Shown here one piece after another: positions 1-64,000 of a stretch of DNA of 64,000 bases. The stretch is from positions 1 to 64,000 of the IMG/VR virus record IMGVR_UViG_3300020183_000040; one strand, written 5' to 3'. The number at the start of each line of letters is the position of its first letter. Positions within the stretch are counted from its first letter, which is position 1. The stretch comes from a virus. Position numbers and translations under genes: made by a program. The notes beneath the pieces were generated by a model. It worked only from the letters and a program-made list of their open reading frames with translations, made no database searches and was not told the DNA's origin.

Positions 1-147
1 TTCCTTGCGTTCATTGCTATACTTGGTTGGAACGCATTTCTCATTCAACGTGATGACAAACTGTTCAAGGCATACTATCACGAAACTGCCAAAGAGCAGT
101 ATTGTGCATCTCTCAAAGTATGGCACCCTGATTGTAAAATTGAGTGA
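1..147 (+). CDS. 3' part of small hypothetical protein (FLAFIAILGWNAFLIQRDDKLFKAYY...CKIE*), truncated by window start
   Basis: Frame 1 is open from position 1 to TGA at 145-147; hydrophobic N-terminal part; not in the ORF track. Confidence 0.6.
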   Translation, partial: FLAFIAILGWNAFLIQRDDKLFKAYYHETAKEQYCASLKVWHPDCKIE

Positions 148-153
148 TGCCGT

Positions 154-212
154 GTGCCAGTCCACAAACTGTCACAACCCCTCTTGATTTCCGCGCCATT
201 CCGTGCCATACT
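154..212 (+). promoter_or_regulatory. Early promoter unit copy 1: imperfect palindrome GTGCCAGT-N6-ACTGTCAC, -35 TTGATT (184-189), -10 CATACT (207-212)
   Basis: 17-nt spacer between hexamers; a closely similar unit is at 1728-1786. Confidence 0.8.
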
Positions 213-218
213 ATCAGT

Positions 219-626
219 ATGAAAAACAACAACACCACTTCCACTCTGTTCCAAACTGGCAACGACCTCTCTGAGGATCTCATTTCTGTCTTTCGTGCTC
301 TGAAGTCTGACACGTTCGATGTCTATCAGATGACTGAAGATCCTGATTGCACGATTGTTCACTCCTGCAAGCGTGGACCTTCCGAGTTGATTGAGTCTGA
401 CCCGATTCAAGGTAATACCTATCGCGCAGGTGTTGCTTACGATGTGTTCAACGTCTGGGTCACCATTCAGTCTGCTGTGCCTGGCAAGACGCCTGGTCTG
501 AAGAAGTGCATCGCTGAAGATGTTCGCTCCTTCGATGATGCTTGGCAAATTGCGTCTGAGTACATTCAGGACGTGCAATTCGACGAGAACTACATTCTCG
601 AAAACGACTACGATGACAACTTCTAA
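219..626 (+). CDS. Hypothetical early protein, 135 aa, acidic C-terminus; probably leaderless
   Basis: In-frame ATG at 219 of ORF 144..626 lies 7 nt after the -10 box; the upstream part of the ORF overlaps the promoter. Confidence 0.75.
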   Translation: MKNNNTTSTLFQTGNDLSEDLISVFRALKSDTFDVYQMTEDPDCTIVHSCKRGPSELIESDPIQGNTYRAGVAYDVFNVWVTIQSAVPGKTPGLKKCIAEDVRSFDDAWQIASEYIQDVQFDENYILENDYDDNF

Positions 627-627
627 G

Positions 628-744
628 ATGAAAACACTTTCGATTGTTTTTCTCATTTTCTTTCTGCTATTTCCCTCTGTACGGTATAGCACTGGTTCAC
701 TGATTTCATCGTTTGGTTCACTCATTCAATCCACTGCTGACTGA
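628..744 (+). CDS. Small hydrophobic/membrane hypothetical protein (MKTLSIVFLIFFLLFPSVR...)
   Basis: ATG at 628, just after the previous stop; in frame with ORF 520..744. Confidence 0.6.
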   Translation: MKTLSIVFLIFFLLFPSVRYSTGSLISSFGSLIQSTAD

Positions 745-751
745 TTCTCTC

Positions 752-919
752 ATGACACGCGAACAACGTCAAAAAAACTACTATCGCCAACAATCTCACT
801 GGATTCGTGATAGTTTCACTTACATCAAAGATTCTCGCTGTATCGAAGAATCTTTCACTCCTGATGAATACTTAGACTATCTGGATCGCAAACTCTATCG
901 CCAATCAAATCACGCCTAA
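752..919 (+). CDS. Hypothetical protein (MTREQRQKNYY...)
   Basis: In-frame ATG at 752; tight packing with neighbours. Confidence 0.6.
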   Translation: MTREQRQKNYYRQQSHWIRDSFTYIKDSRCIEESFTPDEYLDYLDRKLYRQSNHA

Positions 920-920
920 A

Positions 921-1220
921 ATGTCCCTAGAACGCCCCGCAATCACCTCTCTACCACATACACCACCTGCGGGGTATTTCTATACCATTGGAGACCATTC
1001 ACCGAGGTTCTGGAGAGTTGATCTCGTGCATCCTCCAATATACTCTTACACAGATAAAGTTGTTTTCACTATCTGGGGTTTTCTATCCAAAAAAACATTA
1101 CAAATCCATGCTCCTGTAAATAGTAAAACACCAGGCAAAATCATCCCTTCCGAACTTACAACTCCATGGTCAGCAATGTTCCCCCCAAAAGTGTCACCTC
1201 TGGTCAAATTGTTTTCATAG
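921..1220 (+). CDS. Hypothetical cyanophage-type protein, 99 aa
   Basis: ORF track; tight packing; contains TIWGF...IHAPVNSKTPGK. Confidence 0.7.
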   Translation: MSLERPAITSLPHTPPAGYFYTIGDHSPRFWRVDLVHPPIYSYTDKVVFTIWGFLSKKTLQIHAPVNSKTPGKIIPSELTTPWSAMFPPKVSPLVKLFS

Positions 1221-1369
1221 TTGGTGATCACGTTGTGTGGAGACATATTGATGGTCATGTCTATTTTGTCGATGATGATTACATAACTATTTGTGTCAAA
1301 GGTTCTCAGTGTTGTGTACTTTGCTATCGTGAGAATTGGAAAGAGGTTGTCCATCAGGAACGCAAATAA
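1166..1369 (+). CDS. Hypothetical protein (GHVYFVDDDYITICV...CCVLCY); start uncertain
   Basis: ORF track; fills the gap between neighbours. Confidence 0.5.
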   Translation: MVSNVPPKSVTSGQIVFIVGDHVVWRHIDGHVYFVDDDYITICVKGSQCCVLCYRENWKEVVHQERK

Positions 1370-1370
1370 G

Positions 1371-1529
1371 ATGAACTCTAAAACTACTCTTCAAGAAGAA
1401 TTGTCCTACATTGCTATCACCTTCAGAGAGACAGTTAGTATAGTTTTCCACAGGTTTTTCCACAGGGTAGATGATAGATTGTGGAAAACGCGGTATTATT
1501 TCGAAATGTTGAAAAAAATGTGGTTGTGA
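1371..1529 (+). CDS. Possible small hypothetical protein overlapping the DnaA-box-like motifs
   Basis: ATG at 1371, right after the previous stop; the C-terminal half may be non-coding. Confidence 0.4.
   Translation: MNSKTTLQEELSYIAITFRETVSIVFHRFFHRVDDRLWKTRYYFEMLKKMWL
1444..1488. promoter_or_regulatory. Three TTTTCCACA motifs (1444-1452 +, 1456-1464 +, 1480-1488 -), DnaA-box-like
   Basis: Exact 9-mers seen; TTTTCCACA is the DnaA-box variant typical of cyanobacterial oriC. Confidence 0.6.
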
Positions 1530-1662
1530 GAGAATGATCGAGGAAATGTGCGAGTGAATAGCAACCTTAGCACGTTCGTCATCGATTTGTCAATCCCCCA
1601 CAGATTAGCACTCCGAATACCTCACAAACCCATCAGAAATGCTCATGAATCGCATCATCCAC

Positions 1663-1691
1663 TTGACAAACATTCAGAGGTCCTCTATACT
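1663..1691 (+). promoter_or_regulatory. Sigma70-type promoter TTGACA-N17-TATACT
   Basis: Near-perfect consensus in a non-coding stretch. Confidence 0.8.
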
Positions 1692-1727
1692 AACACTGTA
1701 AGGGTTCAGAAATACCTAACCCTCGAT

Positions 1728-1786
1728 GTGCCAGTCAGACAAGTGTCACAACCCCTCTTGATTTCCCTCTGAATCCCTGCCATACT
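1728..1786 (+). promoter_or_regulatory. Early promoter unit copy 2: GTGCCAGT-N6-AGTGTCAC, TTGATT (1758-1763), N17, CATACT (1781-1786)
   Basis: Repeat of 154-212, including the shared TGTCACAACCCCTCTTGATTTCC. Confidence 0.8.
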
Positions 1787-1814
1787 ACAAGAGTCAACCA
1801 AACAACCCCCTCTC

Positions 1815-2129
1815 ATGCGTAAGATCGAACGACTGATGAATGATGCTATCACTGCTGGCAAAGATTTCAAGTCTGGCAACACTCAAGTTGTGACGATTGA
1901 GGACGTTTCGTTTGTCTATCTGCATGGCAATCACATCGCCTCTGTAGGTAACGACTTCCTGCAACTGTTCTCTGGTGGATGGCAATCTGTGACCACAAAG
2001 TCTCGTTTGAATGCTATTCTTGTCGCCCATGGTTTGCCTGGTGAGAAAATCTTCCAGAAAAACTTCCAGTGGTTTGTTTCACAGCGAGGCGGTCCTATTC
2101 CTTTCTTCTCAGGTATGCGTCTCGCCTGA
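1815..2129 (+). CDS. Conserved-looking cyanophage early hypothetical protein, 104 aa (MRKIE...VYLHGNHIA...GGWQSVTTKSRLNA)
   Basis: ORF track; downstream of a promoter unit. Confidence 0.8.
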   Translation: MRKIERLMNDAITAGKDFKSGNTQVVTIEDVSFVYLHGNHIASVGNDFLQLFSGGWQSVTTKSRLNAILVAHGLPGEKIFQKNFQWFVSQRGGPIPFFSGMRLA

Positions 2130-2132
2130 TAG

Positions 2133-2150
2133 TTTTCCACAATTTCCACA
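2133..2150 (+). promoter_or_regulatory. Tandem DnaA-box-like motifs TTTTCCACA and ATTTCCACA
   Basis: Seen directly in intergenic DNA. Confidence 0.55.
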
Positions 2151-2182
2151 ACTCACTCACACACACATTCACTATCACTACT

Positions 2183-2359
2183 ATGCTGAATCTGAACACC
2201 CCACGTACACTCACCCAGTTGCGTTATGCCAAAGACGGTAATGCTCTGCTACGTGTACTTTCACAGTTCGATGTCACTGAAACTCCCTCACAAAAACTCC
2301 CCTCACCTGGGAAAATCCTTGTGGGTTATGGACAGGACTTGACAGAAGTTGTTTTTTGA
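2183..2359 (+). CDS. Hypothetical protein (MLNLNTPRTLTQLRYAKDG...)
   Basis: In-frame ATG at 2183 of ORF 2069..2359. Confidence 0.55.
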   Translation: MLNLNTPRTLTQLRYAKDGNALLRVLSQFDVTETPSQKLPSPGKILVGYGQDLTEVVF

Positions 2360-2367
2360 AGTATACT
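2339..2367 (+). promoter_or_regulatory. Sigma70-type promoter TTGACA-N17-TATACT
   Basis: Consensus hexamers with 17-nt spacer, followed by AAC as at 1663-1694. Confidence 0.8.
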
Positions 2368-2378
2368 AACTACTACCA

Positions 2379-2522
2379 ATGATTTACACTATGAAAATCG
2401 AAGATGATTACAAACAGTACGAAGATCGTGTCGAGGAAGATGAGTGGATCTCTACCATCTTAGGCGCTCCCGATGATGTACTGGATGACCTGCGAGAGGT
2501 ATACATGGACGAGTATGTGTGA
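2379..2522 (+). CDS. Small, highly acidic protein, 47 aa (MIYTMKIEDDYKQYEDRVEEDEWISTILGAPDDVLDDLREVYMDEYV)
   Basis: Translated by hand (below the track cut-off); has its own promoter immediately upstream. Confidence 0.65.
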   Translation: MIYTMKIEDDYKQYEDRVEEDEWISTILGAPDDVLDDLREVYMDEYV

Positions 2523-2699
2523 CCTCTGAGTATACCTAACTAGCGCCAAAACCCAGTGGTGGCGGGCGTTTTCGGGGTCGGGGGCGGCCGTATATAAAGA
2601 AAAGGGTCCTATCTAATCTATAAAAGTATCCAATCGACAGTGTGGTACTTGCCTATATAAAAAAAATCTCCCAGAAAAAATCGCCCCGTAGAGGTTTTC

Positions 2700-2906
2700 A
2701 TGGTCAGTCCTTTATACACTCAAGAACTAAGAACCCGCATCTTAGAAACTCTCATTCAGTACGAAGGATTGCTTGACACTCGGATGTATGGATGTGCAGA
2801 TTATCTCGCAACTGCTGGATTGGTATCTGACACTTCTCATATGATCCAAGGGTGGAATACTTGGAAGACTGAGCACACATCAGATGGATACCACGTCAAG
2901 CTGTAA
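2700..2906 (+). CDS. Hypothetical protein, 68 aa
   Basis: ORF track; GAGG upstream. Confidence 0.6.
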   Translation: MVSPLYTQELRTRILETLIQYEGLLDTRMYGCADYLATAGLVSDTSHMIQGWNTWKTEHTSDGYHVKL

Positions 2907-2910
2907 AGAT

Positions 2911-3069
2911 ATGAAAAGATTTACCGTTAGCCTTCAAGAAGATGAATATGGAGATCTCATTCTACCAATTCCAGAAGAAGTTATCGATGACCTCGGATGG
3001 GAACTTGGGGATGAACTTCAATACATTGTAGATGGTGATACATTTCTTCTGAAAAAATATGAAGAATAA
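2911..3069 (+). CDS. AbrB/MazE/SpoVT-like small DNA-binding protein
   Basis: GDLILPIPEEVIDDLGWELGDELQY fits the swapped-hairpin pattern; in-frame ATG at 2911. Confidence 0.65.
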   Translation: MKRFTVSLQEDEYGDLILPIPEEVIDDLGWELGDELQYIVDGDTFLLKKYEE

Positions 3070-3102
3070 TTCAAATAACCTCTCCAGCGCGAATTCCAGA
3101 TT

Positions 3103-3390
3103 ATGACTAACCCTGACGACAACCCTAACACGAAACTGAGAGCACTACTGCGATATACTTCTAACAACGAAAATGAGTATGCCCACCGCGTTTCCTCTGA
3201 AGCAATACAAGCAATTATCAAAAGAGTGGTCGAGTTGGAAGAGAAAGTCAATGCGTTATCAAAGTGGTTAGATACGATTCATATTGCCCTTGTCTATAAG
3301 CCAGAGGGTGCAGAGAAGCATCTAAATATGGTAGAGAATTATAATGAAATTTATAGTCGTCTACGGAAATTAGAACATGAGCGGTTGTAA
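3103..3390 (+). CDS. Hypothetical coiled-coil protein, 95 aa
   Basis: ORF track; overlaps the next start. Confidence 0.65.
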   Translation: MTNPDDNPNTKLRALLRYTSNNENEYAHRVSSEAIQAIIKRVVELEEKVNALSKWLDTIHIALVYKPEGAEKHLNMVENYNEIYSRLRKLEHERL

Positions 3391-6300
3391 TACTGATGGG
3401 TCTCCGAAAGAGCAACAAGGATTCGGGCTTCCTACATTCAATAATAGTCATTGTGGCAACTGGATGCCAGATAGTGGTAAAGGAGTCAAGGTCACATCAT
3501 GGCATTATCCAGCACGTAATACCGACTTACATTGGCCTGGCGTAGAACGTGATCGAATCATGTACGGATCGGTCATCATGTCGATTGGTGGTCCCACCAC
3601 TGGGGGGAACCAAGCTTCGCTACCTCTTTCGACGTGTGGTAAAGAAAAAAGACTTGAAGGAAGCCAGTCGTCGGGCTTCGGCCGATCCAGCAGCAACACC
3701 CAAACCACTACAATGTATCGTGTATGGAATACAGTTCCTGCAAAACTTTCTTTTTTCCCGATTGATAGTGATCAGTGGTTTGCATATTTGTATGATACCT
3801 CAACTTATTTTGTTGCTGACAGTGCTTGCACCAAACATCTGACATATCAAATTCGAACAACATCGCAAGGCACTGGTACTGGCACTGGTACTGGTACTGG
3901 TACTGGCGGCGGTGGTGGTCTTGGGGGTGGCGGCCAGCAGCAGGTAGCATTTAGTACAAGGACTGAATGTGTACATTGTGGAGGGTCCGTCACTCCAACA
4001 TCCACCAGCATATCGTATACTACTCCAGACGGTGATCTTACTGGAATTCCTGAGCGTCCATTCCCAACGATCTATACTGCTAGCAGTGCAGTCAAAAGAA
4101 TTGCATTCAAATATAATAATGCAACAACTCAACTTACAAATAGTGTAACATCATTATCATTGCAAGTAGGTTCCACAACAACACCTGCCTGGGCAGAGAA
4201 CGCTGGCGTAAATACCTCTACATCAACCGTCAATAATTGGAGACAAAATGAATATGATGTTGATGTCTTCAAAGAATTTGGATCTCCGTCTTTTGCCAAT
4301 AAAGGTCTGATTATAACAGTAAGATTTACTCCAATTATTTTATCCCAAGTCAATGGAGTTTATACATTTGGTGGAACGACAATATCAATCGTTGGAGTTT
4401 CATCTGGTGGATCTGGATACGCAGTCAATAATAGTTTCAATTTATCTTATACTCATACTCACACCAACAATACTACGAGTGTAATCAATTTTACTGTGGT
4501 TATCACTGCTGTCGGAAGTGTTTCTGTGAGTTCTGGTACTGGAGCAACTAAAATTTCTAAAGGTGAATCTCTAAATGGATGGACAGTTGCTAAAGTTATG
4601 CACACTGACATCAAGAATTTTCCTTGGCATGTTCTAGAACTGTCTGGAAATGGTAGTAATTTTACAAAAGACACCAACTACACCACAAGTGGAGGAAAAA
4701 GTATCAATGTTTGTGCTGGAAAAGGTATTCCAGACCGTGCAATGATCGTAGGAATGTACGAATTCAGGCAAAAAGAGATACAATTTGAAATTCTAAATCT
4801 CAAAAAGGATGTTCCACACGCATTTGACGATATAAAACAACCAGAAGTTACAGTTACAGTGACCAATGGTGTTGTTACTGGTGCTACAATTGTAAGTGGA
4901 GGTAGTGGATTTGATAAATTGCCGTATCCTGCAACGATCGTTATTGGAATTCCACCAACAACCACGGGAAAACAAGCAGAAGTTGAAGGAAAATTCACTA
5001 ATGGAGTGCTTACTTCAGTAAAAATTATCAATGGCGGCAGTGGATATTCGACATCAGCACCGCCAGGGATAAAAGTTCCGTATATGTTCAAGAATAGAAC
5101 GGATACTGTGTTCGAAGGACTCGATCCAAACACGGTATCTGCGTTCAAAGACAAGGTTGCTTCCTATCAAGGTGAACTTGGTAAGTTTACTGGCGTAAAA
5201 AAGACACCAAAACCATCACAAAACACAAGTTTTCCTGATGTTGAGCAATTTGGACCAGAAAATAAGACATATAATAAAATGCCAGATCACTTTTTGCTCA
5301 AATTTTCACGTTCAAAGACTTATACAGACCCAAAAAGTGGACAAACTGTCAAAAAAACATCTGATGAATGGGGAGAAAAGGTATTTGTTACTATTGAAGA
5401 TGCTAAACTGAAGGCAGATGAACTCAAATCTGAGGGTTATGAAGTCTCTATTGAGAAAAAAGTAGGAGTTAGCTTCACAACTTATGCAAAAGAGGCAGAA
5501 AAAGAGTATGAGAAGTATGCAAAAGAGACAACAAGCGCAGGAAAAAACGCTGGTTTGACTGCACCTGCAACAACTGAAGAAGAATATAAGGCAATTCTTG
5601 GTGCTGGATCACAACCAGTCCAAAATATTACTCCTCTAAGCATTGTTGAAGACTTCGACTACGATTCAAAAACAAAAGTTACCTATACTCTTGCCCAAGA
5701 TAAATTTGATAAGGCAGATATTGACAAATTACCCATCCAACCACCAGTAAAAAGTGATCAATACTATACAAACCTTGATAAAACGTTAGGAAAGGTGGCA
5801 GCACCCACTCAAACTGGCAAAGTAAATAAGGATTTATACTCAGATGAACCAACTAGCGTCATAAAAAAAGAAACATCTACCGAAATTAGTACTATTACTA
5901 AGGCTGGCACACAACTGAGTTACACTAAACAGTTTGGTGCTGACTATGATACTAAAGATAAAAATTTCGATCAAATGATCGATGACATTACATACAAACC
6001 AGATCAGCATAAGTACACAAATCCTTATGATCTTCCAAAAGTTATTACGGTCAAAGCTTCATTTTCAAAATTACCTTGTGCAAGTCGTTATAGAAAATAT
6101 TTTATTATTCAATATGTTCCTGATAAAAGAGAAAATAGTTACATAACAGTAAATTTAGCTGTAACTTCAGCAAATACAAACAACTGTAACAATGTTTGCT
6201 CACCATGCCCAATTATTCCTAACCCTCCTAGTTTTGGGGCAGGAACTAATCAGACTCAGGGCACAGGTGCTAACGCCACCACCTTCAATACCGCTGAAAC

Positions 6301-6451
6301 ACTAATCGGATGTTCAATCCAAGCTCTGGGTCCAACTACTTTTAGTGTCTCTGGCACAATAGATATATATAATAACCTCACAGCAACTACACAGGTCTTT
6401 GCTTCTGCAGTTTCTGCTTGGGGTAACCCATTTGAGTCGGAGTGTCCATAA
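3377..6451 (+). CDS. Virion structural protein, 1024 aa, with GGSGY-type beta repeats and Cys-containing termini
   Basis: VTNGVVTGATIVSGGSGF and VKIINGGSGYSTSAPP repeats are shared with the baseplate proteins; lies before PAAR and gp25. Confidence 0.7.
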   Translation: MSGCNTDGSPKEQQGFGLPTFNNSHCGNWMPDSGKGVKVTSWHYPARNTDLHWPGVERDRIMYGSVIMSIGGPTTGGNQASLPLSTCGKEKRLEGSQSSGFGRSSSNTQTTTMYRVWNTVPAKLSFFPIDSDQWFAYLYDTSTYFVADSACTKHLTYQIRTTSQGTGTGTGTGTGTGGGGGLGGGGQQQVAFSTRTECVHCGGSVTPTSTSISYTTPDGDLTGIPERPFPTIYTASSAVKRIAFKYNNATTQLTNSVTSLSLQVGSTTTPAWAENAGVNTSTSTVNNWRQNEYDVDVFKEFGSPSFANKGLIITVRFTPIILSQVNGVYTFGGTTISIVGVSSGGSGYAVNNSFNLSYTHTHTNNTTSVINFTVVITAVGSVSVSSGTGATKISKGESLNGWTVAKVMHTDIKNFPWHVLELSGNGSNFTKDTNYTTSGGKSINVCAGKGIPDRAMIVGMYEFRQKEIQFEILNLKKDVPHAFDDIKQPEVTVTVTNGVVTGATIVSGGSGFDKLPYPATIVIGIPPTTTGKQAEVEGKFTNGVLTSVKIINGGSGYSTSAPPGIKVPYMFKNRTDTVFEGLDPNTVSAFKDKVASYQGELGKFTGVKKTPKPSQNTSFPDVEQFGPENKTYNKMPDHFLLKFSRSKTYTDPKSGQTVKKTSDEWGEKVFVTIEDAKLKADELKSEGYEVSIEKKVGVSFTTYAKEAEKEYEKYAKETTSAGKNAGLTAPATTEEEYKAILGAGSQPVQNITPLSIVEDFDYDSKTKVTYTLAQDKFDKADIDKLPIQPPVKSDQYYTNLDKTLGKVAAPTQTGKVNKDLYSDEPTSVIKKETSTEISTITKAGTQLSYTKQFGADYDTKDKNFDQMIDDITYKPDQHKYTNPYDLPKVITVKASFSKLPCASRYRKYFIIQYVPDKRENSYITVNLAVTSANTNNCNNVCSPCPIIPNPPSFGAGTNQTQGTGANATTFNTAETLIGCSIQALGPTTFSVSGTIDIYNNLTATTQVFASAVSAWGNPFESECP
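3869..3918 (+). repeat. GGYACT hexamer run encoding a (GT)n and poly-Gly linker
   Basis: ggcactggtactggcactggtactggtactggtactggcggcggtggtgg. Confidence 0.8.
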
Positions 6452-6970
6452 ATGCCAGGTCCAGGTTGCGCCCTTTTCAAAGGAGTCTGTAGCGGTCACG
6501 GGAAGTGTGTTCCAGGTATCATTCATGCTACTATCCAATGTATCCCGAGTGGAGGCAGCTGTGCCACCGCACCAAAGAAAACTGTAGCAGCAATGGATGC
6601 TTATACTCAATGGCCACCTGCTCCCCTAGTACCGAAGACAGTTGGATTTTGTGTAACAGTAAAAGTTGAGAAATTGATTCCAATTGTAAATGGTGATATA
6701 CTACAAGAGCACAAGTCACCTTGTATGAACAAGATCATAACATCTCCTTGCCCAAAAGCACAGAATAGTCCAGTTCCAATCATGTGTAATGCGACAGTAT
6801 TTACATGTGCAGATGATGCAGGCGGAATTGGACACCAAAGAGTTGCAGTGGCAACTAGTAAAACAGTATTTTTTGAAAAAAAGAATGCATGTAGAATAGG
6901 AGATGGATTTGCTATCCCATGCAAGAGCAAAATTCCAACAGGAGCAAAAACAGTACTTATAGGTCCCTAA
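6452..6970 (+). CDS. PAAR-like baseplate spike-tip protein (T4 gp5.4-like), Cys-rich
   Basis: SGHG...WPPAP...GD...H...SKTVFF...ACRIGD...C...GAKTVLIG pattern; lies before gp25. Confidence 0.75.
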   Translation: MPGPGCALFKGVCSGHGKCVPGIIHATIQCIPSGGSCATAPKKTVAAMDAYTQWPPAPLVPKTVGFCVTVKVEKLIPIVNGDILQEHKSPCMNKIITSPCPKAQNSPVPIMCNATVFTCADDAGGIGHQRVAVATSKTVFFEKKNACRIGDGFAIPCKSKIPTGAKTVLIGP

Positions 6971-6973
6971 ATT

Positions 6974-7123
6974 ATGGCAGTAAAATCTAAAATTGGTCTA
7001 GTCAAAACAAATTACACTCCTGGTAAACCAAAGTGTACTCGTCAAGGAAGATCCCAAAATACAAATCTTGCGGCAACAGCTCGCAATGGACGTAAAAAAC
7101 GTTATAGGGGTCAAGGAAAATGA
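6974..7123 (+). CDS. Small basic protein, 49 aa (…RNGRKKRYRGQGK)
   Basis: Translated by hand; ATG 6974, TGA 7121-7123. Confidence 0.7.
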   Translation: MAVKSKIGLVKTNYTPGKPKCTRQGRSQNTNLAATARNGRKKRYRGQGK

Positions 7124-7132
7124 AAAAAAACC

Positions 7133-7140
7133 AATAAATA
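7133..7140 (+). promoter_or_regulatory. T4-type late promoter variant AATAAATA
   Basis: Intergenic, upstream of the gp25/gp6 unit. Confidence 0.55.
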
Positions 7141-7197
7141 TATTAGGGATAGCAACCCCTCTAAAAGTTCTGGAAACAGACACTTCTAGAAACTCTC

Positions 7198-7395
7198 ATG
7201 GCTATCTCTCCTATCCCTGATAATGTACCAACTATGATGGAACGTGATTTTGGCACAGTAGTGCTAATCACTGATCCAGTTTCTGACAAATATCTGGCAA
7301 GAATTCAAAAAAATGATCCACCAAAGGATCGTTATTCTCGTCATTGTGGTGGAAAAGGTGGTTTTGACGATTTTGTTGAACGCTGGCACGAATAA
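7198..7395 (+). CDS. Hypothetical protein, 65 aa
   Basis: ORF track; TAATG coupling to gp25. Confidence 0.65.
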   Translation: MAISPIPDNVPTMMERDFGTVVLITDPVSDKYLARIQKNDPPKDRYSRHCGGKGGFDDFVERWHE

Positions 7396-7844
7396 TGGCA
7401 AGTTTCTATTACGGAGAACCTACAAAAATTATAACTGGGAAGGAGGTAGTCCCTCTCAGCAAGAGTTTTCGTGATATTGACATTGCCTTTACACCTCATC
7501 CATCTACTGAAGATGTTTCAAGTAAATATAATGATCAAGCAATCAAGCAATCGCTAAAAAACTTGATCATGACCACTCCAGGGGAAAGATTTTATGAACC
7601 TGATTATGGTTGCCAAGTTAGTCGATTGTTATTTGAACCACTAGATGCATTTTTGTCAGATCAAGTGAAAAATGAAATACTAAATACAGTTGAACGTTTT
7701 GATCCGAGAGTATTACTTATTGACGTAACCGTAACTCCAGAATATGACCAATATTTCTTGTTCGTTGAAATAGTCTATAGAATTGTAGGACAAGCACTAA
7801 CCCAAGAGTTGAATTTCATTCTAGAAACACCAGTCCAAGCATAA
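7395..7844 (+). CDS. gp25: Baseplate wedge subunit gp25
   Basis: AIKQSLKNLIMTTPGERFYEPDYGC...LLFEP...ERFDPRV. Confidence 0.93.
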   Translation: MASFYYGEPTKIITGKEVVPLSKSFRDIDIAFTPHPSTEDVSSKYNDQAIKQSLKNLIMTTPGERFYEPDYGCQVSRLLFEPLDAFLSDQVKNEILNTVERFDPRVLLIDVTVTPEYDQYFLFVEIVYRIVGQALTQELNFILETPVQA

Positions 7845-9982
7845 TGCAACCTACTAACCTAACATCTATCAATTTTGATGATATCAAATCATCAATCAAA
7901 TCATATCTAAGAACTCGGACTGAGTTTACAGATTATGATTTTGATGGGTCTGCATTATCCTATCTAATTGATATTCTTGCATATAATACTTATTATTCAG
8001 CATTCACTGCAAACATGCTGATCAATGAGTCATTTATACACAGTGCCACTATGAGGAGCAATATTGCTGCCATAGCAAAAATGCTGAACTATGTTCCTAA
8101 ATCTAGGACTAGTGCAAAAGTGTGCATAAAACTTACAATACCAAAAGCAACACTCTGCCCTGATACTACATACCCTCTTTCTGTAACTCTTGATAGAGGA
8201 CCAGTTTTAGCAGCAAAAAGTTTCGTATTCAATACCCTTACAGAAAGAACAGTACAAGTGGATAGTCTGGGGGTAGCAGTTTTTGATAAAATGCTTCTTT
8301 ATGAAGGAACTCTTGTTGATTTTGAATATACTGTAGATACATTTCGTAGACAAAGGTTTGTTATTCCAAACAGTGATGTAGATATTGATACGTTACAAGT
8401 ATTTGTAAAACCTAATGCTCAATCTACTAGCATTGACTCATACATCGAATCGACAAATATTACAGATGTTGACTCAACATCAAGAATTTATCACATCAAT
8501 GAGGGTCCAGACCTTAGATATGAAATATTCTTTGGTGACGGTACAATTGGTAGAAAATTGAAAGATGGTGAAATTATTATTCTACGTTATGCTGTCAGCA
8601 GTGGAGAGGCTGCAAATGATGTTCTAAATGCAACTTACGTTGGAAGATTGGTGGATAGTTGTGGTCATGAATATGATGCAGACGAAATAGATATTGAAAT
8701 TCTTGGTAAATCTCAAGAAGGGTCTGAAAGAGAGAGCGTAGAATCTATCAAATACAATGCACCTAGATTTTTTGCTGCTCAAAATAGAGCAGTAACTACA
8801 ACTGACTATGAGACTTTGGTTAGAAAAGTCTATCCAAACACTACAGCTGCAGTTGCTTATGGTGGCGAAAATCTAAAACCAGCAGTTTATGGTAAAGTCT
8901 TTATTTCGTTAGCAACTGTTTCTGGGCAAAAATTGAATGATACAATAAAAGATGAAATCTCTAAGGGTATGCAAAAGTATACTGTAGGTGCCCTAGAAGT
9001 TGTTGTCAAAGATCCAATATATCTTTATATTATTGCGAGAATTTTTGTAACATTTGATCAAAATAAAACTTCCCTAACAAATGCTCAAATTCAAAATAAA
9101 GCAATTGAAGCTGCAGAGCAATTTGCAAAACAATCTAACCTGAATAATTTTTCAGGTATATTTTCTACAACAAAACTAATCAAAGCTGTTAGTTTGGCAG
9201 ATCCCTCTATCGATGGCGTATCAACACAAACTTTACTTCTAAAGTATATTGAAACTAATCCAAATATAGTAGATTCGCACCAAGTTTTGTTTGGTACAGA
9301 ACTACTTGATAGTGCTCCATCTCAGAAAAATGTAGCATGTGATAAAGAAGGCGTTATACAAGGTGGACCGCTGTATGTCGATAGTGATCCAGACAAGCCT
9401 CTGTTTTTTACAGATGATGGAAAAGGAAAGATCTATCTTTATTATGACGATGGTGGCAATAAAGTAGTTGTTGAACCAAACTTTGGCACTGTAAACTACA
9501 AAACAGGCGAAGTGAATGTCGGACCAGTAAATATCGTAGGCGATGGTAATAACGTTCCACAGTTGCTCGACCCCGACGCCGATACTGAGGGTCTAACTAC
9601 GATCCCAGGACCAGGCGCTGATGGTGGGGGTGTTGGTGATGGCGGCGGCGGTGGAGAAGGCGCTGGTGGCGATGATACTGGCACTGGAGGAGGCGGCGGC
9701 GGTGGCAGCAACAACTTCGGAATTGGATCTAATCCACTGTCTATACCTGTTGTTGCAATTCCTGCCAACTCCAGCACTATTCTGCCAACCACTCCAGGAA
9801 CTATTATGGCATTTCCAACGGTTGATATTACTGTTGCACCTATAACTGCTACACCACCTCCAACCATTCCACTAAATAATATCAATCCAGGACAGTTTAT
9901 TACTCCTCCACCTGTTGTCATAATTCCTCCAAAGACAGCAGACTTCATAACCCCTGGCGTCGATATCAAAGGTTGCTTCTAA
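7844..9982 (+). CDS. gp6: Baseplate wedge subunit gp6, with a Gly/Pro-rich C-terminal extension
   Basis: FDDIKSSIKSYL..FTDYDFDGSALSYLIDILAYNTYY; ESIKYNAPRFFAAQNRAVTTTDY. Confidence 0.93.
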   Translation: MQPTNLTSINFDDIKSSIKSYLRTRTEFTDYDFDGSALSYLIDILAYNTYYSAFTANMLINESFIHSATMRSNIAAIAKMLNYVPKSRTSAKVCIKLTIPKATLCPDTTYPLSVTLDRGPVLAAKSFVFNTLTERTVQVDSLGVAVFDKMLLYEGTLVDFEYTVDTFRRQRFVIPNSDVDIDTLQVFVKPNAQSTSIDSYIESTNITDVDSTSRIYHINEGPDLRYEIFFGDGTIGRKLKDGEIIILRYAVSSGEAANDVLNATYVGRLVDSCGHEYDADEIDIEILGKSQEGSERESVESIKYNAPRFFAAQNRAVTTTDYETLVRKVYPNTTAAVAYGGENLKPAVYGKVFISLATVSGQKLNDTIKDEISKGMQKYTVGALEVVVKDPIYLYIIARIFVTFDQNKTSLTNAQIQNKAIEAAEQFAKQSNLNNFSGIFSTTKLIKAVSLADPSIDGVSTQTLLLKYIETNPNIVDSHQVLFGTELLDSAPSQKNVACDKEGVIQGGPLYVDSDPDKPLFFTDDGKGKIYLYYDDGGNKVVVEPNFGTVNYKTGEVNVGPVNIVGDGNNVPQLLDPDADTEGLTTIPGPGADGGGVGDGGGGGEGAGGDDTGTGGGGGGGSNNFGIGSNPLSIPVVAIPANSSTILPTTPGTIMAFPTVDITVAPITATPPPTIPLNNINPGQFITPPPVVIIPPKTADFITPGVDIKGCF

Positions 9983-9996
9983 ATTTTCTTGATAAA

Positions 9997-12900
9997 ATGA
10001 CACAAAAAATACAAGTCAATAAAGTATCTCGTGCCATTCGTGAGCAAGTTCCCGAATTTATCGATCGGGAGGATCCGCAGTTTGTAAAATTTCTTGAACT
10101 CTACTATAAATCTCAAGAAAAAACTGGTCTAAGTTATAATATTCTCAATAATCTTAGCAACTACCTAAACATTGATGAATATGATCTTCGTCTAATAGAC
10201 TCTGGTTCCTACCTCCTAGAAGATGTTGCAGTCGATGACACTACAATTGTAGTTGAGGACGTATATGGATTTGTAGAAGAAAACGGAACAATCAAAATTG
10301 ATGATGAAATTATTTTTTATGAGAAAGCAACCAAATCTCCAAACGTAGCAATTACTGATGGTATTTCATATTCAGCGTTTGTTGATAGATGGGTAGAACT
10401 TCAAAATCCTTATTTCCAATTTGATTCAAATACTGTCCAATTTGCTTTGAAATCAGGAGATCAACCAATCACTCCACCAGGAGCAAATTGGTTGATTGTG
10501 AAGGAATATGATACAATTTTGATTCCTGGTGTTGATTATGAAGTAAGTGCAAACTTTATCAATTTTACGCAAGCACCAAGAACTCGAAACAACTCTGATA
10601 CTGTTGGTAGTACTTCTATTTTTTATCTAAAGGGATTCAATCAAAATCCCATTAGAATATTGGATTCGATTGCATCACAGTTTGATGGTAATAAGAAACT
10701 TTTTGATCTAAAGTTGAGCAACGTTGCTTATACACCAGTTATTACAGAATATACACTTCTTACAATTTCAGATAAACTTCTTATTCCGAATGTTGATTAC
10801 AGCATTTACGGTAGTACTTTGATTCTAAAAACTGCTCCACCACAATACGCAACGTGTAATATTAGATCAATTGAAGCTCCAATTCCTTCATTTGGATCTG
10901 GAGCTACAGCTGTGCCCCAAATTGACAATGGACAACTTGTAAAAATTCTTCCAAAAACATATGGTACTGGATATGTAACTACAAATCCACCAAAAGTTTC
11001 GATTTCTTCAGGTGGCGGTAAAAATGCAACTGCAGTTGCATTGGTAAGTGGCGTTAGTAAAATGCGTCTACTTTCTGCTGGTCGAGGATATTCAACAACA
11101 AACCCACCAATTGTAGAAATAGAAAGTCCTGGAAATGGTGGAACAACTCCTGTAATTACTGCAAATGTTGAAAATGGAACTGTAACTTCTCTACAACTAG
11201 TATCTTCGGGTTCGAATTATAACTTTACTCCTCGGGTTTCATTCAAAGATCCTGGCGGTGCTGAAATAGGAAACCCACTCATTTCCAATGGATCACTTGT
11301 ATCTGGATCTATTTCTGTTATAAACAGCGGAATTGGATATTCTACACCACCTGTAGTTTATATTGATCCTCCAAATCTATCAACTGGTATTCAAGCGGTT
11401 GCAACTACTACTATCGTAGGCGGAAAAGTTACAGCAATTACTATTACAAATCTTGGAACTGGATATACTAGTGTGCCTAGAGTATCAATTATTGATCCAA
11501 CAACTGCTAAAGTTCTTGAAGTGCAGGTTGATCCGCAAGGTCGTGTTATTGAAATTGATCTTTTGAGCGGTGGCACAGGATTTACTGATATCCCATCAAT
11601 CTATATTATTGATGAGAGAAGAGATACTACTGGTCAATACATTGGAGGTGTCGGAGCAAAAGCTATCGCATCAATTTTCAATGGTGCGATTACAGACATT
11701 ACAATCACTAGTTTTGGTGAAGGTTATGATCCTAATAACCCACCAAAAGTTTTTATTCAAAGACCTCCTGTAGCAGAAGCTTCGGTTGAGATTGAATTTG
11801 ATGGAATAACAGACTATAAAATTATTGAACCTGGAAGTGGTTACTCAAAAGCACAATTTGAAGGGTGTGCAAGAGGAGTTGCTGGTCCAATTGGATATGA
11901 CGAAAGAGGAAATATCAAATTTCAACCACTAACTACAATAACTGAACACACTATTGAAAAAAGTAGTAAAGCAGATTGTTTAGATGGTCTTTTCTTGAAA
12001 AAGATGCTGACCAATTTTATTGACCAGTATCTACCAGATCTTCCAAAAATCGAACTAAAAAATATTGATGTAAATCAAGTTCTAAAAAATATTAGAGAAT
12101 TTTATCAAACTAAAGGAACAAGTAATGCAGTTTCTTACCTGTTCAAATTACTCTACCAGGAAGACGTATCAATATTTTATCCAAGAGAGCAGATTATAAA
12201 ACCATCTGCTGCTATTTGGTCTGTAGATACCATTATTCGTACAGTTCTTGTTAGTGGAAATCCAGAAGACCTGATTGAAGGTACTTTGATTCAAGAGGCT
12301 GATGCCGTAGACTTGACAATTGGATATGCTTCGGCACTTATTGAAAATTACCTCACACTTCAAACTTCAGAAACTACAATTTATGAATTGATTCTTGCCG
12401 AGGAAACTATTCTTGGGAAGTTCGCCATCCCATACAAAACACGCCTTGCAGAAAAAATCAATGAAACCGACAGTATCATTACTGTTGATTCTACTATTGG
12501 ATGGCCAGAAAGAAATGGAGAAATTCTTGTAGGAAATGAACTAATTCAATATAAAGAAAAATCTCTAAATCAATTCATTGAATGTACACGTTCAATGAAT
12601 AATGTTAGAGAAACATGGGATGCTGGTACGCTCGTAAAATCCAATTTTACAATTTATGTAAATAAGGGGCAAGATAATGAAGTACAACTTGAAGTATTAG
12701 GAATTGCTGAAGCTGGTTCAACAACCCTTAGCGATACTGGTTCATACTATCTTGCTGGCGATAAACTGTCTGTTGCAAAACTAGGAGCAACTTCAGTAGA
12801 TCCAAAACTAACAACTTGGGTTTATAATGTAAAAAAACTTCTCACAATCACTTCAATTGAAGGATCAGGAAGAATAGCTACAGCTCTTACCGATTCAAAT

Positions 12901-15900
12901 CATGGTCTCCTTGTTGGAGATGCAGTTACAATTTATGGTGCAAACCCTATTGTTTATAACGGAACATTTCGTGTAATTTCTATCAACCCAGATAATAAAA
13001 AAGAGTTTCAGTATCAAACCCTAAGCGATACTGGAAACATTGTTCCTCAGGGTAGTATTCTTGTTTCAATTGATTTGAATAAAGGTAGGTCTAGTAGTGA
13101 TTCGATCTATAATCAAATCAAGTATTACACAGTAAACGTTCAAAATGCATTTTTTGATCAGAATTATGTTTACGTTGCTTCAACTGGACTTCCAAACTAC
13201 AATATTGGTCCTTTTGGTACATCTGCACTAATTCCAGGTAATCAAAGAAAACTCAATAGATTTTTTCTAAACCCACAAACAATTTCATCTAAATCAAAGG
13301 TTACTCCTGGTGCAGTTGGAACATTTGTAAACGGAGTTTCTGTTTGGTCATATATCTCCAAAGAACAAAAAACATTTGGACCAGTTACTTCTATTTCAGT
13401 AACTAAAAACGGTCAAGATTATGATGCTGATAATCCACCTGTAATGACCATTTCAACTAGAACTGGAGAGACTGGTTCTGGTGCTAAGGGAGTTGTCATC
13501 GTTGATGGTAGCATCACTTCAGTTGAAGTAACCGATACAGGGTCAGGATATACTACAGTCCCTCTTGTGTCTATTGTTGGAGGAAATGGTTCTGGCGCTG
13601 CGGCAACGGCAATTATTTCTCAAGGTAAAGTTACTCAGATTCTAGTTACATCTGGAGGAACTGGTTACACTAATAGACCGTCTATTAGTATTTCAGGTGG
13701 GGGAGGATCAGGTGCTACAGCAGAAGCAAAAGTTCGTGGACCGATCAAAAGTGTTACTGTAAGTCAATCTGGATCTTCTTACAGTTCAAGTCCAGTTGTA
13801 TCTGTAAGTTCTGGTCAAGGTGCTCTTGCTCAACCAATTATTAGCAATGGACGTATCATTTCTATCGCAATCATCAATGCTGGAACTGGATATACAACAC
13901 CTCCTAACGTTTTCATTACTGGATCTGGATTTGGTGCTGTTGCAAGAGCAGTTATTGATACTGATGGAGAAAATGCTGGACGTGTAACTAGCATTTCAAT
14001 TGTAAACAGAGGTATTGGATATAGTTTAGGAACAACAAATATCAACCTAGTATCTGTCGGTACTGGGGCTGAGTTCACAGCAGATGTGTTCAAATGGACC
14101 TATAATCTCCAGGAAACTCTAGATACTGATTCTGTAAATGGGTATGTGTTCGATGGTTATAATACACAGTATGGTGGTGAATATGGACATGTATCAAATC
14201 CTCAAAGATTGAGATATGTTCTTGGTGATAGTGTTATTGAAAATGAGCAAACAGGAAATCTTTCTGAATCTGATCCACAAACTGCTGGAATTGAACACTC
14301 TCCTATTATTGGTTGGGCATATGATGGCAACCCCATTTATGGTCCATATGGATATTCAGATCCAACTGATCAGGGATCTGAAATTCAACGTATGATCACT
14401 AGTTATAAATTGAAGGATAATATTGTCTACAATGCACTTTCTAATCCAAATCCATCTAGAATTGATGGACCTCCATTGGATATTTGGGCTGCTGGTCAAT
14501 TTATTGAAGATTATGAGTATGTTTTTGGTCAAGGAGACTTGGATCAATATAATGGACGTTTTTGCAAAACTCCAGATTATCCAAATGGGACATATGCATA
14601 CTTTATAACTATGGAAGGAAATGCGGCAGGTACACCAGTATTTCCATATATTATTGGACCATCATACAACTCCATTGTTGATGAATGGAATCTAAATCGT
14701 AATGCAGTACAACAAAATATTCCTAAGGGGGTAATCAGATACAGAGATCCATTTGAAAGTGTAGATATTGATGTTGAAAGAAAACCAAATGCAGAATCTG
14801 ATACTATCACAACTGAATCTGGAGATCTCATCGTATTTGAAGTAGCAGATGAAAATGGTGATGGCATCATTGATCAATCTGAGCAGAACAATCCACCTAC
14901 TTTAGAAGAAGAATCTATTCTAGAAATATTTGATTATTTTCCAAGGATTCAATTTGATTCAAGAGTTGATATTGAAGTAGAGACAACTACTAAGTTTGAA
15001 GAAGCTAAAGTCACTGGTTTTCTCATTGAAAATCCAGGAGAAAGCTATCAGGTAAATGATAGACTCGTATTTGATAATGAAAATACTGGAGGATCTGGAG
15101 TTGCAGCTGAAGTTTCCTCAATTCAAGGCAAATCCATTGAATCTTACACATTTGAAACTATCAATGATATTCCTTATGGTGTAATTACAACTGATGAACC
15201 ACATGAAATTACTTATGGAGATAAAGTTGATATTCTTTACGAACCACAACTAGCAAATTCTACAAAACAACTAAAAGTTAGAGTTGTAAAAGGTATTGAA
15301 AAAATTACAGTACAAACTCCTGGGACTGGATACAATAAAGATGTTCCTATCGAAATTTCAATTGATGGAGATGGAATTGATGCAGAAATTAGTCCTGTAA
15401 TCAATCCTACTAATGGGACAATTACTGAATTTGAAATTTTGAATTCTGGTAGTGGGTTTACAAAAAATCCAAGAATTCTAATCTCACACCCGCAATCCCT
15501 GAAAAAAGCAGACTATTTTATTGCATCTTTACAAAATCAAAATAATGTAAAAGTTTTAGATATGTATGTAACTAGCAACAAAGTTACATATGTTTGTGGT
15601 GAAACAGTTGACTCAACTGGAAATGTTGTTGGTTTTGCTACAAAGTACTCTGCTCTTGGAGTAAAGCAGTGGAGTAAGACGTTTAGTTCGAAAAATCCTG
15701 TTGGAGGATTTAGGCAACTTAGATTGAAAAAATTAGCTTTCTATAATACAAAACTATATGTTGTTGGAGAAGTACATCCAAATATTACAACCCAAACAAA
15801 TTACAATCCAGATGTATTTTTTGCACGTTTGGATGAATCTGCAGATGGTCTTTCAGCATCTGTTGGTTTTAGCAAAGGTATTGCAGGTATTTCTGGATCT

Positions 15901-18900
15901 ACAAGAGCAGATCAAATCAATACCATCAAACAATATACAGATAATAGATTTTTGATTGGTGGGCATACAAATACTAATACATCATCTCCAAATGATGCAT
16001 TTGTTGCAATAATGACAGATGGCGGAGAATTTGTAACTAAGAGAAAACTTGCATCAACTACTAAATCTGAAAGCATCAAAGATTTCATCGTGCATGATGG
16101 ATTCATTTATGCTCTGGTTGAAATTGCCCCAACTCCAGCTTCAAATGCAACTACATTTGCTATATCTAAACTTGAAGTTGAACCATTTGGTATCGATCTA
16201 ATTTGGACTAAAGAAGTAACTCAAGCAGGAAACTATTTCAAAGATATTGCTTTTTCTTTGAATGAATATGATGAAATTATTGTAACAGCATCTCTTTTTG
16301 ATATTGCAAGTTCTACACAAACTGCTTTTTGGGTTGGTAAGTTTGATCTTGAAGTGCAGAATATTTGGAACTATAGAACTAATGTTACTGGTGCTAGCTC
16401 AATCACTACGGTTGGTCTAGGTATTGATATTTTTGGTGAGGTAAATCTATTGGTCAATAAAACTCTTTCTACAAATGGCGAAAGAGTAGTAGATATTGTA
16501 AAAATTGGATATGATGGTAAGGTAAAATCAGTTTCAAATACTAAAGTTCAAGATGGAGTTGATGGAGTTATCTCTTATGCTGGCGCTGTAGATGTATCTG
16601 GAGATGTACTCTTTGGCGGTCAAACACAGTGGAATAGAAATGAGTTTTCACTCATTTTTGATCAAACACAAACAAATCCAATTATAGATGTTAGCGAATC
16701 TTTTGCTTCTCCACCAACTTTGACTGCAACCAGTGGTACTCTAGGATCTGTTTCTGGAGCAGTCCAAAATAATAGATTGAAGTTCTTTGGTGTTCACAGC
16801 ACATCTACATATGCAGCAACATATTTGAAGTGGACAGATCCAACGTACAATCTTCAAACAGCATTTGGTAGCGGTAATGCATGGACATTGGAGTTCTTTG
16901 CATTCCTTCCATCGGCAAGATCATCAAATCTATCACAAACAGAGCATATTTTGTTTGCAATCACAGATAATGCAACTTCGTTCGGTGGCGTTGCACTAAA
17001 AATTGATCAATCAAATAAATCATTGAAATTGCTTTTGGCTGCAAATAATCAAGCACTAAACGCTGTTACTGCCATTACAACAACTGCAAATACATTTACC
17101 GAAAATCGTTGGCATCATATTGCAGTAACTAGAAGTAATAATGTATTCACTCTTTATGTGAATGGGACATCTGTTGCTTTTGGAACAGTTCCAAATGTTG
17201 TAACATCTGATAGAGATTTGTATTTTGGGAATGCTCCTGGTTTTATTACAACCAACGTATTTTCTGCAACTCAACAATTCTCTGGTGCATTGAATTTTAT
17301 CAAACTTAGAAATAGGACAATTTCCTCCTTTACAGTCCCAACAGATATTGCTAGCAGTACAACAGAAAATTATGTCTTTACTGATACAGATTATATTGCA
17401 AACTATACTCAGAAGTATGACTATATTCCTTATTTTGGTCTAATTGTCAAGAGTGATAAGAATAATGATGCGCTAAGATTGGGGGTTCATCCTAACTTAG
17501 GAACAAACTTTACTGGATTCAAAATCAATAGATCTCTAACAACATATTCTGTCCCATCACAACTAACTCTTGCATTTGGAAATTGGCTAGCAGGTCCAAC
17601 TGGTAATCAAATTCTAGATTTTGCAAATACTAATCTTACTGCGAATGTTGATGTAGATACAGTAACTCTAACTCAGGTGCAAGATATTTACTCATCTAGA
17701 ACAGCAACAGTTCCTGCCCCTGGATCAGTAAAAGTAAAAGTTGAAGCAAAGGTTGTTGGTAAATTCTTTATTCAATCTACAAATACTGTAAAAATTGATA
17801 ATATCCAAAAACTAATTCTAAATCAACCATTTACATTCACTAAAAAAAGTAAATTGGTCTTGAAGAGCACTACGGGTGTTTTCCGTAATAGTGCTTACAT
17901 TGTTGATATCGATAAAGCAACAAATTCAATACTTATTGCAGTTGCTCAAAATACTTGGTCTGATGATATTGGCGTAGGTCTCCTTTCAACAGAGAAGTTT
18001 GATGAATCTACAACGTATGGAATTACTGGTCCAGCACCAAATGATATCAATGTAATCTCCCAGTTTTATTTCCCACAAACTATAAACACTACACCAGGAA
18101 CATTTACTATCGATATGGCAACGGTTCCTTATCTTACAGGAACTCTTGATCAATATGCTAAATTTAGAGCATATAGTGAAACAAATTATTCAGTAAGAAT
18201 TGACGAAGTTGCTGCAAATGCTGCATATCCAAAAGGTTCTGTAGTTGCAATTCCAAATCCAACACAAAATCTAGCATTCAATGGAACTGGAAATACTAAC
18301 ATTACAATTACTGGATTGACTGGTGTTCTTGCAATTACACTAATATGCACCCTTGAGAAAAAACTACTGGTATCTTCTGTTGAAAATACTGATTCTGTAT
18401 ATGTGATTACTTCAAATAGACACTATCTAAAAGAAGGTGGAATGATCTTTGTTGATGGCAACCCAACAAGGACTGTGAATTCAGTAACATACGATGAATA
18501 TGATGGAGCATTCCCTGTAGATACTGTTGTTAGCGGGAAAGAATTTATTTACAAACTTCCAACCACTGCACTCACTTTACCTTCAACAACTCCAGCATCT
18601 GTTTCGATTTTTGCAAAATCTCCAGTCATCAAGATGTATTATGGTCATCAATATGAATTTGATGTCAGTCATACTTCCATGTATGGATATTTCTTATCTT
18701 TCTCAGAGGATAATCTAAACAAACTTGAATACTCATTCAATTCAATTTTACGTATTGGAGTTCCAGGAGTAGTTGCAGTTGGAAGCGTAATACCAAAAGT
18801 TCAATTCAAGGTTACAAAACCAGAGATTACAAATATTTCTTATTATTTTGATCCATCTAGATCTGGTGAAGATTCTCCTGTAGATCCAGGTGCTTACATG

Positions 18901-21900
18901 GATGTTGTTGATAGTCCTTATCTTGGCAGGTTCACAGTTGAATTCCTTGCTGGTGCAACTATCACTACAGGTCCAGATATATTCAAATTTCCACTCACTG
19001 ATGAACCAGAAGGACCTGCTCTCATTAGATTGAATTCTGATGGTGAACAAATTGATCCAAAATATGAAGCACTATCAGAAAAAGTAGTTGGAAAAATTGG
19101 TAGTATTAGACTTGTCAATGGTGGTGGATTCTATAGAAAACTACCAGTTGTAACTGATATTATTTCTAGCAGAAAAATTGAAAGAGTCAATATTATTGAT
19201 CCTGGAACTGAATATCAAGTTGGAGAATATTCTGGAATACCTATTCTTGGCGATGGTGAGGGTGGTCTTGTACGAATTACAGTTACTGATGGCGAAGATG
19301 CAGAGGGTAATCCAATTCCAGGTCAAATTAGTAGTGTAGTCATTACTAGTGCTGGTAAAGGATATAAAACTGCGTATATTGATATTCCATCTATTCCTGG
19401 GATACTTGGATCTGATTTGGCGGGTTCTGGTGCCGAACTAGATGTAGAAATCCCTCCATTTGGTAGTGGAGCATCTATTTTTACAACTGGTGCAAATGTC
19501 GGAAAAATCAAAAAACTAAAGAATAATAACTTTGGTTATGATTATCCACACGATTATACTCTAAGACCAGAAATTACATTCCCGATCAATGTCCAGTTGA
19601 TCAACACTAGTATTCTAAAGAATATTACTGTCACCAATCCTGGATCTGGATATTCTCAAGCTCCTACAGTTATTATCGAAGGTGGCGGCGGAAGTGGGGC
19701 AACTGCTGAAGCATCAATTAGGAATGGTAGAATTTATAGTATTGTGGTGAAGGATCCTGGATCTGGATACTCTTCAGAACCAACTGTCTCACTAAAATCA
19801 TCATTCAATTATGTAGTCAACCTTGACCTGGGACTTCTACAATTTTCATATCCTCATGGCATTCAAAATGGTGCCGCAGTTACACTACAGGTGACAAATG
19901 ATGGAGATACTATTGGCACATTCCCAATTGCTGGTGGATCAATTGGTGCTCTAAATTCAACTACAACATATTATGCAATTGCTGGCGCTGGACAATCCCT
20001 TGAACCTGATCAACTAAAACTTGCGATCACACCATCAAATGCAAATTTGGGTGATGCAATTACATTCGTAAATGCTGGAACAGGGCGCCAAATCTTACTT
20101 ACTAGTTCATTCGGTGGAGCTGCAAAAGCAATTGTTGGAACTGGAGAATTTCTTGCTGGAGAATATGTATATCAAGGTGATAGTGTTAGTAACCCAACTG
20201 CATTTGGTTATGTATCGAGTAATGGTGGATGGGAGATTGGTCCTAGACTCCTAAAAATTATAGATTATGAAGGAAAATTTGAAGAAGGTGCAAAGATAAC
20301 TGGAACTATTTCAAAATCTTCTGGCATTATCGCATCGCTGTCAATTGCTAGAGGGGTTCTGCAAATTGACTCTTTGACTAAGACTACAGGTCAATTTGTT
20401 GATGATCGTGGGAAACTTTCTGAAATTATTCAAAGAGTCCAAGATTCTTATTATTATCAGACATTTTCATATGCTGTCCAATCTCCAGTATCAATAACCT
20501 CTTGGAAAAACTTTGTCCTGAAGAATACACACCCAGCTGGATTCAAACTATTTGGTGAATTGAATATATTTGAGAATGCTAAAATTGCAAATAGAAAGAC
20601 TGATTTTGAACTTACTAAATCGGTGAATCTTGCAGACTCTGCAATTGTTCCTAATATTCAAAATTTTGCTCTAGTAGAACCAATTTACACTCAGTATGAT
20701 AATACGCAAGTTCTATTCAGACAAAAGAGACTAACGTCTTCTGAGAATATTTTGACTTCTGTTGTTCAACGTATTGATGATATCTCGAATCTATTTGATG
20801 GAGAAAGAATTGCTTTCCCAATTTCTGTTGCTCAAGAACCAGTCTCAGCATCAGTCAATCAATTGATGATTGTTCTAAACGGAGTCGTACAAAACCCAGG
20901 AACTTCATTTGGTATTCAAGGAAATCAAATCGTATTTTCAGAACCTCCGCAAGCACCAGCAAGCGTTAGATATGGAAATGTAGATATTGCATTCCAAACT
21001 GTGATACGTCTATCTTTTAGTTCAATATCTGGCATTTTCCCAACACTGGGAATGACTATAATTGCATTGACTAGTAGATGGAGAGGCACAGTAATTGGAA
21101 CTTCTGGTAATACTATCGATGTTTTCTGGAATGGAGCACCGAATAGTGATCTATCAACTCTTGGTGGTCTACAAGAATCTGAAGCGTCTCAATTTGGGTA
21201 TATTATTGGAGAAACGTTCAACGTCGGAGCTACAGGATTTATTGGAATATTGGATAGTGCTGTCGTTATAAAGAACAGCACAAATGCTAATGACTTCTTA
21301 TATGAATTCTCTGAAACTATTACTACGCTTGAGGGAGAACTAGCACAAGTAGAACAGATCAACCTGTCAGTTGGTCAAGAAATTCCTATTGCTAGACTAA
21401 GATATACTACTGGCGTATCAACAACTGCTATTGAGGTAATTGCATATAATACTTCTACCCCAACTAGAGTTCCTGACAATGTATTTGTAATTGGCAAATA
21501 TTATCAATTTGATGCTGAGGTTTTCAAAGTAACTGCAATAGTACATGCTACAGAATATTCAACTATAACTGTACAAAGAGCTCAACTAGGAACTGCTGCG
21601 GCACAACACCAAGCAAATGCTTCCATATATGGAACAGAAATCAATGTAACGGATAAACTAACTCTATCCAAAACAGTTGGAACATATCAATCAAAACCAG
21701 GTCTATTTGATATTCAACTATATGATATTATTGTTGGAGTTCAGTCTGGTTCTGTTGGATTTGTAACAAGGTCATATGCATACACAGACCCAACTACCAA
21801 CTTACCAATCAATGAGGTAGTTATTTCAGAAGGATCCTCATTCTTTGGACTTCTATTCAACAGAATTACTTCCACAGAATATGCGAATGTTATTCTTGAT

Positions 21901-24900
21901 AATATTGCAGATTCTCAAATTCAAGTAAATGATTTTGAAACTGCACTAGTATCAATCGATTCTACTTTCCCAGTAGGAGAATTTGTAAACAATCATGTTG
22001 TTGTCTACAATACTGCAACTGGAACAATCCAGAACAATGAGTATATTAGAAATTATAAATTTGACTATGGTAATGATACTGGTGTGTTTACTGTTGGAGA
22101 AACCGCTGAAATTCGTCAGCTTGCAATAAGAAATAGAGAAGGTGGGTATTTTACTGATGGTCAAATCATCAGAAGTGAAAATTCTAAAGCAGAAGTTCTT
22201 GGATTTGCTCCAGGTAGAAATATTGTCTATCTCGGTAAACAGGCAAGAAGTTCTTCAGCAGGAAAGGATTTCCATATCCCAACATTTTTTGGGAATGCCA
22301 AACTATCTACAGCACAGAAAAAATTCGGAGAATCATCTCTACTTCTAGATGGAAATGGAGATTATCTACAAATATCGCACCCAACAGAATTTGATCTAAC
22401 AACTTATACATTTGAAGCGTGGATTTATTTACCAACCACTCCAACTACTGAGTATTCGATGATATTTGCCAATGTCGGACAAAACTCGTATTGGGGACTC
22501 CGTACTGTTGCTGGAGTTACACGTCTGACTTCATATGATGGCAGTACCATCAATGAACAAACAACTGGAACTGGTATTCCATTGAATACTTGGACTCATG
22601 TTGCTTGGTCTAGGTCTGGTAGTACTATTAGAGCGTTTATGAATGGAGTAATCGTACACACTGGAACTAGCAACGCCACTCCAAATGTGACTGGAATTAC
22701 AATTGGTTATTCAGATAGTTATGCAAATCAATATTTCTTCAATGGATATATCGATGAAGTAAGAGTATCTAATACAAACATTTATGGACTTGCATTTACT
22801 CCTCCTTCTAATATTTTCCAAGGAGATAATAATACAAAACTACTACTTCATTTTGATGGTGCTAATAATGCAACAACCACTGATGATTGGTCTGGTGCAG
22901 CTAACTGGGCAAATGGGCAAGAATTTGTAAATAGTGGAATTCTATTCCGTTTTTATGATGCAGCAAATCAAATAGAAGATAATATAAATTTGATTGCTGC
23001 CGAAGCAGTATATCGTACAGATGTACATTTCCCCAAACTTCATATTCCAACAACAGTTGCTATCACTTATGGTAGTCAGTTCTATGATGTAATTCTTGCA
23101 AATCTAAACTTCATTGCTTGGGAAGCATATCAAAGAGTTTCTCCAACTCCTCCAACTGGAACAACAGCACAGGATTGTGTTGATGATGTAAAAGATGTTC
23201 TTCGTAGTTTAGCTTATAACATCAAACATGGATTCAATTCCAAAGTTTGGGATGCAGCAAAATTGTATGTAAACTCTGGTGCTATTCAACATCTAACTGG
23301 TCAAGTTACAAACTCTGTCAATGTATTCAATCAAGCGAGAAATATTGCAAAACAAATCATCAATAACACTACAGTAACCAAGCAAGGTTCTCATACTTAT
23401 ACACAAACAACAAATACTTCAATTCCATATGTTATTGGTGGATATACTACTGTTGAGAGCTCTATTGATTCTCTATTCAAGATTGTTACCGATACACTTC
23501 AAAATCCAGCTGGTACAAATAACACTACATATCCATCTTCTGTTGCTGTTCTTCCGAGAACACACCCACCACATACTCAGTGTATTGCTGATGTCACCCT
23601 CACTATCACTGAAATTCTAAAAGATATTAGAAATGGTGGTAATGAATATACCTGGGACGCAGCTTCTCTCTATGTCAACACTGGGGGATCCACAGCAACA
23701 CTCAATCATATTGTTGGTGAAGAAGCAGAGACTTCATATGCATATGACAGAGCAAGAGATATTTCTCTACTTGTAATGCGTGGACTTGAGGTTGGTATTA
23801 CTGGAGATCATGGTTTTACACAATTCATTGATACAACCATTACGGATGATCCTGCAAATCCAGTTTGTGCTGATGTTGCCAGTACAATCAATACTTTATT
23901 CGATATTGTAATTGATACAATTGATCTTGCATATACTTCTTCTGGAAATCATCTACTAACAGTACCTAGAACACAGGCAGCGTATGAATATGCATCTGGA
24001 ATAGTAGATGCATATAGATCCGACAGTTTTACAATTCGTTCTGTAAATAACACAACTAAAGACTTTTGGACTAATGAAATTAGTCCAGATACTCAGAGTC
24101 GTTACATAGATGCTGCAGATCTCATTGAAATCAATACTGAGGCTATTATTGATGAAACTTCGGGGAGGATGCTCGCTAGATATCCCGTACTCCTCACTGA
24201 GATGCCCCGTAACCAGGATGGAAGCGGTGCAGGTACAAATAGATGTAAAACTGATTTGACAATCCTTCTAGGCGCTCTAGTGAAGGACCTTAGATTTGGA
24301 GGTAATCGTTTTACTACTGAGGCAACAAAAAATTACTTAGGTGTAAATGATGAAATTAGGCATATTCGTTTACAACTTTGGGGATCTTTGTATGCACATG
24401 ATCAACTTGGTGAAATGTCAAAACTTGCAATCACTGGAGATCTAGCAGCTGTTGCACAATACACAGACTCTGTAATTGTATCTGATATTGGCATCACTCA
24501 GGATGCTGGCGGATGTGCTAATGTCAAGACAACGATTGACAATCTGATTCAAAATATGAATGACATTCTTGCTCCTACACCAGATAGGAATAAGGATGCT
24601 GCAGATCTACTCGTTTTCAATAGGAATTACATCGCAGAAGAAGCAATTGGTCTGCTTGAAGATGAATTCTTCTATACTCTAAGTAATGGACAAACATATC
24701 AGGCATATCAATATCCTGGTGGTAATGTTGATGGAAGAAACAAGTGTATTAGAGATGCAAAAAATATCATAGATGCAGTTGCTGCTGACCTACTAACAGG
24801 TGGAAATAATAGCATTCTTCTTGCTGTAGAAAAATATTTGACTGCTCAACTTGAAATTGATTACATTGAAGATCAACTTGGTGCAACTCTATATTCGTGG

Positions 24901-27900
24901 ACTAGAATTGCCTTCCTATGCAAGAAAGCAGTTGCTAACTTACTTCAGTCTGCTAATCAAATTGCACTGTCTACAAGTCATTATGTTGCTCAACATACGG
25001 ATAAAGCTGCATATACAGATCCAACGATTACTCATGATATTTCTTCTCCTGGTGGAAATTACAGTTCTGCAGACTGTGTAAATATTCAAGCTGCAATTGA
25101 TAACCTAATAAATGCAGCTATTGACACTCTTGCCCCTGGTGGAGATATTGCTATAAATGCATCAAGAATGATGCTTTTCAATAAAAACTATTTTGATAAG
25201 GAAATTGGTGAAGAAGTTACTAGACAATGGGGACAAATCACAACTGCTCAAAAAACATTTATTGAAGAAGTTGCTGATAATATCATTCATGATATTCTAA
25301 TCACTAAAGAAAGTGTACTTGATAATCAGACTACAGCGCAATATTCAAATGTTCAGACTTACAGAACCCTTAGAAGTTTACTCACACCTCTAAACACGAC
25401 TAATAATCAATTGAATTTGATCCCTGCAGCTCAGGTCGAACAAATTTCTGGAGGAACATGGACAAGCACTGGAAATACTGTATCTCTAAATGCATCTTCT
25501 GGTCCAGATGGAACTCTTACCGCAGATAAATTGATTCCTGGTACAACTGGCACAGATGAACGTGCTGTAAGAAGAAACTTTGTTTTGACTGCGTATACAA
25601 CCTATGATAGAGACAATGTAACGTTTGATAATGAATATGTCACTCTTGATCAGGGTGTTGACACTTCATATCAAACATATACTTGGTCTATATTCTTCAA
25701 AGAAGCTGGTTACTCTAATGCAAGAATTAGAGTTCAATGGGATGCAACTCACTTTGCATTTTTCAATATAAATCTAACAAATGGAGCACCAAGTGATGTA
25801 TTTGGAACTGGAATAACAGGACTGTCTACAGGAGTTATTCCACATGGAAATGGATGGTACAGGGCATTTATTACCTTTGATGTTCCATTTGGTGTTTCAT
25901 CAGTAGATCTATTTGCATATGGAACGGTGAATGCTTCAGTTACTGCTCCTGGTAATGGAACTAGCGGTGTTCTAATTTGGGGTGCTAAATTTGCTAAGAG
26001 TGGAATTGATATTTACACATCACAAGGAGGAACTCCTTTCTACCCAGATAATGATTATAATGTGAGAAATTATATTCTGGATAGACTTGAATTCTTTATG
26101 ACTAGAGCGATTTCGGGAACACTAATAACTCCATCTCCTCTAGCTACGTTCCCATCTTATACAAATACATCTATTCAATCTGGATATACAATTGCGGATA
26201 TCAATAAATTTATTGAGATACTAATCAATCAATACCAAGAACAACTCACAAACCCATCTTATTATCTTGTTATTGGTATTCAAAATGGACTAGTACTTCT
26301 ACCAAAAACTTATGGGACCAGAATAATCCCAGTTCCTTTGGGCGGAAAAATTGAACAATCTTCGTTTATCTATGGTGTTCTGTCTGATAGAAGTGCAGAA
26401 ATTGCAGGATATATTTTGAATGAAGCACAAGTTGCAAAAACTTATGTGAGGATGAGAATAAACGATATTGAGGATGGTCCATTTGTTGTCAACGACGACG
26501 TGGTTGCCGCTGGGAATCCAGGTATAACAGGAAAAATTTATGGATTCTACTCTGATGAAAACTTCAATTATCTTGATGTAGAAGTAACTGCTGGAACATT
26601 CAATATCAACTCTCGTATTGAAAGTGATGAGGGTGCTGAAGCTACAATTGTTGCTATTGAACCTCGCCTTCACGTCATTGGACTTCAAGGTGATTTTGCT
26701 GATGGAGTTCCATTCAAAGCATATACAAGTAACGTTACTGCAAATGTTGTAGATTTTATTAGATGTGAAGGAGCAGTTTTGAGTAATACTGGTGGAAAAC
26801 TAACTGTAGATACAGATTCTTTGACTGGTTCTTTTGAAACCAAGAGCGTTGTATTCCCACAAACATCAAGAATTTACCTAGATCTTATTCAATATAAAGG
26901 TCTTGTATTGAATGTCGGTGATATCATTGTTGCTGATGGTTATGTAAGATTCCAAGTTGCAGTAAACAATAATTTGTCAACTTTCCAAAGAGGTGGAACC
27001 TTATACGGAATTGTCAATGGCACTAAGGACACAAGTAGGAGAGCCATTATAGTAGATCTTGATCTCAACAATAATTACATATATGCTAAAACATATCTTG
27101 GACAATTTGCTAATGGTCAATCATTTGCTTATTACGGAGAGGTTGAGGGAGATCTTCCAGTTGGTTTTGCAACTATTGTAACCAATGTACCTGTTGCTGG
27201 TAATGCATCTGGTAGGATAGTAGATATCAAGCAAGTAGGAACTAAAACAAGAGTGTTCTTGTCTGATGTAAGAGGAACCTGGACTATTAGAGAGACCGTG
27301 GCTGGTAGGGCAGGATATGGTGCTGCAGTTTTTGATACTAAGACTATCAAAGGAAGAATCAAGCGTGCATTCCGTGGATTTGATGGCGTGCAAACGGAGT
27401 TCAACCTCACAACTGCCAATGGAACTCCATACTTCCCAGATCCAGATGGGCATATGTTGATCTTTATCAACGGTATTCTACAACCTCCAGGTGCAGGCAA
27501 CGCTTATAGTGCATTCTCAAATGTACTTTCGTTTAGTGAACCACCTGAAGTTGGAGATGCATTTGTTGGATTCTATCTAGGAAAACTACGCCAATTGGAT
27601 GACATTTCCTTTGAATTTGATTCTCTACGTCAATCATTCAACCTGAGACGTTCTGGAATCTTCTATTCTCTAACTCTTACCGATGGTGTACAATCTTCCG
27701 TGATTAGACCAGAAAATAATATCATTGTTTCTCTAAATGGTGTTATTCAAGAACCTGGCATTGGATTTACTCTTGTTGGTTCTCGTATTATCTTTGGTGA
27801 AATTCCTAGAGTAGGATCTACATTCGTTGCATTCTCTTATGTTGGTTCTGAAGGTGACGTTGACTCGGAAACTGTTGTTCCACCAATTGAACCTGGTGAT

Positions 27901-28518
27901 CTTCTAGATATTGAAGGTGAAACTATAGATCGTGAAGTTGCAGTTATTGAATCTTCTAATTCTTTGATTACAATTGATTATCTTGGATCTGTGTTTGGTA
28001 AAGGCGCTAGTGCAACGGGAGTAATCACTAAAGGAAGAATCAAAGAATCCAGAGTTACATCTGGAGGATCTGGTTATACGTCTAGACCACTTGTTAGAAT
28101 TGACTCTGTTACTGGTTTTGATGCCAATATCAAAGCACTAGTTGGAGTAGAAAGAATTGAAATGATAACCTATGGAAGTGGATATAAATCTCCAGTGGTT
28201 CTTGTAGAATCGACAGTTCCCGATGATTGGACTTCACCAAATATTGCTCTATATGGAGCTGATGGAGTTGCAACAATTCAAGTAATACCTACTACACCTA
28301 CAGAACCACCTCCAAGTGCAGGCGTTCCTGACAACACTATAAGTACTAGTGGTGGATTTACTGCTGGTGGTGGCGTGGTTGGACAAACTACAGGTGGAAC
28401 TGATACAGAGGGTGGCATATTTGATGGAGAGTTGGACTTCATATGGACTCGTCCAGCAAACTCATATACAACACCTAATTTCAATGTTGCAAATATATTT
28501 GCCAGCAGCACCAGCTAA
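9997..28518 (+). CDS. gp7: Giant baseplate wedge initiator/structural protein (gp7-like, ~6170 aa) with beta repeats, YHYH-like, propeller-like, LamG and helical phycobiliprotein-like domains
   Basis: QVPEFI..FVKFLELYYKSQE; NIREFYQTKGT; QDSYYYQTFSY..HPAGFKLFGE; lies between gp6 and gp8; ATG 9997 preferred over TTG 9973. Confidence 0.8.
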   Translation: MTQKIQVNKVSRAIREQVPEFIDREDPQFVKFLELYYKSQEKTGLSYNILNNLSNYLNIDEYDLRLIDSGSYLLEDVAVDDTTIVVEDVYGFVEENGTIKIDDEIIFYEKATKSPNVAITDGISYSAFVDRWVELQNPYFQFDSNTVQFALKSGDQPITPPGANWLIVKEYDTILIPGVDYEVSANFINFTQAPRTRNNSDTVGSTSIFYLKGFNQNPIRILDSIASQFDGNKKLFDLKLSNVAYTPVITEYTLLTISDKLLIPNVDYSIYGSTLILKTAPPQYATCNIRSIEAPIPSFGSGATAVPQIDNGQLVKILPKTYGTGYVTTNPPKVSISSGGGKNATAVALVSGVSKMRLLSAGRGYSTTNPPIVEIESPGNGGTTPVITANVENGTVTSLQLVSSGSNYNFTPRVSFKDPGGAEIGNPLISNGSLVSGSISVINSGIGYSTPPVVYIDPPNLSTGIQAVATTTIVGGKVTAITITNLGTGYTSVPRVSIIDPTTAKVLEVQVDPQGRVIEIDLLSGGTGFTDIPSIYIIDERRDTTGQYIGGVGAKAIASIFNGAITDITITSFGEGYDPNNPPKVFIQRPPVAEASVEIEFDGITDYKIIEPGSGYSKAQFEGCARGVAGPIGYDERGNIKFQPLTTITEHTIEKSSKADCLDGLFLKKMLTNFIDQYLPDLPKIELKNIDVNQVLKNIREFYQTKGTSNAVSYLFKLLYQEDVSIFYPREQIIKPSAAIWSVDTIIRTVLVSGNPEDLIEGTLIQEADAVDLTIGYASALIENYLTLQTSETTIYELILAEETILGKFAIPYKTRLAEKINETDSIITVDSTIGWPERNGEILVGNELIQYKEKSLNQFIECTRSMNNVRETWDAGTLVKSNFTIYVNKGQDNEVQLEVLGIAEAGSTTLSDTGSYYLAGDKLSVAKLGATSVDPKLTTWVYNVKKLLTITSIEGSGRIATALTDSNHGLLVGDAVTIYGANPIVYNGTFRVISINPDNKKEFQYQTLSDTGNIVPQGSILVSIDLNKGRSSSDSIYNQIKYYTVNVQNAFFDQNYVYVASTGLPNYNIGPFGTSALIPGNQRKLNRFFLNPQTISSKSKVTPGAVGTFVNGVSVWSYISKEQKTFGPVTSISVTKNGQDYDADNPPVMTISTRTGETGSGAKGVVIVDGSITSVEVTDTGSGYTTVPLVSIVGGNGSGAAATAIISQGKVTQILVTSGGTGYTNRPSISISGGGGSGATAEAKVRGPIKSVTVSQSGSSYSSSPVVSVSSGQGALAQPIISNGRIISIAIINAGTGYTTPPNVFITGSGFGAVARAVIDTDGENAGRVTSISIVNRGIGYSLGTTNINLVSVGTGAEFTADVFKWTYNLQETLDTDSVNGYVFDGYNTQYGGEYGHVSNPQRLRYVLGDSVIENEQTGNLSESDPQTAGIEHSPIIGWAYDGNPIYGPYGYSDPTDQGSEIQRMITSYKLKDNIVYNALSNPNPSRIDGPPLDIWAAGQFIEDYEYVFGQGDLDQYNGRFCKTPDYPNGTYAYFITMEGNAAGTPVFPYIIGPSYNSIVDEWNLNRNAVQQNIPKGVIRYRDPFESVDIDVERKPNAESDTITTESGDLIVFEVADENGDGIIDQSEQNNPPTLEEESILEIFDYFPRIQFDSRVDIEVETTTKFEEAKVTGFLIENPGESYQVNDRLVFDNENTGGSGVAAEVSSIQGKSIESYTFETINDIPYGVITTDEPHEITYGDKVDILYEPQLANSTKQLKVRVVKGIEKITVQTPGTGYNKDVPIEISIDGDGIDAEISPVINPTNGTITEFEILNSGSGFTKNPRILISHPQSLKKADYFIASLQNQNNVKVLDMYVTSNKVTYVCGETVDSTGNVVGFATKYSALGVKQWSKTFSSKNPVGGFRQLRLKKLAFYNTKLYVVGEVHPNITTQTNYNPDVFFARLDESADGLSASVGFSKGIAGISGSTRADQINTIKQYTDNRFLIGGHTNTNTSSPNDAFVAIMTDGGEFVTKRKLASTTKSESIKDFIVHDGFIYALVEIAPTPASNATTFAISKLEVEPFGIDLIWTKEVTQAGNYFKDIAFSLNEYDEIIVTASLFDIASSTQTAFWVGKFDLEVQNIWNYRTNVTGASSITTVGLGIDIFGEVNLLVNKTLSTNGERVVDIVKIGYDGKVKSVSNTKVQDGVDGVISYAGAVDVSGDVLFGGQTQWNRNEFSLIFDQTQTNPIIDVSESFASPPTLTATSGTLGSVSGAVQNNRLKFFGVHSTSTYAATYLKWTDPTYNLQTAFGSGNAWTLEFFAFLPSARSSNLSQTEHILFAITDNATSFGGVALKIDQSNKSLKLLLAANNQALNAVTAITTTANTFTENRWHHIAVTRSNNVFTLYVNGTSVAFGTVPNVVTSDRDLYFGNAPGFITTNVFSATQQFSGALNFIKLRNRTISSFTVPTDIASSTTENYVFTDTDYIANYTQKYDYIPYFGLIVKSDKNNDALRLGVHPNLGTNFTGFKINRSLTTYSVPSQLTLAFGNWLAGPTGNQILDFANTNLTANVDVDTVTLTQVQDIYSSRTATVPAPGSVKVKVEAKVVGKFFIQSTNTVKIDNIQKLILNQPFTFTKKSKLVLKSTTGVFRNSAYIVDIDKATNSILIAVAQNTWSDDIGVGLLSTEKFDESTTYGITGPAPNDINVISQFYFPQTINTTPGTFTIDMATVPYLTGTLDQYAKFRAYSETNYSVRIDEVAANAAYPKGSVVAIPNPTQNLAFNGTGNTNITITGLTGVLAITLICTLEKKLLVSSVENTDSVYVITSNRHYLKEGGMIFVDGNPTRTVNSVTYDEYDGAFPVDTVVSGKEFIYKLPTTALTLPSTTPASVSIFAKSPVIKMYYGHQYEFDVSHTSMYGYFLSFSEDNLNKLEYSFNSILRIGVPGVVAVGSVIPKVQFKVTKPEITNISYYFDPSRSGEDSPVDPGAYMDVVDSPYLGRFTVEFLAGATITTGPDIFKFPLTDEPEGPALIRLNSDGEQIDPKYEALSEKVVGKIGSIRLVNGGGFYRKLPVVTDIISSRKIERVNIIDPGTEYQVGEYSGIPILGDGEGGLVRITVTDGEDAEGNPIPGQISSVVITSAGKGYKTAYIDIPSIPGILGSDLAGSGAELDVEIPPFGSGASIFTTGANVGKIKKLKNNNFGYDYPHDYTLRPEITFPINVQLINTSILKNITVTNPGSGYSQAPTVIIEGGGGSGATAEASIRNGRIYSIVVKDPGSGYSSEPTVSLKSSFNYVVNLDLGLLQFSYPHGIQNGAAVTLQVTNDGDTIGTFPIAGGSIGALNSTTTYYAIAGAGQSLEPDQLKLAITPSNANLGDAITFVNAGTGRQILLTSSFGGAAKAIVGTGEFLAGEYVYQGDSVSNPTAFGYVSSNGGWEIGPRLLKIIDYEGKFEEGAKITGTISKSSGIIASLSIARGVLQIDSLTKTTGQFVDDRGKLSEIIQRVQDSYYYQTFSYAVQSPVSITSWKNFVLKNTHPAGFKLFGELNIFENAKIANRKTDFELTKSVNLADSAIVPNIQNFALVEPIYTQYDNTQVLFRQKRLTSSENILTSVVQRIDDISNLFDGERIAFPISVAQEPVSASVNQLMIVLNGVVQNPGTSFGIQGNQIVFSEPPQAPASVRYGNVDIAFQTVIRLSFSSISGIFPTLGMTIIALTSRWRGTVIGTSGNTIDVFWNGAPNSDLSTLGGLQESEASQFGYIIGETFNVGATGFIGILDSAVVIKNSTNANDFLYEFSETITTLEGELAQVEQINLSVGQEIPIARLRYTTGVSTTAIEVIAYNTSTPTRVPDNVFVIGKYYQFDAEVFKVTAIVHATEYSTITVQRAQLGTAAAQHQANASIYGTEINVTDKLTLSKTVGTYQSKPGLFDIQLYDIIVGVQSGSVGFVTRSYAYTDPTTNLPINEVVISEGSSFFGLLFNRITSTEYANVILDNIADSQIQVNDFETALVSIDSTFPVGEFVNNHVVVYNTATGTIQNNEYIRNYKFDYGNDTGVFTVGETAEIRQLAIRNREGGYFTDGQIIRSENSKAEVLGFAPGRNIVYLGKQARSSSAGKDFHIPTFFGNAKLSTAQKKFGESSLLLDGNGDYLQISHPTEFDLTTYTFEAWIYLPTTPTTEYSMIFANVGQNSYWGLRTVAGVTRLTSYDGSTINEQTTGTGIPLNTWTHVAWSRSGSTIRAFMNGVIVHTGTSNATPNVTGITIGYSDSYANQYFFNGYIDEVRVSNTNIYGLAFTPPSNIFQGDNNTKLLLHFDGANNATTTDDWSGAANWANGQEFVNSGILFRFYDAANQIEDNINLIAAEAVYRTDVHFPKLHIPTTVAITYGSQFYDVILANLNFIAWEAYQRVSPTPPTGTTAQDCVDDVKDVLRSLAYNIKHGFNSKVWDAAKLYVNSGAIQHLTGQVTNSVNVFNQARNIAKQIINNTTVTKQGSHTYTQTTNTSIPYVIGGYTTVESSIDSLFKIVTDTLQNPAGTNNTTYPSSVAVLPRTHPPHTQCIADVTLTITEILKDIRNGGNEYTWDAASLYVNTGGSTATLNHIVGEEAETSYAYDRARDISLLVMRGLEVGITGDHGFTQFIDTTITDDPANPVCADVASTINTLFDIVIDTIDLAYTSSGNHLLTVPRTQAAYEYASGIVDAYRSDSFTIRSVNNTTKDFWTNEISPDTQSRYIDAADLIEINTEAIIDETSGRMLARYPVLLTEMPRNQDGSGAGTNRCKTDLTILLGALVKDLRFGGNRFTTEATKNYLGVNDEIRHIRLQLWGSLYAHDQLGEMSKLAITGDLAAVAQYTDSVIVSDIGITQDAGGCANVKTTIDNLIQNMNDILAPTPDRNKDAADLLVFNRNYIAEEAIGLLEDEFFYTLSNGQTYQAYQYPGGNVDGRNKCIRDAKNIIDAVAADLLTGGNNSILLAVEKYLTAQLEIDYIEDQLGATLYSWTRIAFLCKKAVANLLQSANQIALSTSHYVAQHTDKAAYTDPTITHDISSPGGNYSSADCVNIQAAIDNLINAAIDTLAPGGDIAINASRMMLFNKNYFDKEIGEEVTRQWGQITTAQKTFIEEVADNIIHDILITKESVLDNQTTAQYSNVQTYRTLRSLLTPLNTTNNQLNLIPAAQVEQISGGTWTSTGNTVSLNASSGPDGTLTADKLIPGTTGTDERAVRRNFVLTAYTTYDRDNVTFDNEYVTLDQGVDTSYQTYTWSIFFKEAGYSNARIRVQWDATHFAFFNINLTNGAPSDVFGTGITGLSTGVIPHGNGWYRAFITFDVPFGVSSVDLFAYGTVNASVTAPGNGTSGVLIWGAKFAKSGIDIYTSQGGTPFYPDNDYNVRNYILDRLEFFMTRAISGTLITPSPLATFPSYTNTSIQSGYTIADINKFIEILINQYQEQLTNPSYYLVIGIQNGLVLLPKTYGTRIIPVPLGGKIEQSSFIYGVLSDRSAEIAGYILNEAQVAKTYVRMRINDIEDGPFVVNDDVVAAGNPGITGKIYGFYSDENFNYLDVEVTAGTFNINSRIESDEGAEATIVAIEPRLHVIGLQGDFADGVPFKAYTSNVTANVVDFIRCEGAVLSNTGGKLTVDTDSLTGSFETKSVVFPQTSRIYLDLIQYKGLVLNVGDIIVADGYVRFQVAVNNNLSTFQRGGTLYGIVNGTKDTSRRAIIVDLDLNNNYIYAKTYLGQFANGQSFAYYGEVEGDLPVGFATIVTNVPVAGNASGRIVDIKQVGTKTRVFLSDVRGTWTIRETVAGRAGYGAAVFDTKTIKGRIKRAFRGFDGVQTEFNLTTANGTPYFPDPDGHMLIFINGILQPPGAGNAYSAFSNVLSFSEPPEVGDAFVGFYLGKLRQLDDISFEFDSLRQSFNLRRSGIFYSLTLTDGVQSSVIRPENNIIVSLNGVIQEPGIGFTLVGSRIIFGEIPRVGSTFVAFSYVGSEGDVDSETVVPPIEPGDLLDIEGETIDREVAVIESSNSLITIDYLGSVFGKGASATGVITKGRIKESRVTSGGSGYTSRPLVRIDSVTGFDANIKALVGVERIEMITYGSGYKSPVVLVESTVPDDWTSPNIALYGADGVATIQVIPTTPTEPPPSAGVPDNTISTSGGFTAGGGVVGQTTGGTDTEGGIFDGELDFIWTRPANSYTTPNFNVANIFASSTS

Positions 28519-28541
28519 ATAATCAGGGAAATTCGATACAA

Positions 28542-29495
28542 ATGGCAATATCAACTACTACTGCACAAATATCACAGGGTGATCTGGTAATCAATACAAA
28601 TGGTTTACCAGATCCAGCTTTATCTGGAAATCCTCTTGGATCTAGAAGATTTCCAGGAAATCCACCAATTGTAATTGAAGGATATGACCTAGAGTACAGA
28701 TTTACATATCGTGCAGGGCAATCTCAAGATCTTCCAAGCCCACAAGCACTAACGTTAGAGGTTCTTGGTATTGCACTAAATGGAGTAGCTATAGCTGGTC
28801 CTGCATCTCCTCCTGGACCATTACCAGGAACTACAACTAATCCTCCAACTGGATTCACATATAATAGAGTTTTCAACGAAGATCGATTTGGAGTAGATAT
28901 TTGTGGTGGTTATTGCTGCCATTTGACTCTGGAAGATGATGATACTGAATTTGAACAATATCGATATCATTCTGGATCATTTTTAGTGAACTGTTGGGGA
29001 TCTAAAGTTATTGCATCAAATACATATTTCCAATCATCAAATTACCAAGGAGATTATTTTCGCCATCCAGATGGGCATTCAAAAATTGTAGGATATTGTT
29101 TTGATGGATATCCGATATATGGACCATTTGGTTATAGAACTCCTAGTGATCCTCGAAGTGAACCTATCAAAATGCGAAGCTCTTATAGACCATTCCCATC
29201 ACCTAGGATAGGAAGAGAATCTAATTATAGTCAAATTCCTCCAGGCACGTACATTCAAGATTTTGAATATGTAGAAAATCTTGGAACTCTAGATCAATAT
29301 AATGGGAGATATACAAAAACTCCAGACTATCCAACTGGTACATATGCTTACTTCTTAGCATTAGATAAACAAAACAGACCAGTTTATCCATATATTTTTG
29401 GTAAGGAAACTCGCAAAACCAGAGATTGTAGTTGTGTTGGTACAGATGATCATGACCATGAGCATGATGATCATGACCATGAGCATGATGACTAA
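28542..29495 (+). CDS. YHYH-domain-like protein with a His/Asp-rich tail
   Basis: GIALNGV...DICGG...YRYH...HSKIVGYCFDGYPIYGPFG...LDQYNGR...TPDYPTGTYAYF. Confidence 0.8.
   Translation: MAISTTTAQISQGDLVINTNGLPDPALSGNPLGSRRFPGNPPIVIEGYDLEYRFTYRAGQSQDLPSPQALTLEVLGIALNGVAIAGPASPPGPLPGTTTNPPTGFTYNRVFNEDRFGVDICGGYCCHLTLEDDDTEFEQYRYHSGSFLVNCWGSKVIASNTYFQSSNYQGDYFRHPDGHSKIVGYCFDGYPIYGPFGYRTPSDPRSEPIKMRSSYRPFPSPRIGRESNYSQIPPGTYIQDFEYVENLGTLDQYNGRYTKTPDYPTGTYAYFLALDKQNRPVYPYIFGKETRKTRDCSCVGTDDHDHEHDDHDHEHDD
29445..29486 (+). repeat. Perfect 21-nt tandem duplication encoding (DDHDHEH)2
   Basis: GATGATCATGACCATGAGCAT x2. Confidence 0.9.
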
Positions 29496-29498
29496 ACT

Positions 29499-29506
29499 TA
29501 TAAATA
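29499..29506 (+). promoter_or_regulatory. T4 late promoter TATAAATA
   Basis: Exact consensus, intergenic. Confidence 0.8.
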
Positions 29507-29523
29507 ACTAAAAAACAAAGATA

Positions 29524-30744
29524 ATGGCCAAGCAATCCCTGAATACTGGTTCTGTGCCTAATGATGGTACAGGCGACTCCCTGAGAGCAGGGGCAACTAA
29601 GATCAATTCCAATTTCACTGAGATATATGGTGCAATTGGCAATGGGAATAGCTTGACACTAAATGCTACTAATGCACAAATTGGTCAAGTGTTGAGGTGG
29701 AACGGCAGTTCATTTATTTCTCAGGATTATGGATCACTTACATCAACTCTAGATGTAAATAATTACAGCATCATCTCAAGTAGTAATGGTCATATTGTTC
29801 TAGACCCAAATGGCACTGGTGATGTGCAGATGGTCTATGGGGGACAGACAACTACGTTTGATGGTTCTACTGGTCAGGCACAAGTTAGTGGGACAATTTC
29901 ATACAAAAATGAATATCCTTTGATTACAAATGCTCCAACTAATTCGACACACAAAGGTTATTTTTTCACAGTAAATGGTGACAATAACCCAAAAGTCAAT
30001 ATGGGAATCAGTGGAGTTGGAGACGTAACCGCTAATCTCCTAACCAATTATAGTAGTATCAATCTACTTTCAGATGTAGATACTACAACTACAGCTCCTA
30101 CTACAGGGCAAGTTCTAAAATGGAATGGAACTAACTGGACTCCTCAAGCAGACGCTGCAGGAGCTTCTACACAAAATCTTTTCCAAACAATAGTTGCTGA
30201 TACAGGATCTACCACTGCAAATACTCCAACAGATTCTTTGACAATTACTGGTGGAACAAATTGCACCTCTGTCATCACAGGAGATACTGTTACTATCAAT
30301 GTTGATGGTCAGTTTCAATTTGCATCACTGACTGATGTAAACTTTACTAATCTCTCAAGAGGACAAAGTATCACATATGATACAACTGGAGGAGGAGCAA
30401 CTGCTGCTTGGATCAATCAACCATCTCCAACACTATGGTACATTTTCTCAGTTGGATTGAATAATAACTCATATCTAGTTGAGGGTCCTGGGCAATCACA
30501 AACAGATGACCCCGAGCTTCATTTGTATAGAGGATTTACATACGTCTTCGTAAATAATGCTGGAAATAATCACCCACTAAGGATTCAAGCTTCAACTGGA
30601 CTATCTGCCTCTGCATATACCATTGGTGTTTCTGGTTCTCAAACGGGAAGGCAATATTTCACTGTTCCGCATAGTGCTCCAAATACCCTTTATTATCAAT
30701 GTACAGTTCACCTAAACATGGGTGGAATTTTATACATCAAGTAA
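29524..30744 (+). CDS. Baseplate/tail-fibre connector with a gp9/gp10-type N-terminus and a C-terminal cupredoxin-like motif
   Basis: NTGSVPNDGTGDSLRAGATKINSNFTEIY; GQVLKWNG repeats; HP...LYYQCTVHLNMGG. Confidence 0.75.
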   Translation: MAKQSLNTGSVPNDGTGDSLRAGATKINSNFTEIYGAIGNGNSLTLNATNAQIGQVLRWNGSSFISQDYGSLTSTLDVNNYSIISSSNGHIVLDPNGTGDVQMVYGGQTTTFDGSTGQAQVSGTISYKNEYPLITNAPTNSTHKGYFFTVNGDNNPKVNMGISGVGDVTANLLTNYSSINLLSDVDTTTTAPTTGQVLKWNGTNWTPQADAAGASTQNLFQTIVADTGSTTANTPTDSLTITGGTNCTSVITGDTVTINVDGQFQFASLTDVNFTNLSRGQSITYDTTGGGATAAWINQPSPTLWYIFSVGLNNNSYLVEGPGQSQTDDPELHLYRGFTYVFVNNAGNNHPLRIQASTGLSASAYTIGVSGSQTGRQYFTVPHSAPNTLYYQCTVHLNMGGILYIK

Positions 30745-30753
30745 TAATATAAT

Positions 30754-33700
30754 ATGGCAAGAGTAGTTCCTGGATCTGGTGCAGTAATCAAACCAAACTT
30801 CAATAAAGAATTTGGTGTAGTTTCTGTTGACGTTATTTCTGGTGGGAAAAACTACTCAAGTGCGGATCCTCCCAGGCTAACAATTGATAACTGTGGTACT
30901 CCCGAACAAGAAGCTCTTCTTTGGCCTCAGATTGATTCAAAATCTGGAAAAATTTTATACGTTAGAGTTCTAGAATCTGGCAAAGGTTATGACCCACTCA
31001 GAGTTACAATCACTCCTAAGCAAGATTCCATTACAGTTGTAAATTCATTTGATCCCAATAGAATTTGGGTATCTGCAAATACGTCTGTTACTACTGGTAG
31101 ATTTTCTCAATATGACAGACTAAAAGTAAAAACAAATGGACTTCCAGATCCAGCTCCATACGATAAAGATGGAGTTTTCTCGATTCCATATGATCATACT
31201 TTTATTTTTAGGGGAGGTAAAGATGTACCGAATCTAGGATTGAGAGATACTTATAATGATCAAGCACTCGGTATTATGGCAAACGGAGTTGAACTCCATA
31301 CTCCAGATTTTTACGATATTGATTCAGTAAATACAATATCCAATTATAGTTATGATGTTGTAAAAACACCATCTTTACTTAGTTTAGACCAATATGGTGG
31401 CACCACTAGTCAAGACAATGCCCTGGATGGAAAATATTTTTATACAAACTCCCGATTACTTTTAGCCTATGCAGCAGCAGGCAGCACATATCATATTGCT
31501 CCATATTACAAAAATAGTAATTATCAAGGAGATCGTGGAAGACATCCCAATGGTCACTCAAAAATTGTTGGATATTCATATGATGGGTATCCAATCTATG
31601 GTCCATATGGATATGCGGATCCTTTGGTTAGTAGCACTGTAACTAATCTTCAACCGTCGTATAGACTAAGAAACACATCAGAAACTGCAGCTATAAGACC
31701 TGCTGTAGTTACGCCATCTACTGTCACATATACAGTTACAGTTGCTCCAGGTGTTCTTTCAGCAGGGCAACCAGGTATAAATCGTTATTACATTACTGGG
31801 GGTGGATTTACAAATGAAGAAAAACCATTTCTAAATCTTCAAAGGGGAAGTACATATATTTTCAATCAAGATGATCCGACTAATACTACACATCCAATAT
31901 TATTTTCTCCATATGGATCTAGTGTCGCTCAAGGTTGGCATACATCAGGACAAACTGCTGGAGATGTAAATGCCCTTTGGAGACAAGGTGTAAAATATTT
32001 TATTGGAAATGCACAAGTTACATATAGTACATATGTTTCAAGTTTCAATAGTGCATCTCTACGTAGAGTTGAATTCACAGTCCCTATAGAAGCTCCGACT
32101 ATTCTATATTATTTTTGCTATAACCATACAAACATGGCAGAAAAAATTGTTGTAGATGGTTATCCAAATGGAACATTTATTCAAGACAATATTTACATCG
32201 AAGGTCTTGGTGATTTAGATGAGTTCAATGGAAGATATTGTAAAACTCCAGAATATCCAAACGGAACTTACGCATATTTTGCAACAGTTGATGCAAACCA
32301 AAATCCAATTTATCCATATTTTATTGCAACTAAATTCTATGGTGAAGAGTATCTTCCTGGATCTACTCTACCTGAGGTATCTTTAGATACTCCAAGTGGT
32401 GCCAGTGCCATAGCAGTTATAAATCCAGACAATACAAATGGCGAAATTCAATATATTGGAATGAAATCAAACGGTGATGGATATTTTGGAGATGCTAGAG
32501 TAGATATTCTTGGTGGTGAAGGTAGTGGAGCAACTGCAAACGCAGTAACAAGAAGTGTTACTGGACTATCACTGATTTCTGAAGGAAAAAATTATCTCAG
32601 TCCTCCAAATATATTCTTCCAAGGTGGCGGCGGGCAGGGAGCAAAAGGTGTTGCCTCTATTGATCCAGCTGGAAAACTTACTAGTGTAACAATCAATAAT
32701 CCTGGTCAATATTATAATACTCCACCATACATTATTGTTGATGGGGGTGGAGGAATCGGTGCTAAAGCAGAAGCAATTATTTCCCAGGGTAAACTAACTG
32801 GTGTTGTTATTACAGATCCTGGAAGTGGGTATGTATCGCCACCAAAAATTATTTTTACAAAACTAGCCACTCTCAAGAGAAAGGTACGTAATCGTCAGGC
32901 GTATGACTCTATAAACTTCAATCTATGCGGTCTTGCAGCTCCAGTAAATGTCAGTCAGACTTCTATCTTTGTTGATAGTACAGATGCATTTCCTGGTTCT
33001 GGAACTTTGATGATTGATAATGAAATTATTAGATATAATTCTAAATCAGCAGGTAGATTTACAGGCATTAGTAGAGCAGTAAATTTCCGATTTGACCAAA
33101 GAGTAATCCTTGATGATGATCAAAATGATCCAGTAACGGGAGACTCTACATATCAATTTGTCGTTGGAGATAGAGTAGTTAGGAGAGTTGACAATGCTTC
33201 TAATAAAATTGCAATTGTTTATGACTGGAAACCAGATACTAGAGAACTGTTTGTAAAATTTCAAGTAGATGATTTGGCGTTTATTGATGCTGGCATTCCA
33301 TCATCTGAAGAAAGAACTATTACATTTGATGCGGGAATTGCAGAATCTTCTCTTGCTGCACAATTACCACACACTACGGAAGTTAGTGATGGAGATTTTA
33401 TTCGACTCTTTGTAGGCGACCCAGTTTTTGGTGCAAAAGTTACACCTCAAGTAGTTCTAACCGATACTAAATACGTAGATGACAATGACGATGGTATACC
33501 TGATCTAATCAATACTGGCACTGCATTCGCAAACCAAATTGCTCTAGATGGTGGTAAATACAATTCACTTTATGGTATTGAAGAAACAATCGGTGGAACT
33601 AATACGACACTGTTCCAACTTGGAGATGGCATTTCTGATGCAAGCACTCCAACAAAAATTGCAACAGTTGATGTTGCTGGAGCTCTTGGTGATGGAATTG

Positions 33701-34290
33701 AACATAATGCAGATCTTACCATTACTCTAGATTCTAGATATAATAATACTCAAACCTTCTTCTCGGGTGAGTTGATTGAAGGAGAACAATCTGGTATTAC
33801 GGCAGAAGTAGTAGAGTTCAAACCCAGTACTCGTGAACTAATTCTTACTGATGTAACTGCATTTGATACTGGAAATGTAAACCTAGGAGTCAATGGTAAA
33901 TATTATACATTCTCCAGAAACTCAAGTATCATTGGTATCAAAGTAGTTCAACCAGGAACAAACTATACTTTGCCGCCAATAATTACTATTCAATCCATGC
34001 CAACTGGTGTTTCTGCCTATGCGACAGCTGTGATGAGTCCTTCTGGAGATCAAATTGCATCTGTAACAATGACTGTTGAGGGATATGGCTATGAGCAATA
34101 TGTCGATCCTGCCACAGAAATATTATATCCTACCATCACGGTGACAAATGCTCCTGGTGATACCACTGGTACTGGAGCAGTTTTAGAGGCAATTGTTGGC
34201 GGAGAATTTATTGTTGGTAATAATGGAGCACGTTGGAGAGTTGAGAAAATTGAGTATCAAACTCTTATCAGAAATGAGTTCTCTACATAG
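30754..34290 (+). CDS. Virion structural protein, 1178 aa (YHYH-like domain with a cupredoxin-like insert, beta repeats)
   Basis: HSKIVGYSYDGYPIYGPYG; LYYFCYNHTNM; LDEFNGRYCKTPEYPNGTYAYF. Confidence 0.75.
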   Translation: MARVVPGSGAVIKPNFNKEFGVVSVDVISGGKNYSSADPPRLTIDNCGTPEQEALLWPQIDSKSGKILYVRVLESGKGYDPLRVTITPKQDSITVVNSFDPNRIWVSANTSVTTGRFSQYDRLKVKTNGLPDPAPYDKDGVFSIPYDHTFIFRGGKDVPNLGLRDTYNDQALGIMANGVELHTPDFYDIDSVNTISNYSYDVVKTPSLLSLDQYGGTTSQDNALDGKYFYTNSRLLLAYAAAGSTYHIAPYYKNSNYQGDRGRHPNGHSKIVGYSYDGYPIYGPYGYADPLVSSTVTNLQPSYRLRNTSETAAIRPAVVTPSTVTYTVTVAPGVLSAGQPGINRYYITGGGFTNEEKPFLNLQRGSTYIFNQDDPTNTTHPILFSPYGSSVAQGWHTSGQTAGDVNALWRQGVKYFIGNAQVTYSTYVSSFNSASLRRVEFTVPIEAPTILYYFCYNHTNMAEKIVVDGYPNGTFIQDNIYIEGLGDLDEFNGRYCKTPEYPNGTYAYFATVDANQNPIYPYFIATKFYGEEYLPGSTLPEVSLDTPSGASAIAVINPDNTNGEIQYIGMKSNGDGYFGDARVDILGGEGSGATANAVTRSVTGLSLISEGKNYLSPPNIFFQGGGGQGAKGVASIDPAGKLTSVTINNPGQYYNTPPYIIVDGGGGIGAKAEAIISQGKLTGVVITDPGSGYVSPPKIIFTKLATLKRKVRNRQAYDSINFNLCGLAAPVNVSQTSIFVDSTDAFPGSGTLMIDNEIIRYNSKSAGRFTGISRAVNFRFDQRVILDDDQNDPVTGDSTYQFVVGDRVVRRVDNASNKIAIVYDWKPDTRELFVKFQVDDLAFIDAGIPSSEERTITFDAGIAESSLAAQLPHTTEVSDGDFIRLFVGDPVFGAKVTPQVVLTDTKYVDDNDDGIPDLINTGTAFANQIALDGGKYNSLYGIEETIGGTNTTLFQLGDGISDASTPTKIATVDVAGALGDGIEHNADLTITLDSRYNNTQTFFSGELIEGEQSGITAEVVEFKPSTRELILTDVTAFDTGNVNLGVNGKYYTFSRNSSIIGIKVVQPGTNYTLPPIITIQSMPTGVSAYATAVMSPSGDQIASVTMTVEGYGYEQYVDPATEILYPTITVTNAPGDTTGTGAVLEAIVGGEFIVGNNGARWRVEKIEYQTLIRNEFST

Positions 34291-34293
34291 TAC

Positions 34294-34301
34294 TATAAAT
34301 A
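34294..34301 (+). promoter_or_regulatory. T4 late promoter TATAAATA
   Basis: Exact consensus upstream of gp8. Confidence 0.8.
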
Positions 34302-34325
34302 GATAACGAGGAAAAAGTTTTACAC

Positions 34326-35858
34326 ATGGCAGCTCTACTTACTGATCAATTTAGGATCTTCTCTGCAAAAAAGTTTATCAAATCTCTTGAGGGACCATCA
34401 AGCACCCAATCGGATGCAGCTGCAGGTGCTAGTAGGGATCGTCTATATGTTTTTATCGGTAGACCCCAACAATGGGATAATGAAAACTCCCCACCACAAG
34501 CTATCGATTCCTTTGATCAGTTTTCGGATTCTTACGATGATATGATTTCATTGAAAAGAGTTCTAGCATCTGATACCATTCAAGTAGTTAGAAGAATTGA
34601 CTGGACTCCACCAGAGCAAACTACGGGTGGTTTGGGATTTACGTATGACATGTATAGACATGATTATTCGCCAACAAATACTGCATCTTCTGGAGCAACT
34701 AAACTATATGATGCTGATTTTTACGTGGTAAATACAAACTACCAAGTTTATAAGTGTATTTACAACGGAACTTCTCCTTCAGATCCAAATGGAAAACCAT
34801 CGACTATCGAACCAACTGGTACTTCTACTTCTATTATCACCACTGCTGATGGTTATCGTTGGAAGTATATGTATACCATCCCAGTGGCACAGGTTCTGAA
34901 ATTCTTCTCAAATGAATACATGCCAGTGTTCTCTAATGAATCAGTGGTTTCTAATGCAGTTTCTGGAGAAATTGATACCGTAGTAATTACATCTTCAGGT
35001 TCTGGATATAATAATGGAACCTATGATAATATTTCAATTGCTGGAGATGGAGTTGGTGGGAGAGTTTCAATTGTTATTGACGGCGGTAAGATCATTGCTG
35101 CTACTGTAACTTCGGGTGGTACTGGGTATACATTTGCTAAAATTAGTGTCGATACAATTTCAGGTATTGGTACTGGTAGTGCGGGTCAAATTGATATTGT
35201 AACCCCTCCTCCTGGTGGGCATGGATTTGATCCAATTTTTGAACTTGGTGCATACCGAGTAATGGTAAATGCAAAACTTTCATATGATGAAGGTGCTGGA
35301 GACTTTCCTGTAGATAACGACTATAGGAGGGTAGGTCTTTGTGTAAATCCACTTAGATATGGAACTACTGAACTGTTGGCAGATCTAACTGTATCTGCAT
35401 CAAGAGCAGTTATTTTTGCCCAAACTTTCCAGGGTAATTTTCTCCCAGATGAAATTATCAGTCAAACACGTATCGTTGGTGGTGCATCTGTTACATCCCG
35501 TGGACGAGTAATCTCGTGGAATCCAACAACCAAGGTGCTGAAGTACTATCAAAATAGAATTGACGGTATTTACCCAGAAATCATTGGATCATTGAATGAG
35601 TTTGATGGATCTAATCCAATCGTAGGTGCTACCTCAGGTTCATCTGCAGAACCAGAAATTGTATTTCCTAGCGTACCAAATACATCTTCTCGTGTTATCA
35701 ATGGCACTGAATATGATCTTGGTATGAGATTCACTTCAGGTTATGCAAAACCAGAAATTTCTTTCAACACGGGAGAGATTATTTACCTAGATAATAGAAG
35801 ATCAATTAGTCGTGCAAGCGACCAAATTGAAGATATCAAAATTGTAATCGAGTTCTAA
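34326..35858 (+). CDS. gp8: Baseplate wedge subunit gp8
   Basis: MAALLTDQFRI; LYVFIGRPQQW; YQVYKCIYN; DGYRWKYMYTI; GEIIYLDNR..DQIEDIKIVIEF. Confidence 0.92.
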   Translation: MAALLTDQFRIFSAKKFIKSLEGPSSTQSDAAAGASRDRLYVFIGRPQQWDNENSPPQAIDSFDQFSDSYDDMISLKRVLASDTIQVVRRIDWTPPEQTTGGLGFTYDMYRHDYSPTNTASSGATKLYDADFYVVNTNYQVYKCIYNGTSPSDPNGKPSTIEPTGTSTSIITTADGYRWKYMYTIPVAQVLKFFSNEYMPVFSNESVVSNAVSGEIDTVVITSSGSGYNNGTYDNISIAGDGVGGRVSIVIDGGKIIAATVTSGGTGYTFAKISVDTISGIGTGSAGQIDIVTPPPGGHGFDPIFELGAYRVMVNAKLSYDEGAGDFPVDNDYRRVGLCVNPLRYGTTELLADLTVSASRAVIFAQTFQGNFLPDEIISQTRIVGGASVTSRGRVISWNPTTKVLKYYQNRIDGIYPEIIGSLNEFDGSNPIVGATSGSSAEPEIVFPSVPNTSSRVINGTEYDLGMRFTSGYAKPEISFNTGEIIYLDNRRSISRASDQIEDIKIVIEF

Positions 35859-35862
35859 AGAG

Positions 35863-38800
35863 ATGCCTCAGAATACTAATCTAAACGTCACGCCTTACTA
35901 CGACGATTTTGACAAGAATAAGAACTTCTATAAAGTTCTGTTTAGACCTGGATTTCCAATTCAGGCTAGAGAACTTACGTCTGCACAAAGTATTCTACAG
36001 CATCAGGTAGAGAATATTGGAACGCACCTATTCAAAGAAGGTGCAATGGTTATACCTGGTCAAGTTGGATATGATACAAGTATTGATTGTGTTCTTCTTC
36101 AAGCAAGTTTTCTTGGATCAAATATAGAACTATATCGGGAACAAATAAACGGCATTATTATTACTGGTCTCAATAACGGTGTAAAAGCAAAGGTTTTGTA
36201 TTCTATTTCAGCCGAGGAGTCTGAACGTGGATATGCAACTCTGTATGTAAAATATGTACAAAATGGTGGAACTCAATCGACAGTTAGAACATTTGAAAAT
36301 AATGAGCAACTCTTCACAGATGTAGATATCACTTTTGGGACAACCCTGATCGAAGCTGGATCTCCATTTGCACAACTTCTTCCATCTTCTTCATTGTCTG
36401 TTGGATCTGCAGCATATATTGAAGATGGTGTATATTTCATACGAGGTCATTTTGTAGACGTAAAAAAAGAATATATTCTTCTAAATCAATATGATAATAA
36501 TCCTTCATACAGAATTGGTCTAAGTGTTACAGAATCTATTGTAACTTCAGAAGATGATGAATCTCTAAATGATAATGCTGCTGGTAGTTCAAACTACTCT
36601 GCCCCTGGAGCGCATAGATTCAAGATTTCCACTAGTCTTGTAAAGAAACTATTTGATGACGAATCAGATAAAAATTTTATTGAACTACTTAGAATCAGTA
36701 ACTCAAAAATTCAAAAATTTGTTACTAGAACCGCTTATAGCGAACTAGAAAAATCAATGGCTCTGAGGACATTTCAGACCAATGGTAACTATGTAACTAG
36801 GAATTTTGATATTACTGTAAGAGATCAACTCAACGATGATGCAAAAAGTGGTATCAATGGAGTTTACGCAGCTGGATCTACAACTAGATCTGGTTTGATA
36901 GCAAGTGACGATTACTATACTGCAGAAATAAGTCCTGGTGTTGCATATGTAAATGGTTTCCAAATTGAAACAATTACTCCTCAATTTATTGATTTTGAAA
37001 AACCAAGAGATACAAAGGCACTTCAAAATCAGATCGTTCCTTTTGCAGTTGGTAATGAACTGACTGTAAATTCTCTATATGGATTCCCAAATTTTACAGG
37101 TCCTAGCGTATCGTCTGCATATCAAGTTGTAGAATTGCGTGATACTCCAAGTTCAACTCCTGGAGTTGCAGCTGGTTCTGTTATTGGTTATGCAAGATGC
37201 CTAAGTTTAGAGCATACTGATCTTGGTCCCAATGGAACTTACGGGGGAGATGATGATATTTACAAAATGAATATCTTTGATATTCAAATGCTAACTATCA
37301 TTCGTGTAAGTGCCAATACAACTATTTCACAGGGTTCTCAAATTATTGGTGGGACAACTGGAGCTAGATGTTTTATTGTTGCTTCACAAACTAATGCTAC
37401 ACATCTTCAAACATATCAACTTGAGGGAAATTTTTCAGTAGGAGAAAAGATTTTTGTTGATGGTGTAGACAAAGGAACTATTACTCATTTGCACACATTT
37501 GAGTTTTCTGATACTCGTACTTTTATTGGTAGAGATGAATCTAGCAGTATTATAGAATTCGGAGCAAATATTGTTCTTGATGATTATCTGGCACTAGAAG
37601 GTGATACATTCACTGTGAGCACTGATAATGGTGGTCAAATTGTTGGTTTCAATACCAACTTTGCAAAAGATCTAAGACCTGGAGATGTTCTATACTTCAA
37701 TGGAACTGATTACCTCACTGTAGAAAAGGTAAATCCAACGGCATTGAATACACAAGGAATCTCAGTAATCTTTGATTACACTAACCAAATTGTAAGAACT
37801 GATGCAGGGGTTGGTACTATTGCTGCAGGAACATATACTAGTATTGTTAGAGCTCGTGCTCAACTTCTTGGTCAAGAAAATAATGATCTGTTCAGTCCAA
37901 TGCCAAAGAAATACGTAAAAAGTATTTCTGATGAATCAATGACTGTTAGAAGAACATATGATGCTCTAACAGTTCCTGCAGGATCTCTGACTGTTGATCT
38001 TGGTAGCAACGAACAATTTTCTTCAATTGAAGATGAAAATTATAATCTGACTGTCCTTGCATCATCAAATGCTTCTCATCCTGTGGGGAGTCAAATAAGA
38101 CTTGTAACATCATCTGGACAAACTACTACTGTAGGATATGCAACATTTACTAGTAACGATAGAACAACTCTTACAATTGCTAATCTTACTAATATTACAG
38201 CAGTAAAACTTACAGCAACAATTTCAAAGAATGTTGTGAATAAGACTTTGAAAACACTATCTAAAATGTTTGTTTTGAAGGTCAATAAAACAATTGATAA
38301 TAAAGATACTCAGCAATTTGGATTGACATATTCAAATCTATACGGAACAAGAATTGAAGATAGTGATATTTCCTTGGGTATATCAGATGCATTCCAACTA
38401 CAAGCTGTCTACGAATCTCTAAACGATAATGACCCTGTAGTTCCATCACTAACAATTTCAGAATCTATATTCTTTGCCCCAGGAACTTTCATCACTGGTA
38501 AAACATCTAATGCTAAAGGTAAAGTTATATCGTTTATAACATCAACTCTAGTAATCAATTACATTGCAGTTAGTGGATCTTTCATTCCTGGAGAACAAAT
38601 TACGGGATTTGATTCTACTGGTGCTGCAGTCACTGGACTAGTAACTGATGATAGTAACTCTATCATTGCTGGTTCTAAAGTTGTAACTGATGATTATTAT
38701 ATCGAACTAAATCAAACTGGATTTTTCTATAACACATCAAAATTAGTTCGTAAACCAGGAGTTCGACCTGCAGTTAGAAAACTCCTAGTAGTTTTTGATT

Positions 38801-41800
38801 GGCTAGCTCACTCATCAACAGGGGACTATTTTGCTGGTCAATCATATACTGGACTATCTTACTACGATATTCCATTTTTCAACCAAGCACTTTGTCTAAC
38901 AGACTTCCTTGACTTTAGACCATCTGCGAAAAATCTATACTCTGGAACTGGTACAGTTGGATCGCCCGCGTCAGTTCAGTGTTCAACTCTAGATTTCAGA
39001 TCAAGACTATTTACTTCTGGTGCTACTATCACTGATGTACCAAAACTAGATAGTGACTTCCGTTGCGATTTTGATTTTTATCTACCAAGAGTAGATAAAC
39101 TATTTTTATCTTCTGAAGGAGGATTCCAAATCATATCTGGAAAATCTGCAGAAGTTCCAGAAGTGCCTGAAGATATTCAAAACGCAATGCTTCTTTCTAC
39201 AATTAGAATGAGACCTTATGGATTTGATCCAGAGAAAGATGTCGTACTTACTAATGAGGATCATCGTCGTTACACAATGAGAGACATTGGAAGTCTTGAT
39301 CGTCGTTTGAGCACTGTAGAATACTACACATCGCTATCATTGCTAGAAGCAGATACTGCAAATACTAAGATTTTAGATGCATCTGGAAAAGATCGTCTCA
39401 AGAATGGTTTTATTGTTGATGACTTTGCTTCCCACGATAGATCTGATACCTCAAACTTTGATTACAGAGCATCTTTGGACTATGCTCAGGGACATTGTAG
39501 AGCTGTTCACTACACAACTAATGTTGCTCTAGAATATAATGCATCTGCATCCCAAAATATTCAACAAACTGGTCCTTTGCTGACTCTTCCATATACAGAA
39601 GAAGCAATTGTAAATCAACCATATGCATCAAGAGTTGTAAACGTAAACCCATTCAACGTTTTTACATTTATTGGTCGTATTGATCTACTACCATCTACAG
39701 ATGACTGGATTGATACTAAGAGAGAACCAGCAAAAGTTACTCAAATTGAAGGTAACTATGAAGCCACAAGAAAAGAAATGAATGTGGATCAAAATGGTTT
39801 TACTCCTATTCAGTGGAATTCTTGGCAAACTTCTTGGGTTGGTGAGAAAACAACTGCTACTAAGACTGTCTATCAACCAGATTGGGTTGCCTCAGACGTT
39901 GGAAAATCTCCTGCTCCATGGGTATGGGGTGGCAAGGGTCTACGTCGTATCAATGAAGTCGATACTATCCAAGTAACAACGAAATCTACTCGTTCTGGTA
40001 CAAGAAGTAAAGTAGTACCAAAAATTGAAAACAAATCTCTGGGTGATTCTGTCATAGCGAGTACAGTTGTTCCGTGGATTCGTTCTAGAAATGTCCAACT
40101 ATTTTGTTCTCGTCTAAAACCAAGAACTCGTTTCTATGCATTCTTTGATAATGTGAACTTTACAAATTACATGGTTCCAAAAATCATTGAACTAGTAAAA
40201 GATACTGCTTTGGATTCAAGAAGCAATGCAACACCATTTGTTATTGGAGAAACTGTAGTTGGTCAAACATCTGGATGTAAGTTGGTTGTTGCTGCCCCAA
40301 ATGATGGATATAACTTCAACCCATATTCAGATGCTGCAATGCCAACCTCTTATGCTGCAACTACAGATTTTCTGAATATCAATACAGAATTGATGGCAAA
40401 GACAATTTCTGGAAATGCATATGGAAATTTCCAAGTTGGAGAAGTTCTAATTGGATCTTCTGGCGCAAAGGCAGTTGTAAAAGATCGTCGTCTTGTATCA
40501 GATAGATCTGGAGAATTCAAATCTGCAATGTGGATTCCAAATCCAAATGTAGATACTAATCCAAGATGGGGAACTGGGAGAAGAACTATTCGTTTGACAA
40601 CTTCTATAACAGATAGTCGTCTTGAAGGTGCAGTATCATCCTCCGCACAAACTACTTATACTGCTACTGGAATCCTAAACACAATTCAGGAAAATATTCT
40701 TGCAGTGCGTAATGCTGAAATTGTTGTAGATACAGTAACGGAAGAAAAAGTAGAACTTTCTACTAGAGAAGAAACACGTCAAGTTGGTTGGTATGACCCA
40801 CTTGCACAGTCATTTATTATTGATAAACCAGGTGGTTGTTTTGTAACTAGTTTTGATGTATTCTTCTTCTCAAAAGATAAGTCAGTTCCTATTTCATGTC
40901 AAATTCGTGCAATGGAAAATGGATATCCAACAAAGAGAATTCTACCATTCTCAGATGTAACCATTATTCCTTCTAAAGTTCAATTATCAGAAAACGGATC
41001 TATCCCCACTCGGTTTACTTTCCAAGCTCCAGTCTATCTACTATCCTCTGTTGAATATTGTTTTGTTCTTCTATCTGACTCTAATGAGTACCAAGTTTGG
41101 GTATCTAGAATGGGAGATGATGATGTAACAAATAATAGAACAATTTCAGAACAACCATATGCAGGTGTTCTGTTCAAATCACAAAACGCATCAACTTGGA
41201 CAGCAGATCAATATGAAGATTTGAAATTCACTTGCTACTTAGCTAAATTCAATATTGGAGCGCAATCAAAAGCAGTCTTCAATAATACTCAACTTGCTCT
41301 TGGTAATAAGGGTATTCTAAATCTACGCAATAATCCAATCGTTACTCTGAAACCAGATCAAAATCTAGTCCTATCTTTGCCAAATGTTCCATATACTAAT
41401 GGAGCAACTATCAGATATATTAGTGGTGGAAACATCTATCTTGGAACTGGAACAGTAAAATCAACATCGGAACTTGCTAGTGGAACAGTTCTAACCCTAA
41501 CTAATGTTACTGGTTCGTTTACTTCTGGAGCAAGACTGGCATCATCTAGAACAACAGCGACTATTACTGTTAGTGGAAATAGTGGTGCATTTACTGTAGG
41601 TAATGTAATCAAAAATGCTTCTTCAACTACTGCCGAAATTACTGCTTTCAGTGGGACAACTCTTACGGTAAATTATATCAGTCCAGGTGACAGCGGTGTT
41701 GTATTCCAAGCAAATGATGCAATTACAGAATTTGCTACAATTCAATCTACAACAGCACTCAATACAGCAACTATCAGTGCTGTAACATACACTGGAGACC

Positions 41801-43134
41801 AGATTCTTGCTGGTGCATTCATGCCAGTTACTGTTTCTCAGAATGGAGCTTACAGTCAAGATCAGAAGTTTGTAACTGTAAGGCACTCAAATCACTGTAT
41901 GCATGATGTGAATAACAATGTTATAATTACTGGAGTTGCATCTGAAGTAGATCCAACATATCTAACAAATGCAATCAGTGCTACAGAAACTTCAATTAGT
42001 GTTGATGATGCCACACTATTCCACAAAATTGTTGATGGCGCAACAATTAGTGCAACAAACCCAGGTTACATAAAGATTAGTACACTTATAGTTGGAGCTG
42101 GCGCCGAAATTCCAGTTGCTGATTCAAATCTATTTGCAACACAAGAAATTATTCCATATTCTGCAATTAGTGCAGATGGTAAGACAATTACTCTTACTAC
42201 TAGAACTCCAGCATCTTCTTCATTCGCAGAAGGATCAATCGTGGAATGTTATAATCTAGATGGAATTCCACTAACAAAAATCAATAAAACTCACACAGAG
42301 ATTAGTTCACCAACTTTAGATACTTATAGACTAAAAGTGGATGCTGTTGCTACTAATGGTATTGTTGGTGGTGGATATGGTGCAACTGCTACTCAAAACG
42401 TACAGTTTGATCTTCTAACACCTCAATTTGCTAAAGTGGCTTTCCCTGAGACTTCTATCAATGCTAGAGCACAAATTATTACTGGAACATCAATTGGTAA
42501 TGGAACTACAGCTGTTGATCAAGAATCTTTTGTAAATGATGGTCAATTCCTAGATCTATCTCTAGATGCTGCAAATTACTTTGACACTCCAAGAATGGTT
42601 GCTTCTAAACTAAATGAAGATGAAGAACTTAGTGGAAATAAATCACTTAGAATGGAACTAACTCTTGATAGTACTAAACCATATTTGACTCCATATATTG
42701 ACTTGGATCGGGCATCTATCATTACAACAATGAATAGAATCAATAATCCTGTCAATAAAGACATTTCATTGAAAGCAACTGGAGATATACACGAAGCAGT
42801 TTATATTACAAAAATTGCTACACTAGCAAATAATTCTGGTGCTATCAAAGTCTTCTTCTCAGCATTCCGCCCAGAAGACACAGAGCTTTTGGTGCTATAT
42901 AGAGTACGTCCAGTGGGAAGCACGGCATCAATCCAACAAATTGATTATAGTTATTTCCCCACTAATCTTTCTTCAATTCCAGGGACAACCAGACTTGAAA
43001 AGTACTTCGATTATTCATATGAAGTACAAGGACTAAAATTTGACCAATATCAAATCAAAGTTGTTATGAGATCACCAGTTCAATGCAAAGTACCAATTCT
43101 TTCTGATTTCAGAGCAATCGCTCTCGCAATCTAA
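35863..43134 (+). CDS. Large virion structural protein, VrlC/DUF4815-like, 2423 aa
   Basis: NLNVTPYYDDFD..KVLFRPGFPIQARELT..QSILQ; SAPGAHRFKI; RLKNGFIVDDF; YDPLAQSF; LFKSQNASTW. Confidence 0.85.
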   Translation: MPQNTNLNVTPYYDDFDKNKNFYKVLFRPGFPIQARELTSAQSILQHQVENIGTHLFKEGAMVIPGQVGYDTSIDCVLLQASFLGSNIELYREQINGIIITGLNNGVKAKVLYSISAEESERGYATLYVKYVQNGGTQSTVRTFENNEQLFTDVDITFGTTLIEAGSPFAQLLPSSSLSVGSAAYIEDGVYFIRGHFVDVKKEYILLNQYDNNPSYRIGLSVTESIVTSEDDESLNDNAAGSSNYSAPGAHRFKISTSLVKKLFDDESDKNFIELLRISNSKIQKFVTRTAYSELEKSMALRTFQTNGNYVTRNFDITVRDQLNDDAKSGINGVYAAGSTTRSGLIASDDYYTAEISPGVAYVNGFQIETITPQFIDFEKPRDTKALQNQIVPFAVGNELTVNSLYGFPNFTGPSVSSAYQVVELRDTPSSTPGVAAGSVIGYARCLSLEHTDLGPNGTYGGDDDIYKMNIFDIQMLTIIRVSANTTISQGSQIIGGTTGARCFIVASQTNATHLQTYQLEGNFSVGEKIFVDGVDKGTITHLHTFEFSDTRTFIGRDESSSIIEFGANIVLDDYLALEGDTFTVSTDNGGQIVGFNTNFAKDLRPGDVLYFNGTDYLTVEKVNPTALNTQGISVIFDYTNQIVRTDAGVGTIAAGTYTSIVRARAQLLGQENNDLFSPMPKKYVKSISDESMTVRRTYDALTVPAGSLTVDLGSNEQFSSIEDENYNLTVLASSNASHPVGSQIRLVTSSGQTTTVGYATFTSNDRTTLTIANLTNITAVKLTATISKNVVNKTLKTLSKMFVLKVNKTIDNKDTQQFGLTYSNLYGTRIEDSDISLGISDAFQLQAVYESLNDNDPVVPSLTISESIFFAPGTFITGKTSNAKGKVISFITSTLVINYIAVSGSFIPGEQITGFDSTGAAVTGLVTDDSNSIIAGSKVVTDDYYIELNQTGFFYNTSKLVRKPGVRPAVRKLLVVFDWLAHSSTGDYFAGQSYTGLSYYDIPFFNQALCLTDFLDFRPSAKNLYSGTGTVGSPASVQCSTLDFRSRLFTSGATITDVPKLDSDFRCDFDFYLPRVDKLFLSSEGGFQIISGKSAEVPEVPEDIQNAMLLSTIRMRPYGFDPEKDVVLTNEDHRRYTMRDIGSLDRRLSTVEYYTSLSLLEADTANTKILDASGKDRLKNGFIVDDFASHDRSDTSNFDYRASLDYAQGHCRAVHYTTNVALEYNASASQNIQQTGPLLTLPYTEEAIVNQPYASRVVNVNPFNVFTFIGRIDLLPSTDDWIDTKREPAKVTQIEGNYEATRKEMNVDQNGFTPIQWNSWQTSWVGEKTTATKTVYQPDWVASDVGKSPAPWVWGGKGLRRINEVDTIQVTTKSTRSGTRSKVVPKIENKSLGDSVIASTVVPWIRSRNVQLFCSRLKPRTRFYAFFDNVNFTNYMVPKIIELVKDTALDSRSNATPFVIGETVVGQTSGCKLVVAAPNDGYNFNPYSDAAMPTSYAATTDFLNINTELMAKTISGNAYGNFQVGEVLIGSSGAKAVVKDRRLVSDRSGEFKSAMWIPNPNVDTNPRWGTGRRTIRLTTSITDSRLEGAVSSSAQTTYTATGILNTIQENILAVRNAEIVVDTVTEEKVELSTREETRQVGWYDPLAQSFIIDKPGGCFVTSFDVFFFSKDKSVPISCQIRAMENGYPTKRILPFSDVTIIPSKVQLSENGSIPTRFTFQAPVYLLSSVEYCFVLLSDSNEYQVWVSRMGDDDVTNNRTISEQPYAGVLFKSQNASTWTADQYEDLKFTCYLAKFNIGAQSKAVFNNTQLALGNKGILNLRNNPIVTLKPDQNLVLSLPNVPYTNGATIRYISGGNIYLGTGTVKSTSELASGTVLTLTNVTGSFTSGARLASSRTTATITVSGNSGAFTVGNVIKNASSTTAEITAFSGTTLTVNYISPGDSGVVFQANDAITEFATIQSTTALNTATISAVTYTGDQILAGAFMPVTVSQNGAYSQDQKFVTVRHSNHCMHDVNNNVIITGVASEVDPTYLTNAISATETSISVDDATLFHKIVDGATISATNPGYIKISTLIVGAGAEIPVADSNLFATQEIIPYSAISADGKTITLTTRTPASSSFAEGSIVECYNLDGIPLTKINKTHTEISSPTLDTYRLKVDAVATNGIVGGGYGATATQNVQFDLLTPQFAKVAFPETSINARAQIITGTSIGNGTTAVDQESFVNDGQFLDLSLDAANYFDTPRMVASKLNEDEELSGNKSLRMELTLDSTKPYLTPYIDLDRASIITTMNRINNPVNKDISLKATGDIHEAVYITKIATLANNSGAIKVFFSAFRPEDTELLVLYRVRPVGSTASIQQIDYSYFPTNLSSIPGTTRLEKYFDYSYEVQGLKFDQYQIKVVMRSPVQCKVPILSDFRAIALAI

Positions 43135-43379
43135 TGGATTGGTCAAAAGCACGGAGAGTTGAGGAGAACCACGATTTTGTTCGAGGTCCTAATGGAGAAA
43201 TTGTTTTATCAAATAAAACAGTTTATGATTCTTATATGTCTGGTATACAAATGGAGAAAGATCGAGAGAAAACTATCTCTTCTTTACAGACCGATGTTTC
43301 TATGCTAAAATCTGAATTGGGCGATATCAAGTCGCTTTTACTAACGTTAGTTCAAAACCAAAATAGTCATGACAATTGA
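43134..43379 (+). CDS. Hypothetical protein with a C-terminal coiled coil
   Basis: ORF track; TAATG coupling. Confidence 0.75.
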   Translation: MDWSKARRVEENHDFVRGPNGEIVLSNKTVYDSYMSGIQMEKDREKTISSLQTDVSMLKSELGDIKSLLLTLVQNQNSHDN

Positions 43380-43593
43380 AAAAGTAACACAAGATGAAAT
43401 GCTCCGACAATTTAGAGAGCGTTTTGATACACTACAAGAGGAAAATAAGAAACTTGCTCAACAAATTCGTGATAACGAAGGAGTTGCACTAAAACTTCTG
43501 GGTGCAATTGAAGCATTATCTTATTATATTGAAGATGGTAGTGAAGAAGAATCAGAAGAAAACCCTGAAGAAAATACTTCAGAAACTGAATAA
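43369..43593 (+). CDS. Hypothetical coiled-coil protein with an acidic tail
   Basis: ORF track; followed by a terminator. Confidence 0.75.
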   Translation: MTIEKVTQDEMLRQFRERFDTLQEENKKLAQQIRDNEGVALKLLGAIEALSYYIEDGSEEESEENPEENTSETE

Positions 43594-43600
43594 TTCCTAC

Positions 43601-43627
43601 AAAGAGAGGAATAACCTCTCTTTTTTT
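43601..43627 (+). terminator. Intrinsic terminator
   Basis: AAAGAGAGG-aataa-CCTCTCTTT followed by a T run. Confidence 0.85.
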
Positions 43628-43631
43628 GTAG

Positions 43632-43639
43632 TATAAATA
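43632..43639 (+). promoter_or_regulatory. T4 late promoter TATAAATA
   Basis: Exact consensus upstream of the tail fibre gene. Confidence 0.85.
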
Positions 43640-43674
43640 ATCCAGAGGTAATTATCGAGAAGTTGTGACCTGAA

Positions 43675-46600
43675 ATGGCAAATAGAATCCAACTAAGACG
43701 TGGCGGTTCACAGGAATGGAGAAACGCTAACCCAGTGCTCGCACAGGGTGAAATTGGTATCGACCTAGACTCGGGAAGAATAAAAATTGGTGATGGTACA
43801 ACTGCATGGAACTCTCTTGCATACGAAAGACCTGTAGAGTCCGTTGCTAACACCGCTAACTCCCTAGTACAGAGAGATGCTGATGGAAACTTTGCTGCTG
43901 GTGTTGTCACAGCAACTTTGATTGGTAACGCTTCTACAGCATCTCGTCTAACAAACATTCGTCAATTTCAACTCACACAAGATGTTATTGCCTCAGGTGT
44001 TTTTGACGGATCTGCAAACCTAAACCTTTCAGCACAACTTCAAACAATATCTACGCTTCCCCATTATGATGGGACAACTTCATCTCAAGGTACATATACA
44101 AAACTAGTTGTTGATGCTAAGGGTAGAATTATCAATGCTTCAAGTCCAACAACTATTCAAGCATATGGTTTAGATACTCAAATTGAAGGTACTGGCGCTC
44201 AACCATTTGATAATGACTTGAGGGCTGTTTCTCAACTTACTACTACTGGTATTGCAATTCGTGGTGGTGATGGTCAGTGGACTACAAGAAGTATTCTCTC
44301 AACTGCTGGTCAAATTGTAATAACCAATGGTTCTGGTACTGGTGGTAACCCACAAGTTGACCTTGCAACAACAACAGTAGTAAATGGAAATTACAATACA
44401 GAATCTCTAACATCAGTAAGTGCTGTAGGACCATTAGGAGAACCATTTGGAACTCAGACGGTAAATACGGTAAAATATACTGTCGATAATAGAGGTAGGC
44501 TACAGTCTTCTACCAATGTCCCTATTGCAACAGCAACTGAAGGTAGTAAGTATCCTGCATACGAAGCATCTACTGTATATGCAAGATATGACATCATCGA
44601 AACGGGCAATAATGTTTACCAAGCAATTAGGGCAATCGCTGCGGGCGGTGGTGCTCCTGCTCATACTAGTTCCAGCGATACTGGAGGGTGGAGATATCTC
44701 GCGGCTGCGGCAATCGAACAGAAAGGATTGGCCTCGTTTGCACAGGAGGATTTTGATGTAGATTCAAATGGACATGTTACAATTGCTGCACTTGGTGTAG
44801 ACAATACTCAACTTCAAAATAATAGAATTTCATTTGCTGATGGAACTACAAAAGAAGATTTTGAGCTTGATCAAGAACTAACTGCAAACACGGGATACCG
44901 TGGATTCAACTACCTCAATTATGTAAAAGTAAATGATACTAGTGGTTCTCTTCTCTTTACTGCTAATAATACTGCAAATTCTGGTGCTGGCGGTGTTGAC
45001 ATCAATGTTGATACTAACATCAGTGGCGCCAATATCATTCTTGATCGCCCTGGTACATCTCCTCTCCAAACTATTGAGCGTACTGCAGGGGACCTCAGGA
45101 TCCACCATAACGTCTCTTCTACCGTCAATAGAACTCTTGATATTATCAGCAATAATGCTGGTACTGGTGACGCCACCATCAATATCACTGCTGACAACGA
45201 TGTTGTCATTACCAGTACAACAGGGACCAACTACGTCAAAGTAGAAGATATTTGGTTTAGAGCAAATGCAATAACATCAAATAACTCTACGATTATTATT
45301 GATCCAGTAACTGAAGGCGATAACACTGGTACAGTTCAAATCAAAGGAAATCTACAAATTGATGGCATTACGACCACAGTAAATAGCACTACTGTAACTA
45401 TTGATGATCCAATCATTACACTTGGTGGAGATTCTGTTCCTACTGTTGACGATAATAAAGATCGTGGTGTAGAATTTAGATATTATGATTCACAGGCTCG
45501 TCTAGGATTCTTTGGGTGGGATGATTCTTATGCTACTCTTGCAGGTACTACTGGTGGCTATCGTTTTCTATATGATGCCACAAACGCATCGGAAGTCTTT
45601 TCTGGGACTGATGCTGGTGTCATTGCTGGTAATCTTGCTCTTACCAGTAATGTGGATTCCTCTAGTGCTACTTCTGGCACTCTTGTTGTTACTGGTGGTG
45701 TAGGAATTTCTCAACAACTGAGAGTTGGTGGAAACGCTACAATTTCTGGTAATACTTCAATTTCTGGAACTCTTACAACAACTCTTGATAGTACATTCAA
45801 TAGAAGTGTAACAATTGTCGGTTCTGATACTGCAGCAACAGAACTATTCAAGATTCAAAATGGATCTGCTGTAGACAAATTTACTGTAGATTCTGCAACA
45901 GGTAATACCACGATTCAAGGCACTCTTGGTACTACTGGTGCTACAACACTTAGCTCAACCTTAGGAGTTACTGGTGCAACAACACTTACTGGTAATCTAA
46001 CAACCCAATCCGCATCTACAGTCAATATCCAAAATACTGCCAATAGCAATGTCAATAGTGCTATTGCAGGTACTGCATATGCTTCTCTTGGAACTTATGG
46101 TGCTCTCAAAGTTGATGGCGGAGCTTCAATTGCAAATAGTTTAGTTGTTGGTGGTTCATTCAAAGTATATGGACAGTTCGATGTAGATGGTGCTGTAAGC
46201 TACAGTGGCAACACCGTTTTCAAAGGTAATGTTTCTATCGACAACGATGGTGTATCACCATTCAAGTTCAATATTTCATCAAGCACAGCAAGACTTGATA
46301 GTATTGGACAAATTGTAACTACTAATGCTACCGATTCAACAACAACTTCTACTGGTGCTGTTATTGTAACTGGTGGTGTAGGCATCGGAGCACAACTTAG
46401 AGTTGGTGGTGCAGCAACCATCACTGGTAATACTTCGATAACTGGTGCTCTTGCAGTAACTAGTAATACAACTCTTACTGGAAACTTGGTTGCTAATGGC
46501 TCTGCAACCCTAGGTGATGCAGCTGCAGATACCCTGACGGTAAACGCTACATCGACCTTCAACGCCCCTGTAACGGTCTCCTCGTCACAGGCAACAAGTT

Positions 46601-49600
46601 TGGGTGGCACACTGACTGTAACCGAGCTTACAACCCTGAATAGGGGTCTTACACTGCAAGGTAGTACAACTGCAGCATCCGAGTTCTTCAGGATTACTGA
46701 TGGAGCTGGAACTCCTGTAACTAAATTTCTGGTTGACTCTGCAACAGGTAATACTACTATCGAAGGTTCAGTTGGAATTACTGGTGCAACAACACTTTCA
46801 AGCACTCTATCTGTTACTGATAATGTAACTCTAAACAAAAACGTAACAATCGTTGGTTCTAACACTGCTGCGACAGAACTATTCAAGATTCAAAATGCAT
46901 CTGCTGTAGACAAATTTACTGTAGATTCTTCCTCTGGTAATACAACTATTGCAGGTACTGCAACTATCACCAGTGCAACTCAAATCAATAGCACTCTCGG
47001 TGTGACGGGTGTTACTTCACTGACAAATACAACTGAGCAGACTCTAACTGGAGCAGCTTACACTGCTGATGGTTCTGTTAGACTTACTGGTGGTCTTGGA
47101 GTTGCTAAAAACCTAGCGGTTGCTGGTAGTATGAGAGTCTTTGGAAACTTTGAAATCACTGGTAGTACTACACAGTCTGGTAACACTGGATTCAGTGGTA
47201 GAGTATCCATTTCCAATACTGATGATATTACCACTTTTGGTGATACTACAGTCTCCCTATCTACGACTGGTGGATTTAGAGCAACTAGAAATGCTTATAT
47301 TGGTGGTGATTTTTATGTCTGGGATAATACAAATTCTAGAGTTGCTTTTGGTGTCACTAATTCAACTGGCGCTGTATCAACACATGGTAATCTAACAGTA
47401 GGTGGAAACCTAATCGTAAATGGAACTACAACTACTGTAAACTCAACAACAATTACAGTTGATGATCCAATCATTACTTTGGGTGGAGATACTGCACCTA
47501 CATCTGATGATAATAAAGATCGTGGTGTTGAATTTAGATATTTTGATTCACAGGCTCGTCTAGGATTCTTTGGATTTGATGATTCATCCAATGAATTTAT
47601 TTTCCTAACTGGTGCTACAAATACAAACGAAATTTATTCTGGAACTGACGGAACACTTCGTGCTGGTAGTATTAGAGTTACTGGAGCAAGTGGTACTACT
47701 TTTACTGTAGATAGTAACGCAACAATTACTGGTACAACAACTTCAACCAGATATATTTCAACTACTACTACACTTGCTCCGCTAACTGTAAACTCAACAA
47801 CTAAAGTTACAAACTTGAATGCAGACCTTCTCGATGGTCTAGACACATCATCTTCAGATACAACTGGAAATAGTGTTGTATCAAGATCGTCTGGTAATTT
47901 CAGTGCTAATATTATTACAGTTGCTACTGGTACTGGTGCAGGTGCTGGTATTCAAGGTAATGCTCTTACTGCAGATACTCTCAAGACTGCTCGTACAATT
48001 ACAGTTGCTGGTGTTGTAGATGGATCTGTTTCATTCAATGGATCTTCCAATGTAACAATTACAACTACATTCAACGATGCTGATATCACCGCTCTTGCAG
48101 CGATGGCAGGAACTGGCATTGTCACTAGAACTGCAGCAAATACATATGCTCAGCGTACAATTGTTGCTTCTCCATCTACTGGTTCTGGTATTACTGTAAC
48201 CAATGGTGATGGTGTTTCTGGAAACCCAACGATCAACATCCTATCTTCCGCATCAAACTCTGCAAATAACCTGGTTCTTCGTGGTTCTAGTGGAGAATTT
48301 TCTGCTGGTGCAATTACTGCAACATCTCTCACATCCTCTGGTGCTCTTTCTGTTACTGGCATTACTACTCTCAATGGAGTACTCAATGCTAATGGTGGTA
48401 TTGCTGTTGATGGAACTAGATTTACAGTTGCAGATGCAACTGGTAATACATCGATTGCAGGAACTCTTGGTGTTACTGGTGCCACAACACTCAGTTCAAC
48501 TCTTGGAGTTACTGGTGCTACAACACTCAGTTCAACTCTAGGTGTTACTGGTGCAACCACACTCAGTTCAACCCTAGGGGTCACTGGTGTTACTACTCTC
48601 GCTGGAGTACTCAATGCTAATGGTGGTATTGCTGTTGATGGAACTGCATTTACAGTCGCAGATACAACTGGCAACACTTCTATTACTGGTACTTTAGCAG
48701 TTACTGGAACATCTACATTTACTGGGGCGCTTACAGCAACTGGAGGAGTTGTAGGTAACTCTTCTACGGCAACTACTCTTGCAACAGCAAGAACGATTGC
48801 AATTTCTGGTGATGGCACTGGTACAGCAACATCATTCAACGGATCTGCAAATATTACAATTCCGTTTACACTAGCAACGCAAACTGGTCTTACCGCTGGA
48901 GCTTATACAAAGGTAACAGTAAGCACTAAGGGTCTTGTTACTGCAGCTACACAAGCAGTTACAACTGATATTGCTGAAGGAACTAATCTATATTATACAA
49001 ACGCTCGTGCCGATGCTCGTATTGCACTACAAACTGGTGCAAACCTAGATCTTTCACAAAAGACAACTACTAATCTAACAGAGGGGACTAATCTATACTA
49101 CACGAATGCTCGGGCAGATGCTCGTATTGCATTACAAACTGGTGCGAATCTAAACCTTGCACAAAAGACAACTACTAATCTAGCTGAAGGTACTAATCTA
49201 TATTATACAAACGCTCGTGCTGATGCTCGTGTTGCACTGCAAACTGGCACAAACCTAGATCTTTCACAAAAGACAACTACTAATCTAGCTGAAGGTAATA
49301 ATCTATACTATACACAAGCAAGATTTGACACTGCATTTGGTAATAAAACAACAACAAGTCTAACTGAAGGCACTAACCTATACTATACAGAAGCAAGAGT
49401 ACAAAGTAAACTTGATGACGCATTTGCTCAATTGCAAGCAATGCTGGATAATCTAAGTACATCTACAACACTTATGCTCAATCTATCTGGTGATCCAACT
49501 CCTGGAGTTGTACTAGCTCTCGGAGGACTCATAGATAATGGTGGTGGTGGATTTGTTTCTGCTGGCACTAATGTAGCAACAACCTCTAGTACTGGCACTG

Positions 49601-50169
49601 GTCTTACAGTAAATACTACAGTTTCTGGAGGAGTCATTACTGGTGTTGCAATCAACCAGGCAGGTTCAGGTTACTTGATTGGAGATTTGATCACTATCCA
49701 AAATCCAAACGAAGGTGGTGTTCTTGCATTCGACTTTACAAGCTTTTCCGCAGGTAATGGATATGTAACTGCAACTGGAGTTCCAACTACGCCTACTGGT
49801 GCATCAGCTGGTACTGGATTGACTGTAAACATTACCGCCCTAAACGGAAACGTTACTAACGTGACTATTGCTAACCCAGGCATTGGATATGAACCAGGAG
49901 ATACGATTTTGATCAATCAGGATGGATCTGATCAGGATGCAACTATTGGCATTGCAACTATAATGACAGACGCCAAATTTACACTAGCAGATATTAGAAC
50001 AATGGAAATAGGTGCAACACTTACAGGAGCTACTAGTGGAACTACTGGCATTATTTCAGCACTGGGTGCCGACAACGTGCTTTTGCATTCTGTTGATGGA
50101 TTCTTCAAAATTGGAGAAACTGTTGGCGCTAATGATGTTACAACTCTAACAATCACTTCATTCTCATAA
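43675..50169 (+). CDS. Long tail fibre protein, 2164 aa
   Basis: N-terminal RIQLRRG..W..NPVLAQGEIG..IKIGDG..WNSL (Mtd/hyaluronidase-type N-terminus); GTYTKLVVDAKGRI; Thr/Gly-rich repeats. Confidence 0.85.
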   Translation: MANRIQLRRGGSQEWRNANPVLAQGEIGIDLDSGRIKIGDGTTAWNSLAYERPVESVANTANSLVQRDADGNFAAGVVTATLIGNASTASRLTNIRQFQLTQDVIASGVFDGSANLNLSAQLQTISTLPHYDGTTSSQGTYTKLVVDAKGRIINASSPTTIQAYGLDTQIEGTGAQPFDNDLRAVSQLTTTGIAIRGGDGQWTTRSILSTAGQIVITNGSGTGGNPQVDLATTTVVNGNYNTESLTSVSAVGPLGEPFGTQTVNTVKYTVDNRGRLQSSTNVPIATATEGSKYPAYEASTVYARYDIIETGNNVYQAIRAIAAGGGAPAHTSSSDTGGWRYLAAAAIEQKGLASFAQEDFDVDSNGHVTIAALGVDNTQLQNNRISFADGTTKEDFELDQELTANTGYRGFNYLNYVKVNDTSGSLLFTANNTANSGAGGVDINVDTNISGANIILDRPGTSPLQTIERTAGDLRIHHNVSSTVNRTLDIISNNAGTGDATINITADNDVVITSTTGTNYVKVEDIWFRANAITSNNSTIIIDPVTEGDNTGTVQIKGNLQIDGITTTVNSTTVTIDDPIITLGGDSVPTVDDNKDRGVEFRYYDSQARLGFFGWDDSYATLAGTTGGYRFLYDATNASEVFSGTDAGVIAGNLALTSNVDSSSATSGTLVVTGGVGISQQLRVGGNATISGNTSISGTLTTTLDSTFNRSVTIVGSDTAATELFKIQNGSAVDKFTVDSATGNTTIQGTLGTTGATTLSSTLGVTGATTLTGNLTTQSASTVNIQNTANSNVNSAIAGTAYASLGTYGALKVDGGASIANSLVVGGSFKVYGQFDVDGAVSYSGNTVFKGNVSIDNDGVSPFKFNISSSTARLDSIGQIVTTNATDSTTTSTGAVIVTGGVGIGAQLRVGGAATITGNTSITGALAVTSNTTLTGNLVANGSATLGDAAADTLTVNATSTFNAPVTVSSSQATSLGGTLTVTELTTLNRGLTLQGSTTAASEFFRITDGAGTPVTKFLVDSATGNTTIEGSVGITGATTLSSTLSVTDNVTLNKNVTIVGSNTAATELFKIQNASAVDKFTVDSSSGNTTIAGTATITSATQINSTLGVTGVTSLTNTTEQTLTGAAYTADGSVRLTGGLGVAKNLAVAGSMRVFGNFEITGSTTQSGNTGFSGRVSISNTDDITTFGDTTVSLSTTGGFRATRNAYIGGDFYVWDNTNSRVAFGVTNSTGAVSTHGNLTVGGNLIVNGTTTTVNSTTITVDDPIITLGGDTAPTSDDNKDRGVEFRYFDSQARLGFFGFDDSSNEFIFLTGATNTNEIYSGTDGTLRAGSIRVTGASGTTFTVDSNATITGTTTSTRYISTTTTLAPLTVNSTTKVTNLNADLLDGLDTSSSDTTGNSVVSRSSGNFSANIITVATGTGAGAGIQGNALTADTLKTARTITVAGVVDGSVSFNGSSNVTITTTFNDADITALAAMAGTGIVTRTAANTYAQRTIVASPSTGSGITVTNGDGVSGNPTINILSSASNSANNLVLRGSSGEFSAGAITATSLTSSGALSVTGITTLNGVLNANGGIAVDGTRFTVADATGNTSIAGTLGVTGATTLSSTLGVTGATTLSSTLGVTGATTLSSTLGVTGVTTLAGVLNANGGIAVDGTAFTVADTTGNTSITGTLAVTGTSTFTGALTATGGVVGNSSTATTLATARTIAISGDGTGTATSFNGSANITIPFTLATQTGLTAGAYTKVTVSTKGLVTAATQAVTTDIAEGTNLYYTNARADARIALQTGANLDLSQKTTTNLTEGTNLYYTNARADARIALQTGANLNLAQKTTTNLAEGTNLYYTNARADARVALQTGTNLDLSQKTTTNLAEGNNLYYTQARFDTAFGNKTTTSLTEGTNLYYTEARVQSKLDDAFAQLQAMLDNLSTSTTLMLNLSGDPTPGVVLALGGLIDNGGGGFVSAGTNVATTSSTGTGLTVNTTVSGGVITGVAINQAGSGYLIGDLITIQNPNEGGVLAFDFTSFSAGNGYVTATGVPTTPTGASAGTGLTVNITALNGNVTNVTIANPGIGYEPGDTILINQDGSDQDATIGIATIMTDAKFTLADIRTMEIGATLTGATSGTTGIISALGADNVLLHSVDGFFKIGETVGANDVTTLTITSFS
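48463..48600 (+). repeat. 36-nt tandem repeats (TLGVTGATTLSS)
   Basis: About 4 units visible in DNA and protein. Confidence 0.85.
48961..49400 (+). repeat. 102-nt tandem repeats (TTNLxEGTNLYYTNARADARIALQTGANLDLSQK)
   Basis: Three full units plus two shorter ones. Confidence 0.85.
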
Positions 50170-50173
50170 AAAA

Positions 50174-50974
50174 ATGTCCGCAACTCAACCAGCCTCTAAA
50201 GCAGAATTGAAGGCATATGCCCTAAGAAGATTGGGGTATCCTGCTATCGACATCAATGTATGTGATGAGCAACTAGATGATCTAATTGCAGAAGCAATTA
50301 GTCAATGGCAAGAGTTTCACTACGAAGGCAATTATACTGGTCTTGTTAGAATTCAAGTTACTGAAGCAATAAAGACTGCTGCTCTTCAATCGACTACTAA
50401 TGGCGCTTGGGAAGAATTAGATAATTATATTGAGATGCCCCCAAACACTTTAGGTATCAACCATGTATATACTACTCTAGGACCAAGTAGTGTAGTGCCT
50501 AATAATATTTTCAATATCAAATATCAGATTTTTCTAAATGATATTTACAATTTTACCCATGGTCAGATTCTTCATTATTTTATGACATCTCAATATCTTG
50601 AGACTCTAGACTGGGTAACTAGTTCTTCTCAACATCGAAGAGTGAGATGGACAGTTCATCAAAATAAATTATACCTAGATTTTGATTGGAGAGATCTCCA
50701 AGTTGGTCAATATATTTTAGTTGAAGCTTCATTTGGAGTTGATCCTGAAGTTTATAATAATGCATATAATAACGAATGGCTGAAGGGATATACTGAGGCA
50801 TTGTTCCAACAACAATGGGGGCAAAATCTTAGTAAATACGATGGTATTCAAATGATTGGCGGCGTAACACTCAACGGTCGTCAAATTTTAGAAGATGGTA
50901 GAAATAAAAAAGAATCCCTAATTCAAGATCTTCATAGTAGATACGAATTACCACCTCTTGATCTAATCGGATGA
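50174..50974 (+). CDS. gp13: Neck protein gp13
   Basis: LKAYALRRLGYPAIDINV; QWGQNLSKYDGIQMIGGVTLNG. Confidence 0.92.
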   Translation: MSATQPASKAELKAYALRRLGYPAIDINVCDEQLDDLIAEAISQWQEFHYEGNYTGLVRIQVTEAIKTAALQSTTNGAWEELDNYIEMPPNTLGINHVYTTLGPSSVVPNNIFNIKYQIFLNDIYNFTHGQILHYFMTSQYLETLDWVTSSSQHRRVRWTVHQNKLYLDFDWRDLQVGQYILVEASFGVDPEVYNNAYNNEWLKGYTEALFQQQWGQNLSKYDGIQMIGGVTLNGRQILEDGRNKKESLIQDLHSRYELPPLDLIG

Positions 50975-52140
50975 CTTACTCAAATACTCCACCAAAAAAC
51001 TGTATTCAGTCAGATTATAACAGTACATGTAGGATCAATATAAATGGTTCTGCTCAGGAGCAGACATTTATAGAAAATCTTATAGTTGAGAGTATTGAAA
51101 TTTATGGTCAAGAAATCTATTATATCCCAAGAACTAGAGTAAAAACTGATGACATTCTCAACGAAATTCAAGCAAGTAGTTTCAATTCTGCTTACTCCTG
51201 TAGAGCCTACGTCAATAATGTTGAAGGATGGGAGGGACAAGGCGAATTACTTAGCAAATTTGGAGTACGTATCGAAGATAAAACGACGTTTGTTATTTCC
51301 CGCAAAAAATTTACTCAAAAGGTTGACAACAATGTAGCTCTTGCTGTAGAAGGTAGACCAAATGAAGGAGACCTTATCTGGTTCCCTGTTGCAAAACATT
51401 TGTTTGAAATCAAATTTGTAGAGGCAGAAAGACCATTCTATCAACTTGGTAAAGGATATGTTTGGGAAATGCAATGTGAACTATTTGAATATTCTGATGA
51501 GAAGATTGATACTGGAGTTACTGAAATAGATTCAATTGAAACTGCATTTGCTCATACTATATCACTTATTATGGATCCTGGTGGTATTGGTAACTTCACA
51601 GTTGGAGAAGAGATTGTTGGTGATGAGTTCCTTGCAAAAGCAACAGCAACAATTACTAGCGGCGCTGTAAGTAGCACAACACTCAGCGATGGTGGAGAAC
51701 ACTACAATCCAGCAATCCCACCAGCTGTTACATTCTCAGCACCTCCTTCGCCTGGTACACGAGCTACAGGAACTGCAACAGTATCTGCAAATGGTATTGT
51801 AACTGGTATTACGCTAACCAATCCTGGAAGTGGTTACACGTCTGCTCCTACAGTTACGATTGATTACTCACCAAAAGATAACAGGGCAGAAGTCAAGTCT
51901 TGGAATCCAACAACTCGTGCTCTAGAAGTCATCAATAGAACTGGTACATTCACTACTGCTGAAACAATTACTGGTCTTACATCTAACGCAAAATGGAGTC
52001 CATATTCTTATAACACACTAAATAATACAAACAGTACTTATGATAAGAACTCTGAGTATGAAATTGCCGATGATAGTATCATCGATTTTACAGAAACAAA
52101 TCCTTTTGGAAGTGTTGGATCTACTAGCGGTACATTCTGA
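50971..52140 (+). CDS. gp14: Neck protein gp14, with an inserted beta repeat
   Basis: ESIEIYGQEIYYIPR; LSKFGV; RPNEGDLIWFP; PFYQLGK; DFTETNPFG. Confidence 0.92.
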   Translation: MTYSNTPPKNCIQSDYNSTCRININGSAQEQTFIENLIVESIEIYGQEIYYIPRTRVKTDDILNEIQASSFNSAYSCRAYVNNVEGWEGQGELLSKFGVRIEDKTTFVISRKKFTQKVDNNVALAVEGRPNEGDLIWFPVAKHLFEIKFVEAERPFYQLGKGYVWEMQCELFEYSDEKIDTGVTEIDSIETAFAHTISLIMDPGGIGNFTVGEEIVGDEFLAKATATITSGAVSSTTLSDGGEHYNPAIPPAVTFSAPPSPGTRATGTATVSANGIVTGITLTNPGSGYTSAPTVTIDYSPKDNRAEVKSWNPTTRALEVINRTGTFTTAETITGLTSNAKWSPYSYNTLNNTNSTYDKNSEYEIADDSIIDFTETNPFGSVGSTSGTF

Positions 52141-52973
52141 TGTTAGGAAATTATTTTTATCATTCAATTATTCGTAAAACAGTTGTTGCTTTTGGAACAC
52201 TATTCAACAACATTGAAATTCGTCGTCAAAACGAAGTTATGAAAGTGCCGCTTGCTTATGGACCTACAGATAAGTTTTTGGCAAGATTGAATCAAAATCC
52301 AGATCCTACTAATAAAAGAGTTCAAATTACTCTGCCAAGAATTTCGTTTGAAATGACAAACATTGATTATGATCCTTCTAGAAAAGTAGCACCAACAAAT
52401 AAAATAAAAATTCCAAATGCAGATGATGATTCTAAGACTGCATACATGCCAGTTCCATATAATCTAGAATTTGAATTAGGTATTATTGCAAAATCTCAAG
52501 ATGATTCTTTACAAATCATTGAACAAATTCTCCCATACTTTCAACCACATTTCAATCTCAGTATCAAATTGATTGAGGATATCAATGAGATTCGTGATAT
52601 TCCAATTACACTCAATAATATTAGTTACGAAGATAGTTATGAAGGAGAGTTTGCTACTCGCAGAGCTCTAATTTATACTCTGAAATTTACTGCAAAGACA
52701 TATCTTTATGGTCCTGTTATCGATGCTCCAACTATCAAGAAAGCAATCGTTGATAGTTACACATCTATGGAGCAAATAACTGCTCCTCGTGTCACCAGAT
52801 ATACAGTTACTCCAAAGGCAAAGGTTGATTATAATAACGATGGATCTATAAATGCTTCTGATGATCCATTTACAGATCCAGATGATGATTTTGGATTCAA
52901 CGAATTATTTGCAACGTTCCAAGACAATAAAAAACGTAATCCAGTGACAGGATCTGATGAGGATATCCCATGA
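52140..52973 (+). CDS. gp15: Tail sheath stabiliser/terminator gp15
   Basis: YFYHSIIRKTVVAFGTLFNNI; KVPLAYGP; QIIEQILPYFQP. Confidence 0.93.
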   Translation: MLGNYFYHSIIRKTVVAFGTLFNNIEIRRQNEVMKVPLAYGPTDKFLARLNQNPDPTNKRVQITLPRISFEMTNIDYDPSRKVAPTNKIKIPNADDDSKTAYMPVPYNLEFELGIIAKSQDDSLQIIEQILPYFQPHFNLSIKLIEDINEIRDIPITLNNISYEDSYEGEFATRRALIYTLKFTAKTYLYGPVIDAPTIKKAIVDSYTSMEQITAPRVTRYTVTPKAKVDYNNDGSINASDDPFTDPDDDFGFNELFATFQDNKKRNPVTGSDEDIP

Positions 52974-53398
52974 CTACATTTGATGGACTAAATGATGTGT
53001 TTGGAACAGAACCAACAGAAGTAAAAAAATATGAAGATCAAAAAATGATTGTGAAAAAAAGTGAGCATGTTGATGTTCGCCAAGACTATGAAATCACTCG
53101 TGCTCAACTACATAATCTTGTTATGAAAGGGCAGGAGGCTGTTGATGGGATACTTGATGTAGCGCGGTCATCAGATCATCCTCGTGCTTATGAAGTTGCT
53201 GGTCAACTTATCAAAAGTGTTGGAGATGTAGCTGATAAACTTTTAGATCTTCAGAAAAAAATGAAAGATCTTGATGATGAACCAAAGAAAGGTCCAAGCA
53301 ATGTAACTAATGCCCTGTTTGTCGGTAGCACTGCAGAATTGCAAAAGCTACTAAAACAGCAAAATAGAATAAATAATACAGAACAAGAAGGCGTCTAA
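52970..53398 (+). CDS. gp16: Terminase small subunit gp16
   Basis: DYEITR..L; HPRAYEVAGQLIK; NALFVGSTAELQKLL. Confidence 0.93.
   Translation: MTTFDGLNDVFGTEPTEVKKYEDQKMIVKKSEHVDVRQDYEITRAQLHNLVMKGQEAVDGILDVARSSDHPRAYEVAGQLIKSVGDVADKLLDLQKKMKDLDDEPKKGPSNVTNALFVGSTAELQKLLKQQNRINNTEQEGV
53368..53375 (+). promoter_or_regulatory. Late promoter variant AATAAATA within the end of gp16
   Basis: Ends 25 nt upstream of ATG 53401. Confidence 0.5.
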
Positions 53399-53400
53399 TC

Positions 53401-53676
53401 ATGTCAAGAAGAATTATTGTGCAAAATAGTGAGGTAACTCTCAGTACAGCTACTAATCTAAGTAAGGCAAGATTGGTAAGAGTGTTGAACGATACCGCTG
53501 CAAGCATTGTTCTAACGATTGATGATGCTGCACAGGCAGCTGCTAGAGAAGATTACGATACAAAAGGTTCTAGAACTATTACAGTTGGATCACTAGAAAC
53601 TATCTATCTTGAGAAAGAACCATTGGAAACTATCAGTGGTTCTGGACTAAAATGTACAGCAATTGCAAGACAATGA
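53401..53676 (+). CDS. Hypothetical protein, 91 aa
   Basis: ORF track; ATGA coupling to the next gene. Confidence 0.75.
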   Translation: MSRRIIVQNSEVTLSTATNLSKARLVRVLNDTAASIVLTIDDAAQAAAREDYDTKGSRTITVGSLETIYLEKEPLETISGSGLKCTAIARQ

Positions 53677-54974
53677 AAACATTTTCCGAGTTTATGGCAG
53701 AGGGTAATCCTACCGCTCGTATGCTTCACAAATCAAAAACTCAAGTCACAGGGCACATCTCTGCCGATCGTGGCGATGATGAAAGTGCAAATCGTACAAA
53801 GCGCAAATCACTTGAGAAAGATCTAAAGAAGCATGGTATTGGGCATCAGAAGGGTGTAGGTGAATACAAATATTCTTCTGGTGAGGGCACTGGTAGAGAG
53901 GTTTCCTATCAAACATCTAAACCAGATAAAATGTCTAAGCGTAGATTTGGAAAGGTAATGCGTCGTCTTGGTCGTAAGCATGGTCAAGAATCTGTTATCA
54001 CAAAAGATTCCAACAAACCTGCTAAACTACATTATACTGATAAAGGATCTAAATCAACATCTGACACTATTGGTCATAGTAAATCAGGTAAGCACCCAGA
54101 AGGATATGGGGAAACTTCGGGCACTAAAGTTCGTGGTTCTAAACTTCCTAAGAAAACCACTAAGTCTGCTTATCACTACGAAGAATTTGTTGAAGAGGGA
54201 TTGAGAAAAAGACTTGCTGCTGGTGCATTAGCTGCCGCAGCTGCAGTTGGATCTGGCGGTGCGGCAAAAGCAGGTCATCATCATGGTGAGGTTCATGTTC
54301 GTCATGGTTCTACTCCTGCAACTGCCACTCATCATTCTGTAGCAAGTGCAGTTGATAAGGCACTTGCAAATAAAGATAGTAGTGGTGGAAAGGAGTTTCA
54401 TTCTGCATCTCATGAGAAGGGCAAAACTGGAACAACTGTTCATGGAAAGTATGAGTATTCTGCTTCTGGCGGTTCAGATAATAAAAAAGCAACAGAGGCT
54501 CCTAAACCAAAACGAGGAGAAGATTCTCGTAAACGTGGTAAGCATGATCCGTCAAGGGGGTCAGCGCCAGCAGTTCGTTCTACAACACATAGTCCTGAGC
54601 GAGATCGAGCTCAGCATGGTGATCGGGGCAATGGCAATGGTCATCGGAGCAATGGTAGTGGCGGTGACCGTGGCGGCGGATCAACTTACCGTATGAGCAG
54701 TTATATTCCTTCCTTTGGAGACTTCATGTCGGAAGGAGAAGCTTGGACTAGAAAGGAGGGTCAGAATAAAAATGGTGGTCTCAACGCAGCAGGTCGCGCA
54801 TCTTACGAAAGAGCAAATCCTGGATCTGATCTCAAGGCACCTTCAAAGAAGGTTGGAAATCCCCGCAGGGCGTCATTCTGTGCCAGAATGAAAGGAATGC
54901 GTAAAAGACAAAAGGATAGTAACAACACTGGCGAGGACCGTCTATCGAAATCGCTTCGTGCGTGGAATTGTTGA
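53673..54974 (+). CDS. Probable internal head (poly)protein: capsid-targeting-like N-terminus, SAM-lyase-like domain, His-rich middle, basic C-terminal domain (DUF6321-like)
   Basis: ATG 53673 gives MKTFSEFMAE; ISADR...GEYKY...EVS...QESVI; AWTRKEG..GGLN..GRASY...RRASFCARM...W.C. Confidence 0.65.
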   Translation: MKTFSEFMAEGNPTARMLHKSKTQVTGHISADRGDDESANRTKRKSLEKDLKKHGIGHQKGVGEYKYSSGEGTGREVSYQTSKPDKMSKRRFGKVMRRLGRKHGQESVITKDSNKPAKLHYTDKGSKSTSDTIGHSKSGKHPEGYGETSGTKVRGSKLPKKTTKSAYHYEEFVEEGLRKRLAAGALAAAAAVGSGGAAKAGHHHGEVHVRHGSTPATATHHSVASAVDKALANKDSSGGKEFHSASHEKGKTGTTVHGKYEYSASGGSDNKKATEAPKPKRGEDSRKRGKHDPSRGSAPAVRSTTHSPERDRAQHGDRGNGNGHRSNGSGGDRGGGSTYRMSSYIPSFGDFMSEGEAWTRKEGQNKNGGLNAAGRASYERANPGSDLKAPSKKVGNPRRASFCARMKGMRKRQKDSNNTGEDRLSKSLRAWNC

Positions 54975-55083
54975 TGAGCAATATTTATCAGTAAGTAAAC
55001 ACATACTTATCAAATTAGAACTTATTGTAACAATTTTTTTTGGTAAATAGTAGTATAATTTTGTAGCAACTTGATACTTCCTT

Positions 55084-55302
55084 ATGGTAACGTACTACTG
55101 CACAGTAATAACACTCATTGCGATGATCTGGCTCTGGGGTCTAGACGGCACAGAAAGATTATTCCTATATGTAGATTTTCAAATTAGATATTTTGGTCTA
55201 AAAATGAGATTGTGGAAAAGAGCGCGAAGGTTAGAAAAGGAACTTTCTATTCCACAAACATCATTTATAAAATTCTTAGAGGACTATAATAATGGAAAAT
55301 AA
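55084..55302 (+). CDS. Small membrane hypothetical protein
   Basis: ORF track; hydrophobic N-terminus. Confidence 0.65.
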   Translation: MVTYYCTVITLIAMIWLWGLDGTERLFLYVDFQIRYFGLKMRLWKRARRLEKELSIPQTSFIKFLEDYNNGK

Positions 55303-55543
55303 AGAACTGTCCGATCTATCAATTGATAGACAGGAATGTTTGAGATGTGGAGCAATCTGGTTGAATGGTCAGCATTATTGGTCTGGCACTGGTAAGTTGG
55401 GAGATCCTCATGATCTTGCTGGATTAGTTTGTAATATGGTCAACGATAAAAATTGTATAAATCCTTGTAAAGGATCTACAAGTGGAGTAACATGGGTAGA
55501 TCGTTGGCAAAAATTGGAGAAACTTGAGTGGCCCACAGAATGA
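55292..55543 (+). CDS. Cys-containing hypothetical protein (CxxC..HYW..LAGLVC..CINPC)
   Basis: ORF track; GAGGA upstream. Confidence 0.75.
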   Translation: MENKELSDLSIDRQECLRCGAIWLNGQHYWSGTGKLGDPHDLAGLVCNMVNDKNCINPCKGSTSGVTWVDRWQKLEKLEWPTE

Positions 55544-55746
55544 ATCAAATACATCCAGAACATCATGTTACTCACAAAGAATGTCAGGAGATGATTGATG
55601 CTGCTATTAGAAAGCATAATAGAAATGCATCAATCATCTCCATGTTCGTCGGTTGGTTTGTCCTTGCTTTATTTGCTGAAGGACTCCTAAGACTTATAGG
55701 CGTTATTCCACCACTACTACCATGGCTCAACATTACCCTGAAATAA
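55540..55746 (+). CDS. Small membrane protein (ECQEMIDAAIRKHNRNASIISM...)
   Basis: In-frame ATG 55540 (ATGA overlap); C-terminal transmembrane segment. Confidence 0.7.
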   Translation: MNQIHPEHHVTHKECQEMIDAAIRKHNRNASIISMFVGWFVLALFAEGLLRLIGVIPPLLPWLNITLK

Positions 55747-55913
55747 TTGGGGTCTCACTCTTACTAATATTTCTTGCTACAATGACCTATCATGGGATCA
55801 TGATTCACAAAGGTTTGCGTGGATATAGAAATCATGCAAGGGAAGAACACGAATCTGAGCAGATGCGTCGAAGAATCGAAGACCTAATGAATGAAAAAAT
55901 ACATTCGAAATAA
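55722..55913 (+). CDS. Small membrane protein, 63 aa
   Basis: ORF track; N-terminal transmembrane segment. Confidence 0.6.
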   Translation: MAQHYPEIIGVSLLLIFLATMTYHGIMIHKGLRGYRNHAREEHESEQMRRRIEDLMNEKIHSK

Positions 55914-55918
55914 ATATC

Positions 55919-56047
55919 ATGCCAAGTAATTTTCCGTGGGGTGTAATTGCTATCCTTAGTGTGGGACTGAGTTTCACTCTATATGTGATCGTATATATAC
56001 TTCGTATTGCATATTTGGAGATGCAAGATGGCAAAAAGCCCAAATAA
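55919..56047 (+). CDS. Small membrane protein, 42 aa (MPSNFPWGVIAILSVG...)
   Basis: Translated by hand; AATAAATA just upstream. Confidence 0.6.
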   Translation: MPSNFPWGVIAILSVGLSFTLYVIVYILRIAYLEMQDGKKPK

Positions 56048-56144
56048 AGGTAAGAAAGGTTCTCCTGGAGGACAAAAAAATTCCAAGCAAAATCAGGGAA
56101 ATGCCACAGCTAGAAAAGCAAAAAACGGTGGTAAAAAGAAATGA
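56028..56144 (+). CDS. Small Lys/Gly-rich basic protein, 38 aa (MAKSPNKGKKG...KNGGKKK)
   Basis: Translated by hand; GGAG upstream; ATGA coupling to the next ORF. Confidence 0.6.
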   Translation: MAKSPNKGKKGSPGGQKNSKQNQGNATARKAKNGGKKK

Positions 56145-56353
56145 AGAACCTAGCAATCATTCTGTCAGCAACAAGTCTGGCAGTTAGTGGAGCATTGTGT
56201 TATGGTGCTTACGTAACCTATCAGAAAGCACAGAAGATTCTGGACAATCCAGAGGCGTTTGTCGGTGCTGTTGTGGAGAAACAAGTCAATAAAGCATTTG
56301 AGAAACTACCTATTCCCAAACTAAATACTAAAGAGTTTAGGTTGCCTTTCTAA
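56141..56353 (+). CDS. Small membrane-anchored protein, 70 aa
   Basis: ORF track. Confidence 0.7.
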   Translation: MKNLAIILSATSLAVSGALCYGAYVTYQKAQKILDNPEAFVGAVVEKQVNKAFEKLPIPKLNTKEFRLPF

Positions 56354-56508
56354 TGAATTATATTGCATTCTTGGTTATTGGATTGGTAGAAATCGGTCCT
56401 AATGTATGTAAAGTTGATTACATGCGTTATGTTGATGTGCAATCCTTTACGATGCCTTGCGATCATATTCAAAAAATTACAAAAGCTCCAGTGGATAGAT
56501 CGATATGA
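56353..56508 (+). CDS. Hypothetical protein, 51 aa (MNYIAFLVIGLVEIGPNVC...)
   Basis: Translated by hand; TAATG and ATGA coupling on either side. Confidence 0.6.
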   Translation: MNYIAFLVIGLVEIGPNVCKVDYMRYVDVQSFTMPCDHIQKITKAPVDRSI

Positions 56509-56909
56509 AAGACCCCTATATCTACAGAATCCGTTCAATTGCAAAGGTGGTAGATGGCGACACTATTGACGCTAACATTGATCTCGGTTTTGATATCTCT
56601 CTCAATAAGCGAATTCGCCTTGCGGGCATTGACACGCCTGAGAGCAGGACAAAAGACGAATACGAAAAGAAACTCGGACTCGAATCGAAAGAGTGGTTGA
56701 AGAAGCATCTGGAGGGATCTAAAGATATTCTTATCAAGACTGAACTTCCAGATAGCACAGAGAAGTATGGTCGTATCATCGGACACTTGTATATCAACGG
56801 TGAAGAAATATCAGTCAATAATAAAATGATCAACGAAGGATACGCCTGGGAATATGACGGTGGTACAAAACAAAAAGATTTTTGGTCTCTTCTAAGTAAA
56901 AGAAAGTGA
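56505..56909 (+). CDS. Thermonuclease (staphylococcal nuclease-like) family protein
   Basis: KVVDGDTID; RIRLAGIDTPE; KYGRIIG; MINEGYA. Confidence 0.9.
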   Translation: MKDPYIYRIRSIAKVVDGDTIDANIDLGFDISLNKRIRLAGIDTPESRTKDEYEKKLGLESKEWLKKHLEGSKDILIKTELPDSTEKYGRIIGHLYINGEEISVNNKMINEGYAWEYDGGTKQKDFWSLLSKRK

Positions 56910-56916
56910 AAAAATT

Positions 56917-58572
56917 ATGTCAGCAAGTGATTCGATATATCTTGGTAATCCAAATCTAAAGAGGGCAAATATTACTCAGGAATTTACTAATGAACAAATT
57001 AGTGAATTTGCTAGGTGTTACAATGATCCTGTATATTTTATTAGAAAATATGTAAAGATTGTTTCTCTTGATGAAGGTCTTGTTCCTTTTGACATGTATG
57101 ATTTCCAGCAAGAAATGGTATGGAAATTTCATAACAACAGATTCAATATTGCTAAACTTCCTAGACAGTCTGGTAAATCTACGATTGTAACATCATACCT
57201 TTTGTGGTATGTCATTTTCAATGACAACGTAAACGTTGCAATTCTTGCAAACAAAGCAGCTACTTCTCGTGAGATGTTGCAGCGTCTACAAAGATCATAT
57301 GAAAATTTACCTAAGTGGTTGCAGCAGGGTATCGTTCAGTGGAACCGAGGAAGTATTGAACTAGAAAATGGTTCTAAAATCATGGCAGCATCGACCTCTA
57401 GTTCTGCTGTCCGAGGTATGTCATTCAACATCATCTTCCTAGACGAGTTTGCGTTTGTTCCAAACCACATCGCAGATGAATTCTTTAGTTCTGTATATCC
57501 TACCATTTCTTCTGGTCAGAAAACAAAAGTTATTATTATTTCTACCCCAAAGGGTATGAACATGTTCTATAAACTTTGGCATGATGCTGAACGTAATAAG
57601 AACGAATATGTAACTACAGAAGTTCATTGGACAGAAGTTCCTGGTAGAGACGCTACTTGGAAAGCACAGACTATTGCTAACACTTCAGAATCTCAATTCC
57701 GTGTTGAATTCGAGTGTGAATTTTTAGGATCTGTCGATACACTAATTTCTCCATCTAAACTTAGAACTCTAGTTTATGATGAACCGATTACTCAAAATAA
57801 AGGGTTATCTGTATACCATGGATCACAACCAGAACATAATTATACTATTTGTGTTGACGTTGCAAGGGGTGTAGCAAATGATTACTCAGCATTTACCGTT
57901 ATTGATACTACTACTATCCCATACAAATTAGTCGCAAAGTATAGGAACAATGAAATCAAACCTATTATCTTCCCAAATATTATTGTTGACGTTGCTAAAA
58001 ATTACAATCATGCATACATCCTTGTTGAAGTCAATGATGTTGGCGGGCAAGTAGCAGATATTATTCAATATGATTTAGAGTACGAAAACCTCCTAATGGC
58101 ATCAATGCGAGGACGAGCTGGTCAAATTGTTGGTCAGGGATTCTCTGGTAAAAAAACCCAAATGGGGGTAAAAATGTCATCTGCTGTGAAAAAAGTTGGT
58201 TGCCATAATCTTAGAGCACTGATCGAAGAAGATAAACTAATAGTAAATGACTATGATATTATTTCAGAACTTACTACATTTATTGAAAAGGGTCAGACAT
58301 TTCAGGCAGAAGAAGGATGTAATGATGACCTTGCTATGTGCTTGGTAATTTTTTCTTGGTTGGCTCTACAACCTTACTTCAAAGAGATGCATGACGATGA
58401 TGTTCGTCAGAGAATTTACGAGGATCAAAGAGAAGCAATTGAAGAAGATATGGCACCGTTTGGGTTTATGGATGACGGATTGAGTTCAAATCAATTTGTT
58501 GATGCAGAGGGAGAAGTGTGGCATACCGATGAATACGGTGATAAAGCGTATATGTGGGAGTATCTTAGTTGA
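56917..58572 (+). CDS. gp17: Terminase large subunit gp17
   Basis: YLGNPNLK; PRQSGKST (Walker A); IIFLDEFAF (Walker B); DVARG; NDDLAM. Confidence 0.97.
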   Translation: MSASDSIYLGNPNLKRANITQEFTNEQISEFARCYNDPVYFIRKYVKIVSLDEGLVPFDMYDFQQEMVWKFHNNRFNIAKLPRQSGKSTIVTSYLLWYVIFNDNVNVAILANKAATSREMLQRLQRSYENLPKWLQQGIVQWNRGSIELENGSKIMAASTSSSAVRGMSFNIIFLDEFAFVPNHIADEFFSSVYPTISSGQKTKVIIISTPKGMNMFYKLWHDAERNKNEYVTTEVHWTEVPGRDATWKAQTIANTSESQFRVEFECEFLGSVDTLISPSKLRTLVYDEPITQNKGLSVYHGSQPEHNYTICVDVARGVANDYSAFTVIDTTTIPYKLVAKYRNNEIKPIIFPNIIVDVAKNYNHAYILVEVNDVGGQVADIIQYDLEYENLLMASMRGRAGQIVGQGFSGKKTQMGVKMSSAVKKVGCHNLRALIEEDKLIVNDYDIISELTTFIEKGQTFQAEEGCNDDLAMCLVIFSWLALQPYFKEMHDDDVRQRIYEDQREAIEEDMAPFGFMDDGLSSNQFVDAEGEVWHTDEYGDKAYMWEYLS

Positions 58573-58590
58573 TTTTGAAAAATTCCAATT

Positions 58591-58598
58591 TATAAATA
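58591..58598 (+). promoter_or_regulatory. T4 late promoter TATAAATA
   Basis: Exact consensus; AGGAG RBS before gp18. Confidence 0.85.
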
Positions 58599-58637
58599 TT
58601 TCTAGAAACTGTAAAGATTCTTCTAGGAGTATTAGAC

Positions 58638-60920
58638 ATGCCAGCAAATTATCAACTATCTCCTGGTGTAGTTGTTCTAGAGCGCGATCTCACCACCACG
58701 ACTAATGTCCAACAGGGCAACGTTGGTGCAATCGCTGGACCATTCAGATGGGGTCCTGTAAACGCAATTGATGAAGTAAGTGATGAGAACGAGCTTGTAG
58801 ATCGCTACGGAAAGCCAGATGACTATAACTACGAGACTTGGTTCTCAGGTGCCCAATTCCTCTTGTATGGAGGACTTCTGAAAGTTGTCCGTACAGACGC
58901 CGCATCACTAAAAAATGCAGTATCTGATGGTACTTCAACCCCAGTTACAGCAGTCAAAATCAGAAATATCGACGAGTACGAGCAATCCTATGCGGATGAT
59001 GCGACCCTAAACCTGTGGAATTTTGCAGTAAAATATCCTGGTACTTGGGGAAACAGCATTCGTATGTATATGACCGATGCTGGTGCTGACCAAATTCTGG
59101 AACTACCTGCGCCTGGATCTGGTAACGAGTGGAAGTTCACTTCTGGTGATGCGCTATCAACTGCTAGTGGAGCAACTGGTAAAGTTTACAACTACAGAAT
59201 TCGCCTAACACTAGCATCTGGGTATGTTGGAGACTTCAAAACTGGTGCCGCAACAATTGATATCGGTGGCACCGCAACAACTGTAACAGTTACTTCATGG
59301 AGAAAAGATACCAAGACTCTAGAGATTGAGCACGCTGGTATTACTGGCATCATTGCAGCTGGTCAAGACGTTGTTCAAGCATCCTCTGGCGCTTCAGGTG
59401 AGATTGCAACTGCTGGTGTAGCGCGTGAACTACTCACAGTAAGCACCAAAGGTTCAATTCAATTTGTTGCAACTGATGTTATTGAAGATGCTAATAATGT
59501 TGATGTTACAGTAAGTGAGGTTCGTGTCGAGTACTTTGAGCGTGAGTATCTACCCAATCAGCGTTGGGTCAACATTGCTCCTCGCCCAGGAACGACTCGT
59601 TTTGCTGATGAAAAAGGTGCTTACCGTGATGAACTTCATATCCTAGTCATGGACTATGATGGTGGAATCACTGGTACACCATACCAACTGCTAGAGAAAT
59701 TCATCGGTCTATCTAAGGGATCTGATGCTAAGAGCACTGTTGGCGAAACCAACTACTACAAAGAAGTTCTAAAACTCAATTCTAAGTATCTTTACTGGGG
59801 TGAGCATCCAGGTTCTACACAACTATTTACTGTAGGAGCTTCTGCTGCCGTTGGTAACTGGGGTCTTACACTTGCTAATCGTAATTTCAACATCATCAAA
59901 AATTCTCGTGGTAGTCTGGTAGAACCAGTAAACTCAACAGTTTATGGATCTGTAAATAACGCTACTCTTTTCTATGATTTCAAAAATGGTGCTGACTATG
60001 CAATTAGCAATAGTGAGTATCAGTTTACTCAAGATGATCTAAACAGTGCATACGATCAATTCAGTGATCCTGATACTGAAGATGTAAACTTCATTATCAG
60101 TGGACCTGCAGGTACTAGTCAAACAGCTGGACTTGCTAAGATTGCTCACCTTGCAGCAATTGCTGAACAACGTAAGGATTGCATGGCATTCTTCTCACCA
60201 ATTCGTTCATCAATTATTGGTAGAACGGATCCTGATGAAATTACTGATCAAATCACCTCATACTTTGATCAGGCAACGTCTAGTTCTTACTCTGTATTCG
60301 ATAGTGGATACAAGTATATCTACGACAAGTACAATGATAAGTATCGTTACATTCCAACTAATGCTGACATTGCAGGTCTTGTCCTCAATGCAGCACTAAC
60401 ATCTGAGCCTTGGTTCTCACCTGCAGGTTATCAGAGAGGGAATATCCGTAACTCAATCAGACTTGCATTCTCTCCTAAGAGAGATCAACGTGACAAACTT
60501 TATTCTTCACGTATCAATCCAGTCGTAACCTTCCCTGGTCAAGGAACCGTCCTATTCGGTGACAAAACTGCTCTGGGTTATGCATCTGCATTTGATAGAA
60601 TCAATGTTCGTCGCCTGTTCATTGTTATCGAAAAAGTCATCGCTGAAGCAGCAAAGACAATTCTCTTTGAGCAAAACGATGACATCACTCGCAACTCATT
60701 TATTGGTTTGGTCGAGCCATACATGAGAGACGTTCAGGGTCGTAGAGGTGTTGTTGACTTCCTAGTCAAGTGCAACACACAAAACAACCCACAAGATGCT
60801 GTTGATCGTGGTGAGTTTTACGCAGAAATCTTCGTAAAACCAACTCGCACCATCAATTACATCACGCTGACATTTACTGCAACGAGATCTGGCGTTTCGT
60901 TTGCTGAAGTCGCTAATTGA
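58638..60920 (+). CDS. gp18: Tail sheath protein gp18
   Basis: LSPGVVVLERDLT; WFSPAG..RG; FDRINVRRLF; IFVKPTRTINYITLTF. Confidence 0.96.
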   Translation: MPANYQLSPGVVVLERDLTTTTNVQQGNVGAIAGPFRWGPVNAIDEVSDENELVDRYGKPDDYNYETWFSGAQFLLYGGLLKVVRTDAASLKNAVSDGTSTPVTAVKIRNIDEYEQSYADDATLNLWNFAVKYPGTWGNSIRMYMTDAGADQILELPAPGSGNEWKFTSGDALSTASGATGKVYNYRIRLTLASGYVGDFKTGAATIDIGGTATTVTVTSWRKDTKTLEIEHAGITGIIAAGQDVVQASSGASGEIATAGVARELLTVSTKGSIQFVATDVIEDANNVDVTVSEVRVEYFEREYLPNQRWVNIAPRPGTTRFADEKGAYRDELHILVMDYDGGITGTPYQLLEKFIGLSKGSDAKSTVGETNYYKEVLKLNSKYLYWGEHPGSTQLFTVGASAAVGNWGLTLANRNFNIIKNSRGSLVEPVNSTVYGSVNNATLFYDFKNGADYAISNSEYQFTQDDLNSAYDQFSDPDTEDVNFIISGPAGTSQTAGLAKIAHLAAIAEQRKDCMAFFSPIRSSIIGRTDPDEITDQITSYFDQATSSSYSVFDSGYKYIYDKYNDKYRYIPTNADIAGLVLNAALTSEPWFSPAGYQRGNIRNSIRLAFSPKRDQRDKLYSSRINPVVTFPGQGTVLFGDKTALGYASAFDRINVRRLFIVIEKVIAEAAKTILFEQNDDITRNSFIGLVEPYMRDVQGRRGVVDFLVKCNTQNNPQDAVDRGEFYAEIFVKPTRTINYITLTFTATRSGVSFAEVAN

Positions 60921-60930
60921 TATCGTCCGC

Positions 60931-60938
60931 AATAAATA
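60931..60938 (+). promoter_or_regulatory. Late promoter variant AATAAATA
   Basis: Intergenic, upstream of gp19, with an AGGAG RBS. Confidence 0.65.
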
Positions 60939-60959
60939 TAAAAAAAGGAGCAATCAACA

Positions 60960-61616
60960 ATGGCATCTAGTTCTATCGACGCTTTCAAAGCTAGTGTAAA
61001 GAGCGACTTCGCAAGACCCAACTTGTTTGTAGTCGATCTTGCTTTCCCTGGTGCATTGAAGCTAGGAGGAGACGGTGGAGCAACCGCTTCTTCTCAACTT
61101 ACCGCACTTGGTCAATTCACCGTTCGTGCAGCAAACCTCCCATCATCTCAGATGGGAGTTATCGAAGTGCCCTACAGAGGTCGTGTTCTAAAAATTGCGG
61201 GTGACCGTACATTTGAACCATGGACTGTTACTATTATGAACGATACCAACTTCTCACTGCGTAGTGCAATGGAAGCGTGGTTCTCAGCAGTCCAAGCATA
61301 TAATGAAAACTATACCTCACTTGGTACTCTCGGTGATGCATCTGACCAGACTGGTTATTTTGCAGACATGTCTGTAACACAACTATCGCGTGATGCAACA
61401 GAAGGTGGATCTTCGTCTGCCTCAGGTACTTCCGATAAGACGCCTAAGGCGCTTAGGAAGTATAACTTCGTCAACGTATTCCCAAGCAACATTTCTGCTA
61501 TCGATCTTGATTTCGGTAGCAATGACGCAATCGAAGAATTCACTGTTGAACTACAAGTTCAATACTGGACTCCTGCCGTAACTGGCAAAGATTCTGGCAA
61601 CAAAACTGGTTCATAA
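60960..61616 (+). CDS. gp19: Tail tube protein gp19
   Basis: ARPNLFVV; IEVPYRGRVLKIAGDRTFEPWTVT; IEEFTVELQVQYW. Confidence 0.96.
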   Translation: MASSSIDAFKASVKSDFARPNLFVVDLAFPGALKLGGDGGATASSQLTALGQFTVRAANLPSSQMGVIEVPYRGRVLKIAGDRTFEPWTVTIMNDTNFSLRSAMEAWFSAVQAYNENYTSLGTLGDASDQTGYFADMSVTQLSRDATEGGSSSASGTSDKTPKALRKYNFVNVFPSNISAIDLDFGSNDAIEEFTVELQVQYWTPAVTGKDSGNKTGS

Positions 61617-61630
61617 GGTTTTTGATGTCG

Positions 61631-61638
61631 TATAAATA
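61631..61638 (+). promoter_or_regulatory. T4 late promoter TATAAATA
   Basis: Exact consensus upstream of gp20. Confidence 0.85.
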
Positions 61639-61661
61639 AAATTGGGATTTGAATTGATATA

Positions 61662-63314
61662 ATGTCTCAACTCTTTGGATTTTCTATCGAAAGAGCAAAG
61701 AAGGTCCCCAAAGGACCTTCTTTTGTTCAGAAAGATAACCTCGATGGCACAATGCCAGTCGTAGGTGGTGGTTATTATGGTTATGCAGTTGACTTTGATG
61801 CAACTGTCACTAATGATTGGGAACTAATTTCTCGTTATAGAGAAATGATTCTTCAACCAGAATGTGATAGTGCAGTTGATGATATTGTAAATGAAACAAT
61901 TTGTGGTAATTTTGATGATGTTCCTATTGAAATTGAACTGAGTAATCTCAAAGTATCAGATAAAATCAAGAAATTGATTAGAGAAGAATTTGATGAGATT
62001 ATTCGTTTACTAGATTTTGAAAATAGATCATACGAAATTTTTCGTAGATGGTATGTTGATGGACGACTTTTCTTCCATAAGGTTATTGATCCAAAAAATC
62101 CTTCTGGTGGTATTATCGAACTTAGATATGTCGATCCAAGAAAAATTAGAAAAGTAAAAGAAGTAGAAAACAAACCAGTCGAAAGAGCTGCTGGTATAGA
62201 CGAAGCTCTTTCTCAAAAATCGGTTGAGTATTACATCTACCATCCGAAAGGTTTGAAAGCAATGAGTAATATCGGGCAAGGTGCTGGGCAACAGCAAGGA
62301 TTGAGAATTGCTTCCGATTCTATTTGCTACGTGCATTCTGGTATCATGGATTTGAATAAAAACATGGTGCTTTCACATTTACATAAAGCAATCAAGTCTG
62401 TAAATCAACTCCGCATGATTGAAGACTCTCTTGTAATTTACCGTTTGTCTCGTGCTCCAGAAAGAAGAATTTTCTACATTGATGTGGGTAATCTACCTAA
62501 GCAAAAAGCAGAACAATATCTGCGTGAAGTTATGGGTAGATATCGTAATAAGCTGGTTTATGATGCACAAACTGGCGAAATCAGAGATGATAAAAAGTTC
62601 ATGTCGATGCTTGAAGACTTTTGGCTTCCTCGTCGTGAGGGTGGTAGAGGAACGGAAATTACTACTCTCCCTGGCGGGCAAAATCTGGGTGAATTGGAAG
62701 ATGTCAAATACTTCCAAAAGAAACTCTATAAAGCATTGAATGTTCCTGAGTCAAGGATGGAAACAGAACAAACATTCAACATTGGTCGTGCTGCTGAAAT
62801 CACTCGTGATGAAGTAAAATTTCAAAAATTTGTTGCAAGACTTCGTAAAAGATTCTCGGAACTTTTTACTGATATCCTGAAGACTCAACTAGTTTTGAAA
62901 GGTATTATCTCCATTGAAGAATGGGATCAAATAAAAGAGCATATTCAATATGATTATGTTGCTGACAATTACTTTACAGAACTCAAGGAAATTGAAATTA
63001 CTAATGAAAGAATGAATATGGTAAACACCATGGATCCTTTTGTTGGTAAGTATTTTTCAATTGAGTATATTCGTCGTCAAGTTCTAAAACAAACTGATAG
63101 ACAGATACTGGAAATTGATGAACAAATTGAATCTGAAATGCAAGATGGACTTATCCAAGATCCAAATGCAATGGATCCAACAATGATGGGTGGGGCACCA
63201 CCTGCTGATCCAGGTGCAGCAGTAGATCCATCAAACCCTGCTGGCGGAGATGAACAATCTTTATTCTCCAAAGCAGATATTGATGCAGAAGATAAGAAAA
63301 TTTCTAAATTCTAA
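61662..63314 (+). CDS. gp20: Portal vertex protein gp20
   Basis: RRWYVDGR; IYRLSRAPERRIFYIDVGNLPK; EDFWLPRREGGRGTEITTLPG. Confidence 0.97.
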   Translation: MSQLFGFSIERAKKVPKGPSFVQKDNLDGTMPVVGGGYYGYAVDFDATVTNDWELISRYREMILQPECDSAVDDIVNETICGNFDDVPIEIELSNLKVSDKIKKLIREEFDEIIRLLDFENRSYEIFRRWYVDGRLFFHKVIDPKNPSGGIIELRYVDPRKIRKVKEVENKPVERAAGIDEALSQKSVEYYIYHPKGLKAMSNIGQGAGQQQGLRIASDSICYVHSGIMDLNKNMVLSHLHKAIKSVNQLRMIEDSLVIYRLSRAPERRIFYIDVGNLPKQKAEQYLREVMGRYRNKLVYDAQTGEIRDDKKFMSMLEDFWLPRREGGRGTEITTLPGGQNLGELEDVKYFQKKLYKALNVPESRMETEQTFNIGRAAEITRDEVKFQKFVARLRKRFSELFTDILKTQLVLKGIISIEEWDQIKEHIQYDYVADNYFTELKEIEITNERMNMVNTMDPFVGKYFSIEYIRRQVLKQTDRQILEIDEQIESEMQDGLIQDPNAMDPTMMGGAPPADPGAAVDPSNPAGGDEQSLFSKADIDAEDKKISKF

Positions 63315-63339
63315 ATAGTATATACGGAGTGACGTAATT

Positions 63340-63651
63340 ATGTCTAAAAGTGCTAGTGAAATAGTTGATCAAATTTTTTCTGGAGATAAAGTTTCTGCAT
63401 TAGATTCAATTGATAGTGCGTTACAATCTCGGGCATATGACTTGATTCAGCAAACAAAACATGAATTTGCTAAGCAATGGGGTTTTGAACTTGATCAAAC
63501 TGGTCAAGCAGTTGCTGATGAACTTGAAGATACTTTGCCTGATGGTACGGATGCTCCTCAAGATTATGAATTTGATGGTCGAATGCCCCATGAAGCCCCA
63601 GATGATGAAGTAACACCAGAAGAGGAAAACGAAAATGAAACTGATCTCTGA
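63340..63651 (+). CDS. Acidic hypothetical protein between the portal and protease genes (prohead-core position)
   Basis: ORF track; GGAG RBS; CTAAATA upstream; synteny. Confidence 0.7.
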   Translation: MSKSASEIVDQIFSGDKVSALDSIDSALQSRAYDLIQQTKHEFAKQWGFELDQTGQAVADELEDTLPDGTDAPQDYEFDGRMPHEAPDDEVTPEEENENETDL

Positions 63652-64000
63652 GCAAATTGTAGACGTAAAATTTATTGCCGAAGAAGTAGAAGGTAAAAAA
63701 AATTACTTCATCGAAGGTATTTTTCTACAAGGAGAAATCAAGAATCGTAATGGAAGACTGTATCCAATGAGTGTTTTGGATAGAGAAGTTGCTAAATATG
63801 ATGAAAACTTTATCCAGAGTGGTCGCGCCCTTGGCGAACTTGGTCACCCTGATGGTCCATCTTTGAACCTAGATAGAGTTTCACACAAAATTATGCACCT
63901 CAAAAAAGAGGGAACCAACTATGTTGGTAGAGCAAAAATTTTGGCAACTCCCATGGGACAAATTGCAAAGAATCTTCTAGACGAAGGTATCAAACTTGGA
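63635..64000 (+). CDS. gp21: Prohead protease gp21, 5' part (truncated by window end)
   Basis: Translated by hand: MKLISEQ...YFIEGIFLQGEIKNRNGRLYP...RALGELGHPDGP..NLDRVSH...ATPMGQIAK. Confidence 0.92.
   Translation, partial: MKLISEQIVDVKFIAEEVEGKKNYFIEGIFLQGEIKNRNGRLYPMSVLDREVAKYDENFIQSGRALGELGHPDGPSLNLDRVSHKIMHLKKEGTNYVGRAKILATPMGQIAKNLLDEGIKLG

What the first reader, a model, noticed from the sequence alone, without database searches (positions are those of the whole stretch)
1..64000. Apparent total avoidance of TTAA in an AT-rich genome
Seen: reading by eye, I found no TTAA, although AATT, TATA and ATAT are abundant and several hundred TTAA would be expected from base composition. Synonymous choices visibly route around it (CTA AAx, ATC AAx, TTC AAx, GTC/GTA AAx), and TAA stops are not preceded by T. 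Known: TTAA is the site of MseI-type endonucleases, and restriction-site avoidance is a common phage adaptation. Inference: there is very strong selection from a TTAA-specific host defence that the phage cannot block by methylation, or from a phage-encoded TTAA nuclease that destroys host DNA while sparing its own. GATC is plentiful, so the avoidance is site-specific.
Basis: partly seen in the sequence, partly recalled or inferred. Interest (0 to 1): 0.72.

Follow-up and report, generated by a model that had tools for sequence, protein, structure and literature searches.

The report
TTAA-free freshwater cyanophage genome
This lake cyanobacterial virus has respelled its codons so that the four-letter word TTAA never occurs in its DNA, most likely because viruses of its lineage carry a TTAA-type DNA-cutting enzyme without the usual protective methylase and stay safe only by offering it nothing to cut.

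Summary
TTAA occurs 0 times in the window (about 450 expected) and 0 times in the whole 85,186-base contig (416 expected under a codon-preserving shuffle). It is removed entirely by synonymous codon choice.

The contig is a T4-like cyanomyovirus found in lake-water metagenomes. On a portal tree, the six TTAA-free phages (this one, cultured S-ShM2 and four metagenome contigs) form one clade among 82 rows. CCGG loss is family-wide and independent of TTAA loss.

Relatives carry a small Type II restriction-endonuclease family (PADLOC REase_II, conserved D…ExK). Where its adjacent adenine methylase is intact, TTAA persists (28 of 28 loci). Where the methylase is absent or degenerate, TTAA is 0 in 9 of 13 loci. 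Methylase loss happened at least four times.

Solitary copies sit in S-ShM2 and in the closest relative spanning the site. My contig, 48% complete, ends about 4.7 kb short of that site, so the nuclease is inferred for this phage, not seen.

Two other phages of S-ShM2's host keep TTAA, which argues against host restriction. I found no publication. This scan has already reported the same phenomenon on other cyanophage DNA.

The parts
1..64000 (.). Stretch with no TTAA and no CCGG on either strand. It is part of an 85,186-base contig with the same property. Dense plus-strand structural and replication genes of a T4-like cyanomyovirus.
   Evidence: counts; codon-preserving expectation and codon context; identity as a cyanomyovirus, syntenic with S-ShM2 53.4-140.9 kb.
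713..56909 (+). Block collinear with contig G010 (IMGVR_UViG_3300009124_000009). G010 carries the solitary restriction-type nuclease about 4.7 kb upstream of the point matching window position 713.
   Evidence: gene-by-gene tblastn, same order, 36-89% amino-acid identity; the nuclease lies just after the helicase in both G010 and S-ShM2.
61662..63314 (+). Portal protein gene (gp20 homologue), used as the phylogenetic marker that places this phage in the TTAA-free clade.
1..3900 (.). 5' end of the contig. The assembly fragments here and stops short of the expected nuclease site. Contains a 61-nt direct repeat (153-213 and 1727-1787) and a conserved Kyano_Gp96 gene (1815-2129) shared with many other phages.
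   Evidence: repeat; PF23790; short contigs and depth of 370-1,480 at 1335-2668, against 43-107 for the main ~18.5-kb contig further on; the best overlapping metagenome contig, L357, reaches only 189 nt upstream.

Best explanation
The genome is kept free of TTAA by continuing purifying selection at synonymous sites. The most likely selective agent is a TTAA-specific Type II restriction endonuclease that this phage lineage encodes itself, without a cognate methylase.

Shown: total absence of TTAA achieved by codon choice. The trait defines one clade of cyanomyoviruses. Relatives encode a small PD-(D/E)XK-type Type II endonuclease family that is normally paired with an N6-adenine methylase. Across that family, TTAA is fully purged where the methylase is lost or degenerate.

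Inferred: that the enzyme cuts TTAA. That this particular phage carries it just upstream of where its contig ends. That its use is to cut host DNA, rival-phage DNA, or both. Host chromosomes carry TTAA every 0.4-1.2 kb and most cyanomyoviruses carry 3-8 per kb, while the phage's own DNA is immune because it has no sites. Once the methylase is lost, any new TTAA would be self-cut, which would explain an exact zero rather than mere depletion.
For: (1) Avoidance is absolute and synonymous. At 23 TTAA sites in conserved genes of relatives, this phage has the same amino acids at 16.

(2) On a portal tree of 82 rows, the 6 TTAA-free rows (own, L001, L002, L076, L077, S-ShM2) form one clade with support 100. 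The other 76 rows have 2-8 TTAA per kb. S-ShM2 has 0 TTAA in 179,563 bases against 586 expected.

(3) S-ShM2 gene SShM2_059 belongs to a family with 95 unnamed homologues. The family matches PADLOC REase_II model PDLC03515: E = 1e-27 for the S-ShM2-type copy and 1.3e-13 for the L111 copy. D, E and K of a D...ExK motif are kept in 49 of 49 members. In most members the gene abuts or overlaps a beta-class methylase whose best solved relatives are the adenine methylases M.MboIIA, M.RsrI and CcrM. A picocyanobacterial chromosome holds a distant homologue as an overlapping M-R pair.

(4) Association over 49 family-bearing loci. With an intact adjacent methylase, TTAA is present in 28 of 28 loci (0.05-5.3 per kb). 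With no methylase or a degenerate one, TTAA is 0 in 9 of 13. The no-methylase state needs at least 4 independent changes on the nuclease tree.

(5) Specificity. TTAA is the only tetramer with O/E <= 0.01 in all 11 such sequences (this contig, whose nuclease is unseen, was counted among the 11). Its median O/E is 0.95 in 38 background loci. G012 has the nuclease, no methylase, 0 TTAA in 82 kb and a normal 113 CCGG.

(6) Controls. Complete TTAA-rich genomes G005 and G006 lack the family (0 of 2). Of 80 loci anchored on the neighbouring Gp96 gene, 79 lack the nuclease and all 80 contain TTAA.

(7) Link to this phage. G010 plus G003 form one phage of about 148 kb that is slightly closer to mine than S-ShM2 is (major capsid protein 90.8% against 88.2%). 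It is collinear with my contig, carries a solitary nuclease, shows no PF01555 methylase in G010, and has 3 TTAA in all.

(8) S-TIM4 and S-H35, isolated on the same host strain as S-ShM2, have 352 and 212 TTAA per 50 kb.
Against: The nuclease is not in this window or contig (the contig is 48% complete). Attempts to extend it upstream failed.

On the portal tree my phage pairs with L002 and is sister to the subclade that holds both nuclease-bearing relatives. The inference therefore rests on a shared trait, not strict bracketing.

The nucleases of S-ShM2 and G010 are only about 37% identical, so the gene has been replaced or has diverged fast within the clade.

There are exceptions. G011 has an S-ShM2-like nuclease, no detected methylase, and 39 TTAA in 61 kb. 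L133 has no adjacent methylase and 2.2 TTAA per kb, though it has distal methylase-like matches. L115 has 0.25 per kb with a methylase 8 kb away.

Phages with an intact methylase are also partly depleted and often have a TTAA-free island around the cassette. TTAA selection is therefore not simply switched on by methylase loss.

The association could run the other way: a genome already TTAA-free for another reason can afford to lose the methylase.
Confidence: 0.55

Rival explanations
1. Classical restriction-site avoidance. The natural hosts (freshwater or marine picocyanobacteria) commonly carry a TTAA-specific restriction system, and the phage escapes by having no sites. The phage-borne nuclease would be incidental, or affordable only because the genome was already TTAA-free.
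For: This is the textbook cause of palindrome avoidance in phages (survey: Rusinov et al. 2018, PMC6286503; I saw only the title and a term search). A distant homologue of the same endonuclease family exists as a methylase-nuclease pair in a picocyanobacterial chromosome. Methylase-bearing phages are also partly depleted in TTAA. The same genome avoids CCGG and other words for which I found no phage nuclease.
Against: Only 2 of 401 sampled genomes of the WH7803 family match the nuclease profile, and distantly (E about 3e-14). S-TIM4 and S-H35, isolated on the same strain as S-ShM2, keep TTAA at O/E about 0.9. 76 of 80 related cyanomyovirus loci keep 2-8 TTAA per kb. The purge is exact and follows the phage's own gene content across at least 4 independent lineages, including one (G012) that does not share the CCGG avoidance. 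Only one endonuclease family was searched in hosts, so other TTAA enzymes could exist.
Confidence: 0.2
2. Defence against rival phages. Many co-occurring cyanomyoviruses carry the nuclease-methylase cassette, so in mixed infections a TTAA-bearing genome would be cut. This phage avoids TTAA to survive rivals' nucleases, whether or not it has one of its own.
For: The cassette is widespread in IMG/VR cyanomyovirus contigs: 45 loci in one scan and 95 protein clusters. Host genomes rarely have it.
Against: Most cyanomyoviruses keep TTAA, so this pressure is evidently not general. It does not explain why an exact zero coincides with possession of a methylase-less nuclease.
Confidence: 0.1
3. Technical artefact or non-selective cause: an assembly or base-calling error at a modified motif, a library made by restriction digestion, or mutational bias.
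For: None found. It is considered because an exact zero is unusual.
Against: The missing sites are replaced in frame by synonymous codons, not at random. The same absence is seen in a cultured, separately sequenced phage and in contigs from four other metagenomes. Logan contigs from 4 runs agree with the window. One-step neighbours of TTAA such as TCAA and TTGA are abundant, so mutation constantly offers new sites; 2.7% of all possible substitutions would create one.
Confidence: 0.02

Closest known systems
Restriction-site (short palindrome) avoidance in virulent phages. Survey: Rusinov et al. 2018, BMC Genomics, PMC6286503. Classic cases such as GATC loss in Staphylococcus phage K are recalled from my own knowledge.
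   Same: A 4-bp palindrome of the kind cut by Type IIP enzymes is strongly under-represented, and it is removed through synonymous codon choice.
   Different: The avoidance is exact: 0 in 85 kb here and 0 in 180 kb in S-ShM2. It follows a nuclease gene carried by the phages themselves rather than any restriction system known in the host. The main text of that survey has no occurrence of cyanophage, Synechococcus or TTAA.
Orthodox Type IIP restriction-modification systems for TTAA (MseI / Tru9I class; names recalled, not checked against REBASE here).
   Same: A small nuclease that matches a Type II restriction-enzyme profile (PADLOC PDLC03515) and is paired, in most family members, with a beta-class N6-adenine methylase. 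TTAA is the word that disappears.
   Different: In this clade the nuclease stands alone, and protection would come from absence of sites, not methylation. Identity of the family with MseI itself could not be tested. Cleavage specificity is inferred from genome statistics only.
Virus-encoded restriction-modification systems of chloroviruses (for example the CviAII and CviJI systems of PBCV-1; recalled from my own knowledge).
   Same: A lytic virus of a phototroph carries a Type II nuclease that could degrade host DNA early in infection. Relatives of this phage carry the full nuclease-methylase pair.
   Different: Chloroviruses protect their DNA by methylation. In this clade no partner methylase was found: PF01555 is absent from the complete S-ShM2 genome and from contigs G010, G012 and G014. 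The genome is recoded instead.
Phage T4 host-DNA breakdown by endonucleases II and IV with self-protection by hydroxymethylcytosine (recalled from my own knowledge).
   Same: This would be the same logic in a T4-like phage: a nuclease that attacks any DNA lacking the phage's own mark.
   Different: The mark here is the absence of a sequence word, not a modified base. No homology to the T4 enzymes was tested.

Membership tests
Restriction-site avoidance in a phage genome | The site count is far below expectation under a null model that keeps proteins and codon usage. | tested here: met
   0 observed against 416.4 (sd 13.4) in 200 synonymous-codon shuffles. 0 against 450 in dinucleotide shuffles.
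Restriction-site avoidance in a phage genome | Sites are removed by synonymous changes while protein sequence is kept. | tested here: met
   T-ending Phe, Ile, Val and Leu codons are never used before AA. TTA is never used before A. No T stands before a TAA stop. 16 of 23 orthologous TTAA positions keep the same amino acids.
Restriction-site avoidance in a phage genome | A cognate restriction activity exists in the host. | tested here: inconclusive
   The nuclease-family profile hit 2 of 401 sampled genomes of the WH7803 family, distantly. Phages S-TIM4 and S-H35 from the same host strain keep TTAA. Other enzyme families and the true lake host were not tested.
Type II restriction endonuclease (PD-(D/E)XK type; PADLOC REase_II PDLC03515), as carried by relatives | Sequence match to a curated Type II restriction-enzyme profile. 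| tested here: met
   L110 copy E = 1e-27 (95 bits). L111 copy E = 1.3e-13. No Pfam family and no match to a solved structure by sequence. Nearest named atlas clusters are RE_Bsp6I at 0.91 and Endonuc-PvuII at 0.90, which are leads only.
Type II restriction endonuclease (PD-(D/E)XK type; PADLOC REase_II PDLC03515), as carried by relatives | Conserved catalytic D...(D/E)xK motif. | tested here: met
   D70, E79 and K81 (profile columns) are present in 49 of 49 members, including all solitary copies. Their role in catalysis is assumed from the motif.
Type II restriction endonuclease (PD-(D/E)XK type; PADLOC REase_II PDLC03515), as carried by relatives | Adjacent cognate DNA methylase. | tested here: not met
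   Met in 28 of 49 family-bearing loci. Not met in this clade: no PF01555 methylase in complete S-ShM2, nor in contigs G010 and G014. This is the point of difference from an orthodox system.
Type II restriction endonuclease (PD-(D/E)XK type; PADLOC REase_II PDLC03515), as carried by relatives | The gene is present in this window or genome. | tested here: not met
   The profile search of the 85,186-base contig found nothing. The contig is 48% complete and ends about 4.7 kb downstream of the site occupied in G010. Absence from the phage is therefore not shown.
Type II restriction endonuclease (PD-(D/E)XK type; PADLOC REase_II PDLC03515), as carried by relatives | Sequence-specific cleavage at TTAA. 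| not testable with these tools
   Indirect evidence only. TTAA is the sole tetramer at O/E <= 0.01 in all 11 sequences counted as methylase-less (this contig, whose nuclease is unseen, among them).
Virus-encoded restriction-modification system used against host DNA (chlorovirus type) | The virus's own DNA is protected by methylation of the target site. | tested here: not met
   No partner methylase in S-ShM2 or G010. This contig has only a D12 (Dam-type) methylase at contig positions 82309-83208.
Virus-encoded restriction-modification system used against host DNA (chlorovirus type) | The nuclease degrades host DNA during infection. | not testable with these tools
   Host chromosomes do offer targets: 49-145 TTAA per 60 kb in four picocyanobacterial genomes.

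The most novel reading that the evidence does not exclude
A clade of T4-like cyanophages, marine and freshwater, uses a methylase-less Type II restriction enzyme as an offensive weapon against host DNA, rival-phage DNA, or both. It protects itself by having recoded its entire genome of about 180 kb to contain no target site. The methylase has been lost at least four separate times in the enzyme family. Each loss locks the lineage into permanent, exact avoidance of one tetranucleotide, so genome-wide codon choice is dictated by a single accessory gene.
Probability: 0.5. Interest if true: 0.85.

Novelty: new variant of a known kind. Interest (0 to 1): 0.7.

Why it matters
If the reading is right, self-immunity to one's own restriction enzyme can come from absence of the site rather than from methylation. 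One small accessory gene would then shape synonymous codon choice across a genome of about 180 kb.

It would also show that cyanophages carry offensive nucleases. Their marine and freshwater picocyanobacterial hosts are thought to have few restriction systems. This bears on how host DNA is recycled during infection and on competition between phages in mixed infections.

In practice, exact absence of a tetramer could flag phages that carry solitary nucleases and predict the specificity of uncharacterised restriction enzymes. The hypothesis is directly testable with the cultured phage S-ShM2.

Tried and rejected
SShM2_145, the annotated 'endonuclease' specific to S-ShM2, as the cause: rejected. 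All 21 of 21 IMG/VR loci with homologues contain TTAA, 9-171 each.

The 215-aa minus-strand ORF at window 78-725 as a hidden nuclease: rejected. It has no Pfam, PHROG, NCBIfam or PDB match and no IMG/VR relative. Its composition looks like antisense translation, and a plus-strand gene (219-626) occupies the place.

The P-RSM4 methylase region as a model: PRSM4_061, 062, 063, 065 and 066 have no homologue in S-ShM2 or in my contig. P-RSM4 30-60 kb has 183 TTAA.

Cellular homologues by pattern scan of genome contigs: none found.

TTAA depletion in the bacterium that carries the homologous M-R pair: none (O/E 1.32). This is expected under methylation, so it is uninformative.

RE_HpaII as the cause of CCGG avoidance: 0 of 401 sampled host-family genomes. 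CCGG is left unexplained.

Extending my contig upstream: the 30-mer scan of metagenome contigs gave 5 contigs. Only L357 (0 TTAA) resembles my phage, and it adds 189 nt. No nuclease was seen. The 22-mer scan of viral contigs gave nothing.

Loci closest by the Gp96 gene (L160-L169, 83-89% identity) proved similar only in that gene. They are not close relatives.

Population test: of 40 listed variants in 4 runs, one would create TTAA alone but is linked to two neighbouring changes that prevent it. About 1 is expected by chance, so the test has no power.

Literature searches found no report of TTAA avoidance or a solitary restriction enzyme in cyanophages. I saw search listings only. For PMC6286503 I saw the title and a term search with no hits.

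As a result, no genomic context for the 95 protein clusters and no fold were obtained.

Full report
OBSERVATION. TTAA does not occur in the 64,000-base window on either strand. Dinucleotide-preserving shuffles expect 450 (sd 19), base composition expects 582, and a maximal-order Markov model expects 249. The window is the first 64 kb of a single 85,186-base contig, an IMG/VR virus record that CheckV rates 48% complete. The whole contig also has no TTAA.

I called 69 ORFs greedily and shuffled synonymous codons 200 times while keeping every protein and the overall codon usage. The expectation is 416.4 (sd 13.4), so z = -31. At least one called ORF, 78-725 on the minus strand, is spurious. It is 648 of about 82,000 coding bases and does not change the result.

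Before codons beginning with AA, Phe is TTC 117 times and TTT 0 times. Ile ATT is 0 of 194, Val GTT 0 of 207, and Leu CTT and TTA 0 of 230. Elsewhere these T-ending codons are the majority. TTA is never followed by an A-initial codon (0 of 635 Leu codons). None of the 30 TAA stops is preceded by T, while 10 of 31 TGA stops are.

AATT (629), ATAT (535), TATA (326) and GATC (321, O/E 0.92) are normal. GGCC, AGCC and GGCT stand near 0.3 of expectation. GGTACC and GTGCAC are absent from the contig, with 8.6 and 9.4 expected.

WHAT THE DNA IS. Megablast finds only 73-77% identity, over short pieces, to T4-like cyanomyoviruses. By portal protein the closest cultured phages are S-ShM2, S-SSM2 and S-RIM14 at 85%. 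These belong to genus Ahtivirus, family Kyanoviridae, and S-ShM2's recorded host is Synechococcus WH8102. The contig is syntenic with S-ShM2 positions 53.4-140.9 kb at 30-89% protein identity, mostly 50-88%.

Part of the window (30000-36000) is held at 0.98-1.00 of sampled words by 20 runs labelled lake water metagenome. They may include the source sample and may be one campaign. In each of four such runs, a contig of about 18.5 kb matches positions 3.9-20 kb with 5-8 differences. So this is a freshwater relative of the marine Ahtivirus group.

DISTRIBUTION OF THE TRAIT. I examined 80 IMG/VR loci around portal homologues. CCGG is absent from 77, so its avoidance is family-wide. TTAA is absent only from the four loci closest to mine (L001, L002, L076, L077, from four different metagenomes). 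The other 76 loci have 2-8 TTAA per kb.

The complete S-ShM2 genome (179,563 bases) has 0 TTAA against 586 expected and 1 CCGG. On a portal tree of 82 rows (FastTree), the six TTAA-free rows form one clade with support 100. My phage pairs with L002 and is sister to (L076, (L001, (S-ShM2, L077))).

Synonymous sites between these phages are heavily diverged, so the zero is being actively maintained. 2.7% of all possible substitutions in the first 20 kb would create a TTAA. An artefact is excluded by the in-frame, synonymous pattern and by the independent sequences.

SEARCH FOR THE AGENT. Earlier notes of this scan, made on other genomes, claimed that TTAA-free cyanophages carry a small nuclease with a dead or missing methylase. 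I treated this as a lead and tested it from scratch.

Two candidates failed: SShM2_145 (21 of 21 homologue-bearing loci contain TTAA) and the spurious ORF at 78-725. The P-RSM4 methylase region also gave no probe that matched S-ShM2 or my contig.

The successful candidate is SShM2_059. It is 165 aa, has no Pfam family, and lies directly after helicase SShM2_058. All three IMG/VR loci with homologues were TTAA-free or strongly depleted. One of them is 36% identical and has 1 TTAA in 19.6 kb at 36% GC.

In that locus (L111) the gene overlaps by 4 nt a 255-aa methylase with a DPPY motif, which is followed by a second methylase. The family has 95 unnamed clusters in the large protein collection. 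It matches the PADLOC Type II restriction-enzyme model PDLC03515: E = 1e-27 for the S-ShM2-type copy from L110 and 1.3e-13 for the L111 copy. It keeps D, E and K of a D...ExK motif in 49 of 49 members.

The partner methylase is most like the solved N6-adenine methylases M.MboIIA (4e-29), M.RsrI and CcrM. The protein atlas gives RE_Bsp6I (0.91) and Endonuc-PvuII (0.90) as the nearest named clusters, which is a lead only. A profile search of solved structures by sequence found nothing.

ASSOCIATION. I classified 49 loci that carry a family member by the state of the adjacent methylase.
- Intact methylase (28 loci): TTAA is always present, 0.05-5.3 per kb.
- Degenerate methylase (4 loci; about 203 aa, 38-39% identity, with the middle of the PF01555 profile missing): TTAA is 0 in all four.
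- No adjacent methylase (9 loci): TTAA is 0 in five (L127, L142, L150, L157, S-ShM2). The others have 0.10 per kb (L123), 0.25 (L115, methylase 8 kb away), 0.56 (L110) and 2.16 (L133, distal methylase-like matches).
- Eight further loci end too close to the gene to be classified.

On a maximum-likelihood tree of the nucleases, the no-methylase label needs 7 changes, of which at least 4 are forced by well-supported branches. So the pattern is replicated, not inherited once.

Whole contigs confirm it. G010 has 2 TTAA in 71 kb, both within 240 bases of one end. G014 has 0 in 44 kb. G012 has 0 in 82 kb.

G012 has a normal 113 CCGG and 21 each of GGTACC and GTGCAC. Across 11 sequences counted as methylase-less (this contig, whose nuclease is unseen, among them), TTAA is the only tetramer with O/E <= 0.01. 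Its median O/E is 0.95 in 38 background loci, and CCGG is normal in six of the eleven. The TTAA purge is therefore tied specifically to this gene family and is independent of the CCGG purge.

Controls: two complete TTAA-rich genomes lack the family. Of 80 loci anchored on the neighbouring Gp96 gene, 79 lack it, none is TTAA-free, and the one with the cassette has an intact methylase and 2.1 TTAA per kb.

Methylase-bearing phages are themselves partly depleted (0.8-3.0 per kb genome-wide). Three of four have a 10-15 kb TTAA-free island round the cassette. The effect is graded and becomes absolute on methylase loss.

LINK TO THIS PHAGE. The nuclease profile finds nothing in my contig, but the contig does not reach the site. 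G010 is collinear with window 713-56909. G003, from the same metagenome, begins where G010 ends, inside the terminase gene. Together they are one phage of about 148 kb, slightly closer to mine than S-ShM2 is (major capsid protein 90.8% against 88.2%; portal 87.1% against 85.2%).

G010's nuclease lies right after the same helicase as in S-ShM2, about 4.7 kb upstream of the point that matches window position 713. The two nucleases are only about 37% identical while the helicases are about 80% identical. So the gene has been swapped or has diverged fast at a fixed site.

Logan contigs fragment over the first 4 kb of my contig. Depth there rises to 370-1,480, against 43-107 for the main contig further on, because the Gp96 gene is shared with other phages. 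This explains why the assembly stops there. Two exact-word scans failed to find an upstream extension. Presence of the nuclease in this phage is therefore an inference from a shared, clade-defining trait.

HOST SIDE. The nuclease profile hit 2 of 401 sampled genomes of the family of Synechococcus WH7803 (E about 3e-14). In one of them it forms an overlapping methylase-nuclease pair, so the family does occur as an ordinary chromosomal restriction-modification system, but rarely. That bacterium is not depleted in TTAA (O/E 1.32), as expected if it is methylated.

Four picocyanobacterial genomes carry 49-145 TTAA per 60 kb, so host DNA would be a good substrate. S-TIM4 and S-H35, both isolated on WH8102 like S-ShM2, have 352 and 212 TTAA in 50 kb (O/E about 0.9). 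That host therefore does not impose TTAA avoidance.

RE_HpaII was not found in 401 sampled host-family genomes. The family-wide CCGG avoidance remains unexplained.

MECHANISM PROPOSED. The shown and inferred steps are separated in the Best explanation section. The lineage carries a TTAA-specific Type II endonuclease. Ancestrally it was paired with an N6-adenine methylase. After loss of the methylase, the only safe genome is one with no TTAA, and any new site is removed by self-cleavage. Hence the exact zero, reached through synonymous codons.

The enzyme would cut host DNA and the DNA of co-infecting phages, most of which carry thousands of sites. The order of events (purge first or methylase loss first) is not resolved. 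The partial depletion and TTAA-free islands in methylase-bearing phages suggest that depletion begins while the methylase is still present.

Exceptions (G011, L133, L115) show either that the nuclease can be inactive or that protection can come from a methylase elsewhere in the genome.

COMPARISON AND NOVELTY. This is restriction-site avoidance (known) combined with a virus-borne restriction enzyme (known in chloroviruses, recalled). The new element is self-protection by site absence instead of methylation.

Five literature searches found no report for cyanophages. The general survey PMC6286503 has no occurrence of cyanophage, Synechococcus, Prochlorococcus or TTAA in its main text.

This scan has already described the same phenomenon on other cyanophage genomes. 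What this window adds is a freshwater member and the collinear link to G010. I also re-derived independently the association, the motif specificity, the same-host controls and the PADLOC classification.

I rate it a new variant of a known kind, with interest 0.7. Confidence is 0.55 that the phage's own nuclease is the agent here.

Noticed in passing
window 1-64000 and related loci L001-L080: CCGG is absent from the window and contig, and from 77 of 80 related cyanomyovirus loci. It is also absent from 50-kb stretches of S-TIM4 and S-H35. This family-wide avoidance is independent of TTAA. No RE_HpaII was found in 401 sampled host-family genomes, so the cause is unknown.
   Followed up: partly
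window 1-64000 (whole contig 1-85186): GGTACC and GTGCAC are absent (8.6 and 9.4 expected). GGCC, AGCC and GGCT stand at about 0.3 of expectation. GGTACC and GTGCAC are also 0 in S-ShM2, G010, G003, G011 and G014, but 21 each in G012.
   Followed up: partly
window 53652-54974 (+): A 440-aa ORF with an S-adenosylmethionine lyase domain (PF23780, E = 3.8e-7, 30.6 bits against a cut-off of 28) and a C-terminal DUF6321. It is a candidate SAM-degrading anti-restriction protein of the T3 type. The N-terminal part has no counterpart in S-ShM2.
   Followed up: partly
contig 82309-83208 (+), outside the window: A D12-class (Dam-type) DNA adenine methylase, orthologue of S-ShM2 'dam' (63% identity). GATC is abundant in the genome, which fits protection by methylation at that site.
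   Followed up: partly
The core has no exact match elsewhere in IMG/VR.
   Followed up: partly
window 9973-28518 (+): A single 6,181-aa ORF, homologue of the S-ShM2 virion structural protein SShM2_093 (61% identity over 6,180 aa).
   Followed up: no
window 56505-56909 (+): A staphylococcal-nuclease-like (PF00565) gene just upstream of the large terminase, conserved in S-ShM2 (SShM2_113). It is a non-specific nuclease type and is present in TTAA-rich relatives as well.
   Followed up: no
G416, G417, G419 (contigs behind L124, L116, L111): Phages with the nuclease and an intact methylase have a 10-15 kb island with no TTAA around the cassette and partial depletion elsewhere (0.8-2.5 per kb). G418 shows no island.
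   Followed up: partly
G011 (contig behind L110), 61,307 bases: It carries a nuclease 79% identical to S-ShM2's in a structurally distant phage, with no detected methylase and 39 TTAA (0.64 per kb), one of them inside the nuclease gene. Possible readings: recent transfer with the purge under way, an inactive enzyme, or protection encoded elsewhere.
   Followed up: no
loci L005, L011, L064 (GATC 4-6), L047 (AGCT 0), L090, L091, L094, L102 (CATG 0): Other cyanomyovirus lineages lack other 4-bp palindromes (GATC, AGCT, CATG), each with a lineage-specific pattern. This suggests the same kind of process with other enzymes.
   Followed up: no
G010 positions 70778 and 70923: The only two TTAA in this 71-kb contig lie within 240 bases of its end, in the region homologous to the plastocyanin gene petE of S-ShM2. 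This could be a recent acquisition or a chimeric contig end.
   Followed up: no

Follow-up and report, generated by a model that had tools for sequence, protein, structure and literature searches.

The window analysed here comprises the first 64,000 nucleotides (positions 1 to 64,000) of the IMG/VR virus record IMGVR_UViG_3300020183_000040, which belongs to a T4-like cyanomyovirus from the ocean. On its forward strand, within the late gp13-gp20 cluster and between gp16 and gp17, lies an ORF (53673..54974) whose translation (53673-54971) gives a protein of 433 amino acids plus stop with a pI of 10.1. The protein begins with a leader that is followed by a SAM lyase module, a basic middle part rich in Gly, Ser, His and Ala, and a DUF6321 module. 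The corresponding cluster of identical proteins holds nine member sequences from three contigs. A preliminary description of this DNA, prepared from the sequence letters without database searches, treated the feature as a 121-residue domain at 53673-54035. The start of that span is correct and residues 1-121 are covered by it, but the domain reaches approximately residue 173 (nucleotide 54191), and the ORF is that of a three-module protein that continues on to DUF6321. The sequence strings quoted in the description are all present in the translation.

The genes from 43675 to 54974 are arranged end to end without gaps and form an unbroken late-gene run. The earlier placement of the gene in a head and packaging cluster holds for what is a late head, neck and packaging cluster located behind a late-type motif. 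The ORF immediately upstream (53401..53676, forward strand) codes for 91 amino acids of unassigned function, has no Pfam match, and resembles phrog_19805 (E 4.5e-8), a family likewise without assigned function. Its stop codon overlaps the ATG of the SAM lyase ORF (ATGA), and therefore the two genes are probably co-transcribed and translationally coupled.

A late-promoter-like motif, AATAAATA (53368..53375, forward strand), is located 25 nucleotides before the ATG of the upstream ORF and 297 nucleotides before that of the SAM lyase ORF, and a relaxed scan for ATAAATA gave a site at 53369. The consensus for cyanomyovirus late promoters is given as NATAAATA in the available text of PMC2984593. 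We consider AATAAATA a candidate for the working late promoter of this two-gene unit, from which the SAM lyase gene would be transcribed late in infection. The early deployment known from T3 does not appear to be used, given that the gene sits in the late cluster between gp16 and gp17 behind this motif. Among relatives, ATAAATA is present 22 nucleotides upstream of gp6 in cyanophage S-CREM2, and is absent immediately upstream of PSSM2_114 in P-SSM2. Isolates that carry a close homologue include P-SSM2 (PSSM2_114), P-SSM4 (PSSM4_093), S-SSM5 (107), P-TIM40 and S-TIM4. Scans for sigma-70 promoters and for terminators yielded matches at chance level only. The exact T4 late promoter, TATAAATA, was also tried and rejected: its five matches all fall on the forward strand, none is near the gene, and their number is at chance level.

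A SAM lyase domain of the T3 and Svi3-3 type

The stretch at 53742..54191 on the forward strand (residues 24-173) is confirmed as a SAM lyase of the T3 gp0.3 and Svi3-3 type by profile, fold and active-site residues, with agreement among Pfam, a profile search of the PDB, hhalign, AlphaFold, Foldseek and VIA-align. The preliminary description had proposed a SAM-lyase (T3 SAMase)-like domain, and it was right to do so. Pfam family PF23780 (S-AdoMet_lyase) matches residues 29-136 with an E-value of 3.7e-7 and 30.6 bits against a cut-off of 28, the score rises to 32.9 bits when residues 1-175 are searched alone, and all 42 aligned homologues match the same family (best E 3.1e-22). When the profile of these 42 sequences was compared with the PDB, only two distinct sequences appeared at E <= 1, and these were T3 SAMase (1.6e-4) and Svi3-3 (0.011). 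An hhalign comparison with T3 gp0.3 gave an E-value of 2.2e-4 over 96 columns in an agreeing register.

The resemblance to T3 is detectable by profile and fold methods only, as a BLASTP comparison between residues 1-175 and T3 gp0.3 fell short of significance (E 0.30, with the wrong register). A single-sequence phmmer search of the PDB with the whole protein returned no SAM lyase, and its aminomethyltransferase matches (E about 2) were dismissed as chance.

The AlphaFold model (pLDDT 91.9, pTM 0.85) was compared with known structures, including those of T3 SAMase and Svi3-3 that had been suggested for this check. The first seven rows from Foldseek are all SAM lyases. VIA-align matched model residues 24-171 to T3 SAM lyase with a Z score of 13.8 (rmsd 2.9 Å over 126 residues), a second T3 SAM lyase match spans model residues 24-173 (Z 13.6), and Svi3-3 gave Z 8.3 and 7.6, with the next unrelated fold at Z 7.0.

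The same searches bear on two other roles for the fold. The best VIA-align matches are T3 SAM lyase chains from complexes with SAM synthetase, aligned over chain residues 10-153, or nearly full-length gp0.3. This could be taken to mean that the module chiefly binds and inactivates host SAM synthetase (MetK) in heteropolymers, as T3 SAMase does, and that cleavage is secondary. We regard this as quite unlikely. Identity to T3 is only 13-17%, and therefore the MetK interface is unlikely to have been kept; moreover, the host enzyme here is cyanobacterial. The mechanism by which T3 SAMase acts on SAM synthetase is described in the available text of PMC8406200. Such an activity would be compatible with, and not opposed to, delivery of the enzyme in the virus particle, which is the explanation we favour.

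Alternatively, the true substrate could be a SAM-derived signal such as the SAM-AMP of CorA-type type III CRISPR systems, in which case the protein would be an anti-CRISPR-signalling enzyme. CRISPR systems are rare in marine picocyanobacteria, which counts against this proposal. SAM-AMP lyases do share the fold and were recovered in our searches (9gab at E 0.076 with Foldseek, 9gad at Z 5.5 with VIA-align), but a Z score of 5.5 compares poorly with the 13.8 for T3 SAM lyase and is level with unrelated ferredoxin-like folds. We therefore judge this the least probable of the alternatives, and highly improbable. SAM-AMP signalling is the subject of PMC10600005, as far as the accessible part of that paper extends.

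SAM lyases are homotrimers whose active sites are formed between subunits, and they convert S-adenosylmethionine to methylthioadenosine and homoserine lactone. In Svi3-3, the residues reported to bind or orient SAM are G56, Y58, E69, S71, Q104, E105 and S106, according to the accessible part of PMC7877911. Of these, G56, E69 and Q104 are strictly conserved and hold SAM together with Y58. The equivalent positions here are G63, Y65, E76, S78, Q105, E106 and S107, and all seven are kept. Among homologue rows, the first four residues are present in 196 of 201 (G), 190 of 198 (Y), 182 of 200 (E) and 180 of 203 (S), and the last three in 207 of 209 (Q), 207 of 209 (E or D) and 198 of 209 (S). E76 and Q105 are the sole invariant columns of the 42-sequence alignment. 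On the basis of these residues and the structural model, the module is predicted to cleave SAM.

The N-terminal leader and the virion proteins of relatives

The first ten residues, MKTFSEFMAE (53673..53702, forward strand), resemble the T4 capsid-targeting sequence (CTS), for which the available text of PMC8442874 gives MKTYQEFIAE, and are followed by a putative gp21 cut after Glu10. Seven of the ten positions are identical. Genetic studies of T4 assign targeting to CTS positions 4 and 7 and processing to positions 8 and 10, as stated in the accessible part of PMC9026906, and in the leader positions 4 and 7 are aromatic, position 8 is hydrophobic and position 10 is Glu. These four positions are kept in 166, 167, 166 and 167 of 168 homologue rows, respectively, and positions 5, 6 and 9 vary freely. 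Several positions directly after the leader are kept about equally well as the critical four. The preliminary claim of a capsid-targeting-like leader is thus well founded as regards these positions, and the leader is indeed N-terminal in this ORF, but the motif begins the protein in only 23 of the 168 rows and is internal, behind 60-600 other residues, in the other 145.

Given that the motif is so often internal, the leader could be a conserved part of the domain. This is the core of a competing explanation, wherein the protein is an active SAM lyase that stays unpackaged in the cytoplasm of the producing cell late in infection, and the leader is the conserved first helix of the subfamily. An enzyme of this kind might keep progeny DNA from being methylated, or deprive abortive or defence systems of the SAM on which they depend. 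Consistent with this proposal, E10 and R16 are near-invariant along with the domain in the 42-sequence alignment, and VIA-align pairs Svi3-3 from model residue 6-7, so that the first helices may be matched structurally in that enzyme. In contrast, the T3 SAM lyase match begins only at residue 24, and mean pLDDT is only 62 for residues 1-10 versus 88-97 over residues 11-170. Bulk loss of SAM late in infection would also harm the phage's own Dam methylase.

Further evidence against an unpackaged lyase comes from the distribution of the leader. Unrelated proteins also open with a similar sequence, among them a cytidylyltransferase (MKSFSQFLTE in P-SSM2), a kinase, proteins with DUF6321 and some small proteins. 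At the DNA level, a pattern that requires T or S at leader position 3 gave three forward matches in P-SSM2, and none in S-SSM5, P-SSM4 or S-CREM2. The absence from S-SSM5 and P-SSM4 is explained by the internal location of the motif in those genomes, and that from S-CREM2 by Asp or Asn at position 3.

In S-CREM2, the homologue is gp6, which shares 33% identity with residues 1-169 (E 2e-8), matches PF23780 with an E-value of 2.3e-19 and starts with MKDFDSFLEE. As reported in the available text of PMC10665884, gp6 was detected in purified virions by 19 peptides; its authors also caution there that abundant proteins may co-purify with virions. Leader-pattern starts occur in four annotated CDS of the S-CREM2 genome (gp6, gp13, gp14 and gp154), and all four belong to the 52 CDS, out of 219, whose products are virion proteins (hypergeometric P 0.003), a test that is partly post hoc as Leu at position 4 was admitted after gp13 was seen. 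When only F, Y or W is allowed at position 4, three of three are virion proteins (P about 0.013). The leader therefore tracks virion detection in this phage, against what is expected if the lyase is unpackaged.

Additional proteomic information is available at the level of protein clusters in the Sullivan 2010 spreadsheet, where the DUF6321 cluster (T4-GC119) and the cytidylyltransferase cluster (T4-GC190) carry the entry 'Existence of Proteomic Data? YES'. The same spreadsheet lists no proteomic data for the cluster of the SAM lyase, T4-GC110, which can be cited in favour of an unpackaged enzyme; none of the three cyanophages whose virion proteomes entered that study (S-PM2, Syn9 and S-SM1) carries T4-GC110. 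Considering these points together, we judge the unpackaged enzyme unlikely, if the strongest of the rival accounts. Placed behind a T4-type tag, the SAM lyase protein is likely to travel in the virus particle and to reach the host along with the DNA. Packaging, cutting after Glu10, injection, and a role in countering restriction are inferred here, with good indirect support from gp6 in a virion proteome, from a leader that tracks virion proteins in S-CREM2 and from the proteomic data for the DUF6321 cluster.

The idea of a virion-borne SAM hydrolase is already published for S-CREM2. In 2023, its authors proposed that the gp6 SAM hydrolase enters the host with the DNA and blunts restriction, as stated in the accessible part of PMC10665884. 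We found no link in print between the T4 tag and a virion SAM hydrolase, and the parts of the S-CREM2 paper covered here make no such connection.

Repeated motifs at the module borders

The leader motif, which takes the form aromatic, x, x, aromatic, hydrophobic, x, Glu and then Gly, recurs twice within the protein. The second CTS-like and cut-site-like copy, YEEFVEE (54177..54197, forward strand; residues 169-175, followed by G176), is positioned exactly where stand-alone homologues end (...AYHY-stop). The third, FGDFMSE (54714..54734, forward strand; residues 348-354, followed by G355), directly precedes DUF6321, and relatives also carry comparable motifs ahead of that module. A six-frame motif scan of the 85-kb contig produced five matches, three of which are within the SAM lyase ORF at its module borders. 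A relaxed protein pattern has many chance matches in the contig and is uninformative alone.

Between the second and third copies is the basic low-complexity middle part (54198..54734, forward strand; residues 176-354, pI 10.1), which includes an Ala/Gly-rich hydrophobic stretch, LAAGALAAAAAVGSGGAA, and matches no Pfam family. The DUF6321 module (54735..54971, forward strand; residues 355-433) has 79 amino acids and a pI of 10.75. Pfam family PF19846 matches it at residues 364-431 (E 4.5e-21, 75.7 bits against a cut-off of 28.5). Its profile has no relative in the PDB at E <= 1.

A gene for a gp21-type prohead protease (Peptidase_S77) starts at 63635 on the forward strand, occupies 63635..64000 of the window, and continues to contig position 64279. 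Pfam PF03420 matches contig positions 63656-64135 with an E-value of 4.2e-35, and the N-terminal region of this ORF includes ...KFIAEE.... Because the leader motif recurs twice more at module borders, a polyprotein cut by a gp21-type protease is suggested, with this enzyme as the candidate to act on all three motifs. The arrangement suggests that three products would come from the precursor: the SAM lyase, the basic middle part as a linker, and a peptide with DUF6321.

The composition of the protein invites another explanation, namely that it serves chiefly as a basic protein of the head interior or of a scaffold type, which neutralizes DNA charge or helps build the core, and wherein a SAM-lyase-derived fold binds SAM without cleaving it or is idle. 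All three modules have pI values of 10-10.8, the low-complexity linkers are long, and the build resembles a polyprotein that includes further small basic domains (DUF3008, DUF6321). Likewise, T4 internal proteins are basic according to the available text of PMC8442874. We nevertheless find this explanation improbable, since all of the Svi3-3 residues that bind or orient SAM are kept, in columns that rank with the best conserved in the family, and such conservation is unexpected in mere filler.

Proposed mechanism and comparison with known systems

We slightly favour the view that this gene encodes a late basic polyprotein that is loaded into the head via its CTS-like leader, cut by gp21, and injected as a SAM lyase that acts against host defence. 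In such a scheme, the gene would be transcribed late together with the neck and packaging genes, and the leader would direct the protein to the core of the prohead during assembly, as does the leader of T4 IPI-III. The gp21-type protease would then cleave after Glu10, Glu175 and Glu354, which would release a SAM lyase of approximately 165 residues, a basic linker piece, and a DUF6321 peptide of 79 residues. These pieces would remain in the filled head and pass to the next host together with the DNA. There, ahead of all phage gene expression, the lyase would split S-adenosylmethionine to methylthioadenosine and homoserine lactone, and SAM-dependent host defences such as type I or type III restriction-modification or BREX-like systems would be starved.

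The phage has a SAM-dependent methylase of the Dam type as well, which fits awkwardly with strong depletion of SAM. As a tentative extension, perhaps cyanomyoviruses retain the tag-and-cut loading of T4, use it three times in this protein, and keep the lyase latent until it is cut inside the head. The uncut precursor would be unable to form the trimer, and the enzyme would become active only after cutting, when it is sealed in the head. With such latency, a lyase would be affordable even for a phage that has a Dam methylase of its own, but we hold this extension to be considerably more doubtful than packaging and injection themselves.

If these proposals are true, they are relevant to how abundant marine phages overcome host defences. 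To our knowledge, the known phage SAM lyases are made after DNA entry, when restriction may already have struck, whereas a head-borne lyase would act from the first second of infection. The latent polyprotein would be a SAM-depleting weapon, made in advance and injected, whose action precedes all transcription of the phage. If the T4 tag does work in cyanophages, a simple sequence rule would follow from it that predicts which 'non-structural' enzymes ride in ocean phage particles, including the SAM lyase, an NMNAT-like cytidylyltransferase and a kinase, and the tag would explain the recurring presence of such enzymes in virion proteomes. Functions would also be gained for two widespread 'hypothetical' clusters, T4-GC110 and T4-GC119.

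Among known systems, T3 gp0.3 (PDB 7OCK, 8BB1) shares its fold with the present domain along nearly the entire enzyme (Z 13.8 and 13.6), together with a common motif register (ISADRG here and VSAFRS in T3, then GxY, E and Q-[ED]-[SC]) and a place in Pfam PF23780, at an identity of only 13-17%. The T3 gene is the first early gene and lies behind E. coli promoters, in line with the preliminary description, which called it early, whereas the gene described here belongs to a late structural cluster and follows a late-type motif. The CTS-like leader, the extra N-terminal helices and the fused modules present here are all missing from T3 gp0.3. Svi3-3, from environmental phage DNA (PDB 6ZM9, 6ZNB; Guo et al. 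2021, in the accessible part of PMC7877911), matches at all of its SAM-binding and orienting residues, but its fold match (Z 8.3 and 7.6) and sequence match are weaker than those of T3, and the enzyme stands alone and is not known to associate with virions.

Closer in biology is S-CREM2 gp6, a T4-like cyanophage homologue annotated as 'S-adenosyl-L-methionine hydrolase (virion protein)', which likewise has an N-terminal leader and a late-type motif. Its gene is on the other strand among DNA-metabolism genes, adjoining a Dam methylase and a restriction endonuclease rather than residing in a neck and packaging cluster, and its C-terminal half differs and is without DUF6321.

Packaging and cutting have been shown for T4 only, in its internal proteins, namely IPI, IPII and IPIII (and Alt), and are predicted here from sequence. 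The cargo in our case is an enzyme of another family, three motifs are present in one protein, and most relatives carry the motif internally. What the two systems have in common is a leader of ten residues that agrees at the critical positions and has Glu at position 10, a basic cargo, a phage-encoded gp21-type protease, and a gene that is late in T4 and predicted to be so here.

Genomic setting and the SAM lyase domain

The window derives from a T4-like cyanomyovirus. DNA and protein searches with it matched solely Synechococcus, Prochlorococcus and marine phage records, and its contig spans 85,186 bases with an estimated completeness of 48%. The ORF under study (53673-54974, + strand) codes for 433 amino acids, and all strings quoted from it in the preliminary description were found in its translation. 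Its placement in the head and packaging cluster is likewise borne out by Pfam and PHROG-type matches of the neighbouring ORFs, which correspond to gp13, gp14, gp15 and gp16 upstream and, downstream, to a staphylococcal-nuclease-type (SNase) endonuclease, gp17, gp18, gp19 and gp20. The endonuclease gene (56505-56909; E = 4.6e-17) sits between gp16 and gp17, a region of cyanomyoviruses that is described as hypervariable.

Start 53673 was preferred over the in-frame ATG at 53652 because homologues that open with the leader begin at the same Met. This start overlaps, as ATGA, the stop of the preceding ORF (53401-53676, + strand), which is coupled to the lyase ORF and codes for a 91-aa protein of phrog_19805, whose function is unknown; in S-SSM5 and P-SSM4, a 177-aa protein (gene cluster T4-GC403) occupies this place. 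Given that the cluster of the 433-aa protein comprises nine member sequences from three contigs, a one-off assembly error does not account for this long ORF. Further upstream, ahead of gp13, are two giant ORFs (35863-43134 and 43675-50169; 2423 and 2164 aa), the second preceded at 36 nt by TATAAATA; relatives have a protein with a structural annotation in this position, such as a YadA-domain protein.

We judge with high confidence that the SAM lyase domain in this ORF is real. Residues 29-136 match PF23780 (S-AdoMet_lyase) in Pfam at 30.6 bits against a cut-off of 28, and 118 relatives at E <= 0.001 were recovered when 1.84 billion representatives were scanned in full with HMMER. Residues 1-175 were aligned with 41 of these, mainly shorter ones for compactness, the others being omitted, and PF23780 was matched by all 42 sequences (best E = 3.1e-22). 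A PDB search with the resulting profile recovered just two distinct sequences at E <= 1, namely T3 SAM lyase (7OCK/8BB1; E = 1.6e-4 over 101 profile positions) and Svi3-3 (6ZM9; E = 0.011), and hhalign against T3 gp0.3 from the T3 genome record left the register unchanged (E = 2.2e-4, probability 45%).

Fold comparison agrees. With an AlphaFold2 model built from the alignment (mean pLDDT 91.9, pTM 0.85), SAM lyases occupied ranks 1-7 of a Foldseek search against the PDB. VIA-align matched the model to T3 SAM lyase at Z 13.8 (rmsd 2.9 A, 126 residues, model 24-171), with a second match at Z 13.6 (134 residues, model 24-173), and to Svi3-3 at Z 8.3 and 7.6, with the top unrelated fold at Z 7.0; T3 chain residues 10-153, nearly the entire enzyme, are spanned. 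Pairwise methods (a single-sequence PDB search, and the domain against T3 gp0.3) detected no SAM lyase relationship. Because these methods are blind where profile and fold methods match, the resemblance to T3 originally noticed by eye represents a true remote homology.

Only Gly56, Glu69 and Gln104 of Svi3-3 are strictly conserved in active SAM lyases, and Tyr58, Ser71, Glu105 and Ser106 are likewise located at the substrate (Guo et al., PMC7877911). Their counterparts in the window protein are Gly63, Glu76 and Gln105, and Tyr65, Ser78, Glu106 and Ser107, respectively. No column of the 42-sequence alignment is invariant except those of Glu76 and Gln105, and among all fetched homologues the active-site positions are retained in 180-207 of approximately 200 rows.

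A capsid-targeting-like motif at module borders

The leader MKTFSEFMAE is identical at 7 of 10 positions to the T4 capsid targeting sequence MKTYQEFIAE (PMC8442874), in which residues 4 and 7 chiefly govern targeting, and 8 and 10 processing (reviewed in PMC9026906). Among the 168 homologue rows covering the leader, position 4 is F/Y/W in 166, position 7 is F/Y/W in 167, position 8 is L/I/M/V in 166 and position 10 is Glu in 167. The proposed likeness to the T4 tag holds. Position 11 is Gly in 151 of these rows, and positions 5, 6 and 9 vary freely. Residues 1-10 are modelled at a mean pLDDT of 62 versus 88-97 for residues 11-170, and the T3 structural match begins no earlier than model residue 24. 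These features would suit a motif that acts purely as a leader. However, only 23 of the 168 rows have the motif at the N-terminus; the other 145 carry it internally, usually where a C-terminal lyase domain begins within a basic protein of 400-760 residues. In addition, the Svi3-3 alignment begins at model residue 6-7. Some internal-motif proteins begin with a DUF3008-like segment that is sub-threshold (19.8 bits versus a cut-off of 24).

When the entire contig was scanned in all six frames for [FYW]x[EDQ][FY][ILMV]x(1-3)E, five matches emerged: three in the lyase ORF and two in frames of 69 and 85 codons between stops, taken as non-genic. Motif 1 (FSEFMAE/G, residues 4-10, + strand; slashes mark the predicted borders) is the leader itself, motif 2 (YEEFVEE/G, residues 169-175, + strand) falls exactly at the end point of stand-alone homologues (...AYHY-stop), and motif 3 (FGDFMSE/G, residues 348-354, + strand) stands directly ahead of DUF6321. 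Relatives follow the same logic, and direct fusions of the forms ...AYHYE/SAAW... and ...AYHYGE/SASW... occur among them (P0002, P0025). The three predicted pieces have pI values of 10.0, 10.1 and 10.8. Within the otherwise basic middle part, residues 182-199 (54216-54269) form an Ala/Gly-rich hydrophobic stretch, LAAGALAAAAAVGSGGAA. In a distant relative (P0192), the lyase domain is accompanied by weak Pfam matches of the Gly-zipper type, a pairing that hints at membrane contact.

Among the phage's genes is one for a gp21-type protease (Peptidase_S77, E = 4.2e-35); it runs from 63635 to the window end at 64000 and on to contig position 64279 (+ strand), and the protease begins MKLISEQIVDVKFIAEE. 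The N-terminus of this protease holds ...KFIAEE..., in which FIAE equals the final four tag residues of T4. In the same region, T4 gp21 is reported to have a candidate site for autocleavage, LIE, whose last residue is number 9 (PMC9026906).

The DUF6321 module (54735-54971, + strand) is very common in cyanophages: of 3152 candidates, 3147 short proteins reached E <= 0.001. A partial leader-type start is present in 13 of the 120 short proteins listed for comparison (P0237-P0356), ten printing MK[TS]F and three KTF from residue 2, with Leu/Arg where the strict pattern wants Phe/Tyr (position 7) and a hydrophobic residue (position 8). By eye, nearly all rows listed carry Glu then Gly/Ala/Ser just ahead of the AAWTKK domain start, usually with a hydrophobic residue 2-3 places before that Glu. 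Sequence searches found no PDB relative of DUF6321, and a literature search found no paper naming it. DUF6321 may itself serve as a small, basic cargo of the head.

Related proteins in cyanophage virions

A virion-borne SAM hydrolase of a T4-like cyanophage was already published in 2023, for S-CREM2 (PMC10665884). This protein, gp6, is a homologue of the window lyase (PF23780, E = 2.3e-19) that starts MKDFDSFLEE. Purified virions yielded 19 unique peptides of it, and the authors suggested that gp6 passes into the host to protect the DNA, while cautioning about co-purification (PMC10665884). The 'non-structural' virion proteins gp6, small gp13, gp14 and gp154 share an MK.F/L..FL.E start (pieces L002, L010, L011). 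Scanning the whole S-CREM2 genome in six frames for [KR]x[FYLW]xx[FY][ILMV]x[ED] gave 11 matches: two inside other genes, five in unannotated frames and four at annotated CDS N-termini, these being gp6, gp13, the gp14 kinase and the gp154 cytidylyltransferase. All four belong to the 52 CDSs, out of 219, whose products are virion proteins (hypergeometric P = 0.003), a test that is partly post hoc in that Leu at position 4 was admitted after gp13 had been inspected. The Cas9-like virion protein gp12 carries RFASFMAE at residues 18-25, and a leader-type start was looked for and found absent in three non-virion neighbours, gp5, gp7 and gp8. No link to the T4 tag was found in the accessible text of the S-CREM2 paper (PMC10665884), nor was a paper linking cyanophage cargo to this tag found in literature searches on capsid targeting, internal head proteins and SAM lyases.

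In the spreadsheet of Sullivan et al. 2010 (PMC3037559, supplementary file 1), 'Existence of Proteomic Data?' reads YES for T4-GC119 (DUF6321 proteins) and T4-GC190 (cytidylyltransferase). The SAM lyase cluster T4-GC110 is without a proteomic entry there, and is missing from all three cyanophages with analysed virions (S-PM2, Syn9 and S-SM1). In P-SSM2, the T4-GC190 cytidylyltransferase PSSM2_194 starts MKSFSQFLTE. PSSM2_114 is a stand-alone 169-aa SAM lyase starting MRTFQEFLQLCE, and directly after it comes the unrelated 86-aa PSSM2_115, starting MKSFKQFLEE (pieces L003 4001-4767 and L007 1501-2775). Judged by their starts, PSSM2_114, PSSM2_115 and PSSM2_194 resemble a small tagged gene set comparable to the ip genes of T4. 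Taking the whole chain of inference together, we narrowly favour the view that the window protein is head-loaded, protease-processed cargo.

Expression timing, possible SAM loss and known systems

Late promoters of cyanomyoviruses carry NATAAATA (PMC2984593). ATAAATA is depleted in the window (10 observed versus ~22 expected), and all but one of these sites are on the coding strand (+ strand: 7134, 29500, 34295, 43633, 53369, 55910, 58592, 60932 and 61632; - strand: 54982). The sites compared lie a few tens of bases upstream of ORF starts 43675, 53401, 55919, 58638, 60960 and 61662. Such depletion, strand bias and placement are what would be expected of NATAAATA late promoters. The late-promoter-like AATAAATA (53368-53375, + strand) is 25 nt upstream of ORF 53401, the gene coupled to that of the lyase; S-CREM2 gp6 has ATAAATA 22 nt upstream, and no gaps separate the genes across 43675-54974. 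Given this upstream motif, the S-CREM2 parallel and the abutting genes, the lyase gene is likely expressed late.

Beyond the window, the same contig encodes a D12-class N6-adenine DNA methyltransferase (Dam) at 82309-83208 (L016 18309-19208; E = 6e-28), and a Dam gene is two genes away from gp6 in S-CREM2. Dam methylase needs SAM, and its presence in the same phage is therefore in tension with a SAM lyase. We speculate that a small injected lyase dose, or a lyase kept latent up to its cleavage within the head, would be compatible with a SAM-dependent Dam. The window domain belongs to the same family as the T3 and Svi3-3 SAM lyases, and by its putative deployment the protein resembles the internal proteins of T4.
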